The notes under the pieces: model-generated
What the model was told of the DNA's origin: nothing
What the model saw: the letters and a program-made list of their open reading frames with translations, nothing else
Databases searched by the model: none
Assembly (NCBI RefSeq): GCF_037042905.1
Contig: NC_087245.1
Coordinates: 6,450,001 to 6,514,000 of the forward strand
Length of the DNA stretch: 64,000 nucleotides
Direction of reading: 5' to 3'
Origin: Lytechinus pictus
Lineage: Eukaryota
Position numbers and translations under genes: made by a program
In this document: piece after piece, positions 1 to 64,000 of the stretch
Layout of the letters: each line of letters begins with the position of its first letter
How positions within the stretch are numbered: the stretch's first letter is position 1

Positions 1-231
1 TTGAAATGTTTTAATGTGAGGAGTATGTCATAGGCCTACTAGGAGTCTTCACTGGATAATGAAGAGTGAATTAATGTCTGCAGAGGTCTGTTTCTCAAAT
101 TAGGATGAGTTGTTATGCGACCAGTGGCAGTCATATAGGCATGGAGAAGTTCAAGTTGTCCAATCACTTTTCAGGACATTTTCGGCATGACATCAATCCT
201 CTAATCTTTAATGATACCCGATTCTTTACAG

Positions 232-327
232 AGTACAGCCCAACCTAACTACCGAGTACCTTCTCACCACTGTAAACCTAGTTATAGAAGTGGACAGCGG
301 TTTGTAGGTGGATACGATCGAAGAAAT
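232..327 (+). CDS. Penultimate coding exon of an unidentified upstream gene (STAQPNYRVPSHHCKPSYRSGQRFVGGYDRRN)
   Basis: Acceptor attctttacAG at 231, donor GTAAGT at 328; 96 nt open, phase 0-0; joins in frame to 1086. Confidence 0.6.
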
Positions 328-572
328 GTAAGTGTAACCAAAGCAAAATCAGTTAATGTCTAGTCACTGATGGTAATTCTGATAGTGAATATGAAAGGAA
401 AGTAATAATCGTAATTAATACACTAATGAAAATTTTTGATCAGGGCTGTTTCCATGGAAAATGGGAGAGAAAAAAATGCCATTTGACCCCTCCTCCCCCC
501 CCCCACACCAACTCGTAACGTATGGAAAAAGAACCTCTGAATAATATGAAATCACAGTAAATCTATGACTTA

Positions 573-1042
573 GAGGGGATTCACACGCTCGCATTTTGCG
601 TCATTGAGTGACGCGGCACTCGAATGATCATTCGAATGACGCAGTTACAGCATTTGAATGCAAATTAGCGTAATTCAAATGCGCAATTCAAATGATGGTG
701 GTTTAGAGGTGTTTCCCAGTGACGATATTCCAGAGTGACGGAGCGAAACAGCCGTGTGAATGTTTTGACCGCCAAAACGTAATTCTGGGGGCGGAGTTTA
801 TGGTGACCTTTCAATCACTTCCGCAGAAAAACCCGCTATTTTCTGCTCTGTGTTTGCAAATTTTAGCGATGCACGAGTGATTGACGGGGTACCAAAAAGA
901 AGCCACACCTCTTCTTATCGGTGCGAAACGTAAAGCCGCATCCCGAATCCTCCTGAGTCGTGTGAACGGAAGATGATTCTTACAATTTGGCATTGCAATT
1001 AAGCATTCAAATGACGCAAAATGCGAGCGTGTGAAACCCCTC
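573..1042. mobile_element. Non-autonomous TIR element (MITE), PIF/Harbinger-like
   Basis: 33-bp TIR GAGGGG(A/T)TTCACACGCTCGCATTTTGCGTCATT with one mismatch; flanks TTA/ATA (imperfect 3-bp TSD). Confidence 0.75.
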
Positions 1043-1085
1043 ATAATGACAGTTGTAATGTTAATAATATCTTGTCCAATTTCAG

Positions 1086-1412
1086 AGTTACCATCAAAAC
1101 CATGAACAATATTACAACCAAGAGTCTCCGCCGATTGAAAGGAACCATCACCACCATCAGGTACGACCGAGTCCTTCTCGGATTCCTTACAATCCTAGCC
1201 GCCGATCAGCGCACTACGATCCAACTCCTTCTTCAATATACAGACAAAGGGATAGGTGGGATACATCCATCTGTCAACATGGTCAACTGCACATATTCCG
1301 ACAAGAATGGGACAGGTCTATGCATCATCATGATCACTTTCAACCATCGTATGAACCCAATTTCCACCGTCACCACAATTTTCGCGATAGTATGAACAGA
1401 CGACAGAGATAA
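1086..1412 (+). CDS. Terminal coding exon of upstream gene; His/Arg/Tyr/Pro-rich low-complexity C-terminus (SYHQNHEQYYNQESPP...DSMNRRQR*)
   Basis: Acceptor aatttcAG at 1085; 108 open codons ending TAA 1410-1412 in a frame different from the listed ORF 1021-1395; AATAAA at 1700-1705. Confidence 0.6.
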   Translation, partial: SYHQNHEQYYNQESPPIERNHHHHQVRPSPSRIPYNPSRRSAHYDPTPSSIYRQRDRWDTSICQHGQLHIFRQEWDRSMHHHDHFQPSYEPNFHRHHNFRDSMNRRQR

Positions 1413-2181
1413 TACTAACAGATTTGGCAAAATTTTTAGTATGCTATCATCACTTATATTGTACTCATTCTGTGCTACAAACCCCTTCAAAAAAAGCAAA
1501 CACCAAACAAACAAAATGATGCACAGTAATGGTGGACTGACATTGCATTTAATTTTGGGTACATGTAATGAGATTAGAACATTATTGTTTTTTAATGAAG
1601 AGGAGAAGGTCCAAGAAAATAATTTCTCTCCATTAACTTGTATCGGAAGAAGGGTGCAGCTTAAAAAATTTGTGATTAAAGAGAATAGTTGTTTCTAAAA
1701 ATAAAGAGTATTGGTATGAAACTTTATAGCTGGTTGCGATGGCCTTAACTAATATGCAAGAAAGTAGAGCGATTGAGCAGGATTATCTACAATGCTTAAT
1801 TAATAGAAGCAATAACACAATGTGAACAGGGGTAAAGAGAGTTCAGATATGGTATGAACGGATTTTTAGTTTAAAGCAAATAAACTTGTAATAATTTGAT
1901 TTTATATCTATACACACATACACACACACACATACACACACCCTCACACACACATATATATTTGATTTGATTTATTTCCACGTTCCAATAACAAAAGTAT
2001 ATAAAAATGTAATCATTTTTTTCTCAGCATAACATAACAATAAGCAACTGACATAATGAATAACATATGCATACATACATTCTAACAATCCAATTGAAAT
2101 ATATGTAGATATATGCATTTACTAAACCTTTTGTGATTATTTCAATTGCATTGTTAGAATGTATGTATGCATATGTATGTA

Positions 2182-2240
<59 letters not shown>

Positions 2241-2242
<2 letters not shown>

Positions 2243-3030
2243 AGCTCAATTGCAAAAGGGGTTAGATCCATTTTGATTTTTTTTTCTCAATCTATGGACT
2301 TTTAGTAGCTCTATAAGATGATACCAAAGAAAAGTTTAGATTCCCATTTAAAAGTGGACAAAAATGGCAAAGAAAAATTTTTTTTTCAAAAGGGGCTAGA
2401 TCCATTCAAGTTTGTTTGCAAAGTCTACAAAGGTAATTTTTGGAAAAAAATATTTTAAAAAATATCAAGCCAGGCAGATTTCTCTTATACCCAATTTTTT
2501 GTTCACATGGTAGGCTATCAATATCATGACGGTTCAGTTTCGCTTAAGAATATTGCAATATATGATAAAAAAAATATTTTCTTGGAATAGTCTTAAGTGG
2601 ATCTAACCCCCCTTTGCAAACAACTCTTCTCAAGAGCTCATTTGCAAAAGGGGGTAGATAAATTTTTCATAAAATTTGATTATTTTTGGTCTCTCTGATG
2701 ATACCAAAGAAAAGTTGAAGTTCCCATCAAAATGTGAATAAAAATGGCAAAGAAAATCACTTTTTTTTATTCAAAGGGGGTTGGATCTATTTCAATTTGT
2801 TTGCAAAAGGGGCTCGATCCAAAATAGTGATTGTTTGAAAGAAATATTTAAAAGATATGTAGACAGGTAAATTTCTTTTATACCCAATTTTATGTTCACA
2901 TGGTAACTTAAAGGTAGTTTATCATGACAATTTAGTTTCGCATATGAATATTGCAATATGGGAGAATAAAAAACACATGATTTTCTCGGAATGGTCTAAA
3001 GTGGATCTAATTCCTTTTGCAAACAAACTA
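2241..3030. repeat. Head-to-tail dimer of a ~395-bp TIR-bearing repeat beside a (TA)n microsatellite
   Basis: Each unit starts TTGCAAAAGGGGGT(T)AGAT and ends GATCTAA...CCTTTGCAAAC; internal sequences are paralogous; (TA)n at 2187-2238 and 3202-3239. Confidence 0.7.
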
Positions 3031-3982
3031 ATATATTGCAAATCAAATCCAGTTAAGTTTATTCCAATCAAAAATGTTTATTCAATCCTCAAATTTTCGA
3101 TAAGCCTTCGTCTTCTTCAGGATTAAATAAACAATGATCAGATCAATCCATTGATCTGATCATTGTCATTTACTGAAGTCAATAAGTGGAACTATTAGAT
3201 TTATATATATATATATATATATAATATATATATATATATGCAGTGTGTTTAAATCCACGACGACAAGAGATCGTCATCATTCATTGTCATTAGTAGTTTG
3301 TTTGACAACGATGACGATGACATATCCGAGGGATGTTAAGGTTGCTAATCAATACGACTGGATCTATAGCAAGCAAGCCTTTTCAAAATTAAAGCTAGAA
3401 TTCGCTTTCCTAAAAGACAAAAAATACCAGTTCATTCACTAATTTGAATCTATGTGTGTTTTTTTATTTCCCCGTCTTAATTTGTCTGAATTTGCACCCT
3501 AAATACATAATACGCAGCACTATTTTGGGGTGCAATGTTGAACCCTATTTAAGCGAAAAGGTGCAAATACGACAATTATTCCCGTTTGCACAGAAAAAAT
3601 ACTAATTTGCACGTTTAACGATGCTAGAATGCATAATTGTTTCTTGAAGGAACCAACTCTGCATTCTGAAAAGATGCAAAATTAACGTAGCTAATTGCAT
3701 TAAAATTTGCATTGAAAAACTTCTGAGGGTGCAAGTTGTACCCCAAAAAGTTCTACCTAAAACGAAAAATAATGAAAGGTGCCATATAAACGCAGAAAAT
3801 ACACATATGATATAATAAATGTTTATAAACAACATCTCATAATTGCACAATAATAAAAAGAATATTTAAAATCAAAGTAATAAGATACGGTTTGAAAACC
3901 CATTTTCTGACATTAATATCCTTCATGGAGACCGAATGGAAAGAATAAAGGTGGGAAACATTTCTGTTCATGTTAATGATGA

Positions 3983-4343
3983 CCCGGGGGGGGGGCAGTC
4001 AAATGTATTGCTGTACACATGCTTGACCAAATTATTTCCAACACCCCCTGAACTCATGAGTTTTTTTCTGTGTGCAAAGTAACCCCCTAAACAAGTTTTT
4101 TTGCGGGCTTCATTTACACATGTTGGTCCCTAAACAAGTTGTCGCCAGAATATGACCCCTAAACACGTATGGCTAGTCTTAAAAAAAAAACTTACCCTAA
4201 ATATGTTTGACCCCGCGACCGGGCCCTGCGATTGACCATTGACCAGTTATTCAAAACCACCCCTTTTTTTTAAATCGGTGTTTTGATATCCTTTACGAGT
4301 GCATGCGCGGTACGCGTCTAAAACTGAAAAAAAAAACACCCCT
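3983..4343. mobile_element. Fragment of CCCGGGGG-terminated TIR element, cut off by a TTAA element
   Basis: Starts CCCG(G)n; internal repeated ACCC(C)TAAACA(A/C)G motifs shared with 18619-19181. Confidence 0.55.
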
Positions 4344-4347
4344 TTAA

Positions 4348-4850
4348 AGGACAAGTCCACCCCAACAAAAAAATGATTTGAATAAAAAGAGAAAAATCCA
4401 ACAAGCATAACACTGAAAATTTCATCAAAATCGGATGTAAAATAAGGAAGTTATCACATTTTAAAGTTTCGCTTAATTTCACAAAACAGTATATGCACAT
4501 CCTGGTTGGTATGCAAATGAGGAGACTGATGACATCATCCACTCACTATTTCTTATGTATTTTATTATATGAGATGTGAAATATTCTAATTTTCTCCTCA
4601 TTGTCAAGTGAAACAGTGATTGATTCCTCCCTGAACATGTGGAATTAGCATTGTTTAATACTATATGGTTCCGTTAAGTTGGTCCCTATGGTCGAATCTG
4701 TAAAAAATGACATATTGTATAATTCAAACAATAAAAAACAAAATAAATAGTGAGTGATATGGACATCATCGACTGACTCATTTGCATGTCACTGAGTTGT
4801 GCATATCACTGTTTTGTGAAAAATAAGCGAAACTTTAAAATGCCACAACT
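4348..4850. mobile_element. TTAA-flanked MITE family K1 (Kolobok-like), truncated copy
   Basis: TTAA|AGGACAAGTCCACCCC start; homologous, in opposite orientation, to 11285-11883. Confidence 0.75.
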
Positions 4851-6658
4851 GCTATTAAACTGCCTGGCAGCATTTGCTTGACGATTAAGCTATTGCTAAA
4901 AAGCCTATATAATGCATAAAGAGAACATTTTGCTTGTGCGTTTAAGCATTTGATTAAAAAAAAAGCTCCGTCAGAGCAGCTTGAGCATTTGCTTGATCAG
5001 GGCGTCAGCGTTTTATAATCATGTATGTATGCAACTGAGAGACGACCCCCACCCCCCCCCCCCCGCGTGTACAGGAGCCTACATTAACATGCTTTTTTCC
5101 TAATAAGTGCAAACCGAATTTAAACTATATTAATTATGTAATTAGTTTAGGGTTGAGAATTATAAGCTTATTTAGGGCTGGAAAATAATGTTCTAAGTTG
5201 TAGCTCGAATCAATCAATCATCAAACCAAAGGGGAATGAAGTGAATCTAGGAGACGCAAAAAAATTAAACTGAAGTCGAAGAAATCTGGTGTCGTGTCTG
5301 TGTCTCTGTGTGTGTTGAGTGTTTATTAAAAATCACTTCTCTTCTTATACCATAGGCCTGGCCCACATCAAATTTGTAGCTATAGAAACATAACACTGTT
5401 TAACAACACTATTCAAACTATCTTAAATCTAACCAATGAAATTAAAGAAAATAGGAGAGCCTAACTAAAATGTAGTAATCCAATTCATAATATAAATCAA
5501 TGAGGAATAAGATGAAGGTGAAGATGTCTGGGTGATTATGTAATAATGGCATTAGAAACTAAGGAGTCAGGTGAGGGATGGAATGAGTGCATGGAACACC
5601 TGAATAGAGAAGGAATGAAGATGACAAAAGAGAATCAGAGGAAAAGAATCCAATGTGGAGAGGATGAATGAAAACTGATTAAACTCAAATAAGTTCAGAC
5701 TGCAAGGGCAGTGCTGAAAAGAAGTGCAAATGAATTCAAGTCTAGACAGAACAGAAATAGAAAACAGCTGAAGAAAACACGAGTTAAAGAAAATGAACAA
5801 AATAGGAAACGACAAAATAACCATCCTACATTAGAATCAAGTATAAAAGGAATAGTTTGACACCACGTCTAAGGAAAAGATGTGAAATGAAAGAAGAGGT
5901 ATTTTGCACTCTGCATTCGAATCCAGCCTTTAGTTCGCGAGTCGCACGATGCGGCGCGCCGTGGCGTCGCTATTGGTTCAAACCGCTAGCAATTGCGTTT
6001 TGAAGGCAAGAAAAGGGTTTAAGCACAATCAATGGGTTATGCATACGAAATAAAGCAATTTGCTAAGGTAAGATCTTTTGATTTGCTAGCAATTGCTTGT
6101 GCTTTAAGCAATTGCTACTATTTATGCATCTGACCGGTTCCGATGCATTAAAAGTAGCAATTGCTTTTGCTTGGCATTTGCTTGACTTAATTTTGCTTGA
6201 TTCCGTAAAAATGAGCGAGCAAATGATTTTGCTATAGTAAGCTCGAGCGATTGCTAACTGCGCCTGCTAGAATTAACCGTCTTAACTATTTCCTCGTGAA
6301 AGAAATTCTGTAGGGATCTGCGATCGTTTCCTAACAATTACAGAATTATTTACTTCGCAGAAAGTCCACGACATAAAAGAGAGGAGTCCTTTCGTCGGCG
6401 TACTACTCACTCTTTTCCCGGACTCTTTTTTTGTTATATTACGTAACGTCTCAGAATGCGAGGTGAGCGACAATCTCCAACCCACAACCCTCACTATATC
6501 TCAAAGGGATAAACGAGTATAGGCTCTCAGGTACCTTAATGACTTCTATAATTGGGCGATAACATCGTTTACCTCCTGGAACAAAATGGCGCTTTGAAAT
6601 TAAATTCATATTTTGGATAATTCAGTGCTATAGAGAGAGGAGAGCAGAGGTGATCAGA

Positions 6659-6670
6659 ATGAATCGAGAC
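6659..6670 (+). CDS. Candidate first coding exon (MNRD)
   Basis: ATG AAT CGA GAC followed by strong donor GTGAGT; phase 0 matches the acceptor at 12246, which has no Met of its own at its start; CpG-rich sequence upstream. Very short, so inferred. Confidence 0.5.
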
Positions 6671-9600
6671 GTGAGTATATTTTGTTTGATGAGGTTTGAA
6701 GGTTCGTACGGTGGTATGAACAATCGCGGAAGTGGCTTATGGTTACGGTACACCGACCATGGGACAGTCCTGGAAGGACCGAGATAAAAGTGGATAGAAA
6801 TATGGAAAGGCGAAAAAGTGGAGGTTTGGGAGTAGAGTATTATTTTGTAAATGAGTGCAGTCCTAAAAAAGACTGTAAACCAGAAGGAGTGGAAGGCTGA
6901 ATATTAGGCAGGTTGGGAGGCATGGGGAGGCATGATGGCTTGAGTTGTAGTATTGGAGCTGCATGTATACTGCATTCGCCGACTCAAACCAGCCTTTTCT
7001 CATCTACATGTCATACTATTTACAAAAATATGTAAACGATGCCATACATAACATGAGATGTTTCCTTGAACAATATACATGTATAGACTACCGTTAAAAA
7101 ATACACACAGTCTGACCTTTGCAACGTTTCTCAATTTTCAAACGATTACGAATCAATCTTTTGAATAAACAAAGTATATACCCAACTTATGAAATATGCA
7201 ACTCCCGGCTTTCTGTTCGAATAAAAAAAAGAATTGTATATATAATAAGAAAATTTAAAATTCTATATCTTTTTAAAGTCGTTTCATTTTATCAAAGTAC
7301 CAACATTAATATCGAGCTTAATTTTTACAACTTGATATACAGTACAGTGCTACTCATTCCCCCCAAAAATAATTGTTTTCTTACACGTTACAAATAACAT
7401 TGTCCTGTATGTCACCGTCGTGTGAACATAAAAAGGATTGTCTCTCAACTTCTTAACTGGGCGTTGTGGCGTGCGCCTGTAATCCAAGCTATGCGTGGAA
7501 GTTACAAATTGATGCAGAGGTTCGAGGTTCGAGCCCTGGTCACGTCTTTCGGATGGTGACGTTAAAGGTCGGTCCCAGACGTAAATAATCATATCTGATT
7601 GATACACGTCTGACAAAACTCAAATACACACACACACACTTCCACAAAGTGTATCAATGAGGTAAAACATTATGTAATATTATGACTTGTAATTAAAATG
7701 TGTTCTATTTTCTTTGACAGCCTGTTAATGATATAACCATAGTATTACAGATTTCCAATTAATCTCTTCTTACAAAATTTCTTCCCATCTTTCTTCGGCT
7801 TGAGACACATATATTATTTGCGATAAGGATGCAAAATAACTTTGACCTTCTTTTCTTATTTACATTCATCAAAATAAACGGCAAAATATCTATATTTTTT
7901 ATTGCATAATTTTATAATACAAACTCAATTTTTTTTTCAGTCATTTGATTTGGCATTCATTTCAATATTGTACTCCAGAAAAATGGTAGCATATTTTTTT
8001 TTCCAGATATGTATTCTATTTCTTTAAATGATTTAATTTTTTAATATGAAATTATGTCTCGTACGTTCAAAATTCCAGTATCGAACCATCTTTTAAACAA
8101 CATATTTCCATTCCGGTCTTTGAATAGCCACAATATTTCCTTCTTAATCTGAATGGTCTGAAAACCTGTTTTCTTTTTAATAGTTTCTTTGAAATTCAAC
8201 CATGCTTAAATAATCGCCTTATAATACTGTCGCATTTTATTTTTATCAATATATAACTTTATTTTACAGTAACTGTGTAGCACTCAAATTCTCCAAACTG
8301 AGAAAGGAAACTATCAGTAAATTTCGATTCTATGTTATTATGCTAATACAAAATCCATTTCAATTAAAAGCCTTGGGGTAACATTCAAATCCACCATTTT
8401 AAGTCCACCAAAACTGATTTTTTTTTTTGCAAAAAAAACTAATTTTCTATGTACCTAATCTGTTTTTCCACTTCATAAAAATGAATACAGTAATGCAGTT
8501 AAAAACCTTACATTTTCTGGCATTGTAATCATTCAGCATGCTACAAATTTGAGAGATGAGAAATGTTTTGGTTATGATTATTTTTCCTGTTAAGTTGGGC
8601 GACGTGCATCGCATGTTTTTATTATTAGACGTTCTACTTTCAATATTTTTGAACTACACTTCAGATCCGAAAGATTCAGTTCATTCCCCCAAAAAACTTA
8701 ACATTTGAATAAGTCCAAGGAATATATTTTACATTTTTTCACCAACTGAACCATCTTTTAATATTTTGGATCATTTTGTTTTATTCAAATACAATCCTGA
8801 AAAAGAGCTATACTTTTCTTCTTGGTAAATAATTTGTGTAAAGCAAGAGTATCGTTAACAAATATTGTTGCATCGTCTGACCAATTCAAAATTTTATTGA
8901 TTTCAACTGTATAAAAAAATTTTAATTCCTGTAATTTCTGGATAATTTCTTATCTTCATAGCTAATACTTCTGCAGCAAGGAAAAATAGCAATACGGAAA
9001 GGGGGCACCCTTGGCGCCTACCTCTCGATATACGGGTCGTGTGGTCCAGTGGTTAGAGTATTGGACTCACAATCACAAGGTTGTGAGTTCGAATCCCCAC
9101 TCTGCCATTGTCTCCACTTTGATAAAAAGGCCCGAAAGTAATATCTGTCGTCTGTAAGGTCAGCCATTATGACTGATTAACGTAGACGTAAAAATGTTTC
9201 CTAGGTAATTTGTTATATACCAGCTTGGCGTTTACCAGCAAAATGCTGTCCTGTCGAGTTCCTACAGGAGTTACCATAAACAGATACTAATCTTTTCTGT
9301 TAGCCATCTGTTTATGTTGACGTAACTCTTAACATTATTTTAAAAAATGTGACCCAACTACACAAATTATCTTTAAATCGATGACTTTGCAAACATTCAA
9401 ATAAAAAAAATCTTGACTTAGGCTATCAAAAGTCTATTCTAAAATCAGTCAGTAATGTATTCCCTCATTAAGCATGATATTTAAAGTAATAAAATATAAC
9501 CTCGATCAATCTGACATTTTCAGATATACTTCCTCTTTATATACCTGGTTATCTGAGATTAATGTAGGTATTTCCTTTTGTAACCTTTGGGCTATAACTG

Positions 9601-12600
9601 AAGCTGTTATAATCGTAGTTTAGGAGACAGATAGGTCTCCAATTATCCAATCCAGATTTGTCACCTTTTTGTACAATAATTTTATTACAGCTTGTTTTGA
9701 GAGTTTGATAATTCGTAACACATTCAAAACTCTCATTTAAAGCAGATAAAAGTGGAACTAATAATTTCTGTCCAAAAGGTTTGATAAAATTCGACTTTAA
9801 AACCATAATTCCCCGGTGGTTTATTTTTATCAAAATCGAAAACAACCTTTTTACATCTGGTTAAGATAAAATTCCTTCAGCAGTTCACACAAATCTGCAA
9901 GATCGTTAGATAATTTTGGGAGAAAGTGTTGCTGATTTGTTATCCTTACGTAATAACAAAATGGAATTATCATCAATATTTCTCTTCTCTAATGACGTGA
10001 ACTATCTTGAACACTTTTTTTACCTTCCTCAAACTAATTTACTCTTGACCTTACAATTAAACCCATGCATTATTGTTTATATCATTTATCTTCCAATGGC
10101 TCAGTAGTCTTTTCATAATCTTTTACCATGTCTATATTTTTTCCTCCATTTTTTTAGTTCCACATTTACTCGTTCAGCTTGAACAGTTTTTCTTCTAAGA
10201 CACTTTCATCATTTTCATTTTTTTTCTTATGCTTTGCATATCTAATAATTTTGCATATTTCTGACGTTTGACGCCAGGAAATTGATAGTTCTTTTTTTTT
10301 CTTGGACTAGGCCATTTATATATTTTCTTACCTTACCACAGTAATCATCGTTTGTCAATAAATTTGTATTCAATTTCCAAACGCCCGGACCTTTATCATG
10401 TTTATTCGTCCCATCAGTTTTGATTGTAATGGTGACGGTGATATGGTCACCGCTGGCTACTGGTCTTAAATCTGTGTGTTTTTTTATCCTTTTAATTCTT
10501 TAATTGAATGTGTCCATCCTTGAATAACCAAATGTGAATTTACATTCTTTGGACAGAGCTTTTGTTTCTGTGTATTGTAAACATCTTTGAAAAATATCTC
10601 TGTTCAAATAAATGTTTGGTGCGTATGATATAACTGATATAAACAACTACGTATTTGAATCGACTGTATTTCACATTCTACAATAAGCAACCTTCCAGCA
10701 CAATCTTTATATTTTGCTAGATATTTTTTATTTTAGTCTGCCTTGCTTAAAGGTGAAGTCCACCCCAGAAAAATATTGATTTGAATCAAAATATAGAAAT
10801 CAAACAAGCATATAACACTGAAAATTTCATTTAAATCGGATGTATAATAAGAAAGTTATGACGTTTTAAAAATTCACCTATTTTTTACAAAACAGTACGA
10901 TATATGCACAACTCAGTGATATGTAAATGAGAGAGTTGATGATGTCCATCACTCACTATTTCTTTTGTTTTTATTGTTTAAATTATGCAATATTTCAATC
11001 GTTACAGATTTGGGAATAATGACCAATAACTTGACTGAACCACAAATGTCAAAGCAGTGGAAATTCCACATATTCCATGTATTCAGGGATGAATAAATCT
11101 TTGTTTCACATTACAATGAGGAAGAAAATTTAAGTTAATGTGGTGTATTTCATAATGACTGGAGTACCAGGGCCGGGGATCGAACCCCGGACTTTCATGC
11201 GTCCCGTCAGGCGCCTGAGACCACTCGGCCACGGTACAGATGGATAAGCAGATATCGAATCGAGTTATCGGTTACACTCTTTAAAGGTCAAGTCCTCCCC
11301 CAAAAAATGTTGATTTGAATAAAAAAAGAAAAATCTAACTAGCATAACGGTGAAAATTTCATCAAAAATCGGATGTAAAATAAGAAAGTTATGACACTTT
11401 AAAGTTTCGCTTATTTTTCACAAAACAGTTATTATGTACAACTCAGTGACATGCAAATGAGACAGTCAATGATGTCCCTCCCTCCCTCACTATTTTTTTT
11501 TTTATTGTTTGAATTATTTTTTTCCATTTCTTTACATGACAATTGGATCAACTTGACTGAACCATATAGTATTAAAACAATGTTAATTCCACTGTTCAGG
11601 AAGGAATTAATCTTTGTTTTCACGTAACAATGAGGAAAAAATAGAATATTCCATATCTAATATAATGACATACAAAAGAAAAAGTGAACGGATGACGTCA
11701 TCGGTCTCCTCATTTGCATACCGACCAGGATGTGCATATAACTGTTTTGTGAAATTAAGCGAAACTTTAAAATGTCATAACTTTCTTATTTTACATCCGA
11801 TTTTGATAAAATTTTCAGTGTTATGCTTGTTGGATTTTTCTACTTTTATTCAAATCAACTTGTTGTTGGGGTGGTCTTGTCCATTAACTAATGAACTGTG
11901 AATGTTAAAGTACATGTAAGAATTGTTGGGAAATCTATGTCCTATTCATTTGTCGCTACATCGAACCATTGGATGCTGAGTCAAAAAGGGACCCCTATAT
12001 TGTTCGTTGGTTACAAGAAGTTTCAGAACATGGTTGTGTGGACAATCTTTAGCATATAAAAGTATGGTTTGATTTAAGTTATCTGTTCTAATTTTTCTTT
12101 CATTGCGTCTTATAAATTATTTTGCCTTTGACGTAAATCAAAGACCATCTAGACATTGTTTTTCGTAATTCGTGAATATATACCTCTTAAAACATTGAAA
12201 TATGCTTTAAAATATGTAATTCATACGATCATTTCACGTTCACAGAGAATATCCTATTACTATGACCAAGAAAGTTCTGGAAATCCAGTCTTCACAGTTC
12301 AAAATGATGTCAACCGTCATAGCACCAGGCACAACCAGCACTCATCAAGACCGAATCATGACCGGGAAGAACCAACATATCACGCCAATTGGAAGTTTAA
12401 TAGAAATTCTTCTGAATCTGATCGACGACATTCAGAATTGAGATTAAACGCAAACATAAGCAAATTTAATTCTTCTCATGAAACTAATTTCAGAGAGAAT
12501 TCATCTAAGAGACGCGGTCAGATGACACCTTCAAATCCAACCGATTTTAAGCAACACTCGATGAAACAAGCACTCCACAATCAAAACTATTTCCCGGAGA

Positions 12601-15600
12601 TGACCTATATGGAAGGGAATGAAACAAACAGAAGTCGGAAAATTGCAATTTGTTCAGTAATTGTTCTCATTGTTCTCTCAATGCTAATCATCCTTGGAGC
12701 CGGTATTTATGTCATCCTTTCATTCTTAGGTGAGTATATGCCCCTCATGTCCCCATGGGGGCATGAGGGGCATCTTTTCCTTTGGTATTTTACACTTATT
12801 TCCTTGATGAGTTTCGATACCAATAACTGCGTGGATCTCAGTCTAGTCTATTACGCGTTTTTTTTAATAAATATTTTCAAATGACAAGGATCAATCTAGG
12901 TGTCATAAGATTGTTCGTGCAGAATATTATTAATCACCTTTTGTTTTATTTGGGAAAATATATGCATATCTTAAGATAGAAGCGATATTATTATTAATTG
13001 TTTATCATTTATAATCCCAATTTTCTGGGTTTCTCCCTTATCCAGAATTTAATTAGCACAAAGCGTGTGGAGATCGTGTAACTTTCAATGTTATCGATTT
13101 TGCGGATCGAAAAATAATCAGAGAAATCGTCTGCTTTTCAAGTTTGCTGCTCCAAATATTAATGTTGATTGAAAGACATTCTGGAACAGGGCTTCAGCCA
13201 ACAAAATCAAATCCAGGGAAACTATTTTGTAAATAATCAGAGACGTCTTGTCAAAACATCTGTATGATTTAAATAAAATGCACTTTATGCAGTAATATCA
13301 AGCGACGGACACTAGTTGCATCATTAAATTTTTATGACTGGAGTTCCAGGGGCAACAAATTTATTCCAAAAGATGTTCATGTCTAAAGAAACTAAAAAGA
13401 AGTATGACAGTAATGTTGCCTTTGATGTCCGCCTTTCGAAGCCGCCAGTTTCATGGGGGAAATCCGAGGAGTGATTTTTAGAAATATAATCATTTTGTAC
13501 TGATATTTCATCTTTTATATCAATAAACACACTGGGATCTGAACACGCGATAAAACTTAAATATCGAAGTAAAATTGGGCCGATAAATTTGCCCAGATGG
13601 TATTAAGTAACCCTTAATTAGTAAAAAGTAAAAATTTGACCTATTATCTAAACTAGATTTTGACTCTTTTCCGATTGTTCCCGAGTCCCGACAAATGAAA
13701 ATTTAAAATGCGGTCGTTTGAATATTGTTGCTTATCATTAATTTTTATTTGTCAGATTAGTGCCCGTACCTGCCCAGTCGAGTAAAATTTTAGTCATATT
13801 CCAGGAAATATTGCATAATTTCTTTTCGCATGCCCCCGAAAAAGTAATAATAATAATAATCCGCTTTTATAAAGCGCTTAATCATGTTAATAGGCCTACA
13901 TCGGAACGACATGTCTTGGCACTTTACAGATAATGTATTGTGTACTGCTCAAGATGCAGCAAGGAAGTAGTTATCATTACCAAGGCATATTTCCGGTGTC
14001 ATGCGAGCGGGAAACTTTTGTAAGTTTACAAGGAATATTGAGCAAAGTGCAAGCCTGACATATACTTTCTGTTGGCGGCTTCGAACGTGGTTCAACCAAG
14101 GGGTTTTTACATGTTCAAATGAATTTTGTTTGACTCTTTATTTATTTATTTATTTATTTTATTTATTTTATTTCCAGACAAAAGGCAACAAGAATATATG
14201 TACAACAGGAAGAAATTACCCACCGACTAGTGCCTGGGGATGACTAAAAGAAAAACTAGTTTTCTGTTATAAGCTCTCCTCACTAGTCGGGGCTTACAAT
14301 TATACAAAAATCAAATCGTCAAAAACAGGGGCCGCGGAAGCTTTTTTCCAAAACCATGTACAAAAACGTAAAAATTACCATACGATTGTGATTTTTTTGC
14401 ATGGTCAGCCCTCCTCCCCATTTTGGAAACCGTTCCGCGGCCCCTGTAAAGTAGCGATAAATTTTTAGATGCATTACTTTTGCAAACAAAGAACTTAATA
14501 ATAAAGAGTGTTTGTTTCCATGTGCAATTATAGAATCCAGTCAATATGAAATGTTTATGCATTTAAATAAACAACGTTATGCTATTATCAGATGGTAAAG
14601 CCTAGTAAAAAAAAACAAAAACATATAATTATCATTATTGACTACATTCATAAATTATATTGTTGAAAACACTAAGATGACTTGATATATTATGATTAAC
14701 AATTACATGTGTTATGAAATTAAAATTAGAATATAAGTTTATATAATGTTGTCAAAAGAAGTGCACACAAAATACAGTGTATGTCCTTTATAGACCCTAT
14801 TCTCAATGCAAATATTCAATTGCTGTTTGAAAAAAAAAAAACTATTTTCATAAGGTTCAAAGACTAAAACATTAAAATACAAAACCATTGCATACATTGT
14901 GAGAACTTAAGGACGTTCCACAGTTATGTTTGTGCGCATCATGATCTGCGCATATTTTACACTCTGCGCGCTGACGTCACAATGGATGATCTGGTGATTA
15001 ATCAGCTGAGGTAGGTATTGTGAGCTGATTTTTCTCCTTATCTGCACTAACTGCAGATCCGATGTGTTATTTTATGAAGATAATAAACTGGAATTATTCC
15101 ATGGACCATTTTTTTTAATTCCTCTACAATTTCAAAATACTTTTCTCTGTAGTGCTGCAAAGTTTGATGAATATGACCCCGAGTTTGAATAAATGGTAGA
15201 GTGGTTCGGAATTTTTCCTCACATAGATACAAAGCTTTTGGCGCGTTTTGGGGTGTTTTAAGAAGCACATTATTTTGCTCTAATAAGAGTGCTGATAGTT
15301 TGAAAACAAGCACATGAACCCATATTTTTTAATGTTTGCACCTCTTAGGTATACCTTCCTCTACAACTTTGCAAAGTTTGGTGAAAATGAGATGGGTTTT
15401 GAATAAAGTGCAGCATTTCTTTTACTTCTCAAGTTTGTTATTGAAATTGGAAATTTTTGAGGTTGAGTATTTGTTATATTTCCCGCAATTTCTAAGAACT
15501 GAGAGTGCTGTAAGACTTAAATGAGCAAACAATTGAAAGCAATATAAATATATTATCTATCTAAAGGAAGCAATTATTGATCGTCTTGCAAAATTTGATG

Positions 15601-18600
15601 AAATTTTCATGGATTTTGACTGAGTAATAGAGCTTTAAACTCATTGTGATCTCGTGCATGAGGTCTAAAAACGTCCAATTCTTTTGAATGCGCAATTCTT
15701 AAGAACATCCATTTGGGTTAACTTTGAATCTCTATAGCAAAAAATCAAGCACATGGACCAATGTTAATTACTGCATATTTGGAATATTCAGGTGCTAAAG
15801 TATCTTTGTGCAAAATATGATGAAAATGACATGGATTTTCAATGTTTGGGAGCAAGACTACGGAACCATTCGCATTTTAGACGGTATAGACTTTTGCTTG
15901 TTTTTGGCGTATTTTGGGCTGTTTCAAGCCAACTCGCAATACTTTGGACACTGATAATTTGAAAACGAGCAAATGGACCCCGTCGTTTAAATGTCTTAAC
16001 TTCTTCAAAATATATTCCTCTACAAATCTAGAGAGTGTGATGAAAATGACATGGATTTTAAATGTTTTGGAGCAGGACTAAGGAACCATTTGTATTTTAG
16101 ACATTTTGGAAGGTATTAGACTTTTGCCGTTTTAGGCACATTATAGCTATTTCAAGCCGACTCGCAACACTTTAGACACTGATAGTTTGATAACGAGGAC
16201 ATGGTCCCCTTATTTTTGATATTTTAACGTCTTCATAATATATTCCTCTACAAAACTAGAGAGTATGATGAAAATGACATGGATTTTTAATGTCTGGGAG
16301 CAGAACTATATACGGAACCATTCGTATATTAGACAGTCACGGTATTATCAGACTTTTGCCTGTTTTCGGCGCATTTTGGCTGTTTCAAGCCAACTCGCAA
16401 CTGTTTAGACACTGATATTTTAAAAACGAGCATAATTATGGACCCCATATTTTTAATATTTTAACGTCATCAGAATATATTCCTCTGCAAATGTAGAGAG
16501 TATGATGAAAATGACATGGAATTTGAGTGTTTGGAAGCAGACCTATATGGAATCATTTGTATTTTAGACATTTCGGACGGTATTATAAGTCTTTTGCTTT
16601 TTTTCGGCGCAATTTGGGCCGTTTCAAGCCAACTCGCAACCGTTTAGACACTGATAGTTTAAGAACGAGAACATGGACCCCGTATTTTTAATATTTTAAC
16701 GTCTTCAAAATAGATTCCTCTACAAATCTAGAGAGTAGGATGAAAATGACATGGATTTGGGTTGTTTGGGACCAGAAATAAGAACCATTCGTATTTTAGA
16801 CATTATAGACGGTATTATTAGACTTTTGCATGTTGTCGGCACATTTTAGGCGATTTTCAAGCCAACTCGCACACTACTTTGCACACTATTAGTTAAAAAA
16901 CGAGCACATGGACCCCATATTTTTAACATTTTAATGTCTTCAAAATATATTCCTCTACAAATCTAGAGAGTATGATGAAAATGACATGGATTTTGAATGT
17001 TTGGGAGTAAAACTACGGAACCATTTGCATTTTAGAGGGTATTAAGAGACTTTTGCACGTTTTTCGGCGCATTTTAGGCGATTTTCATGCCAACTCGCAT
17101 CACTTTGGACACTCATAGTTAAAAAACGAGCACATGGACCCCATATTTTTAACTTCCCTACACCTTTGACATAAATTCCTCTACAATTTAGCCGAATTTG
17201 ATGAAAATGACATGGATTTTGAAAAAGTGCAGCTTACAAAATACTTTTTTAATTTTTGAGTAGATTCACGTCTTTGAAGATTTGTTTTTTCCGAGTTTTT
17301 GCACCATTCTTGCCAAATGAGGGCGCTGCTGACTCCAAAAAGATATAGTTTTACCAATTAAAATACTTTCTCTTACTTTGGTATACACTTTGTTATATAT
17401 CTTGAACATTTGATGAAGTTTGATGCGGTATCCACTGAGTAAAGATGATTTAAACTCATATGGTGAATTCGTGAGGTCTAAGAGAGGCATAATTCTCTTG
17501 ATTGCATGCGCAAGATTATCATTCAAATACGGATACGTAGAAGAAAAATAAGCATATGAACCTATATTTTTTGTATTTTCATTATAGATGCCAAAGTAAC
17601 TCTCTGCAAAATTTTGTGAAAATGACATGGACTTCATTTTAACTGTAGAACGTCCTTAAATGCTACTATAAACAAGATAATACACAATAGTCGAAAACCT
17701 TCGTGATGAAAATAAATGAAGGCTCGCGTTCATCGTCCATCTCTTCGTAGGTCCATTCCCTGATTTTGTTGGTTCCTCGTGTAATTTCGATGTTTACCTT
17801 TTTTATTATAATGAAATCTGTAATTCAGCCTTTCGGCTGCAAGTAATTTTTGTTTAATAAACCATTTCTATTCTATAAAACGCCCACATATTAACAAATG
17901 TTATCATTTTGAAAATCTGAGATTCTTCTTTTTCAGAATAGCTGGTTTGAAAAACACCAGGAAATTACAAGGTAAAAGGAATGTAAGTTGAGTAAGAATC
18001 TCTTGGCCAAGCATTGTAAAGTACGTACTACGGTCTATTGATCACAGGATAAAGAAAATCTTTTGTGAATTGGATGTGGTACGAATAGGCACATTGATTA
18101 TTCACAAATGTTTGTTACAGCATCGGACTCTTTATTGGACTGAAAATGAAGGAGGCCAGGCGACAATGGCGTTTAACCCTCGTCAATTGATTGTATTTCC
18201 CCCTTATATACCCACATATTTTCCCCACATTTATATAATTCTCAATATCAACGCAACAAAAAGCGAATGTTCACCCATCCCCTCAAGACCGCCGCTGCTC
18301 CTGCGACCCTATATATGTAAAACCACTCCCTGATGGTGAAACAGAGACAGTTTAAGTCAGCAGACGCTTTTGGAAAGCAAATGAGTAGACGTAGAAGCAT
18401 GGACCTATGAAGAGATGGCCGATTAACGCAAACACAATCAATATAATTTTTTATACACGTTATGTGCCACCATATCTGGAATATTATGGAGAAACTTGGG
18501 GAAAATAGAATTCTAAATGGTTAACAATCAATGAAAAATTTGCCTATTAAAATATGAAGACATTTCCCCAAATATACACATGGAACTAAGATCACCAAAG

Positions 18601-21600
18601 GTATAACGATCAGAACCCCCCGGGGGGGGGGGGGGGGCACTTCCATTGACGAGTGGATACCATGTGCGACCATGGGGTCTCGAAAAGCACCCTAAACACG
18701 TATTTTCCATATTCTGAAAATGCAACCATTAACAAGTATTGGCGTGTGAAACCCCACCCTTAACAAGTAAACAAAAAAGTAAACAAAACGATACTCTTAC
18801 CAAGCATTCCCTGCATGAATTGACCCCCTAAACAAGTACAGCGATATTTTTATTATGTCACGGACGTGACGTCGGTCGTCGGATTTACCTTTACCTTCAT
18901 CGTTGGGTTTAGTACAGCTCCTACATCTCGCGCAAATCGTACCTTTAACACGTATAGTGTCGACTATTGGGGCAAAAAGTACATCCTTTATAAAACATTT
19001 TATTCTTAATTTTTTACACCCTCGCAAATTTGACCCTAAACACGTAGCTCTCCTAGCGAAAATAGATACCCTTCATTATCTTAGTGTCTTTGACACCCTT
19101 ATTACGTTGAAAAAGACATCCTTTTTACGTGTTTTTTTGGTCGCGCATGGTATCCACTCGCCAATGTAAGTGGCCCCCCCCACATCGATTTCCATGATTT
19201 AAGTGATTTGTTATCAACTGCGCATACAATATGTGAATACAGTTCCGAACACGAACTGCGTCAAGCCCTTCTTACGGTAACGATTATAGGACTAAAGTAG
19301 ACAAGTATGAAGAGAATGCCATTCAGATGACAATCACGGTTACATTGTTAGTGAATTCATTATGAGACTGCATGAGTGAAGAGAGAAAGCAGAAAAATAT
19401 TAGATATAGCATGATGTCCAATAGTGCATTTTATGAGTGAACTTTAGATTTTTCCTCTTCTATTGAGTTCTTGGGAGACGAAGCCGAAGCCCGTGGGCTA
19501 GCGATAATGTTTACTTCATTTGCTAAAGCCCCAGTCACATATAGACACGGATTCTCACGGATCAACACGGCAATGCCGGCATGATCCGGGGAGGTCCGGG
19601 ATCGTTTTGCCCCGGATTGAGCGTTGATGACTGTAAACACGGTATCTACACGGCATCTTCACACGGATCTACACGGACCATGCCGGCAGAGCACGTCGTC
19701 AACACGGACCAACACGTCAGCAACACGGACCTACACGTCAGCAACACGGACCAACACGTCAGCTACAAGGACCAACACGAACCAACACGTCAGCAACACG
19801 GACCTACACGTCAGCAACACGGACCAACACGTCAGCTACACGGACCAACACGTCAGCTTCACGGACCAACACGTCAGCTCAAGGACCAACACGGCAGCTA
19901 TATTGACCAGCACGTCAAATGAAAATCTGCTCATAATAATGAGCTGATATTTATTTTATTTTTTATTTTTTCTCATCCTTGTCGCAACATTATATTATGT
20001 TGTTTTTAAAAAAAGATATCAAAACTCAAAACTTCCTTAATCAGTAAAAACGCTGTTTTTTTTTAAATACAACACAGTTTACTGTTTTAACAGTATTTGT
20101 TGAGTACTTTAAATCTTGAATGACAAATTTAATTTTGATTTGATTTGATATCACTTTATTTAAATCAGAATAAAGGAAAGAAATTTACAAAGTCAATAGA
20201 AAACATAATAAGAATTAAAATAGGCCCAGGTCATGACGCATAACTGTCGATGCAGGGCAGTAGTATGAAACTTAATATACAATTTCGATGTAACAGGTAC
20301 ATAACAAATACATATAACATATAAAAAGAATGAAATGTGAAATAATAATAACAGACAAAGTTGGGGGTAAATATTAGAGAAAAAAAGAGAAAAAGAATTA
20401 TTAATACATGCACTAAGTTTACAAATATTAGGTTGGGGCCAATCTCCACAGCGTAAGAAAGTATCCTGAATTATTCAATTATCCATTTAATCATAAATAA
20501 ATTAAGCATGTTTGTGCCAACTGTTTAACAACTACTGAAAAGTTCATAAAGTAAATAGCGTTGTAAAGATTTTAAGCCCCAGTCACATATAGACCCCGGA
20601 CCACCCCGGACCATCCCGGATATGATCTGGGGTGGTCCGGGGAGAGATCCGTGTTGGCGCCTTGGGCATCCTTGGAGGTCCGGGGTGGTCCGTGTTGGTC
20701 CTTGAACGTCCGGGAGGCCAACACGGCAGTTTTTACTGTCAAAAACATCCGGCGTCATCCGTGGACTGCCGGGTTGGCAAAGCCATCCGGGATGGTCCGT
20801 GTAGCTGCCGTGCAGGTCCGTGTGGCTGCCGTGTAGGTCCGTGTAGCTGCCGTGTAAGTCCGTGTGGCTGCCTGGAGTATCCTTGGCAGTCCGTGTTCTT
20901 TTTTCCCATCAAATCTTTACAACGCTATTTACTTTATGAACTTTTCAGTAGTTGTTAAACAGTTGACACAAACATGCTCAATTTATTTATGATTAAATGG
21001 ATGATTAAATGATTCATGATATTTTCTTACGCTTTGGATATTGGCCCCAACCTAATATTTGTAAACTTAGTGCATGTATGAATATTTTTTTTCTCTCTTT
21101 TTTTTCTAATATTTACCCCAACTTTGTTATTATTATTTCACATTTCATTTTTTAAAAAGATGTTATATGTATATAATTTATGTAATGTACCTGTTACATC
21201 GAAATTGTACATTAAGTGTTATACTACTGCCCTGCATCGACAGTTATGCGTCATGACCTGGGCCTATCTTAATTTTTATTATGTTTTCTATTGACTTTGT
21301 AAATTTCTTTCCTTTATTGTGATTTCAATAAAGTGATATCAAATCAAATCGAAATTAAATTTGTCGTTCAAGATTTAAAGTACTTAACAACTACTTTTAA
21401 AACAGTAAAGTGTGTTTTATAAAAAAACTGCGTTTTTACTGGTTAAGGAAGTTTTGAGTTTTGATATATTTTTTAAAAACAACATAATATAATGTTGCGA
21501 CAAGGATGAGAAAAAAATAAATAAATAGATAAATAAATAAATAAAGAATTAAATAAATAAATATCAGCTCATTATTATGAACAGATTTTCATTTGCCGTG

Positions 21601-24600
21601 CTGGTCAATATAGCTGCCGTGTTGGTACTTGAGCTGACGTGTTGGTCCGTGTAGCTGACGTGTTGGTCCGTGTAGCTGACGTGATGGTCCGTGTTGCTGA
21701 CGCGTTGGTCCGTGTTGGTCCTTGTAGCTGACGTATTGGTCCGTGTTGCTGACGTGTTGGTCCGTGTAGCTGACGTGATGGTCCATGTTGCTGACGTGTT
21801 GGTCCGTGTTGCTGACGTGTTGGTCCGTGTAGCTGACGTGTAGGTCCGTGTTGATGACGTGTCGGTCCGTGTTGACGACGTGCTCTGCCGGCATGGTCCG
21901 TGTAGATCCGTGCGAAGCTGCCGTGTTGATGCCGTGTTTACAGTCATCCGGGGCAAAGCTATCCCGGACCTCCCCGGATCATGCCGGCATTGCCGTGTTG
22001 ATCCGTGAGGATCCGTGTCTATATGTGACTGGGGCTTTATGGGGAAAAAGAACACGGACTGCCAATGATACTCCAGGCAGCCACACGGACCTACACGGCA
22101 GCTACACGGACCTACACGGCAGCCACACGGACCTACACGGCAGCTACACGGACCATCCCGGATGGCTTTGCCAACCCGGCAGTCCACGAATGACGCCGGA
22201 TGTTTTTGACAGTCAAAAACTGCCGTGTTGGCCTCCCGGACGTTCAAGGACCAACACGGACCACCCCGGACCTCCAAGGATGCCCAAGGCGCCAACACGG
22301 ATCTCTCCCCGGACCACCCCGGATCAGATCCGGGACGGTCCGGGGTGGTCCGGGGTCTATATGTGACTGGGGCTTAAGGGAGGTCCAGATTGCATAACTT
22401 TGGCTGAGCTCATTTCCTCGACGTTTATATCACGGAGATAAAGCTCCGTGTTCTAATCGCTTGCGATCAGTCAGGCGTATTGAATTGATGGAGCTTTAGA
22501 ATTGATCAATTTGAAACGAAAAGGATTAAATTACTATTTTTTTTTCAGCGTGAAAGGACGCGGTTAGTCATTTACGACATAACTATATTACGCCATCAAT
22601 AGAAGATGATATAACCCATATTACACAAAAATCAATGACCATTCATACGAGAATTTGTTCTGGTTATACATGTATAATTGATTTACATCAGTGGTTGAGT
22701 TACGGATATTTAATTGTATATTATTTAAAAAATCATTTAATTTGGAAATTTGCGATCAAAGCCTATTATGTGTACGGATTTCGGAAAATATCCCATAAGA
22801 GCAACTCACTGCCTTGTCTGGCGAGTGCGTGTACATTACCAGACTTTTGACACCACTATTTAATGGGATGGTCCAGGCTGAAAGTATTTATAGCTTAATA
22901 AAAAGAGTAGAATTCACTGAGCAAAATGCCGAAAGTTTCATCAAAATCAGATAAGAAATAACAAAGTTATTGAATTTTTAAGTTTAGCAATATTTGCGAA
23001 AACAGTCTTCATGAATATTCATTAGGTAGGCTGATGATGTCACATCCCCACTTGTTCTTTTGTATTTTATTATATGAAATTAGGTTTATTCAATTTTTTT
23101 ACTCCAAGAACTAGAAAAATTGGATAGACAACTGATTTAGTGCATTAGATATTCATTGCTGCAACTTATTTCTTTACAAGGGAGACATATTATTCACACA
23201 AGTATGAAATAATGAAAAAAATATGATTTTATGTAATAACATAAGAAAACGGAAAGTGGGGATGTGACATCATCAGCCCACCTAATGAATATTCATGACG
23301 ACTGTTTTCACAAAATATTGCTAAACTTTAAACTTCAATAACTTTATTATTTGTTATCCGATTTTGATGAAAATTTCGGCATTTTGCTCAGTGAATTCTA
23401 CTCTATGTATTAAGATATAAATATTTTCAGCCCGGACCATCCCTTTAAGTCCGAGTGTGTACGATATTTATATTGTTTCGTGAAAATGCGTCCATAATAT
23501 CCTGACGATTACTATATATGTTATTTGCTTCCATAAAGGTCCACTTTCTACATCTTCATCAGCGGGAACGACAGGTAATGTAGCAAATTTTGTATAACAA
23601 TATAGTGGATAACATGAATCAAAAGACTGGGTTTTATACGTTCCAAGATTGATTCAATCATCAGTTTTAATTCAAAATAGAACGGGCTATTTTGACGCCT
23701 AAGAAGACTGGGAGAGGGGGGGGGGGGGCTGATTTAGCCCCCTTATGTTCTGGGCCGTCGATCCGGCGATCGCGACTAAAATTGGCAGGCGCGTTACCCG
23801 TTGCATAACCCATTGCCAAGTACTTACATTAATTTATGCGTAAAAATCATAAGTTGGCTCTAATTAATTAAAATAATGCCCCTAAAATGCTATTTTTTGG
23901 TACATCCTGTTCATAGGATCTGATCACATGTACTTTAAGAAAATTCAACATCACATTTATTTTCTTATGTATTTTACTGTTTTCTAAATTTCTTATGTAT
24001 TTCTTTGTTTTTCGACTTAAAAAAAATCTTATGTATTTCTTTGTTTTTAGACTTTTTCGACTTTTTGTTTTTTATTGTTTTTTCAATGGAAATTGTCGGG
24101 AACTTTATTTTGACCATAAACAAGATGAAATTGGTAAATGCCCCAAAATGGTTCAGACTCTTCGTAGGATCTGATAATGAACTTTAAGAAAAATTATTTT
24201 CTTATGTATTTTATTGTTTTCTAAATTTCTTATCAGTATTTATCTGTTTTTCGACTTTTTGTTTTTTCATTGGAAATTGTAGGAAACTTTATTTTGACCA
24301 TAAACAAGATGAAATTAATTCATTTTAAGCAGAAAAGGACAAAAAATGATACATTTATAAATTTGGGATAAAAACACTATTTGCATTGGATTTGTACACA
24401 AAAACACGCTTTTTAGCAATTTTTGGGTCTGCATGCACTTACGTAATGCTGCGTAATTTCGGAACCGCGTACCCGGGGGTCACAATTTTGGTCTCAAAAG
24501 TTGCGCGAGACTTGAAAATAAATAGTCCACGCACGAGCGACGGGGTCAAAAAATTTGCGCTGCGGATTCATCGCGAAAAATGTCGAGGGGTGGGGGCTGA

Positions 24601-27600
24601 ATCAGCACCAAGTCTTATTACGATTAAGACAAGGATTATTCTTTTATTCACAATGCAAGAGTCTAAACAGTATTCAACACCATACTGGTTTTGATTCATA
24701 ATGGTGCCCCAGGTGTATTATTCTAAACCCAGATTCGTATTCAGAAGTCCAGTTTAACTTAGACCATGGTACTAGTTTAACCATTTGATGAAATTATGAG
24801 AAGCAAAATTGTCACATTTTTGTTTATATTGTATATTTCTTATGTTATCAGCGTAGTCTTGTTTTACTCCGGGTGATGTCTGATCACCAACGACTTTATC
24901 AGTATACACCCTCAAGTGTACGTGATAAATTGATACCACAAATCGACAAAATAACACTATTAACACCATAGTGTGTTTGCAATCGTTTTCACCGCCCTAT
25001 TGGTAATTTCAATACATATCGGTGTATAATATATAGTCCTCTATACTGACACTGGGCGGTGTTAGACCGAACACCAGTCTATTTATATAAAGTTTTGGTC
25101 AGAATTTGGGATTATAGAATAGTGCTTTCATCATTATCATTGTTATCGTTATCAATATCATAATCACTATGACCATTGTTATTTTCATTATATTTGTTAT
25201 TGTTATTATGATGGCAATTAATCCTATGATTATTATTTCATAATCATTATCGTTATGACTATAATAGTTATGATTATCAGTAGCAACAGTTGAATTAGGA
25301 AATGCAAATGTCAGTAAGAATGAAACATTGCCTGGTCATAATTAACGTTGATATGGTTTTATTCCAGCCCAAACTTTACTTCCAGTCACTCCAAGGCCAG
25401 TAATGGTTGTCATTGGTAAGCATATATATCCATTTTTATACTTTGGAAAAAAAGGAGGCAATACCGATTCACAAACGAAGATTTTCTTATAGTTACCAAG
25501 TTCACAATCTCCCATATACATCTTGGTTATTTTTAAAACAATCTGAAACCACTGTTTAAATTTCTAAGCTCATCACTCTAACAATTGAGTTTTCATAATA
25601 TTTTTTAACAACAGTAAAAAGATTTAACAACTTTTTTAAAATTAGATTATAAACTATATTTGTTTGAGTGACGGGCTTAAACAGGGGTTTTACATCGTAC
25701 ACATTTTCATTCCATTCAGCCAATACCCTGTATATGCTTCTGGTTATCAAGTTATAGACTTATTTAGAGAGATCAGCCGAGCACGTATGGATTTAATGAT
25801 CTTTATTTACATTTACGATACAGTAAGTATGGAAATGGGAATCAAAGGAGGATATGTCATCTGAATGGTGATACTCTTCGAAAGAGAGAGAAAGAGGGGG
25901 GGGGGGGAGTGGAGAGACAAATAAGTGGGTATACGTTTTAAGGCTTGAATTTCGTCAAAAACATACTTAAGGGCTAGTATTTACTTCATTCCAATAATGC
26001 CTTTTCTCTTTTCACAGTTGGAGTCGAATTGGGTGCAACAGTGAGCTTATCGAATCGAGCTTTCATACCTGCCTACAACAATGACTTATCACCTCAATAC
26101 CAAGAGCTTTCTCTCAACTTCACAAACACGGTCAGTTATAATTATAGTTTTCAATGCAGTTTTATTAACTATTTTTACTGTCAACCATTGAGCGTTTCCA
26201 TATACATGATTGTGTAATAGCATGCTTTTTTGTGCATATAAATATGGAAGGGTGGTGTCGAATATTCATTTTCGCCTGTTCATAATTCAGTTACCATTCA
26301 ACAATATAGGGTTAATTCAGCCATTTTGACCATGTGTGTTCAATTATTTCAAAGTAAAAAAAAAAGAAGAAAAAAAGAGAGGAGCCCACATAAATCACGC
26401 AAAATTTGCACGAGATATTGTTCTTTCAGTTGTAATCATGAAGTGCTGGATAACTAAATTATGACAACATGTGCTATAAAATTGGAATAAAATGAGAACC
26501 AATAAATTATTATATTGGAATATCTTATTTCACCATAGCACACCAGCTGCCACATCCGAACTGAATGATATACGTTGCACGAAAATTTGCATGCATCTGT
26601 CCCGCTCTGTGACGTCAGATATCTTGTCTGGCATAATCTCCTAATAACAGCGAGTAAACTTAAAAAATCTATAAACATTCAATACGAATTGAGGAGTGAC
26701 AACTTGAACATATTGGCTTCTTGAAGATTGCATTCTTCCAATTATTGTTTTATTAGTTCACTATTATTGTATCCACCTAGATAAAAGTTGATTCGTATGG
26801 ACATCGTTGGCAGGTTCTTCGACTCACAATTTGAAAACGTCTTCACCCTTTATATATCTTAATCATTATCAATTTATATAGTGCAACTTAAGCTGTTGAC
26901 AAAAATGATTTCTCATTCTTGAACAAATAATATTTTCAGATGGATGCGGTGTTTTACAACAGCGATCTGAGGGAAATTTACAACGGTTCAACTGTCAATG
27001 GATTCAGGTAAAACTAAAATCAAACTTAAACATGATGTTTATATCGAAAGGGTTATGTCAGTATTTTTTCATCGTTGAAGTTATTAATATTTGAGTGGGA
27101 ATGTATAACTAGAATTGCTATTCCTATTTTACAAAGAAGCATTAATTAGGGGGAGTTGATTTGGCCAAGTTCCCTCGAAGTGTTTCAAATGAGGTTCGTG
27201 AAGAAATATGTGTGTGACTGAGGGCGTGTGTGTGTGTGGGATGGTAGGAGTGTGTGTGTGAGAGAGAAAGAAAGAGAGAGAGAGAGAGAGCCGGGTTTAT
27301 TTTTTTTTTTTGGGGGGGGGGGGGGTATTGGTGTGTGTAAGAAGGTGAGAATGGCACTCTTTGATTTTAATAAAAAAATATCAGATGCGGGCACTCTTTG
27401 TTAACTAGATATTTTTTTTATCTTTACGATTAAATCCTCGTCTTTTTGACGAGAATTTGTTTGTACATCTTTTAATAGCAATTCTTAAGTTCCTTTGTTC
27501 TTATCAAGTGGATTGTTTTAAAATGAATTAACGCTGGATATATCGTTTTGACAACAATTGAGAATAAAAGATGAATAGAAATAAAAACGAATGTTGATTT

Positions 27601-28507
27601 TACAGTCCTGGGAGTGTCATTGTTAACTTTACCATCAACCTAATACAAGCACCGACAGCGCCGACACGGGACCCGTCATTGACCGGTTCGACAGCACAAC
27701 CACCAGGCGATGGGGGCATCGATGACCAGATCAGTGCAGTTAGAGGGCAAGTTGAAGTGTCCATCAAGGAAGTCATTCAGCTTGCCGAAAACAATGGAGA
27801 ACTCACAACTCTTGGTGTCGATTCGACCACGCTTGCCGTTACGGAAGGTAAGATGATCGGTTTACCATTGGGCTGAGTGTGTTGCAAGTTTGTGGAAAAA
27901 GAAAGAAAAAAAAAACACCACAAAGAAGAGGTAAAGGGGAAGAAGCTTGAAAGAAGAGTAAATAGATAAAGATAGTAAATAATAAAGAGTAATTAGTAAT
28001 AGTAAAGAGTAACTCTATAATGCCATATAGGCCTATTATTCACAATTGTGAACAAAAAATACGTATACCTTATTTCATCTTGCCTTCTTGGCGCCGCCCT
28101 CGTTTGTGCATAACACATGTACAGGCTCCATAATAATTTACGTCTTATTTCGTGTCACCTCGGTTGGCTGCGTGCTTGTACCTAATGTCCCACCCCAAAT
28201 AAAAATGAAGCGCATTTACAAATGTCATCTTTTTTACGGTTTTTTACATTTCTGGTGATAGACTAGATAAAAAAGTAAATTCTTGAATCAAGTCAAGGAA
28301 AGGAATATATAGATCAAAATTACTTTAACGGTACCTCCTATACTATATATTCGATCGATTACGTAATGTTGATCACCTGAAAAGAGAATAACAAGAAAGG
28401 CGAGAGGAGTGTGGAGAACTGCATGCATGGCAGGGAAGGGTGAGGAGAGGGATAATAATAATAATAATGATAATAATAGCCTAATAATAATAATGATAAT
28501 AATAATA

Positions 28508-28538
<31 letters not shown>

Positions 28539-31500
28539 TAATAATAATAGGCATTTATATAGCGCCATCTATCTAGAAGTATTCTATTCCGATCGAGGCA
28601 CGTTGCTTTTATTATTATTACCCCGGTTTTAGCTCGAGCTGCCTTTCAGCGCTCATGCATTCAAGGAATTAATCCTGCCGGGTACCCATCACCATTCACC
28701 TCACCTGGGTTGAGTGCCCGGGGGTCACTCTCGGCATGCATGGACTGCTACCCACCCGTGTCCGACAACCTCAGAAAACGGCATAACTACATAAACTAAA
28801 TTTGCAACCGGAAACGGCGTAACCCATGAGAAAAGCCACCCTATAAGTGGCGTGAACAGGGAAATTAAATCCCCTAATTTGATACCATAAGTGGCGTAAA
28901 CATAAACTCTATGGTGGAGAGTGACCCACCGGGGTTGAGTGCAGCACAATGTGGATAAATTTCTTGCTGAAGAAAATTACGGGATAATAATAATGACATT
29001 AATGATAATTGATAATAATGATAATGATGATGAGTAATAATGATAATAATAATGATAATAATAATAAGAAGAAGAAGATAAAGTAGGAGAAGGAGGAAGA
29101 GGATAGGAATATTAAAAGAAGTTAAATGATTACTTCCATATATTAAGTTGTAGTGAAAATCATTATTATTATTATTTCACAGTATCTGTAGATGTGGAAA
29201 CTCAAACTGTCTCCGAAGCTCCTACAACAACGGTTACTCCTTCTACCCCATCTCCAGGTTTGTATCTTATCATTAGTTCATTTTCCGTCGATCAGCAACT
29301 CTTTGTGCATTATAATAAAAAAATCATTATGCGTTTAGACTGAGCAGGAATAACCACAAGAGATATTTTCCCTCCCTCTCTCTACTCAATTCCCGGGACT
29401 CAATTACCTAAAAAAAATACTGTGCTTTTGAATGTCAACAATTACAAAAAACACCCCCAACATATGTCAAGCCAAGTAAAGCAGAAGAGAAGAAATTGAA
29501 CAATCATAATCTCTTCAACATCAACAAACAAAACACATTCATTGATTTTCTTAAGACACCAATCCTCCGCTCACACATTCCGTCGATCGGAATCGCGATA
29601 CCGGTGAAGCTGAAGCACCTACCTTGACCTACTTCACATTTTCATCAATGATCATTTTATAGTTTACGATTTTGCCGTCAATGCATGTGGTAACTATTTC
29701 TTGAATTGGTTTTGTATAAATTGTGAATATTTTGTGAACAAATTTAAGTCTGATATATATTTTTGAAAAGTCCGCGAAGTTTGGACACCCCATCATACAC
29801 CGGATCATACATTTCGGGGCACGCCGGCCAGGAATGGATTGTGCCTGGGATTGGTGGAGTGTAGCTCTCACTTAGTTTTATAGTGAATGATAAGGAGCCT
29901 GTGCCCGGCGGCCCGGGGCTAGTACAGTGCATAGTGCTCTGGAGACGTGGCTGGTGGTGAGAACGTTGCTGACGGTGATGCTGGTGGTGATGATGCTGGC
30001 CAATTTTAGACTTGGACTTGGTGATCTAGTTGAGTTGATGATATGATGATGATCGATGGCTAAATTGTAGATGATATTAACCATTTGTCTGTTGATTTGA
30101 GCGCGCACACTATACTTACAAGTTACAAATTGGAGCCTTTATAGTACTATTAATTACTAGCTTGTTCATGGCTTGTTGGAGCTAGGACTAAGTTAGGTGC
30201 CTGTGTACATTGTAACCTAGTCCATTGGAAAGGGCTGAAAAAACCATTTAAAATGGTATATTAACCATTACTCTAAGAGAGTTAAGAGAGTTATGATTTT
30301 TTAATATTAAAAATCTTGATTTAATTATTGCCATTGGCATTTATCTTACCATTGCGACCATTCAAAATGTGTGACCAACCGTGACCCAAAAATTTTTTTT
30401 TTACAAAATTATACAAATTATTCATTTAAATCTATAAAACTGAGTAATAATAGGTGATGAGAAAGGATATCAATATTTGTCTTAATTGATCAATGTATTA
30501 GATATTTAATTAGTAATTATCAATTAGTAAATTGATATGTTAATTGTTCATAAACTCAATACGGAACACATACAAACTTATCTTATTTCCTTATTGTTTG
30601 AAATTTTTTGACAAGAACTTCTGCAACAGCACATCTTCTAAATAAAACTTTCAGAATGATAAAACATTGAATACTTACAGAAAGATCTCAGTATTGCAGT
30701 ATTTGATAAATGTGTTGATTAATTATCAGTTAGCAATTTAATTAGTTATCTATTCAAATCTCACTGCTGCAAAAAAAAAAAATTCTTGATGTGGTATATT
30801 TTGATGGAAATTTCTGCTAAGGAAACATGGAATATAATGGATATGTGATCTATGAATATAAGGAATGGAAGTATTAAAGAAACATTCAACAATTTCATAT
30901 ACATCAATTACATACATGTATGACAACTATTATTGTTTGGCATCCATTGAATTTGTACCTAAATCTGTACCTCACTAGCTTACCTTGCTATGATTATGAT
31001 ATACTAGTAGTTAAATCCTCATTTATTGAACAAAATTTTGATGTCAGTTTCTACTATATCATATGAGCCAAATCAGACTTCCATGCGTCCCATCTTCAAA
31101 ATTTGACATCGAGGCGAAAGGGATTTTTTTCAGCTACGTCATCAGTGAAAATAAGCCAAATTGGTGAGAAACCGCCAAATCTACACCCATTTAAAGCGGG
31201 GACATCCCGATAGACCGCGGGTCCGATAGACCGCGGGTCCGTTAGACCGCGGGTCCGATAGACCGCGGGTCCGATAGACCGCGGGTCCGATAGTCCGCGG
31301 GTCCGATAGACCGCGGGTCCGATAGTCCGCAGTGTGTGTAAAATTATGATCAGATATATCAAATGTCATCGAGAGGTCCAAAGGTCAAATGATACGAGGC
31401 CATGGGGTTCTATCAGGTGCGGATCCATGGAGGGCCGAGGGGGAACTGCCTCATCCCCCCCCCCCACCCCCAGCTCAAAAAAAAGAGGGGGGAAGAGGGG

Positions 31501-34500
31501 AAAAGGGAGAGAATAAAAAAAGAAAGAGGAAGATGGGAAAAGAAGAGAATAGAAAAGAGAGTAAGAAGGAGAAAGGAAGAGAAGAAAAAGGGGAAAGGAA
31601 AGACAAAGAAAAAAGGGAGAAGAAAAGGGGAAAGAAGAGGAAAAAAAAGAGGAGGGAAAAGGAAGAGAAGAAAAGAGAGGAGAAAGGAAAAGGAGGAAAA
31701 AGAAGAAAAAAAAGAGGAACGAAGAGAAGAATATTTAAATAGAGAGGAAGATGGGAAGAAAGATAAGAAAAAAGAGAGAGAGGGGAAGAAGAGAAGAAAG
31801 AGAGAGAGGGAGGAAGGGGAGAGAGAGAAGAAAAAATATTAAAAGAGAAAAAAGGGAGAAGGAAAGAAAAAGAAAAAGGGAGAAGTAAAGGGGAAAAGAG
31901 AAAAAAAGTGGAAGAGGGAAAAGAAAAGAACGGAGTAAGGAAAAGGGGGAAAAGAAGAAGAAAAAGAGCGAGAGTAAGTGGGAAGAGAGGAAAAACGAGA
32001 AAAGATGGAAAGAAAAGACAGCAAAAAGAGAAGAAAAGGGGGAAAGAAAAGATGGGGGAAAGAGAAGAAAGGGGGAAAAGAAGAGGGGGAAAGAAAGAGA
32101 GAAAGAAAGAGAAAGGAAGGAAGGGGAATGAGGTTAAAAGAAAGAAAAAAGAAAGAAAAGGAGATGGGAAACGGAAGAGGGAGATGTTGACCTGGACGTC
32201 GATTTGATGGCGCCAAAATGACGTTCGAACTATGGGGCGCCGAATTGATGTTCGATCTAGCGGGGCACCAAATTGATGTTCGAACTAGGGGAGCGCTAAT
32301 TTGAATTTTGACCATAATGCGACAAATACATGTTTCAGAGAGGGGAGGGAGGGCAAAGTTATTTCACATGATGGGCGCGCCAAGTTTATGTTCAACCGAG
32401 GGCGCCAAATTGACCTTGAACTTAGAGGGCTTCATGCAAATTCATTTTCGACCGGGGACGCAACATTGCCTGTTTATAGTAAAATATATGTCCTGCCAAA
32501 AAACTTCAATTAATGCGGCTGAATTAAAATATCCCGTTTTTACGATAACAGAAAAAAAAATGTTTTCGAGTTTTAAGTCTGTTTAGCGAGATAGATACCC
32601 TGTTCAGGGTCACAAAAAAGGGTTATTGTCAAATTCAGCTCGCGCTACGCGCTCGCAATATTTGATTAATGACGTATGCATCCTCTGCTTCAATCCCACA
32701 TGTAAGTGTTAGTGTTTTTCAAGTCAACATACATAGGTCGATCCAGGGGGCAAAGATTTTGCCCCCCCCCCCATGGTGGCGCAAAAAAGGGGTAAGAAAC
32801 AGAAAAAAGGAAGAGAAAAGGACAAGCAATTAGAATAGGAATTATACCTTAGTCCTTCCTAAGTCAGTATATAAATACAGCTCAATAGGCTGATATGTAG
32901 TTTAAAATATCAAGTTTTGATATCAATATACAAAACATAATTCAGCTCGGACATCGATCTTTCATTATTTTGTTTTATTTACCAATTTATGTTTTAAGTG
33001 CTCTGGAAAATGTTTTATGGTTTGAATCAACATTTGCAACATTTTGTGCGCTCGCACTATATGCCAAGTAGGCCTATGTATTGTCTTTTTATATTTCATA
33101 TAAGATTCTCTAAATATACCTTTTCAGGTGTCTCGATTATAAAAAAAAATAATAAAGGCCTATGAGCTAGCGCTGTGCGCTCGCGTTTTGATTGGTGAGT
33201 TATGTATACCTATATATTAATTTTATAACAAACTACTTAAATCCCCCCATTAAAAGAAAAATCCGGATCGCGATTTGCGCTCGCATTATTTGCTAAAAAT
33301 ATATCAACCAATGAATCCTATTCATGATTACAAAAATACTTAAAATATCCAGTTTTCAGGCCTCATGCACTGTCAACAAATTTCACACACTCATTAGGCT
33401 TAACAGATTAATAAATATGAAATAAAATTTGTATAAATTCATTATAACTAAATTGTCCCTTTTTCAGAAATAAATTTTTAGGAAAACAAAGAGAAGATAG
33501 TCATCATTCTTATATGATGACAAAATGTCCTTAGGCCTAAAATGTCTCGATCCTAGGTCAAATAAATAATAAAATATCAGCTCGCGCTTCGCGCTCGCAT
33601 TATTTATATAGTGCTATCAAATTTCCCTATATACACAGTGCTGTAAACAGTGCTTAAATTGACCCTTTTCATATCGGAATTTCAAATATTATTTTCAGCT
33701 CGGGCTCTGCGCTCGCATTATTGATTTTTATGATGAAAAATGAAATGTATTCAGATTGCCAGGATTCTGTCTAACTCTAAAACACGCGCACGCATGTTTT
33801 TAGGATACAAAGCTTGATCTTATTCAAAACGTGCTAAAATTATCCAGTTTCGAATCAGAATATCAAAAAAATTTTGCTCGCGCTTTGCGCTCGCATTATT
33901 ATTGTAGGAAGATACCAAAAATTACCCATCCTTTTTCATGATTGACAAACATGAATCGAATGTCCCATTGGGGGATTTGAAATCTCATCTTTTTAGGTTG
34001 GAATATCAAAAATGTTCAGCTCGCGCTCGCATTATTTAATCGTTGAAATATGTATCGTCTTAATGGCTAACTGCAAAACATCCTTAACATGTCCCTTTTC
34101 GACCAGGCCAGAACGAATATTTAACATTTCTGCTCGGCTTCGCGCTCGTGGTAATTATCTAGTTATATACGCTGTTCAGGTTCACAAACATTGCCCAAAA
34201 TGTTCAATTTTCAGGACAAAATACATGAAATTTCATTTTTAGATTACATAGGGCTTAAGAGATTATTACACATTTATGTTGCTTATAAAGTAAAGCTAGG
34301 AAATGACTGTTAGGACATGGGTGTTTTGCCCCCCCCCCCAAAAAAAAAAAAAAAAAAGAAGAGAGAATCAAGACTAAGAAAAAATAGAGAGAAAAGGAAA
34401 GGGATAAGGATGAAATATAATATTATTTTCTAAATATTATGTCAAAATCTATCACAACATTGTATTTTTGTAATAAAAGTGTCAGCATATTGCTTGCTCG

Positions 34501-37500
34501 CTTCGCTCACTGGCAACTTCTTATTAATTTTATGCGATACACCATATCGAGCCCCCTCGAAATTGTTGGCTCATTACGGCACTGGGACAACCCCTTCAAA
34601 GAAACAAAAAAAAAATCAACTTTGAGCGGCCGATCGGGGAAAATATGGGTGAAAAAATGGCCCCTCCCCCTAATGGCGGAAGCTGGGTCCGCCCCTGACT
34701 TAGGCTTTCAGGATATAATACATGATAAATCTATATAAAAAAAATCAGATCGCGCTTCGCGTTCTCATTATTTATTTAGGCCTTGTGAGATACCTCAATT
34801 TGTTTTTAAGAATGAAATATCAGATTTTCTTTGACGTCTACCCCCCCCCATTTCATTTATTTTTTTTTAACTTGGTGCCCTCGCCACCCATCCCCCCCCC
34901 GTGCACCCATGCTGAATAAATACGCCACTGATGAGGAGAATTAGTCGATTGCTTCGAGATCGCATTATTCCCAAGAGGTTATTAATATTATTGAAGGGTA
35001 TTCTAACACAACAGTACAGGTCAAATTTGCCCCCCCCCCTCCCTCCCCACGAAATCCTGGATCCGCGCCTGGGTTCTATAACAATAACCCAATTAGGGCA
35101 ATCACCCCCTGACAACTACTTCAAGGAAAATATTATCCCCATATTTTTACCGGCGGGGACTGATACCCCCCCCCCCCACCCGGAAATTTACCCTCCAGAT
35201 AATTACCCCGGATAATTACCCCTAGTATGGAGCCTTGAAAATGCCATTAACGTGACGACATGGCGTGGTACTTTATCTTGCCATGTCTTAATTAATCATT
35301 GGCGGCGGAAGGCAAACAAATTTAGGGGGTCCACCTGAAATTTTGGGATGGACACAGGTAAAAAAATTGACAAGCAAATCAACCAAAATTTATAGGAAGA
35401 ACCACCAATTTTGAAAAAATTTTGACAAGAAAAAAGGTTATAAACCAAAATTAGGGGGACAAAAAGATTTTAGGGGGGTCCACCTCAATTTAGGGGGGAC
35501 GTAGAAAACAAATTGACAAGCAAAAAAAAGGTTCTCAACTAAAAATCTAGGGGGGACCGTCCCCCACCTCAAATTTAGGAGGAAAGGTCCCCCCCCCCCC
35601 GCTTCCGCCGCCTAAGTAATTAATACGCTTATTATTTTGACATAGCGATATATTCTATCTTGTCAAGTCGATATGTCCACATGGCGAGATATGAAGTGTA
35701 CAAGTCCCGGCGAGAATCCCGATATATCGCTATGTTGACATGTAACTTATTTAAGTCGACTTGGCAAGATAAAATATCTCGCCATGTTGACATATAACTT
35801 TTTATATAAAGTGGACTGACTTGGCAGGATAACGTATCGCGCCATTATTTAGTCGACATGGCAAGATAAAGTATCTCGCCATGTCGTCAAGTCGATGGCT
35901 CCGTATGGCGTCTAGAGGGTAAATTTCCGGGGGGGGGGGGTAACAGTCCCTGACGATAAAATATGGGGATAATATTTTCCTTGAAGTAGATGTCAGGGGG
36001 CGATTGTCCTTTGGGTCATCGTTATAGAACCCCAATGGACTCGTATCATTGGCCTTTTGACCTCTTGATGGCATTGGATCTCACTATATCCTGATCATAA
36101 TTTTACACACAACGCGGGCTATCGGACCCGCGGTCTATCGGACCCGCGGACTATCGGACCCGCGGTCTATCGGACCCGCGGACTATCGGACCCGCGGTCT
36201 ATCGGACCCGCGGACTATCGGACCCGCGGTCTATCGGACCCGCGGGCTATCGGACCCGCGGTCTATCGGACCCGCGGTCTATCGGGCTGTAACCTTTAAA
36301 GCCACCCCTTACAGAGCAACCCAAACTCGTTCGAAACCCGCTGCCGGTGCTGCGGTATGGAGATCACATTGCGCGATAGTCACATACCTACTGTGTGAAG
36401 TTAGCGTGATGTGCCAATCCTGATAATATTTGCTGACTCAATAATGCAGAATGCAGATCAGAAATAGGGAACCAGTGCATGTGACTGAATAGAGACTTCT
36501 GCTAGTACTGGTAGTATAGTAGTAGATCTTAGATCGGATCTAGATCTATACTGTACATGCTGTATTCATGAGATAGTAAATGGTGGTTCCTATGTATATA
36601 CCGTTAGAACATAACTATCTCCTTGACCATGTTATGATGAATTTGATGATGTGACGATGATGCTTATGATGACATGGATGATGATGATGATAGTGTTGCT
36701 GATGATGATGTTGATGATGATGATGGTGTTGATGATGATGTTTGATAATGAATTTAGAAGAAGCCCTCCCCGCAAAACATTACCAGAGCCACTCATTCAA
36801 TGAAAAAGGTTATGAGCCTGGTACTAGCATGCCAAAAAAAAGTTGTATTTTTTTAGGGCTATTTTTTCACAACTTATGCCTACCCTTTACCGCCTTAATC
36901 AGCAACATTGGATGAGCTTGAACATTGTAATGAATGGGGAATATTCAAGGCTCTTTTTTTTTTAGTTTTCAAGTTTTCAGGACTCTTTGAGCATTGCATG
37001 GGTGATATCGCCTTAACCCTAATTCTCCGGGGGGGGGGGGGGCCATTATGGCCCCCCCCTCGACAATTTTCGCGATATATCTGCTGCGCAAAATTTTTTG
37101 ACCTCGCCGCTCACTGACTTTTTACTTTCAAGTCTCGCGCAAATTTTGAGCCCAAATTTGTGACGCCCGGGTACACGGTTACGACATTACGCAACATTAT
37201 GTAAGTGCATGTCAGACCCAAAATTGCTCATAAACGTGATTTCATGTACAAATCCAATGCAAATTGTGTATTTAGCCAAAATTCATAAATGTATCATTAT
37301 TTCTACTTTTACTGATTAAACTTAATTAATTTTGCCTTGTTTATGATCAGAATTAAGTCTGGAACAATTTCCATTGAAAAAACAATAAAAAACAAAAAGT
37401 AAAAAAACAGAGAAATACATAAGAAATTCATAAAACAATAAAATACATAAGAAATTGATTTCCAAACTGAAGTTTTTTTTTAATGCGATTGTTAAGAATG

Positions 37501-40500
37501 CTACAAAGAATATTTTTACCAAAAATTAGCACTCTAGGAGCTTTATTTAGTGAATTAGAGCAAAAAGTATGATTTATGCATAAATTAGCATAATTAATTC
37601 ATATAAAATAAAATCTCAGTTTTTACCATACAGCCTTGTAGATTACATCGCACACTACCAGCGTGCAAATTTTTGCGTCGCTCGCGCGATCGGCGGCCGA
37701 GATCTTAAGGGGGGGCCATAATGGCCCCCCTCCGGGAAGGACAAGAATAAAAATACCCCGGGAGAGTTAGGGTTAAGCCACAGTGTAATTTTTCCCTAGT
37801 TCTTGGACAGTATTTTGAGAAAAAACTTTGCATAGATCTAGAGCAATGGCCATTGGTGCCAATAGTTTCTGTTTTGGGATTTGTTCCTTTTTCTTTTGCT
37901 ATGAATAAGCTAGATCAATTCGTTTTTGCATTCATTAATTTTTTTTCCTGTGAATAAGGCAATTGTTTTACAATTTTTTGGGGAATACCTGACAATGGAG
38001 AATGTGCCATTTGCATTTACCCATTCACCTCACGAGGTGAGGTGAATGGGTACCCGGCAGGATTAATTCCTTGAATGCACCAAGCACCTTTAGCAGCTGG
38101 AGCTACAGCCGGGGTAATATATTACGCCATTGAATAGGAAACTAGATAAATTGGTGCCTCATAAGTGCTATTATTATTATTATCTACTTTCCATTGACGA
38201 AGCTGCAATGTCTATGCTCGGTTCGGGCTTGTACATCCTTAAAAGTGACCAGGCATCGGGCTCTGTCTTTTTGATGTGTCATCTTTTGTCAAAAGATACA
38301 CTGTAATACCCTTTTTTGTTGAAGAAGGTTGGCATCTCTGCAAATACTTATTCATGGAAGATCTACTTACAGTTTGCTGTGCTACAATTTCTGCTCTACT
38401 GCATGAAAGTAGAACTGGAAGATTAGTTGCCAAAACTAAGTATTGTGGTTAATGCTGGGTAGTCTAGCCTGCTGATTGCTGTATATAGTAGGTAATGCAA
38501 ATTAAACCTAGTCTTAACTTTTCAAGCATATTACAGATATGTTGTCTAGATCCTATAAGTAAGTGTTACACAATCAATGGCAATGCTTTCATCATTGTTG
38601 GGCTAATTGTTCATATGACAATGCATCAAGCAGTTGAAAGCTATTTTATTTTTCAAACTGTACTTGACATAGATGTCTTTAGCATGCCGTATTCTTTATA
38701 ATTTTTGAAAAATAAATGTAGAGTCTCTGTTACTGAGGCATTATAGGATTTATAGAATCACTGATAAGATACATCATGAGAAAATTCAGTGAGTTACTGA
38801 TTGATTAAACCTTGTATCTCAGATCAAGAACCGCCTGTCATTGAGTGTCCTGATGATGTCACAGCAGAGACAGATCCTGGGGCTGCTTATGGATTTGTAT
38901 CATGGACCAATCCAACAGCAACAGACAATTCAGGAGATGTTACTGTGGAAGTGGACTTTGTCCCTGGTCAGTTACCCATTGGAAGCCGCAACATCACAGC
39001 CACTGCCATGGATTCCTCAGGAAATTCTGCACAGTGTGTATTTGTTGCAACAGTTGTCGGTAAGTAGAATGAGAATGGTTTTTCCTGATGCTGCAAGGAT
39101 GAATATGAAAAAATTACATAGTAAACTGATAGGCCTATATTGAGAGATGCATGGTCAAGAAAATGAGCCACAGAAATGATCAATATTGAAAGGTTCTCTT
39201 TCTGGCTCATGTTTTGGCACTGTCTTGTCTTTCAAAGGATCCATTCTCAACTATAGAAGCAAGTTGTGTATCATAATAGCTGTATAAGACCTAAATTAAA
39301 AGGATTGTGGTGGTGTAGCTGGGTTTTTTTACTCTCATGAAATCCAATCTTTTTAAGATTGGACCATGTTCTAATTGTTGGTGTCCCATACCTGTCCGAT
39401 GTAATTTTCTTTGCACAAGTATTTAAAGCTTCATGATTTGAAAGTATATTCCATATAAAACTGGATTGAAGTTGATATTGAATGCTCATTTTTGTTTTTA
39501 TCACTTTGAGAATCTTTGAATGGTTACATGTATGAATAATGGGTTTTACAAAGCAAATCATTCTGCTTTTATTAAAAAAATAGATGTTGAGGCACCTGTC
39601 GCCATCTGCCCTGATAACATCACGAGAAGCACAGATTTAGGTCAGGCATATGCCACTGTATCTTGGAGCAGTCCCCGTGGCACAGACAACTCGGGAACCA
39701 TATCTGGTATCACCACAGATCTGGATGAAGGGCAGTTTGAGATTGGCAGTCATGAAATCACTGTGACAGTAGTTGATCCTGCTGGTCTGGAAGGACAGTG
39801 CACCTTTGATATTGTTGTGCAAGGTAATAGTATGTGTGGAATCAATGATTACCTCATTAATGGAGATTGAATGTCTTAACTCCTATCACTGTGAAAACAA
39901 GTAAGAATGATGCAACTATGCCCCCATATGTATCCAGCAGGTGATTCTGGTTTTGATAGGTACTTATTAAATTTTACCATTATGAATTGAAAAAAATAAC
40001 TTTCTTCTAAATCTGATTGATTGGAGCATTTTTTTTTCTGCAGATAATGAGGCACCAGCAGTAGAATGTCCTGCCACAATTGAAATTGGCACAGATGCTG
40101 GCAGTCCGTCATCTATTGTCACATGGAAAGTCTCAGCTGAAGATAATTCTGGTTCAGTACCTAGTATTTCATCATCACCATCTTCTGGGGATGTCTTTAC
40201 AATTGGTACCCACACTGTCACTGTCACAGCTCTTGATGAAAGTGGTAACATGGGACAGTGTTCATTTAGTATTGTAGTATTAGGTGAGTCATGTGATACA
40301 ACGCCTTTGTTACTTGTTAATCCAGCCTATTTTAATGTAATAATAATATAATAATATAGGATTTGTATAGTGCGTGTATCCACCATGCTACATGAAGGTG
40401 CTCAAGGCACTCCTACATGTATATTACCATGGCTAAGCTTGTCTACCTATTCTGGTGCACACAGCTTTTTGAGCAATTACTTCCTGCCAGTACCCATTCA

Positions 40501-43500
40501 CCTCACCTGGCTTAAGTGCAGCACAATGTGGGTAAATTTCTTGCTGAAGGAAAACATGGCTTGGAACCGAACACACGTCCTTCATAATGAAAGACGAAAG
40601 TCTTAACCACTAGACCACGACACCCTCCCTCAAATTAAGATGTAAGATCGAAATAAGTAACAAGTAAATACTAGTCATTTTCTGTAACTTTCCTAATCAG
40701 AAAATGAAAGCACATCAGCATTTAGCAATGAACACAAAATTTCACATTAAAGTTTACGTGGTTCATATTGTATTACAAGTTGATCCTTTTTTGCAGAAAA
40801 CACAAGTGAGTGTGTAAACTAGTTTAAAATAACACCCTTTTCTTTAACCCTAAATCTCCCGGGGTATTTTGATTCTTGTCATTCCCGGGGGGGGGGGGGG
40901 GGGGGCATTATGGCCCCCCTTAAGATCTCGGCCGCGGATTGCGCGATCACAACGAAAATTTGCATGATGGTAGAGAATGATGTAATCTACGCAGGTAAAT
41001 TTCACTGAATTCATATAATTCTATTTTATATGAATTAATTATGCTAATTTATTCATGACATACTTTTTGCTCTGATTCACTAAATAAAGCTCCTAGAATG
41101 CTATTTTTCTGTGAAAATATTCTTTATAGCATTTCTAACAATTGTGAATGAAAATTTTTTTCTACCATGACCGATTTCTTTTTAATATGTATTTTATTGT
41201 GTTTTAAATTTCTTATGTATTTCTTTGTTTTTTACTTTTTGTTTTTTATTGCTTTTTTGATGGAAATAGTTCAAGACTTAATTCCGATCACAAACAAGGC
41301 AAAATTAATTAAGTTTAATCAGTAAAAGTAGAAATAATGATACATTTATGAATTTTGGCTAAATACACAATTTGCATTGGATTTGTACATGAAATCATGT
41401 TTATGACCAATTTTGGGTCTGACATGCACTTAAAGACCCTGACCGGTGTAAAAACAATCATATATCAAAATAAAGGTAATGATTCATACAATACGAATAT
41501 ACCAAAAATATTACATATATCTCCTTCCAATAGTTAAAAATATTAAACAAAAATCAAAGAAACTGCTCCTCCAAAGTACGCTTCGATTGAGCACCCCCAC
41601 GTCGCCTGGAAATGATGACGTCACGTTGTGTCAGGAGGGTTGTGATTCCATAGGTTTGTGTACAAAAGCATTGGGTATTTTCTTCCATTTCCATGTTATG
41701 AATCCATTTTTTTTTCGTTTTCAGATGAAAATGGCACTCAAAATTATTCACTGTTCAAATTGTTGTAAACCTACAACTATTCACTACCTTTTTTGTGATG
41801 TCTTTGTTTGGCTCTTATTGGGCCTAAATTGCTATGTCAGGAAAAGTTGTTATACATAATCTAAATGCAGATAGAATTGAAATCTGCGCCAAATAAGCAG
41901 GAAATAAAATATGGCAAAAACTAGTTCAAAACTGCAGATTTCATAAATTCAAGCTTGTGGGTAAAAATATATGTGATATCCCTCTGTGATAGAAGTGAAG
42001 AGAATGAAATGCGTTATCTGGAAAGCAAAAAAATCACCCAGTTTTTCTGTGTACAAACCTATGGAATCACGACGCTTCTTACACAACGTGACGTCACGGT
42101 CTTGAGGCAGGTGAAAAGCACAATAAAGCCTATTTTCTAAGCGGGGTTCGAAACCCGATACTTGGAATATTCTTAAGCAAAATACTCAGCTGGGAAGCGG
42201 TGAAAATGCATAAAGCATACCTTGGTGCATTTAGTAGCTTATAAGCTTTCGATTGGTATATAATTTATCAATTTCATTTTCGGGTCCGGTCTGGATCTTT
42301 AAATAATGTTGCATAATGTCGTAACCGCGTACCCGGGCGTCACAAATTTGGTCTCAATATTTGCGTGAGACTTGAAAGTAAAAAGTCAGAGAGCGGCAAG
42401 GTCAGAAAATTTTGCGCAGCAGATATATTGCGAAAATTGTCGAGGGGGGCCAGTATGCCCCCCCCCCCCCCCGGGAGAATTAGGGTTAATATTCATAGAA
42501 AGTCTGGATAGATGTTGTATCCAGACTAATTTATAATTTCAAATGAAAAAGGCTTTATAATGCTTTTCACTCCAGAAGGGAGTTCATTTGACCTCACTCT
42601 TAATATTTTTTTTTCATTTTGCTACAAATACAGATACTGAACTACCTGTCATCAACTGCCCGGCAAACATAATTCAACCAACAGACCCAGGAAGCTCATC
42701 TGCTTCTGTCACATGGCAAGTCACAAGTACAGATAATTCAGGGGAAACCCCTACCACTACATTATCAGCTGGTCCAGGCTTGTTTTCTGTGGGTTCTGTT
42801 GTAATTATTGCCATGGCAACAGATTCTTCAGGAAACACTGCCTCGTGTAACTTCACTGTCCAGATAATTGGTAAGTGCATTGAAATGGTTTCTGTAGAGA
42901 TGAATTAGGATTGTTGTTGTTTTGCAGTTAATCATCATATCAGCTAACTCTCTATTAAAGAATCATTGTTGTACCTTCTGTGCATGACAATGCCCTTTCA
43001 AGCAATAATACAAAAACAGATAAATGGTTCGAAGATAAATTTTTAGATCCACCCACCAGACACATGTTTTGGCCTGCCGGGTCATTGTCATCTTTTCATG
43101 TGTGTTTATCTCTCGGATGTATTTTTGTCTCACCTGCATAGCAGAGTGAGACTATAGGCGCTGCTTTTCCGACGGCGGCGGCGACTGCGGCGGCGTCAAC
43201 ACCAAATCTTAACCTGAGGTTAAGTTTTTGAAATGACAGCATAACTTAAAAAGTTAATGGACCTAGTTCATGAAACTTGGCCATAAGGTTAATCAAGTAT
43301 TACTAAACATCCTGCCTGAGTTTCATGTCACATGACCAAGGTCAAAGGTCATTTAGGGTCAATGAACTTAGACCATGTTGGGGGAATCAACATCAAAATC
43401 TTAACCTAAGGTTAAGTTTTTGAAATGTCATCATAACTTAGAAAATATATGGACCTAGTTCATGAAAATTACATGTATACATATGGTTAATCAAGTATCA

Positions 43501-46500
43501 CTGAACATCCTGCATGAGTTTCACGTCACATGACCAAGGTCAAAGGTCAATTAGGGTCAATGAACTTTGGCCGAATTGGGGGTATCTGTTGAATTACCAT
43601 CGTAACTTTGAAAGTTTATGGATCTGATTCATGAAACTTGGACATAATAGTAATCAAGTATTACTGAACATCCTGTGCAAGTTTCAGGTCACATGATCAA
43701 GGTCAAAGGTCATTTAGGGTCAATGAACTTTGGCCAAATTGGGGTATTTGTTGAATTACAGCCATAACTTTGAAAGTGTGTTGGTCTAGTTCATAAAACT
43801 TGGACATAAGAGTAATCAAGTATCACTGAACATCCTGTGCACATTTTAGGTCACATGACCAAGGTCAAAGGTCAATGAACTTTGGCCATAATGGGGGTAT
43901 CTTTTGAATTACCATCATAACTCCGACAGTGTATGGATCTGACTCTTGAAACTTGGACATAAGAGTAATCAAGTATCACTAAACATCCTGTGCGAGTTTC
44001 AGGTCACATGATCAAGGTCAAAGGTCATGTAAGGTCAATGAACTTTGGCCACGTTGGGGGTATTTGTTGAATTACCTTCATATCTCTGTAAGTGTATTGG
44101 TCTAGTTCATAAAACGTGGAAATAAGAGTAACCAAGTATCACTGAACATCTTGGGCGAGCTATAGTAGTTTTCAAAATCAGCACTGCTGCTATATTGAAT
44201 CGCGTGATGCAGGTGAGACCGCCAGAGGCATTCCACTTGTTATAGTCAATATAATCGTTGAAGGAATACTAAAAACTGAAATTTGACCATTCTGTCCAAA
44301 ACAACTTTTAATGTCCTCTACAGAAATTTGCACAGTACGACTTATGGGTTTTGCCATGCTTTGTCACATATGTAATGTTTTGCGGAAATGGGGTCAAAGG
44401 TAATAATTTATATAACTAATAATGCACAAAATTTATGAAAGTCCTTATAGAAATTTTTCAAAGCGCTGAAGGTTGAAATAAATATTAATATATCACCGAT
44501 TTTCATTGATATGGATGAATGAAAAAGTTGTCTTCTGATTTATAGAATTAATGTATACACAAATCACATTCAACCTCTTTATGCTTGTAGGAGTTTGGGT
44601 CTGATATGTTATTTAGAGTTTTTACTAATACAACATTGACTTTCATATAGATGAGGAAGCTCCAACGATCTCATGCCCAGACAACATAACAGTTACAACT
44701 GATATGGGTGCATCTTCAGCTATCGTTACTTGGGTAGGACCATTCGCATCAGACAACTCTGGCCAAACAACTGTGCAGACAGATGGCTCTCCAGGCCTCT
44801 TACCTATTGGGATCAAGATGGTCACTAGTACAGCAGTGGATGGGGCTGGAAATGAGGCTCACTGTAGTTTCTGGGTGAATGTTCAAGGTGAGGATTGTCC
44901 TTTCATTCAATGCGAAGCTAGTATTACGTGTAGTAAATTGGAAATGCTGTAGAAATTGTTAAATTTGTGCATTATATCGAGCACCTTACCATACATGTAG
45001 TTCTGTAACTTTGCCTACATAGCAGTGGTGTCACCATTGATATCTTAACCAATATTGAGTGTTTGAAATGTTATGTTCTCATATCTTAAGAAGTATATGG
45101 ATCTATTTCATGAAACTTTGACATGAAGGTATGCAAGTCGGGAGCCTTTAAACAACAAGCTCTGCTTTTACCTTTGGCTGCACATATCCACACCTCTCAT
45201 TTTCTTTCTTGTCATTATATTACAACCGTTTACAAGAATACATTATAGTACTTTTTTTTTTCTCCTAAATATATTAAGTATACATTTCATATTTAACAAT
45301 ATTTATTTATGCTTACCTATGATAATTTGTATTGTATAATATTGTTTGTATTGTACAATATTGTTTGTATTGAGTTGTTGACTTTGTTGAAAATGTGAGA
45401 TGTTGTTGATATGTAAATAAACCTTGAAACCTTGAAACCTATACTTATCACTGAACATCCTGTTGGAATATCAGGTTACATGACCAAGGTACAGGTCATT
45501 TAGCGTCAATGAACTTTGACCATGTTTTGGGTATTTGTTGAAATGCCATCGTTACTTTGAAAGTTTGTGGATCTAGTTCATGAAACTTGCCAAAAGGGTA
45601 ATCAAGTATCACTGATCATCTTGCAAGTCTGAGGTCATATGATCAAGGTCAAAGGTCATTTAGGGTCAGTGAAGCTAGTATTTTTTATTCGTAATAATCT
45701 TGTGAATAATTATTTATTTTAGTTGTTTTCAAAGTCAGCACTGCTGCTATTTTGAATTGCATAATGGAGGCGAGACTGTCAGAGATGTTCCCCTTGTTTG
45801 TATGCTGAATTAGATAATTAAATGAAAAAAACCCTGCTTTAAAACCTGATGTGGCTCAGACATTTGCTACGTTTTTTTTTAAAGGATTTCTTTCTAGGAA
45901 AAGATCTTGCATGTAAGTGCATTTTATGGTACTTCACTTAGTGTCATGTGGACCCGTTATTCAGCGTACATGTCAAGCTAAACCCTTTTTCCCTGTTTGT
46001 TTAGCTGCGTTGAATATGATGTATGTTAAATATTTTTTATTGTATGCATTGTTAATGTAATTTCTAAGCGCTTTATTTAAATCAATTTTCATTATATTAC
46101 CTCATTTTGGTCATGTCGGATGATCATTCTGGCAATAGAAAGTTTTGTCCAATTTTAAGTCAATCAATTATTATCTAGGTTGATGTTACAATTCTTTAAT
46201 TTTGATATTGTAGATATGGATGTACCAATATATATTTCTTGAAGTATTATTCTCTGAATTAGACATATGTTTAGAATTGTGTCTTTGTACTAATCCCAAA
46301 TTCACTCTGCTGATGTTTAGATAAAATCTTAATCTTTAAAGCTTTATTTTAAATAACATCCACCAATTTTCTAGAATTCCCTGAAGCAGTTTTATATTCT
46401 GAATAATATACTTGTGTCAAACCTACCAAATTACACTTTAAATGTGGTACTCGGGAGCAACTATTTTCACTCATAATGGTTGTAAGTTATTTAAATGCAA

Positions 46501-49500
46501 AACCCTGGGGTCACTGGCATTTGAGAGTGGACAGCATCCGCAAAAAGGTTTTTGTTTCAAGGGTAGGAGCGGAACGCAAATATATTGTGGAATAAGCCCA
46601 AAATGAGAAAAGAAGAACCCCTGAAGCACTGTGGCATGAAATGTTAATAGAGTATGTAATTTGCAAATACGGGACATCTGCACAAAAATTCCTGTTTAGA
46701 GTGTGCAAATCTGTGAAGATTTTTTTTTTTTGGGGGGGAGGGGGGATCTGCAAAACATCTGGGTTTAGAGTTTCCTAGTAGCCTGACTTTAAGGAGAATT
46801 CTCATGGATACTGTCCACTCTTCAATTTGGCAGTGACTGTGACCCCCATGTACTTGAAACCCCCTGCTGTATTGTTTATTTTATCCTCAGATTTGGAGAA
46901 TCCAATAGTGTCCTGCCCATTAGACATTACAGCTGAACTGGCAGCAAATCCTGTTTTATGGGATGCCACAGCTACTGATAACTCAGAGGAAATTGCTAAT
47001 CTCAGCAGTAGTCCCTTACCTGCAGATCTAATCCTTGGGGAAAACATAGTGACAGTGATAGCAGTGGACCCCTCTGGCAACAAAGCAGAGTGCACTTTTA
47101 CTGTCACTTTAACTGGTGAGTTTGATCTTCTGTTTACATGTCCATCAATTTCTTATAAATCCATCCATTATGCCTTATGTTGGTTTAGTAGCAAAAACAT
47201 ATTCATTATTTATAGTTCAAAATAGCATTTTGCCTTTTATTATGTTTTTCTTTAGCATTTTTTTTTCAGATGAAATAGGTTCATCAAACATGAGATTGAT
47301 TAAATAAAAAGACTTTGAATCTTCACTTCCTATGGAATTTATGATTATTTTGTTAGAAATACTCAACATGGTAATTTAAGGTCAACAAGTCGACTTTTAA
47401 CCAAGATGTTTTTTAGATTAGTAAAATGATTGGGAAAATGGATGGCAAATGTTTGATGAAATTAAAGATAATATTGTGCCCATCAGATACCACTGCACCC
47501 AGTATCACCTGTCCGGCTGATGTCTCTGCCACTGTGGCTACTGATGAATCAAGTGTGACCCTTACCTGGGATGAACCTTCAGCTACAGACCTCTCTGGTG
47601 ATGTGACAGTCACAGTTTCGCATTCTCCGGGAGTTTATACTATCGGTCAAATCACTGTGACAGCCAATGCAACAGATTCTTCTGGGAACCAAGCAAATTG
47701 TGTCTTTTTGTTGACAATTCAAGGTAGATTTATGGGGTTGATTGAGATGTGAATTAAAGTTTATTTAGACTTTAAGCACAACATTGCTGATAAAGATATA
47801 TTTTTGCAGAGTATTTTCTTTCATAATATAAGTTGTAAAGTGTATCGGTTTGTTCCTGCTGAATGTTTCCTTTTAAACCATTTGTCCTTGTCCATCACTA
47901 TGTTTATACATTAAACCTGTAGATGACTCTGTACTCACTGTAAGAATGTACATTTAATTTTTTGATTTAAATTTAAATGTTTTTAGAGATAAAAAGCGAC
48001 TGAAACGAATAAAAAAAATTAATTTTGTAAAAGAATGTAAAAAACTAGTTGATATCAAGGTTTATCAAGGATATCAAAGTAGCCCTTGAAGACTGCATGC
48101 ACTAATTTTTCAGAGGCTCTATTTGTTCTCAATGTTTTGAAAATAAAATTCACCCTAAAATTAGATATTGAACCCATACTCAAGACCTGAGTTTAAAAAA
48201 AAAATCTCTTTGTAGATTTGCAACATCCCATGATCAGGAATTGCCCAGCTTCTATATCGGTAAACACTGATAGTGGACTAGCCACTGCAGTGGTTATTTG
48301 GACACCACCATCAGCATCAGATAATTCTGGCTCTGTTTCTCTGACCTCCAACCACTACCCTGGGGATACCTTTCCTATCGGAAGCACTCGTGTGACTTAC
48401 ACAGCAACTGATAGTTCAGGGAATTTCGTCATGACTTGTACGTTTGACATTGCAGTGAATGGTGAGTTTTAATGGTTTCGGTATATTGGAATTATATATT
48501 TATTTTTTTCAGTATATATTTTGTTTGATTCAAATCATAATCTGTAGTTTCTGTACTATTGAAGTAAATCTGATGATCCTATTTCATGATTATCTTGCCT
48601 TCATGGAATGAAGGTAGCTGGATGTCTGTTACTTACTTTTCATTTTGTACACTTGTACACTATTTGACACATTAACTTCATTAAAAAAATATTGGAGTGA
48701 CAGTGATCTGAGTGGGCTTGGTGTAAGAAGGTAAAAGTTTAATGGAAAATACAAAGAGGTGAATTCATTTTTGTATTTCCAACAAAAATAACAATCATCC
48801 CTTAGAGATATATGAATTTTAATCATTCTTTTGTGTGGTTATTGGCTCATTAATGTCCATCTCTGACCAATTCCAACATATTAAGTAGAATCATAGAGGT
48901 GAGGAGGACATGATTTTCTCCTTTTTTTTGGGGGGGGGGGGTGGGGTGGAAGTCATCTCAAACATATTTCATACATCATCTTGAAGAAAGTGATGCAGAC
49001 AGAGTTCTTGCTTTATCTTTTTTTTCTTGTAGATAATGAAAGACCTGTAATATCTGGATGTCCAAGCTCAATCTCAGTGAATACAGACAGTGGTGTTGCG
49101 TCATGGGCTGCAAATTGGACAGAACCTACAGCTACCGACAACTCTGGCATACAGACATTAATATCAGATTATTATCCTGGCTATCCCATGCCTATTGGCT
49201 CTACTACAGTAACATACACATCAACAGATGTCACAGGATACAGTGCAACTTGCATGTTTGTAGTGACAGTCATTGGTATGTATGAATGGACAGCATGTGA
49301 AATTATTATTTAGATGTAGGCTTTTAGAGGCGCAGATATTTTGTGACGTCTTGCGAGGTTTTTTCAAAGAGACAAAATATTAAAACTTATTTTTAATGTG
49401 TATGCCTATGAAAACCATCCAAAATAGAAAATATTGGATGGTTTTCAGAGGCATATTAAAAATCCAATATTTTCCATATTGGATGAAATGAATATTTTGC

Positions 49501-52500
49501 TCCGCCCATAAGATTATCATTGGTTAATAAATGATTGTGCGCATGAGGTTCTTGTTACGTCACAATGAAATTGCATTGCGTATTAGTTGCCAGAATGTGT
49601 GGCAAAGGAGCGTAAATTTATTGAATTCAAATGTGCTTTTACTATATGCTAGCGCATCTTTACATAGATTTCTTTTAAAAAAAAGGACAATACTCTGTCG
49701 CCATGCTTATGATTTACAGGATTGACATAAAATGGTGAATAAATGCAAGTTTTTGCTTTATCAATTTATGTTTAGCTTTTTCAGGGTATTTGAATAATAA
49801 TAATATGGGATGGCCAATTTTTGTGGGATTTGAGAAATTATTGTTACTCGCTGAAGAACAATATAGTGCGTATCCAAAAAAAGTTTACACTCAGAAATAA
49901 TCCTGTAAATTTATATATTTGTAATATCCTGAAGGTTTATCCACATTGGTACAGATCTCTTTAAGCAAATGACGATATAACTCAAAAAATCTTTCCGCGT
50001 GAGTGAGCAACACTTTCGAGAAGTTTGTGAAAAAAGATTTGCACAGAACTTGGAAATAGTTATATGGATAAGAGTTGATGTTAGTCATGAAGAACAGATG
50101 GACTATATGTAGGAAGATTGATTTGAAGATATATTTTACCCTTTTTTACTTGTTTCTTTGCCAAGACACTTCAGAGCGCAATTTTGCCCCTATCCCCTCC
50201 CCATGAACCGAGACCGTTCAGTTATGTCCTCAGATCCGGCTGGCACAAAAATGGTAAAGTTTGTGCTTACATAGGGTAAAATGTGAATTTAGGTGGCAAA
50301 GTAGTTACGATATGCTTTAATGTATGTTTTTTTAAATGGGTTAAAAATGCAAAAGAAATGCATAAGAGATGTATTGCACTGTCAGTTGGTTTTTGCCTTT
50401 TTTTGGACACAGCGTGAAAATGAGCATTTCTGTGCAAACTGATTTCTGCGAGCTTTATTTTTACTTTGGTATGAGAGATGAGACCCAAACTCCAAAACAT
50501 ATATAAAAAATTATCCCCCTGTTGTACATTTTTAAATTCCCAGGGCTTTTTCAAATTATAAAATTTTTATTGATACACACTGTTTTTCTACGCATCCCAC
50601 CCAAGGCCATCCGATATTCCCTAAGTGAATGTATACTTTGTCTGACAGGGCTTTTGGAGTTGTCTTTGTTCACAAAGTTTTCATTTGCTGTGTAATCAGC
50701 TTACAAAGAATAATGATAATTCTAATAAACATTGTAGAATAGATGGAAGGAGGTTGGTGTGATTTTTTATTTGGAACTTTGTCATTACTATGTGTATAAG
50801 AGTGCTGTACAAACCCTACAGAAAGCAACCTTTAATATATTACCATGTGATTGATGCTTAGCTGTAGCTGCTAGTATTATTAACCCTTATTAATGGGGGG
50901 AGGGGTCAATTTGACTCCCCCCTCAACAAATTTCATCACTACCCCCTCGCGCAAAGTTTTTTGATCCCGCCGCTCACTGACTTTTTACTTTCAAGTCTTG
51001 CGCATCTTTTGAGACCAAAATTGCGACGCCCGGGGACGCGGTTCTGAAATTACGCAACATCATGTAAGTGCATGTACAAAGTCAATGCAAATTACATGTA
51101 TGTTTTTCAACCAAAAATCATAGATGTATGATTATTTTTACTTTTGTTGGTTTAAATGGATTTATTTCATGCTATTTATAATTGCAGAAGGGTCCCTGAC
51201 AAAATTCATTGGAAAAAACAATAAAAAACAAAGGTTTGAAAAAACAAAGAAATACATTTAAGAATAAAAAACAATAAAATACATAAGAAATCAATTACAT
51301 TTTTGCAATTTTTTTGTAGATATTTGTTAGAAATATAATTATTATACTCCTACCAAAAATTAGCATTCTACTAGCTATATAAATTGAGTTAAAGGCAAAA
51401 ACATGCACAAAAAACAAAATTTAGGGCAAATTTCATACGCTTATTTGCATAATTAATTAATTAAAAATATAAAGAATTTCAAAAAAAGTTTACCATACAG
51501 TCTTGTAGTTTACATTTTACGCGGCGATCGCATGATCAGTGGCCGAGATCTGAGGGGGGGGGGGTCAAAATGACCCCCCCCAGTATATACTGGTCTGAAA
51601 TAGCCCAGTTAATGTCAGTCAAATGTGAAAGTTCTGACTTAATACTTGCATAGAATATAACAAAGCTTTGATGGGAGTATTTTAGTCACATTAATATTGT
51701 AAAGGGGTAGGGGTAAAACAATTTTCTGAAGTTCAAACCAGGTTGAATTTATGTTATGACAGAGAGCCTGAAGGCAAGCTTACTATTTGTTTACGTTCAA
51801 TATCACAGATAATGAAAGACCAATTATTTCAGGATGTCCAAGCTCTATTACGTTGAATGCAGATAATGACAAGTCTACAGCAACCGTTATGTGGACAGAA
51901 CCTACTGCTTCTGATAATGCTGGATTTCAGACTTTGACATCAGATTATAGTTCAGGAAGTTCTTTCCCTGGTGGAACTACCAATGTAACTTACATATCTA
52001 CTGATGATGCTGGAAATACCCAGATTTGCAGTTTTGATGTTACTGTGATTGGTAGGTATAAGAGATGTATTGTGAAGTTATTAACATATTTATGGGTTTT
52101 TATAGGACAAGGGAGTTCAATATTTAAAAAGTTATATAAGAGTCAGCTGTTTGTGAAGATATTTGGAAGAGATTCATCTCCTATACACAAAGACTTTGAG
52201 TGTTATGCAATTATTGATGTTCAAGTTCAGTTAATCAATAAACAATTTAAATTATATGGCCATGCGCTTCACTGTTTGTAAGTTAGAAAGAAAATATTGC
52301 ATGAATCTTTCTTCGTGGGAGATGATTTACTACACTGCTCACATTATTTCTCTGTAGGCCAAGACAATCTTTTAGTATGCCTATTTAAAAAAAATAAAAA
52401 TAATTGTTTGATTCTGTGGTAGACAGTTGGTATCATGCCTTTTTCAATACCGGGTATTTGTATTTTAGGTAATGCATCAGTTACAGTTTCAGGATCATTA

Positions 52501-55500
52501 GCCATTGCTGGTACATTCACTGCTGAATTGACAGATTCAAGTTCTGAACTCTTCCAGAGTACAGCTGCTGACCTTGTTAGTGGGGTAAGTTCAAAATATT
52601 TTTGGAATTCAGTACCTCCTTGAAGTATGTAATAGATACCGATATTGTAAAATATTCCCAAAATTTTGCTGGCATTTGTTTTGGTTATTCTCTCTGTAAC
52701 TAAACCATAAGGAGAAATGATTTGTCATGTTCCATGTGTAGAATTATAGGATTCTGTGTTAGTAGGTACAGTGTATGTTGCATTGCCATCCTGTTCTAAG
52801 ATATTGATGGAAAAAATGTGTGCATCACTGTTTGTGTGAGAAATATGCTACTTTAAAAAAATAATTTTAATGCTGTTATGCATTCCATTGAGCTCATAAT
52901 AAAGGGAATTTCCGAAAATATATCAATATAGGCTTATGATAAGCAGAGTACAAGATGATTTACTGCCAATGCAGAGAAATTATTTATATAAGATTTATAG
53001 ATAAAGAAACAGTTATTGTACCACGTCATGTGATTTATTTTGAATAAAGTTTTGTTTAACATCAGATTCTTTTTCTTTCCTTGTAGTTTGATGTCATTTT
53101 TGAGCCACTAGGATCACAGTACTTAGGAAGTACTGTCAATGGTTTTAGGTAAGTGCCTCTGCAGACTCTTTCAATGATGCCAAATTTGCACATTTCATGT
53201 TGATGTTAATGTTTTCTTTAAAACCCCCTTTTCCCCCCTTCTAGACTGGACACATTATGGTATCACGCTTGGTGTCCGTACGTCTGTTTGTCTCTCCGTC
53301 CGTTAAATTTTCCTTGTAAACGTGATAACTGCAGTTTAACTTAAACTAGGCTCATATTATTTGGTGTGTATAATACTAGCATGGATTCCAGAAGCATATC
53401 GATTTTGAGGTCAAAAGGTCAAAGTTCAAGGTCACAGTGACATGTTTTCATCTCACCCTTCTGCAGTCCTTGTAAACGCGATAACTTTAGTATAACCTAA
53501 CCTATAGGCTCATATAATTTGGTGTGTATGATACTAGCACAGTTCCCAGGAATTCTCTTGATTTTGAGGTCAGACAGTCAAAGGTGAAGTCACCATCTTC
53601 CACTTTTCTTGCTTGACCAATAACTCTATTTTCCATGTTATAGGCAAGCGTATTATGTGCTCGCCTTAGCGACACACTTGTTGTGTATTATTTAAAAAAA
53701 AAATACAAGGTATGAAAAATATTGAATTTAAGTTAATTTGATGATTATTCAAACTACATTAGATGATAACTCAAAAATTTTATCAATCTTTTAAAAGTGC
53801 ATTTCTCATTATAATACAAGAACTATGCGCGATATTATAGAATTTCAAACATTTATTCTGGCATCACTCTTTTTTATTGATATTTTGCCTGCCAATTGGC
53901 ATTATTGTGGTAATGTTTAGAATCTTGATCAAATATTGACAAACTTGAGATATATATTTTATCTTGCCTGCATAATAGGACGAGACCATAGGCGCTGCTT
54001 TTCCTACGACGGCGGCTGCATCAACATTGAAATCTTAACCTAAGATTTATTTTTTCAAGCAACTTAATAACTTAGAAAGTATATGGACCAAGTTTATGAA
54101 ACTTTGACATAAGATTAATCAAGTAATTTTGAAAATCCTGCCTGAGTTTCAGGTCACATGATGAAGGTCAAAGGTCATTTTGGGTCAATTAACTTAGACC
54201 ATGTTGGGGGAAGCAACATCCAAAACTTAACCTCTGGTTAAGTTTATGAAATGTCATAACTTAGAAAGTATATTAACCTAGTTGATGAAACTGGACATAA
54301 GGGTAATGAAGTATTACTGAATATCCTGCCTGAGTTTCAAAGGTAATTTAGGGTCAATGAACTTTGGGCATGTTGGGGGGTATTTGCTTCATTACCATCA
54401 TAACTTTTAAAGTTTATGGATCTAGTTCATAAAACTTGGACATACTATAAGAGTAATCAATTATCACTAAATTTCCCATGCGGTCATACAACCAGGGTCA
54501 ATGGTCATTTAAGGTCAATGAACTTTGGCCATGTTGGGGGTAATTGTTTAATTGCTGTCATAACTGAAAGTTTATGGATATAGTTCATGAAATTTGGACA
54601 TAGGGGTAATCAAATACATGTATCGCTGAGCATGCAGAAGTCTTAGGTCACATGATCAAGGTCAAATGTCATTCAGGGTCACTGAATGTAATATATCATT
54701 ATAGTTAATAGTGGTTGCGTAGTTAGATACGAGCTGTGATTGGTGGAATTGGTACCACGTGACCTCCCTTAAAAAAGTTATATTGTAAATATGTACAATA
54801 TAACCTGTGTTAAATGAATGGGGAGAATATCGATTAGGGTCTAATGGCACTGCATATTTAGCCAGTCAGTCCTGTGTGTTTGCATTTACTATGCAATGCG
54901 TTAAATCTTATTTTTGATAGTCACTTTTTCCTGACTTGTGCAATTATAGACGGTACAATTTGGATGTACGTGTGCAACGACCAGTACAAATGTTTGACAT
55001 TCAGCCTACCATTTGCTTGCGTACAACAAGCTAAGTAGGCATCGTACAATTTACTATAATAAATAGTGAACATTCTATCATACAATCTTAGTGGACTATA
55101 ATGAGCTCCAAATATAAAATTATCCCTCATGCAGGTCTATTTCACCTCGACCTTTGGCCTTGGTGAAATAAACCTGCACTCAAGATAATTTTATATTTGT
55201 CGTACATATCCAGTATATTGTACAATAGATTGTACACTATTTATATAATTTGAATGGGGTTTTATGTGAGTAAATAGTTTATAGTAGTTTTCAAAGTCAG
55301 CACTGCTGCTATATTGAATTGCATAATGCAGGTGAGACTGCCAGGGGCTCTCCACTTGTTTAACATAGCTCTTGAAATTTGGCACAAATATTCATTTTGG
55401 TAAAGACAAGCATGATTCATATTCCAAATGTGTTGGAAACTGTGTTGTTGTGGTAATGACATAGGGTGGGGTATTATTAATCACCTTCAATAATATTTCT

Positions 55501-58500
55501 AGTTATTATTATTATCATTATTATTATTATTATGATCACACATTATGTGTTAGTTCTGTACTTTCGAAAGTCATGGGTAATCACAGTTGGAGGTTTTTTT
55601 TAAGAGGGGTGCATTTGATACTTTCAAAGCCTGAAAAAATCCTCAGGTTAATTTATGAGTCTAGTTCCTTGTAATTTTACAGACCATCAAGCTGTACTTA
55701 CATACATTTATGTATATTCTATTCTAGCAATGGAAGCATTCTTGCAAACTTCACAGTCAACCTAGGTAGTTTGATAGAGAGTAATGATACTGATCCTGTT
55801 AAGTCTACCGCTGGATTAATAAGTAATTCAATCAACAAGGGAATTGAGGGTGGTTCATTTGGAGATTTGCCTGTTGTTTCTGGATCTTCTTCTATCCCAG
55901 CAGGTATGTTTTTCTCCACTATTGTAATAATGGCATAATGGTCTAACCATACTTTCCTATTATACAAATAGCGAATAGGCATGAGTGCGATGGTGCGAGA
56001 TTTTGAGTAAGGTTATACAAAGATGCTCTATTCAACGAGGGGGAGCCAAGTTGAATAGAGTTTCTGTCTCTTTTACTGAGTGTGAAATGTCGCACCATGG
56101 CACTAATAAGAATATTTGCCCTTTAATTGTGTTGAACAATGCCTCGGAAGTTAGCAAAAATACAAACGACGGTAATGTTAATCCATGAAAATAAGGAAAA
56201 CATTTGAAAAGCGATAAGTAGATTCCCTCAAATGTGAATCTGATTGGCAGCAGCTAAAGGGTATGTGCATTTCGCCAGTAAGCCCTACACGTATTGCACC
56301 TGCGTACAGTGCACTGAAGCATAATTTTTGTCTCGCCCACCAGAGGTGGAGGCGAGACTTGGGGATCCAAATGTCGTCCGTCACAAACCTGTAATGACAC
56401 ATAACTCCACAACCGTAAGTCACTTTTCAACCAAACTTAGATGGCAGATGGACTTGGGGGACCTGCATGTTATGCTGCAGTTTGAGGTCACATGGTAAGG
56501 TCAAAGGTCATTTTCAGGTCTACGTTGAAGTTTACATGCAAGACTCTCTTATGACACCTAACTCCACAACCGTAAGTCGCTTTTCAACCAAACTTGGATG
56601 GTAGATGGAATTGGGAGACCCGCATGTTATGCTGCAGTCTGAGGTCACATGGTAAGGTCAAAGGTCATTTTCAGGTCAACGTTGAAGTTTACATGCAAGA
56701 CTCTTATGACACCTAACTCCACAACCGTAAGTCGCTTTTCAACCAACCTTGGATGGCAGAAGGACTTGGGGGACCTGCATGTTATGCTGCAGTCTGAGAT
56801 CACATGGTAAGGTCAAAGGTCATTTTCAGGTCAACGTTAAAGTTTACATGCACGTCTCTCTTATGACACCTAACTCCCCAAGTATGTCGCTTTTCAACCA
56901 AAATTGGATGGTAGATGGACTTGGGGGACCTGCATGTTATGCTGCAGTTTGAGGTCACATGGTAAGGTCAAAGGTCATTTTCAGGTCTACGTTGAAGTTT
57001 ACATGCAAGACTCTCTTATGACACCTAACTCCACAACCGTAAGTCGCTTTTCAACCAAACTTGGATGGTAGATGGAATTGGGGGACCTGCATGTTATGCT
57101 GCAGTCTGAGGTCACATGGTAAGGTCGAAGGTCATTTTCAGGTCAACGTTAAAGTTTACATGCAAGACTCTCTTATGACACCTAACTCCGCATCCGTACG
57201 TTACTTTTGAACCGAACTTGGATTGTGGATGGACTTGGGGAACCTGCATGTTAGGCTGCAATCGGAGGTCACATGATAAGGTCAAAGGTCATTTTCAGGT
57301 CAACGTTGAAGTTTACATGCAAGACTCTTATGACACCTAACTCCCCAACCGTATGTCGCTTTTCAACCAAACTTGGATGGTAGATGGACTTTGGGGACCT
57401 GCATGTTATGCTGCAGTCAGAGGTCACATGGTAAGGTCAAAGGTCATTTTCAGGTCAATGTTAAAGTTTACATGCAAGACACTTATGACACCTAACTCCG
57501 CAACCGTAAATCACTTTTCAACCAAACTTGGATGTTAGATAGGCTTGGGGGACGTGCATGTTATGCTGCAGTCTGAGGTCACATGGTAAGGTCAAAGGTC
57601 ATTTCAGGTCAACGTTAAAGTTTACATGCACGTCTCTCTTATGACACCTAGCTCCGCAACTGTAAGTCACTTTTCAACAAAACTTGGATGGTAGATGTAC
57701 TTAGGCGACCTGCATGTTATGCTGCAGTCGGAGGTCACATGGTAAGGTCAAAGGTCATTTTCAGGTCAAACATTAAAGTTTACGTGCAAGGCTCTTATGA
57801 CAAGTGTTATTCCATCCCAGTCATTTCCCAATGAAGTTTCAATATAATTCTCTTGCGTGCCCTCGCAAATCACGATATTTCTGGTTATTTTCATAAGTGG
57901 GCGAGACACAAAATTGCTTTGCCTTGTTATGAAAAAACGTTGCATAATGGATGGTAAATGTGCAACGGTACAAATGTTTTGACATTTAGCCTCCCATTTG
58001 CTTGCTTGCAAGAAGCTAAGTAGGTGTTGTAAAATAGGGCATGTACACTATAACTGCATTTCTTTTTATTTCATGTTTAGTCTTTGCAATAGAATTGTAG
58101 CTGTCATAAATTGGCAAGATATTATTTTGGGTTTTTTTATCTTGACTTGTGTCCCACAGGTAGAATTTACCACACAATGGGAATATTTTACCTGAAAATG
58201 ATGATTGAGATGTTTCAAACAATACAGTACATGCTTCTTGATATTATTTTGCAGACACTGAGCCTCCAATTATCCGTAACTGTCCCGACCCGCTTCCTTA
58301 TTCAACTGATTTGGGCCAATATTCTGGTACTGCTATCTGGACAGTACCTATGGCTACTGATAACTTTGGGATCATTGACTCTATAGTTTCAAATTACAAG
58401 CCAGGAGATTCATTCCCTGTTGGTAGTACCTTGGTAACCTACACCTTTACAGATGCCTCAAGAAATAATGCTTCCTGTATTTTCAATGTCACAGTGAAAG

Positions 58501-61500
58501 GTGAGTGGCATTAATGGATTAAGTGGTATTTATGAATTTTAGTTGCATGAAAAATGTGAAGACAAAGATTTGGTGATGTGTGGTTTGAAGTTGTGAAACA
58601 CATATGCACATAGGGAACCAACACATTTAAATTTGGATAAATGAATTATTATGCGTACTATTGTATAGGTATTTTGTGCATATAAATCTAGAAAGGTACT
58701 AGCCACCTGGAAAAAAAGTACACTACATAACATTACCAAGTAAGCTTGATAGTAGCTGCATTGAATATTATTCAAGTTAGCCGTAAATATCTGCTTTAGT
58801 TAATGATAAAAACCATTTTCTTGGCAAGAGACTTGTTGCTTTTGCACCTAGGCTTTTACTTTGTTATTTGAAAAAAAAATAGTTATATCCATTTTGTATC
58901 ACTCTTTACATTTGAACTAGTAGATATACATGTATTATAACTCATCATAGAGGAACAAGGAACAATTAGGCTTCTGTTTCTATCAATATGATCGTCTTCA
59001 CTTTCTGCTGCATCTTGTTATGACCGGGTATCACAGAACTGAGTGACCTACAAGAATTTGTGATTTACATCCAGTAAAGATAGGTGCTGGAGACATGATG
59101 ACTTGATTATTTTCCAAATGAACTTCAAATTCACAATGCATCCATCTGAGAAGTGATGGTTATCTGACTTGACATTGGGAAGTGAATGTTGATTTTCATA
59201 TGTCATATACTTTTTTTTTCACAATTTTGACAATGAAATACTGGTACATATATCCTACAGATACCGAGGCTCCTGTTGTTAGTAATTGCCCAAGTTCGCT
59301 CACCTTCCAAGCTGACAATGGGCAGTCAATGGGAACTGCTATATGGTTATTGCCTACAGCATCAGATAACTCTGGTTTGAATGTTACAATGACATCAGAT
59401 TATGATTCAGAAGATTCCTTCCCTATTGGCAGTACAACAGTGACCATATCATTTGAAGATAGTTCAGGAAACACTGCTTATTGTAGTTTCAATATAACAG
59501 TTATTGGTGAGTACAGTAGAATAGACACTGATGTAGATCATGTATTCATTGGTGTTGAAAGGCAGTGCCTTATACATGTACCATAAAAGACTTAGTTTTA
59601 CAACTAAATGCAATTACATCTTATAGTATCATGGCATCTTGTTATTGTAAATAGTCTTCTCCTGTCACTTGATTTCCATGAACATAATGAAGTTTAATAA
59701 GATTTGAGGAATGCAATGTATTGCTTAATGTTACACTGCTTTAATGAGACAAGAAAAGGCAGATACCAATTTTGAGGCATGATGAATTTCTATAGGTGCA
59801 GTAGTTGGTATTGAGAGATCAGAAAGAGCCAACACGCTCTTTCAGATTTTAATACCGCCTATTAGAAATAACCCAGTTGTTTCTTATGCATTCCATCTTT
59901 CTACATCTGCGTTTAAGGCAAATTTCTTTGTCTTTTTTTCAATATTAGCAATGCGCCTTAACACCCTCAACATGTACCTTTGACTTAACATCTAAATGTG
60001 TATTATGACTAAATAAACCCATTCATAGACTTTGCCCTTTTGTAGGATGTATGCACATATATATATATATATTATATATATTTGTTAATAGGTAATGCAT
60101 CATTTACTGTTGATGGATCATTGACGATTGCTGGTATGTTCTCATCTGACCTGAATGACCCTACTACGGTACTCTACCAGAACACAGCTGGTGGTCTTGT
60201 TAAAGGAGTAAGTTGAAGAAGAAGACTAATTACCTACCATTGTGTATTAATAAGATATGTTTTATTCTTCTTTTATCTATCTAGTTTCTGTAAATGCAAA
60301 GAAATGTGATGCTACCTATGTGTTTAATATTTGCTTCTACAGAAATGAAAATACTGTTGTAGTTTTTGCATAAAATCCAGGAGAGAACATAAGTTTCTTT
60401 CACTCCCATGTAAAACTTCTGCAAAAATGATGAGGTACATGTACTATGATACCACAGTAGGCATGATAAGTTGGAAGAAGGATTTTAATGTTACAAATAA
60501 AACATGTGTGATATGTAAAAGATAAATGATATTTTAAAATCTGGATTTGCCTTTTATACGCCTGTCCTAGACGGGATGTATTATTATATGCCCGTCCTAG
60601 ATGGGATGTATTATGGTATAACGCTTGGTGTATGTCCGTCTGTCTGTCCGTTAACTTTTTCTTGTATTTTTGTAAATGCAATATCAATTTAACTTGACCT
60701 AGGCTCATATAATTTGGTGTGTATGATACTCGCATGGATCCCAGGAAGCCTATTGATTTTGAGGTCAAAGGTCAAGGTCACAGTGACATTTCATCCTACC
60801 CTTCTGAAGTCCTTGTTAGCACAATAACTTCAAGTTTAACTTAACCTAGGCTCATATAATTTGGTGCGTATGATACTAGAGTGGGTACCAGCATGGACAT
60901 ATTACAACTGGACATTCAACGAATCCCCTCCTTTGGGCCAAAGACCGTCACCGCTAATCCTTTTATAAACACAGTGCTGGCAGCTGACGCCCATCAAGCC
61001 AGTCGTACAACACGCTGTCACTAATGGACAGTGGAAATCAATTGTGCGCTGCTCCTACACATTGCGATGTTCTTCGTTCACTTTATCCAAAGCAGCACAC
61101 AGCAGCGAACGTTAGCGCTCTGATAATGATCACAGAAACAAGAAAACAGGTGTGCATAAACATATTTTTTACGTACATCGCTAACAACCGCTCACAAAAT
61201 GCATTGACATCACCGTGCAAATCAGTATATCTACAGCAAAAAAGCAGTTAGAATTCGATGGAGAAATGTGTAAAAAAGACGTTAAAAATGCATCTGTTTC
61301 GGACAGTACTGATGTCGATAGTCACGCTTACCTTCGATCAGAAGTTGATTTTCATTTGGCCGTAAAATTCCAGAGGATTGGCGAAATTTAATAGAAATTT
61401 TTTCTGATGATCGGTCTACAATTGCACAATATTGACAGCTTGAAATAATGTATTGAAAACCGGAAATAAATTGCGCATTGCATTATAGGTAATGCAGGGA

Positions 61501-63758
61501 CTTTCCCTGATCGCAGGCAATCGAGCTATATGACCGCATCTGGTCGAAAGAGGGCCAGAGATCGAGCGGTAACTGTCATGGTCCAAGAAGGGATTGAGTA
61601 AACAATTGCCCCGGGCGCTTGTCGTAAAAAAAGCGCAAAGAGAAAGTTAACTGTGTGACAGCAATTTTGATAGCTGGAAACAGGTGGTAGCCATAAAATG
61701 CTCTTGTTGAATGTCCATTTGTAATAGGTCCATGGTACCAGGAAGCCTATCAATTTTGAGGTCAAAAGGTCAAGGTCACAGTGACATGTTTTCATCTCAC
61801 CCTTCTTAAAACCTTGTAAACATGAAAGCTTCAATTTGACTTAACCTACATGTAGGCTCATATACACTGTGTACATGTATGATACTAGCATGGATCCCAG
61901 GAATTCTATTTATTTGAGGTCAGAAGGTAAAAGGTCAAGTCACCATCTTCCACTTTTCTTGCTTGAACAATAACTCCATTTTCCGTGTTACTGGCGGGCA
62001 TATTATGTGCTCGCCTTAGCAACACTCTAGTTTTTATGCAGGAAAAATGTGAATGATAATGCTGCTTTTGTGATGTACATGTAATTCAAATGCAAGTCTT
62101 GTTTTTAATTTCTTTTCCTTACAGTTCAATGCTATATTTGAGCCCCTAGGATCCCAGTATTTAGGGGTAATTGTGACAGGATTCATGTAAGTTCATATCA
62201 TGTTTTTAATAGAAAAAAGCAATTTTAGAGAATGCTCGTTAAATGATTGATTTTTTTCATTGAAAACTTAAAAAAAATCAGAAAATGTGGACTTTGGTTG
62301 AAAACATATCTTATATTAATATTGTGCTCTTGTTATTTTTAAAGTGCATTTGAGAGTTATGTTTTTTTAACAGGCTCATATAATTTGGTGTGTATGATAC
62401 TAGCATGGATCCCATGAAGCCTATTGATTTTGAGGTCAAAATTTAAGGTCATAGTGACCGTGCTTTCATCTTACCCTTCTGAAGTTCTTGTAAATGAGAT
62501 AACTTCAGTTTAACTTAAACTAGGCTCCTATAGTTTGATGTGTATAATACTAGCATGGATCCAAGAAATTCTATAGATTTTGAGGTCTAAAGGTCCAAGG
62601 TCAAGTCGTCACCTTCCACTTTTCCACATTACTGGCTGGCATATTATGTGCTTGCCCCAGTGACACTCTTGTTTGATTATATTTTGCATGAGCATTAGGA
62701 CTCGATCTTGCATAATTTGTACTGCTCCTTTTAATGCGGATACATCTTAGTGAATTTTGTGATAATTTTGACAAAGTAATCAAGGAATTATTAGACATTG
62801 ATGTTACTATTATTTGAAGGAATCAACTATATGGGAGTATTATGGGGTTTAAGTATATCACAATTGACAATATCACTTAATGAGAGATTATGTGGAGCGT
62901 TGTGGCCCAGTGGATTAGTCTTCGGACTTTGAAACAGAGGGTTGTGGGTTCGAATCCTAGCCATGGCGTAATTTCCTTCAGCAAGAAACTGATCCACAAT
63001 GTGCTGCACTCAACCCAGGTGAGGTAAATGGGTACCGGTAGGAAGTAATTCCTTAAAAAGCTGTGTGCGCTATGAACGCCTAGCTTAGCCGGGTAATATA
63101 GGAGCGCCTTGAGCACCTAACAAGGTGGATATGTGCGCAATATAAATACCCTATATTATTGCTCTTATTATTCTCATCTCATTTTATCAAAAATGTAACA
63201 GCATGACATATTTACAAAGTCTCAAATGAAAATTTCCAAATTTTTTCTTGATATGTTCAACTAAAAAAGTAAAATATTGGTGAAATGGAAATGATTGTAC
63301 ATTGTTCCTATGTCAGATATGTCAATCATGAAGAGGATAGTTGTGAGATTTAGATGCCTCCACCTACAGTATGTGCTTGCTCAAGCAGATGTTTTTGTGA
63401 AATATATTCTTATTTAGTTCCCCATCCTATTACAAGTAATTTGTAGGTCAGATTAATATAGCAGTGTTGGTAGCATACATTGTAACTGTGCAGTTGAGAA
63501 GAAGAATATTCTTTAAAATCGCTATGAAACAATATGATTAATTCAAGTACAATTTGTTAACCTTGTTTTTTTTCATTTCCAGGAATGGAAGCATTGATGC
63601 AGGATTTTCAGTAATCCTGGATAGTTTGATAGAGCATAATGGCAGCAATCCTTTGGTTGCCACAAGAGAATCAATCAAGAATTCTATCAATAATGGAATA
63701 GGAAATGGGGCATTTGGAGATTTGCCAGTTGTTCCAGGATCTTTATCTGTTTATCAAG
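6659..63758 (+). CDS. Multi-exon gene (26 coding exons in window, 3' end beyond window): type II transmembrane SEA- and HYR(hyalin-repeat)-domain protein
   Basis: All exons have AG/GT boundaries, are stop-free and join with matching phases (4663 nt). RSRK followed by a ~29-aa hydrophobic segment; three SEA domains with F-x-x-G-S-[VI] motif; 12 HYR domains (D.E.P...CP...W..P.A.DNSG...G...VT..A.D.SGN...C.F.V.V). Confidence 0.9.
7456..7639 (+). mobile_element. SINE-like insertion with 7SL (Alu-domain)-like head, B box, Deu/Nin-like segment and (CA)n tail
   Basis: ACTGGGCGTTGTGGCGTGCGCCTGTAATCCAAGCTA head; GGTTCGAGCCC; GTCTTTCGGATGGTGACGTTAAA; (CA)n; interrupts the LINE reading frame. Confidence 0.7.
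9034..9283 (+). mobile_element. tRNA-derived SINE inserted in the LINE RT region
   Basis: A box TGGTCCAGTGG, B box GTTCGAATCC; ATAC on both sides; removing it rejoins the LINE frame (EKISISRG.RQGCP). Confidence 0.8.
10751..11130. mobile_element. TTAA MITE family K1, truncated copy
   Basis: TTAA|AGGTGAAGTCCACCCC; colinear with 11285 copy. Confidence 0.75.
11160..11238 (-). pseudogene. tRNA-like sequence (tRNA pseudogene or SINE head) ending in CCA
   Basis: Minus strand TGTACCGTGGCCGAGTGG...CCGGGGTTCGATCCCCGG...GGTACTCCA; A and B boxes and T-arm intact; anticodon stem does not pair. Confidence 0.6.
11285..11883. mobile_element. TTAA MITE family K1, full-length copy (Kolobok-like)
   Basis: TTAA on both sides; long imperfect TIRs (~190 bp). 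Confidence 0.85.
12246..12729 (+). CDS. Exon 2: cytoplasmic N-terminal tail and signal-anchor TM helix
   Basis: ttcacAG acceptor, G|GTGAGT donor; lies inside ORF 12156-12884; [33 protein letters not shown]. Confidence 0.85.
14326..14446. mobile_element. Short hAT-like MITE remnant
   Basis: 14-bp TIR CAGGGGCCGCGGAA / TTCCGCGGCCCCTG; no clear TSD. Confidence 0.55.
14911..17655. mobile_element. 2.7-kb non-autonomous TTAA element (Kolobok-like) carrying an internal ~220-240-bp tandem array
   Basis: TTAA|GGACGTTCCACAGTTA ... TAACTGTAGAACGTCC|TTAA; motif GATGAAAATGACATGGA recurs near 15820, 16040, 16268, 16506, 16740, 16975, 17201. Confidence 0.88.
18619..19181. mobile_element. TIR element with poly-G/poly-C ends
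   Basis: (G)nCACTTCCATTGACGAGTGGATACCATGTGCGACCA vs TGGTCGCGCATGGTATCCACTCGCCAATGTAAGTGG(C)n. Confidence 0.8.
19527..22374. mobile_element. PIF/Harbinger-like non-autonomous element, outer copy
   Basis: TIR AGCCCCAGTCACATATAGAC; TSD TAA (19524-26 / 22375-77); internal 21-bp minisatellite ACACGGACCAACACGTCAGC(A/T). Confidence 0.9.
20575..22036. mobile_element. Second copy of the same Harbinger-like element, inserted inverted inside the first
   Basis: Same TIRs; TSD TTA (20572-74 / 22037-39); sequence is the reverse complement of the reconstructed outer copy. Confidence 0.9.
22864..23444. mobile_element. TTAA-flanked MITE family K2 with ~200-bp TIRs
   Basis: TTAA|TGGGATGGTCCAGGCTGAAA ... TTTTCAGCCCGGACCATCCCT|TTAA. 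Confidence 0.85.
23539..23574 (+). CDS. Micro-exon 3 ([12 protein letters not shown]), Ser/Thr stalk
   Basis: ttccataaAG acceptor, AG|GTAATG donor, 36 nt, phase 1-1. Confidence 0.55.
23671..24623. mobile_element. piggyBac-like MITE family PB, diverged copy with internal duplication
   Basis: TTAA flanks; shares core (GCATGCACTTAC...GTACCCGGG...GAGACTTGAAA) with 37017, 40848 and 50884 copies. Confidence 0.75.
25368..25415 (+). CDS. Micro-exon 4 ([16 protein letters not shown])
   Basis: ttttattccAG acceptor, G|GTAAGC donor, 48 nt, phase 1-1. Confidence 0.65.
26018..26130 (+). CDS. SEA domain 1, exon a
   Basis: [38 protein letters not shown]; polypyrimidine-cAG acceptor, GTCAGT donor; phase 1-0. 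Confidence 0.85.
26940..27007 (+). CDS. SEA domain 1, exon b
   Basis: [22 protein letters not shown](S); phase 0-2. Confidence 0.85.
27606..27847 (+). CDS. SEA domain 1, exon c (contains G^SVIV cleavage motif)
   Basis: (S)[27 protein letters not shown]...[12 protein letters not shown]; phase 2-1; donor GTAAGA. Confidence 0.85.
28530..28981 (-). mobile_element. tRNA-SINE family S, 5'-truncated, interrupted by a TIR element
   Basis: Reverse complement of the 62894 SINE core; (TAA)n tail at 28450-28550. Confidence 0.75.
28717..28933. mobile_element. Short CCCGG-terminated TIR element with 8-9-bp TSD
   Basis: GTTGAGTG(C)|CCGGGGGTCACTCTC ... GAGAGTGACCCACCGGG|GTTGAGTGC. Confidence 0.85.
29183..29257 (+). 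CDS. Thr/Pro/Ser-rich linker exon
   Basis: [25 protein letters not shown]; tttcacAG acceptor, AG|GTTTGT donor; phase 1-1. Confidence 0.75.
31414..35071. mobile_element. hAT-like composite element inserted into the left TIR of the foldback element
   Basis: CAGGTGCGGATCCA / TGGATCCGCGCCTG termini; 8-bp TSD GGTTCTAT; internal GCTCGCGCTTCGCGCTCGC motifs. Confidence 0.85.
31477..32185 (+). repeat. ~700-bp polypurine (G/A) low-complexity tract
   Basis: Almost only A and G on the + strand. Confidence 0.95.
35297..35616. mobile_element. hAT-like MITE
   Basis: CATTGGCGGCGGAAG / CTTCCGCCGCCTAAG termini; 8-bp TSD TAATTAAT. Confidence 0.85.
37017..37772. mobile_element. piggyBac-like MITE family PB, full copy
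   Basis: TTAA|CCCTAATTCTCC ... GGAGAGTTAGGG|TTAA. Confidence 0.9.
38035..38182 (+). mobile_element. tRNA-SINE family S, 3' fragment
   Basis: GGTGAGGTGAATGGGTACCCGGCAGGATTAATTCC core and (ATT)n tail. Confidence 0.7.
38823..39059 (+). CDS. HYR domain 1 exon
   Basis: [12 protein letters not shown]...[14 protein letters not shown]; 237 nt, phase 1-1. Confidence 0.92.
39584..39823 (+). CDS. HYR domain 2 exon
   Basis: [12 protein letters not shown]...[10 protein letters not shown]; 240 nt, phase 1-1. Confidence 0.92.
40044..40283 (+). CDS. HYR domain 3 exon (missed by the ORF track)
   Basis: [37 protein letters not shown]...[14 protein letters not shown]; 240 nt, phase 1-1. Confidence 0.92.
40335..40627 (-). 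mobile_element. tRNA-SINE family S, near full-length
   Basis: Reverse complement of the 62894 copy including the tRNA-like head. Confidence 0.8.
40848..42485. mobile_element. piggyBac-like MITE family PB (inverted relative to 37017), interrupted
   Basis: TTAA|CCCTAAATCTCCC ... GGGAGAATTAGGG|TTAA. Confidence 0.9.
41434..42298. mobile_element. TTAA-targeting (Kolobok-like) element nested in the PB MITE
   Basis: TTAA|AGACCCTGACCGG ... CCGGTCTGGATCT|TTAA; internal inverted repeat containing TGACGTCA. Confidence 0.85.
42634..42870 (+). CDS. HYR domain 4 exon
   Basis: [12 protein letters not shown]...[14 protein letters not shown]; 237 nt, phase 1-1. Confidence 0.92.
43125..44240 (+). mobile_element. 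Helentron-associated (HINE/DINE-1/Tsp-like) element family A
   Basis: SubTIR GTCTCACCTGC / GCAGGTGAGAC, (CGG)n microsatellite, ~5 core repeats of ~150-200 bp, CTTGTT end, T-rich target. Confidence 0.8.
44651..44887 (+). CDS. HYR domain 5 exon
   Basis: [12 protein letters not shown]...[14 protein letters not shown]; 237 nt, phase 1-1. Confidence 0.92.
45010..45798 (+). mobile_element. HINE-like family A, decayed copy with insertion
   Basis: Core repeats and 3' end (GTCAGCACTGCTGCTAT...GGCGAGACTG...CTTGTT) match 43125-44240. Confidence 0.7.
46891..47115 (+). CDS. HYR domain 6 exon
   Basis: [12 protein letters not shown]...[14 protein letters not shown]; 225 nt, phase 1-1. Confidence 0.9.
47487..47723 (+). 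CDS. HYR domain 7 exon
   Basis: [12 protein letters not shown]...[14 protein letters not shown]; 237 nt, phase 1-1. Confidence 0.92.
48216..48461 (+). CDS. HYR domain 8 exon
   Basis: [13 protein letters not shown]...[23 protein letters not shown]...CTFDIAVN; 246 nt, phase 1-1. Confidence 0.92.
49033..49275 (+). CDS. HYR domain 9 exon
   Basis: [13 protein letters not shown]...[10 protein letters not shown]; 243 nt, phase 1-1. Confidence 0.92.
49864..50582. mobile_element. Tc1/mariner-like MITE
   Basis: TA|TAGTGCGTATCCAAAAAAAGTTTA ... TAAAATTTTTATTGATACACACTG; degenerate CAGTG-type TIR. Confidence 0.6.
50884..51613. mobile_element. piggyBac-like MITE family PB, diverged copy
   Basis: TTAA|CCCT start; core matches the 37017 copy. 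Confidence 0.8.
51809..52051 (+). CDS. HYR domain 10 exon
   Basis: [13 protein letters not shown]...[14 protein letters not shown]; 243 nt, phase 1-1. Confidence 0.92.
52469..52584 (+). CDS. SEA domain 2, exon a
   Basis: [39 protein letters not shown]; 116 nt, phase 1-0. Confidence 0.88.
53087..53148 (+). CDS. SEA domain 2, exon b
   Basis: [20 protein letters not shown](S); 62 nt, phase 0-2. Confidence 0.88.
53230..53682 (+). mobile_element. HINE-like family C
   Basis: GTCC/GTCT microsatellite, two core repeats, 3' GTGCTCGCCTTAGCGACAC hairpin then TTGTT. Confidence 0.75.
53961..55360 (+). mobile_element. HINE-like family A copy with an unrelated insertion (~54720-55260)
   Basis: 5' and 3' ends match 43125-44240; the insertion carries a hairpin GCAGGTCTATTTCACC...GGTGAAATAAACCTGC. 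Confidence 0.75.
55728..55903 (+). CDS. SEA domain 2, exon c
   Basis: [18 protein letters not shown]...[15 protein letters not shown]; 176 nt, phase 2-1. Confidence 0.88.
56328..57928 (+). mobile_element. HINE-like family B with nine ~156-bp tandem core repeats
   Basis: SubTIR GTCTCGCCCAC / GTGGGCGAGAC; array 56394-57797; CTTGTT end. Confidence 0.85.
58255..58500 (+). CDS. HYR domain 11 exon
   Basis: [13 protein letters not shown]...[12 protein letters not shown]; 246 nt, phase 1-1. Confidence 0.92.
59261..59506 (+). CDS. HYR domain 12 exon
   Basis: [13 protein letters not shown]...[14 protein letters not shown]; 246 nt, phase 1-1. Confidence 0.92.
60092..60207 (+). CDS. SEA domain 3, exon a
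   Basis: [39 protein letters not shown]; 116 nt, paralogous to 52469-52584. Confidence 0.88.
60555..62031 (+). mobile_element. HINE-like family C, interrupted by a P-like element
   Basis: Matches 53230-53682 on both sides of the insertion. Confidence 0.8.
60892..61734. mobile_element. Non-autonomous P-superfamily-like element
   Basis: 29-bp TIR CATGGAC(A/C)TATTACAA(C/A)TGGACATTCAAC; 7-bp TSD GTACCAG. Confidence 0.8.
62125..62186 (+). CDS. SEA domain 3, exon b
   Basis: [20 protein letters not shown](M); 62 nt, paralogous to 53087-53148. Confidence 0.88.
62370..62672 (+). mobile_element. HINE-like family C, 5'-truncated
   Basis: Core and 3' end match 53230-53682. Confidence 0.75.
62894..63160 (+). 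mobile_element. tRNA-derived SINE family S, full length
   Basis: A box TGGCCCAGTGG, B box GGTTCGAATCC, central GCACTCAACCCAGGTG...AAATGGGTACC, LINE-like 3' end with (TAT)n. Confidence 0.85.
63583..63758 (+). CDS. SEA domain 3, exon c
   Basis: [17 protein letters not shown]...[15 protein letters not shown]; 176 nt, paralogous to 55728-55903; ends at a phase-1 donor, so the gene continues. Confidence 0.88.
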
Positions 63759-64000
63759 GTATTAACTTGAATTACTTAAATTCTATGCAACATTCTATTT
63801 ACCTTTCAAATTTGGTCAACCTTTTCTCTTGTAGCCCAATACATGTATCTAGATCAATGTATCACCTTACTTGTAGGTATGGCTTTACTTTTACAAGTGA
63901 CTATTCAGATGATTGTAAACATACATAGTTACTTGTTCTATCTTGTTGTTAGTATATTTTGCTCTCATTGCACAAAAATAATATGTTGATTTTCTCTAGA

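Follow-up and report, generated by a model that had tools for sequence, protein, structure and literature searches.

A Lytechinus pictus gene with HYR and SEA arrays most likely encodes a transmembrane serine protease on a long HYR stalk

We analysed a 64,000-nucleotide stretch of the Lytechinus pictus genome (NC_087245.1, positions 6,450,001 to 6,514,000; hereafter the window), whose plus strand carries a real, spliced and conserved gene; its product, to judge from sequence comparisons, is most likely a trypsin-like protease of the cell surface, mounted on a long rod of HYR domains. The gene runs on past the window, beyond the donor that closes its third SEA domain at 63758; the L. pictus evidence stops at this domain, and the protease part is known from the predicted genes of two further species. 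This layout, a serine protease of the type II transmembrane class (TTSP) with an HYR stalk, labelled 'hyalin' in databases, appears not to have been described previously: no description of an HYR-stalked TTSP was found in the literature searched, which mostly excluded subscription journals and whose listed matches were in part judged by title, no echinoderm TTSP paper was recognizable by title among the matches listed for enteropeptidase, corin or matriptase combined with sea-urchin literature, and no mention of accession XP_011680745 was found in the literature searched.

The TTSP stems described in the sources consulted are short sets of SEA, CUB, LDLa, Frizzled (Fz) and SRCR modules. With 10 to 18 HYR domains between anchor and enzyme, stem length becomes a testable determinant of the substrates within reach, and the gene provides a concrete sea-urchin candidate for apical-matrix or zymogen processing.

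Gene model and transcripts in the window

Six-frame reading and a self-search of the window revealed, on the plus strand, 12 units resembling HYR and three resembling SEA. Splicing the exons listed in a preliminary description of this DNA, a check proposed there, gave a continuous open frame with GT-AG introns throughout: the core model of 24 exons and 1,526 codons contains no stop, and its 23 introns are all GT-AG and phase-compatible. The short middle exon of each SEA domain was located by splice-site scans. Adding two mini-exons leads to a full model of 26 exons (25 of 25 introns GT-AG) encoding 1,554 amino acids and still open at 63,758, in line with the roughly 1,550 residues and open frame estimated beforehand. 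The architecture anticipated in that description (tail, anchor, SEA, T/P linker, ten HYR, SEA, two HYR, SEA) was borne out in every item that could be checked, and its features are as follows.

6659..6670, + strand: first coding exon, MNRD (4 codons), ATG and GTGAGT donor; matches MHRD of the S. purpuratus model P0003
12246..12729, + strand: cytoplasmic tail (~135 aa), RSRK and signal-anchor helix (aa 137-165), from hydropathy; 46% identical to P0003
23539..23574, + strand: S/T-rich mini-exon, probably optional, from splice scan; matches P0002 and P0003, absent from P0001 and the Diadema model
25368..25415, + strand: P/T mini-exon, probably optional, from splice scan; matches P0001-P0003, absent from the Diadema model
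26018-26130, 26940-27007, 27606-27847, + strand: SEA1 with GSVIV motif; 78% identity to S. purpuratus SEA1, 66% to Diadema SEA1
29183..29257, + strand: T/P/S-rich linker exon, 60% S+T+P
38823-39059, 39584-39823, 40044-40283, 42634-42870, 44651-44887, + strand: HYR1-5, one phase-1 exon each (Pfam HYR)
46891-47115, 47487-47723, 48216-48461, 49033-49275, 51809-52051, + strand: HYR6-10, one phase-1 exon each (Pfam HYR)
52469-52584, 53087-53148, 55728-55903, + strand: SEA2 with GSILA motif; 71% identity to SEA2 of P0003
58255-58500, 59261-59506, + strand: HYR11 and HYR12 (Pfam); RNA joint in runs X1, X19 and X5
60092-60207, 62125-62186, 63583-63758, + strand: SEA3, a duplicate of SEA2; RNA joints, phase-1 GT donor at its end

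Topology was read from hydropathy alone. The Kyte-Doolittle maximum (3.11, at residue 137) marks the only strong hydrophobic segment, which lies just after RSRK as foreseen, and the N-terminus of the spliced product displays no hydrophobic peak, consistent with the earlier reading that a signal peptide is lacking. All 12 HYR exons pass the Pfam HYR cut-off of 21.7 bits, with scores from 38.8 to 86.3 bits. The SEA domains are each split over three exons, of which single pieces reach just E ~0.1 in Pfam (two of the nine); because these separate pieces are too weak, the SEA assignments were made through the orthologue P0003, which has a Pfam SEA match in two stretches (E 5.5e-22) and whose counterparts are 78% and 71% identical to window SEA1 and SEA2. 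Window SEA3 is in turn 59% identical to window SEA2. No CUB, LDLa, Fz or trypsin match was found within the 64-kb window (tblastn, E<=1), and its nine further long frames gave no Pfam match better than E 0.02.

Expression evidence consists of RNA reads and contigs mapped on 57850-64000; the joints linking the transmembrane (TM) exon, SEA1 and HYR1, like the first exon, are drawn from colinear orthologue models. Among the RNA junctions that the preliminary description had proposed to map, those connecting HYR11, HYR12 and SEA3 were thus recovered, within the stretch mapped. Raw reads of run X19 cross GT-AG joints between HYR11 and HYR12 (11 reads), SEA3a and SEA3b (18) and SEA3b and SEA3c (19), with mates oriented as expected for plus-strand RNA. 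A single 1,337-nt contig of run X1 spans HYR11, HYR12 and SEA3c and leaves a gap of 179 nt, which agrees with SEA3a and SEA3b together (178 nt plus one base); it extends 482 letters further upstream, where the match enters the acceptor by four bases, exactly as the end of SEA2 predicts. Read depth is zero at 63824-64000, which means that the transcript leaves the window through the donor at 63758. Run X15 contains the TM exon and has no depth on HYR11, HYR12 and SEA3a, but such holes prove nothing. In five runs, 0.58 of the words sampled from 12100-12900 are present, which is roughly the fraction of this interval taken up by the TM exon; none of these runs is on record as RNA, and this word share was not counted as expression evidence.

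Intronic tandem arrays occupy 56394-57802 (155-157-bp unit, nine copies, 90%) and 15885-17223 (235-bp unit, 5.8 copies), and a degenerate array of ~200-bp units lies at 43196-44159. One element, with 21-bp internal repeats, is present in inverted, nested copies (19524-22377), and another, with 16-bp repeats, in two opposite-facing copies (31207-31330 and 36113-36285); both are probably non-autonomous transposons. Broken frames on the minus strand at 9552-10499 have no Pfam support and contain motifs that we take to be those of LINE endonuclease/reverse-transcriptase proteins. A very abundant short repeat at ~62890-63170, also found at 40339-40621 and 28927-28981, has a tRNA-like head by eye and is probably a SINE; thousands of RNA-run reads map to its copy at ~62890-63170.

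Orthologous models and the distal protease

Using the third exon of SEA1 as query, three matches were obtained among 225 candidates, all from Strongylocentrotus purpuratus and 72-73% identical. The TM exon gave no match among 93 candidates of 283-2000 aa, a weak result since P0003 has this region at 46% identity. P0003 (XP_011680745.1, 1,893 aa) is 70% identical over 1,442 columns and colinear from MHRD through HYR11; each of HYR1-10 has the same-numbered HYR of P0003 as its best match (10 of 10, 67-86% identity). A second S. purpuratus model, P0002 (1,740 aa, 'hyalin isoform X4'), reads TM-SEA-10 HYR-CUB-LDLa-CUB-LDLa-LDLa-Fz-trypsin, with a Pfam trypsin match at E 2.3e-58. The Diadema setosum model P0004 (2,997 aa) shares the tail, anchor, SEA1, first HYRs and terminal cassette, in the order tail-TM-SEA-11 HYR-LDLa-protease-Fz-(CUB/LDLa)-SEA-CUB-LDLa-CUB-LDLa-LDLa-Fz-protease; a SEA2/3-type domain sits directly before the terminal cassette, and the model is not clean, a stretch of ~120 aa (about 980-1100) appearing mispredicted.

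TM/SEA1 and HYR domains are joined within one model in all four orthologue models, and both sea-urchin models that run to an in-frame C-terminus end in CUB/LDLa/Frizzled/trypsin. HYR and trypsin domains occur together in two proteins, P0002 and P0004, among the 120 matches listed of 389 (query: P0003 residues 130-440). Between these two, the terminal cassette is 57% identical and the protease alone 72%, the next best protease from outside S. purpuratus reaching 52-55% (152 proteins compared); SEA1 of S. purpuratus and Diadema is 71% identical, so that both ends of the protein are equally orthologous.

A tree of 50 HYR domains (81 columns) places HYR1, 2, 4, 5 and 6 in well-supported three-species clades, indicating a proximal rod that is old and fixed and a distal part that varies with lineage; HYR7-11 group L. 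pictus with S. purpuratus, and HYR3 has no clear grouping. The distal differences are a duplicated SEA in L. pictus, a series of almost identical HYRs in S. purpuratus and an extra protease module in Diadema. At the other end, the signal anchor is conserved in both orthologues. The cytoplasmic tail shows little conservation apart from two blocks that contain Tyr, close to the N-terminus; these blocks are possibly sorting signals.

The terminal proteases of P0002 and P0004 carry TAAHC, DIA[VL]L and GDSGGPL, with the His-Asp-Ser triad intact. An Asp in the S1 pocket specifies cleavage after Arg or Lys; this residue is Asp (DTC-GDSG) in both terminal proteases and Ser in the first Diadema protease. 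P0004 bears two protease domains on one type II chain, both with triad and R|IVGG. This zymogen activation motif is found in P0002 and in both P0004 proteases (orthologues only), and activation at R|IVGG with a disulfide tether has been described for TMPRSS6 (PMC2958558). GSVIV is kept in SEA1 of five of five sequences, whereas the corresponding motif is GSILA in SEA2 and GSIDA in SEA3; according to the same source, GSVIV is the cleavage motif of enteropeptidase (PMC2958558). The best PDB sequence match of P0002 is likewise enteropeptidase, over the protease domain only.

The same module set occurs in other proteins that lack HYR domains. Large unnamed proteases of the TM-SEA-CUB/LDLa/Fz type, often carrying an internal SEA and a second catalytic domain, are represented by P0129, P0130, P0138, P0146, P0151, P0199, P0200 and P0201, with protease identities of about 50% or less. 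The layout of P0138 mirrors that of the Diadema model, and P0138 and P0130 have a T/P-rich stalk where the sea-urchin proteins have HYR. HYR was found in none of the 150 top representatives for the cassette, a set that does not include P0002 and P0004, so that absence outside sea urchins is unproven. The many proteases of this kind among the representatives, all HYR-free, suggest that a mucin-like stalk gave way to the HYR rod in one lineage. Starfish have type II proteins with 16-18 HYR and other ends (P0010 and P0014, with a FAMeT-like end; P0033, with a CUB/LDLa end): in echinoderms, HYR stalks also carry distal heads of other kinds.

Proposed mode of action and rival readings

The preliminary description had left two readings side by side, a membrane-tethered hyalin-like filament and a TTSP-like protein whose HYR stem is very long, and the orthologues ending in CUB/LDLa/Frizzled/trypsin argue for the latter. 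The window provides a cytoplasmic tail followed by a single N-terminal anchor, with a SEA stem and without a signal peptide; the orthologues add CUB, LDLa and Fz to the stem and, at the C-terminus, a trypsin-like domain with an intact triad. By analogy with known TTSPs, the protein would be made as a one-chain zymogen with its N-terminus inside the cell, would cleave itself at G|S in SEA1 with the pieces staying associated, and would be activated at R|IVGG before cleaving after Arg or Lys; shedding from the membrane would be possible. A new element would be the HYR rod, which may carry the CUB/LDLa/Fz head and the enzyme outwards across the glycocalyx or the apical matrix. Ig/FN3-like domains span roughly 4 nm per module, and 12 or more HYR could thus extend over about 50 nm or more, a length that is an estimate, since the HYR alignment found just one match in the PDB, and a weak one. 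The most likely role would be zymogen activation or apical-matrix processing on an epithelial surface, as for enteropeptidase and matriptase. A bolder version, which we regard as rather unlikely, is a long-reach, sea-urchin-specific TTSP that docks in the hyaline or vitelline layer, corresponds to the strongly positively selected S. purpuratus gene Sp-Ebr1_5 (see below), a supposed paralogue of the bindin receptor, and acts as a surface protease at an interface with gametes or with pathogens; rod length would then vary between species, and perhaps isoforms, and hold the protease tens of nanometres from the membrane.

The filament reading, now the less likely rival given the orthologue C-termini, supposes that in L. 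pictus the protein, or its main isoform, ends without a protease and forms a tethered HYR/SEA filament, which would be shed at SEA1 and, within the apical matrix, would act as a mucin-like spacer or take part in adhesion. We consider it improbable. The window indeed contains no protease, but its last exon closes with a donor and is not read through. A protease is reached in only one of the three S. purpuratus HYR models (P0002), P0001 and P0003 having none; yet P0003 ends inside an HYR, which suggests truncation, and in P0001 the last HYR is spliced into the first residues of CUB1 before the model leaves frame. A further model, P0123 (647 aa), holds the cassette alone, starting inside CUB1 with no hydrophobic N-terminal segment, and as P0001 and P0123 are 97.4% and 97% identical to P0002, the two look like halves of a single gene copy that a frameshift has broken. 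Two copies, ~97% identical, seem to be present in S. purpuratus, as haplotypes or through a duplication; one is intact and the other is split at CUB1. The trypsin-free starfish proteins with type II HYR stalks (P0033, P0010, P0014) and the strong between-species difference in the distal stem also speak for a filament.

Even less probable in our view is that the database models fuse neighbours, a TM-SEA-HYR gene and a CUB-LDLa-Fz-trypsin gene whose first exons were missed. The cassette does exist as a stand-alone model, but that model, P0123, begins inside a CUB domain and lacks any hydrophobic N-terminal segment. The internal SEA of the Diadema model could begin a second TTSP, and the cassette is normally HYR-free, as in the 150 representatives above; however, an internal SEA is also present in the HYR-less relatives P0129, P0138 and P0200, L. 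pictus RNA splices an internal SEA domain to HYR exons, and the halves in question are connected alike in each of two distant sea urchins. An HYR-stalked TTSP stays the favoured reading.

Comparison with known proteases, hyalin and Sp-Ebr1_5

The stem of enteropeptidase (TMPRSS15) carries MAM and SRCR modules and, to our knowledge, no HYR or Frizzled domain. Neither MAM nor SRCR was found in P0002 (E<=0.01) or P0004 (E<=1e-4), a point in which the sea-urchin protein differs from enteropeptidase. Both share a type II anchor, CUB and LDLa modules, a trypsin-family protease and a membrane-proximal SEA with GSVIV (PMC2958558).

The matriptase subfamily (ST14, TMPRSS6, TMPRSS7) is organized as TM-SEA-CUB-CUB-LDLa-protease (PMC10376093), and the TM-SEA-CUB-LDLa-protease logic is common to both. 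The nearest ESM Atlas clusters of P0002 belong to this subfamily (score 0.83), although these are leads only, all lying below 0.9; residues 1-520 of P0003 gave no usable match there. In contrast to the subfamily, with its SEA, two tandem CUB, three to four LDLa and protease, the sea-urchin protein inserts 10-18 HYR and further SEA domains between SEA1 and the CUBs, alternates CUB and LDLa, and places a Frizzled domain before the protease, an order and content that set it apart. Corin has in common the type II anchor, Frizzled and LDLa modules and trypsin-like protease (PMC10376093). Its own set is two Fz, eight LDLa and an SRCR, with no SEA, CUB or HYR, whereas P0002 has a SEA, one Fz, three LDLa and no SRCR.

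Hyalin is secreted into the matrix and is not known to have a membrane anchor or a catalytic domain. The orthologues are named 'hyalin' by NCBI, and tandem HYR domains are indeed shared, all 12 exons passing Pfam; however, the signal anchor and SEA domains in the window and the protease in the orthologues distinguish the sea-urchin protein from hyalin. The annotation is thereby corrected, these 'hyalin' entries not being hyalin, which affects the reading of transcriptome and selection studies. The hyalin molecule itself is a filament of ~75 nm (PMC2289348).

One such selection study may concern this very gene. The egg bindin receptor EBR1 consists of TSP1 and CUB repeat arrays; no TSP1 family was found in P0001-P0004, which sets the present protein apart from EBR1. 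Sp-Ebr1_5 (SPU_006534; Kober and Pogson 2017) ranks fifth for positive selection and has a TM, a SEA and seven HYR, with NP_999830.1 as its best GenBank match (PMC5521101). Its name seems to derive from this similarity. The set of TM, SEA and HYR in a sea-urchin model is the likeness to the L. pictus gene; on the other side, its description mentions neither a protease nor a domain order (PMC5521101), and seven HYR in 1,243 aa misfit the first 1,243 aa of P0003, which contain 10. The identity is doubtful also because type I HYR-SEA-TM proteins exist: P0009 of Apostichopus japonicus, with 26-27 HYR, EGF, SEA and a C-terminal transmembrane helix, represents a second way to combine HYR and SEA. 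We therefore hold it possible, if somewhat against the balance, that Sp-Ebr1_5 and the L. pictus gene are the same. If they are, the five strongylocentrotid genes ranked highest for positive selection would include a protease in place of a bindin receptor.

Follow-up and report, generated by a model that had tools for sequence, protein, structure and literature searches.

What kind of sequence interrupts a decayed LINE at 7456-7639 (+) of the window, the whole 64,000-nucleotide stretch of Lytechinus pictus DNA analysed here, and why does it begin like 7SL RNA? An earlier note had described an insertion at this place with a 7SL-like head, a B box and a (CA)n tail, and on reading the letters of the window we found the sequence, the box and the tail as described. 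The stretch is one copy of a dispersed 184-base SINE. With a probability of about 0.86, we regard it as a young, non-autonomous SINE insertion of chimeric make-up, in which a 7SL head is followed by a tRNA-type remnant, a body and tail module and a (CA)n repeat. The copy and its surroundings can be laid out as follows.

7448..7452, + strand: left copy of the target-site duplication (ACTTC, present on both sides of the insert)
7453..7455, + strand: extra TTA, separating the left target duplication from the 7SL-derived head, missing from empty sites
7456..7502, + strand: head, identified by Rfam and 7SL gene alignment as a copy of the host 7SL 5' Alu domain (helices 2-4)
7503..7542, + strand: tRNA-like remnant with B box (SINE bases 48-87), read from the sequence
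7519-7525, + strand: 7-base partial duplicate of the B box, preceding the B box, read from the sequence
7526-7536, + strand: B box GGTTCGAGCCC, read from the sequence
7543..7627, + strand: body and tail module (SINE bases 88-172), common to tRNA-like-headed SINEs elsewhere
7576..7612, + strand: predicted 3' hairpin, outer stem CAGACGU/ACGUCUG, inner stem UAAUCA/UGAUUG
7626..7639, + strand: (CA)7 terminal repeat, differing in length among copies
7638..7642, + strand: right copy of the target-site duplication (ACTTC), overlapping the final AC of the tail
7200..10500, - strand: decayed poly(A)-type LINE, antisense to the SINE, ends approximate, with paralogues at 72-79% identity

The window copy is an insertion, because all nine aligned paralogues of the interrupted LINE have an empty site: they lack the 184 bases and read ..TTAACTTCCA.. 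without the insert. The insert itself is flanked by the 5-base target duplication ACTTC. In an intact paralogue (L044) the sequence ..YNLYKWKLRDNPLC.. runs across the empty site within an open frame of 669 aa, which matches RVT_1 at E 3.1e-17, so that the LINE reading frame said by the earlier note to be split is indeed an interrupted one. Pfam gave no match to the decayed LINE fragments in the window, RVT_1 being seen in the intact paralogue. In a protein atlas the LINE clusters covered few taxa, and a search of the assembly for COX1, from which the mitochondrial code might be read, gave no match. As the base preceding ACTGGG is A in 35/45 copies, the element may start one base before 7456.

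The family to which the copy belongs is young and numbers about 1000-1700 copies, in contrast to the single copy that the earlier note had named as a refutation. A search of the genome with the element returned 1712 first-look candidates, and among the 47 scored matches listed from these, 43 were at 98-100% identity. Exact 26-base words from the head, core and tail occurred 750, 876 and 902 times, respectively, spread over many contigs, compared to 0 for reversed controls. The head of the window copy differs from the commonest head (17/57 copies) by a single base, at 7496. There are several subfamilies, each amplified, and while the loop of helix 4 varies among them, bases 1-30 are unchanged in all those seen, including copies that are only 81-91% identical overall. 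Being young, the family may supply insertion polymorphisms in this species.

Could these copies owe their spread to satellite amplification, or to segmental duplications that carried a 7SL pseudogene chimera along, with no retrotransposition at all? Head-to-tail arrays of 2-4 units do occur (L004, L010, L020-L022, L039-L042), and some copies lie within larger duplicated blocks (L039-L042, L074/L083). However, most copies have unrelated flanks and are found on many contigs, and the window copy shows a clean empty site and a target duplication. Exact flanking repeats of at least 6 bases were present in 20/91 copies, exceeding the randomly re-paired flanks (mean 2.1, maximum 6), although 6/20 of these lay at junctions of tandem arrays and the remaining 71/91 copies had no such repeat in this crude scan. 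5' truncated copies also exist, and the short copies that start at bases 87-90 are separate insertions with target duplications of their own, of up to 14 bases. Target-site duplications, 5' truncations and empty sites are hallmarks of LINE machinery, and we consider spread without retrotransposition very improbable.

Where does the head come from? The Rfam Metazoa_SRP model matched 7456-7550 at 29.9 bits (E 4.8e-6), with model positions 1-48, the CCUGUAAUCC turn included, aligned at high posterior probability. The 47-base head by itself scored 29.5 bits (E 5.8e-7). Scores below the gathering score of the model (70) are expected of the 5' domain alone, as the first 47 bases of a true host 7SL gene reached 42.6 bits. 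The host genome contains seven full 7SL genes (272-283 bits), and the head matched 7/7 of them, with identity over 31/31 bases to L037 and 94.4-94.6% identity over 36-37 bases to the other six. When aligned in full, the head agreed with L037 in 43 of 48 columns, its first 30 bases being identical, and with a second 7SL gene (L031) in 41 of 47. This is a far better match than the 28/36 positions that the earlier note gave for human 7SL. The alignment to the species' own 7SL gene, one of the checks that the earlier note had suggested, thus came out in favour of a 7SL-like head, as did the Rfam scores.

The captured piece is short and has a definite 3' border. The overlap with 7SL is 45-47 bases only, and it runs exactly to the end of the 5' Alu domain, where an ACU/AGU pair closes helix 2; the U3/A45 pair of this helix is common to the head and L037. 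Comparison of SINE bases 48-170 with 7SL from base 41 to its end gave a score of 15, where the shuffle mean was 15.5 and 310/500 shuffles reached the score, and by this test we judge these bases to be unrelated to 7SL and the 3' part of 7SL to be absent. The head folds into two hairpins, as does the 5' end of the host 7SL gene, and its alignment fits the Rfam structure. Folding energies were not better than those of shuffles, either for the head (z between -0.5 and +0.3) or for the whole element (z = -1.25). Relative to the host 7SL genes, the loop of helix 4 in the head contains insertions, which might affect SRP9/14 binding. On sequence grounds, bases 1-47 derive from the host's own 7SL RNA, namely its 5' Alu domain, and their near-identity to the host's own 7SL genes places the capture in the host lineage.

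These results also bear on whether this is simply an ordinary tRNA-derived SINE, with a 5' end that came to resemble 7SL by chance or convergence. Such a SINE would have a B box, as this one does, and relatives of the body have tRNA-like heads. Against this, the leading bases agree at 30/30 positions with one of the host's 7SL genes. The head is also closer to 7SL than to tRNA, as had been claimed: Rfam found no tRNA match in the element at E <= 10 and ARAGORN called none, compared to E 5.8e-7 for the SRP model. The 30/30 identity together with the score of the head alone refutes a chance likeness, and we give it a vanishingly small probability.

Downstream of the head, tRNA likeness in bases 48-87 comes through the B box only. 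In most copies the B box is duplicated; two copies (L022c, L098) lack the duplication. What these bases once belonged to is suggested by three marine metagenome contigs (L094-L096), in which a body and tail 87-91% identical to ours (SINE bases 84/88-172) stand behind other heads. In 3/3 of the contigs found, these heads are tRNA-like, with A- and B-box-like motifs, and differ from ours in being without 7SL similarity. The remnant sits where the 3' half of the tRNA-like heads lies in these relatives, and one contig (L095) aligns from SINE base 71. The shared body and tail thus lend indirect support to a tRNA-type parent of the SINE. The heads themselves give no such signal, as SINE bases 1-87 did not align to the three metagenome heads better than shuffles did (339, 446 and 865 of 1000 reached the score). 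No tRNA-headed parent was found in the host genome, where the two clearest metagenome heads match nothing.

The 3' end of the module is predicted to form a 13-bp hairpin in both the minimum-energy and the centroid fold. Both of its stems are unchanged in two of the three metagenome relatives (L095 and L096), where differences fall in the loops, while the outer stem is partly broken in L094. Two of the relatives end in CA-rich or CCAA repeats. The hairpin is presumed, from its predicted fold, to be a recognition site for the reverse transcriptase of a partner LINE. The middle segment may, as the earlier note suggested, resemble the Deu/Nin core of DeuSINEs. A search of full texts with a 14-base core motif returned only two unrelated biosensor papers, and nothing relevant was found in the MetaSINE supplements. 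A DeuSINE, SINE2-3_SP, is reported from a sea urchin (excerpt of PMC4824008), which keeps this lead alive.

The hairpin and tail are also relevant to another possibility, namely that we are dealing with a functional 7SL-derived Pol III RNA gene (the family as such or a master copy), in the manner of BC200 or 4.5S RNA, with the dispersed copies as its retropseudogenes. The uniformity of the family (43 of the 47 matches listed at 98-100%) and the conservation of its 5' domain would suit such a gene. In contrast, a LINE-type 3' hairpin and (CA)n are found in every full copy, the hairpin and tail belong also to SINEs with different heads, and several subfamilies have each been amplified. We see only a slim chance of a functional RNA gene, and continue with a mobile SINE.

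Which LINE might mobilise it? The interrupted LINE in the window was considered and rejected as a partner; it ends in AATAAA...A(n), with a poly(A) end unrelated to the SINE tail, and its 3' end has no similarity to that tail. A sensitive BLAST search of the body against the window and 42 loci found family members only. We also searched with patterns that excluded the SINE bases at the borders 84-86, 118-120 and 45-47, which gave 20, 69 and 23 matches, respectively. At border 84-86 all 20 matches were SINE variants or truncations, as were the 10 examined of the 69 matches at border 118-120, and the 23 matches at border 45-47, judged from the listed matches, included no LINE tail; a diverged partner tail would be missed by this kind of search.

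Taken together, we propose the following working for the element. Bases 1-47 are the copy of the host 7SL 5' Alu domain, bases 48-87 probably what is left of the 3' half of a tRNA-type SINE head, with its B box duplicated in most copies, bases 88-172 the body and tail module with the 13-bp 3' hairpin, and the (CA)n repeat ends the element. RNA polymerase III would start at the 7SL-derived start or one base before it, with the 7SL-derived 5' element replacing the lost A box and acting with the B box some 60 bases further on. As the 184-base element contains no run of four T, termination would fall in the flank. Six RNA runs labelled sea urchin, echinoderm, marine, estuary or fish metagenome match fewer than 5 of the 14 sampled words, which says nothing for or against transcription; the runs that contain the element are contigs of presumed RNA origin. 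Folded as a 5' Alu domain, the head would recruit SRP9/14 and so carry the RNA to ribosomes, in the way known from Alu. A LINE with a non-poly(A) tail would recognise the 3' hairpin together with (CA)n and copy the SINE RNA into the genome by target-primed reverse transcription. Template switching onto 7SL RNA is one way in which the chimera itself may have formed; another is insertion of a 5' truncated SINE into a copy of a 7SL gene.

Does the head do more than drive transcription? The 7SL piece may act as promoter and 5' end only, replacing the A box of a 5' truncated tRNA-type SINE, with no SRP9/14 binding or ribosome docking. The piece covers the stretch corresponding to bases 6-15 of human 7SL, where the internal A box is placed (Kojima 2020, excerpt of PMC7245038). 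Insertions in the helix 4 loop, and its variability among subfamilies, would suit a promoter. A stringent partner LINE recognises its SINE by the 3' tail, so docking may be unneeded. On the other hand, the piece stops where the 5' Alu domain does rather than just past a promoter element, and bases 1-30 remain unchanged in every subfamily seen. It is also the same unit as the 46-nt domain needed for Alu mobility and bound by SRP9/14 (excerpt of PMC11760393). We consider a promoter-only role rather unlikely, though well within reach of the evidence, and favour a head that would also dock the RNA to ribosomes.

What would such an element mean? Alu, which has had more success than any other mobile element in the human genome, is derived from 7SL. 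We put forward, as a tentative reading, a non-vertebrate SINE of more than 1000 copies whose 7SL part is the 45-47-base 5' Alu domain only and which relies on a non-L1 LINE; we hold this to be possible, though less likely than not. If it is true and the head binds SRP9/14, taking over ribosomes in this way would be a general route into the LINE machinery of various clades, one both much older and more widespread than Alu/L1 in mammals. One could then date the capture and trace the tRNA-headed parent among related species. A head with only the 5' part of 7SL would let nature itself test which portion of 7SL is important for mobility, and the element would illustrate how a SINE with a lost A box can be rescued by another Pol III gene.

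How does the family compare with known SINEs? In the available parts of papers to February 2026, 7SL-derived SINEs come from supraprimates, shrew mole and hagfish only, with three independent origins, all of them vertebrate and all keeping both 7SL ends. The earlier note had given Euarchontoglires and hagfish as the only sources; these lineages stand in the same partial texts, and the list omits Urop of the shrew mole. We found no report of a family such as this one in papers to February 2026, Repbase and Dfam being outside this search. The multi-copy family, the near-identity of its head to host 7SL genes and its absence from these papers support the proposal that a tRNA-type SINE captured a 7SL head in this lineage. 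It would be a fourth 7SL-SINE origin, with the 5' domain only, a tRNA-type chassis and a non-poly(A) tail, and would widen the taxonomic range of 7SL-derived SINEs.

The element sits between the established classes. The working definition of SINEBase, as excerpted from PMC3531059, asks for an overlap of 60 nt or more in which identity to a tRNA, 5S rRNA or 7SL RNA is at least 60%, and admits exceptions with shown Pol III transcription. In size and dispersal (184 bases, 1712 candidates, many contigs) the family falls within that definition, and its identity to 7SL is about 90% (43/48 columns), over an overlap of only 45-47 nt. As known SINE1 elements are described in the partial sources, the 5' part comes from 7SL, as it does here, and both 7SL end regions are kept, of which this element has one. 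Of the recognisably tRNA-derived head that marks a SINE2, the B box alone remains.

The closest parallel is SINE1-1_EBu (Ebu1-1) of the hagfish Eptatretus burgeri (excerpt of PMC7245038), an independent 7SL-headed SINE that is likewise a chimera with an older tRNA-type lineage. It is also young, with a few thousand copies (2363; excerpt of bioRxiv 10.1101/2024.08.25.609555), and has a short terminal repeat that is not poly(A). A non-L1 LINE moves the hagfish element by way of a LINE-type tail (excerpt of PMC7245038), as is proposed for the SINE here. In contrast to ours, which has 7SL bases 1-45 only, a tRNA-type B box and a (CA)n end, it keeps the 5' and 3' regions of 7SL, that is, the whole Alu domain after a central deletion, and has a bipartite RTE-derived tail, (AAC)n and a known partner LINE (same excerpt).

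Alu, FLAM, B1 and Urop (Kosushkin et al., bioRxiv 10.1101/2024.08.25.609555; BMC Biol 2026, both in part) share with the element a head copied from 7SL base 1, an intact 5' Alu domain and, approximately, the spacing of the A-box-like motif and B box seen in Alu. They differ in consisting of 7SL only, with a central deletion of ~183 nt and the 3' end of 7SL kept, and in being poly(A)-tailed, L1-driven and often dimeric, whereas the SINE here has no 3' part of 7SL, a foreign body, and a hairpin and (CA)n tail. Tu-type SINEs of tree shrews and GarnAlu of the bushbaby also combine 7SL and tRNA SINE sequence in one element, although theirs are fused whole SINE monomers within the supraprimate SINE1 lineage (excerpt of PMC7245038); the element here has a 47-base 7SL piece in place of the front half of one tRNA-type head.

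The most telling comparison is with the minimal 46-nt domain of AluY (Moldovan, Yin and Moran 2024, excerpt of PMC11760393). Alu retrotransposition in human cells requires this 5' Alu domain, which associates with SRP9/14 and is able to promote one round of the process. It comprises helices 2-4 in 45-47 nt and corresponds to all of the 7SL that the SINE here keeps, so that the piece retained in nature coincides with the one found necessary by experiment. The human work used engineered, L1-driven constructs, while ours is a natural family with putative SRP9/14 binding. If the head does bind SRP9/14, this SINE would be the natural equivalent of the minimal Alu domain as defined by experiment.

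The 184-base insertion at window 7456-7639 carries a head that, on sequence comparison, is copied from the genome's own 7SL, and only from the 5' Alu domain, with the 3' part of 7SL absent. The element starts GC-rich, reading ACTGGGCGTTGTGGCGTGCGCCTGTAATCC... from window 7456 onward, and re-reading the sequence agreed with the description in an earlier note. Its further features are:

Directly ahead of window 7526-7536, + strand: 7-base partial duplicate of the B box.
Window 7526-7536, + strand: B box, GGTTCGAGCCC.
Beyond the B box up to window 7639, + strand: unique middle, then a hairpin-forming 3' part, then a (CA)7 end.

The B box lies ~60 bases downstream of the 7SL-derived start, a spacing as in Alu, and TTTT is absent inside the element. 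A 27-base word from the SINE start occurred once in the window and in 0 of 100 shuffles. Folding energies of the element were no better than those of shuffles.

The 7SL-like start proposed in that note was matched by the Rfam Metazoa_SRP model (window 7456-7550: 29.9 bits, E 4.8e-6), with model positions 1-48 (helices 2-4 and the UGUAAU turn) aligned at high posterior probability and the remainder aligned poorly. The 47-base head by itself gave 29.5 bits (E 5.8e-7). The SINE scores fall under the gathering score of 70, as does that of the first 47 bases of a true 7SL gene from the same genome (42.6 bits), so a sub-threshold score is expected for a lone 5' domain. The second-best Rfam match of the element was mir-1268 (28.8 bits), which we take to be an Alu-derived family. 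No tRNA was found in the element by Rfam at E ≤ 10, and ARAGORN called none.

The assembly (812 Mb, 368 contigs) gave 25 scored SRP matches: seven full-length 7SL genes (272-283 bits) and 18 SINE heads (31.9-34.9 bits). All seven genes matched the SINE start, six of them at 94.4-94.6% over 36-37 bases and L037, the 7SL gene on contig 12, at 31 of 31 bases. Alignment to these genes, a check suggested by the earlier note, upheld its reading of the head. By Smith-Waterman the head and L037 agree in 43 of 48 columns, including all of the first 30 bases, and the head and the 7SL gene in L031 in 41 of 47; L037 was the closest of the seven. The helix 2 strands are ACU...AGU in both L037 and the SINE and ACC...GGU in the other six genes, which points to an L037-like 7SL gene as donor of the head. 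L037 itself departs from the other six in this compensated helix 2 pair (ACU/AGU for ACC/GGU) and also in the loop of helix 4. The homology ends after ...GGAAGU, at SINE base 47. Bases 48-170 scored 15 against the rest of 7SL, no better than shuffles (mean 15.5; 310 of 500 as good), so the 5' Alu domain alone was taken.

The element belongs to a dispersed, multi-copy family, as the earlier note had anticipated. A DNA search of the genome returned 1712 first-look candidates, of which 40 were scored; 43 of the 47 matches listed were 98-100% identical, and nearly all were full length, on many contigs. Exact counts of 26-base words across the genome were 750 (head; the 7SL genes themselves included), 876 (core) and 902 (tail), with 0 for reversed controls. 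These similar counts argue that neither the core nor the tail is shared with another abundant family of this genome. Among 57 copies with a complete 5' end there were 27 distinct 52-base heads, the commonest of which, present in 17 copies, is one base away from the head of the window copy (at window 7496). The 7-base B-box duplication is missing from one subfamily (L022c, L098), an older subfamily is 81-91% identical with a shorter junction, and further subfamilies vary in the helix 4 loop; SINE bases 1-30 are the same across all of them.

Copies of the older subfamily (81-91% to the window copy) also occur on contig 10 at ~7.91-7.92 Mb (L031:877-1049 and 1290-1466, L035:1294-1467, L036:1315-1467), ending 34 bases upstream of three 7SL genes arranged in tandem, with which they remain identical over their first 30 bases. 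They may represent a single insertion duplicated with the genes, gene conversion by the adjacent 7SL gene, or a clue to the birthplace of the chimera. Head-to-tail arrays of 2-4 SINE units joined via (CA)n were seen in L022 (contig 19, four units), L004, L010, L020/L021, L039-L042 and at two places on contig 7. One dimer recurs with identical flanks on at least five contigs or places, so it is part of a larger repeat, one that has been copied in its own right.

The sequence on both sides of the SINE belongs to a decayed minus-strand LINE, and the flank downstream of the SINE matches 18 more places in the genome (72-79% identity). Nine aligned LINE paralogues are continuous across the site and lack the 184 bases. 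One of them, in L044, retains a 669-aa open frame (RVT_1, E 3.1e-17), in which ..YNLYKWKLRDNPLC.. corresponds to ..YTLWK | KLRDNPF.. of the window, in agreement with the earlier claim that the insertion splits a LINE frame. The empty site is AACTTCCA; in the filled site ACTTC flanks the insert on either side, and three extra bases (TTA) stand ahead of the element. Because the base preceding ACTGGG is A in 35 of 45 copies, the true start may lie one base before window 7456. A crude scan of 91 copies found exact flanking repeats of at least 6 bases in 20, of which six sit at tandem-array junctions and are to be discounted, and of at least 8 bases in nine; the other 71 had none of at least 6. Randomly re-paired flanks gave means of 2.1 (maximum 6) and 0.47 (maximum 4), respectively. 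Clear flanking repeats reach 9-14 bases (L098, L070, L065, L084, L089).

Relatives of the body and tail were found outside this genome. When metagenome contigs were scanned once for a 22-base word of the core, three marine contigs turned up, matching SINE bases 71-181 (91.0%), 84-168 (88.3%) and 84-173 (86.7%). Upstream of the body, each carries a different head that occupies the place of a tRNA-type SINE head and contains A-box-like and B-box motifs. Neither Rfam nor ARAGORN called these heads tRNA, two of the three had no match in this genome, and their similarity to SINE bases 1-87 was not above shuffles. The body and tail module of bases 88-172 is thus common to SINEs of tRNA-headed type in other organisms, and in the element here the 47-base 7SL piece takes the position expected for the leading half of a head of that type. 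Two of the three marine relatives preserve both stems of the 3' hairpin without change and differ in the loops, and in the third the outer stem is partly broken. No compensatory stem changes were seen among the three, so the hairpin is backed by conservation alone. Sea urchin SINEs on record (PMC4824008) include the DeuSINE SINE2-3_SP and the MetaSINEs SINE2-1_SP and SINE2-2_SP. Separately, in L048 (LINE-sense ~2340-2420) the poly(A) of a LINE copy is immediately followed by a tRNA-like head that contains A- and B-box motifs (GGTGGCCGAGTGG...GGGTTCGAATCCC). This head, which is unrelated to the body described here, probably represents a further SINE family of the genome, of the ordinary tRNA-derived type.

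Some copies are 5' truncated, and the favoured start, at bases 87-90, coincides with the border of the tRNA-like remnant and the body. On contig 1, 20 of the 58 tail matches listed lacked an exact head or core word in their vicinity; the 19 stretches that contain them comprised 12 near-full copies with point changes and seven beginning at bases 82-98. A pattern barring SINE bases at 84-86 hit 20 places genome-wide, 17 being short copies that start at bases 87-90, some of them flanked by separate target duplications as long as 14 bases, and three being full copies with small changes. Additional truncation points were bases 36, 49, 100, 122 and 129. A discrete short form of ~97 bases (SINE bases 87/90-184) is seen in, for example, L084, L089, L074 and L061. 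It may arise from a reverse transcriptase stop at the 84-105 hairpin, or from cutting of the RNA at the tRNA-like end before copying.

How might such an element be expressed and copied? The 7SL-derived start would supply the 5' promoter element and the 5' end of the transcript, with the B box, at its Alu-like spacing, completing the putative promoter; with no TTTT inside the element, Pol III would read on into the flank. Of sampled element words, a fraction of 0.79 is present, as contigs, in 14 sequencing runs of one organism, five of them guessed to be RNA. The 7SL portion kept by the element corresponds exactly to the closed 5' Alu domain. For human AluY, PMC11760393 describes a 46-nt 5' domain as necessary for retrotransposition, associating with SRP9/14 and able to support one round. 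At the 3' end, a LINE reverse transcriptase of the stringent type would recognise the hairpin and (CA)n. Exact-word methods found no LINE with the SINE's tail in the genome; a tail diverged by more than a few percent would escape them. The interrupted window LINE was rejected as partner: it ends AATAAA...poly(A), unrelated to the SINE. The chimera could have formed by a reverse transcriptase switching from a 5' truncated SINE RNA onto 7SL RNA, as discussed for the hagfish element by Kojima (2020, PMC7245038), or by a truncated SINE landing in a 7SL gene copy.

Elsewhere the window contains four open frames in which Pfam finds HYR domains (E 2e-9 to 2e-20); they probably belong, as exons, to a single large extracellular-matrix gene:

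Window 46782-47225, + strand: HYR frame.
Window 48903-49313, + strand: HYR frame.
Window 51772-52281, + strand: HYR frame.
Window 59173-59586, + strand: HYR frame.

Purine-rich, low-complexity sequence at 31350-32363, with long K/E/R/G-rich frames on one strand and S/F/L-rich frames on the other, resembles a simple repeat and not a gene; the bin 30001-32000 has a GC skew of 0.28. At 21564-22373 two frames (269 and 177 aa) overlap on opposite strands and contain a repeated TSATRTN-like unit; this is probably a tandem repeat.

The origin of its head makes the element a SINE1, that is, a 7SL RNA-derived SINE. Kojima (2020, PMC7245038) and Kojima (2024) confine SINE1 to Euarchontoglires and hagfish, as the earlier note stated; its list omits the shrew-mole Urop, added by Kosushkin et al. 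(bioRxiv 10.1101/2024.08.25.609555; 2026 abstract). Within a literature search whose scope excluded most subscription journals and Repbase Reports, no 7SL SINE was reported outside Euarchontoglires, shrew mole and hagfish, including from mollusc, sea urchin or echinoderm. SINEBase requires a 60-nt overlap, of which the element falls short. According to the same Kosushkin et al. texts, all 7SL SINE families were born after a central deletion of ~183 nt, with both 7SL ends kept. Unlike every described SINE1, which keeps both ends, the element here keeps the 5' 7SL domain only.
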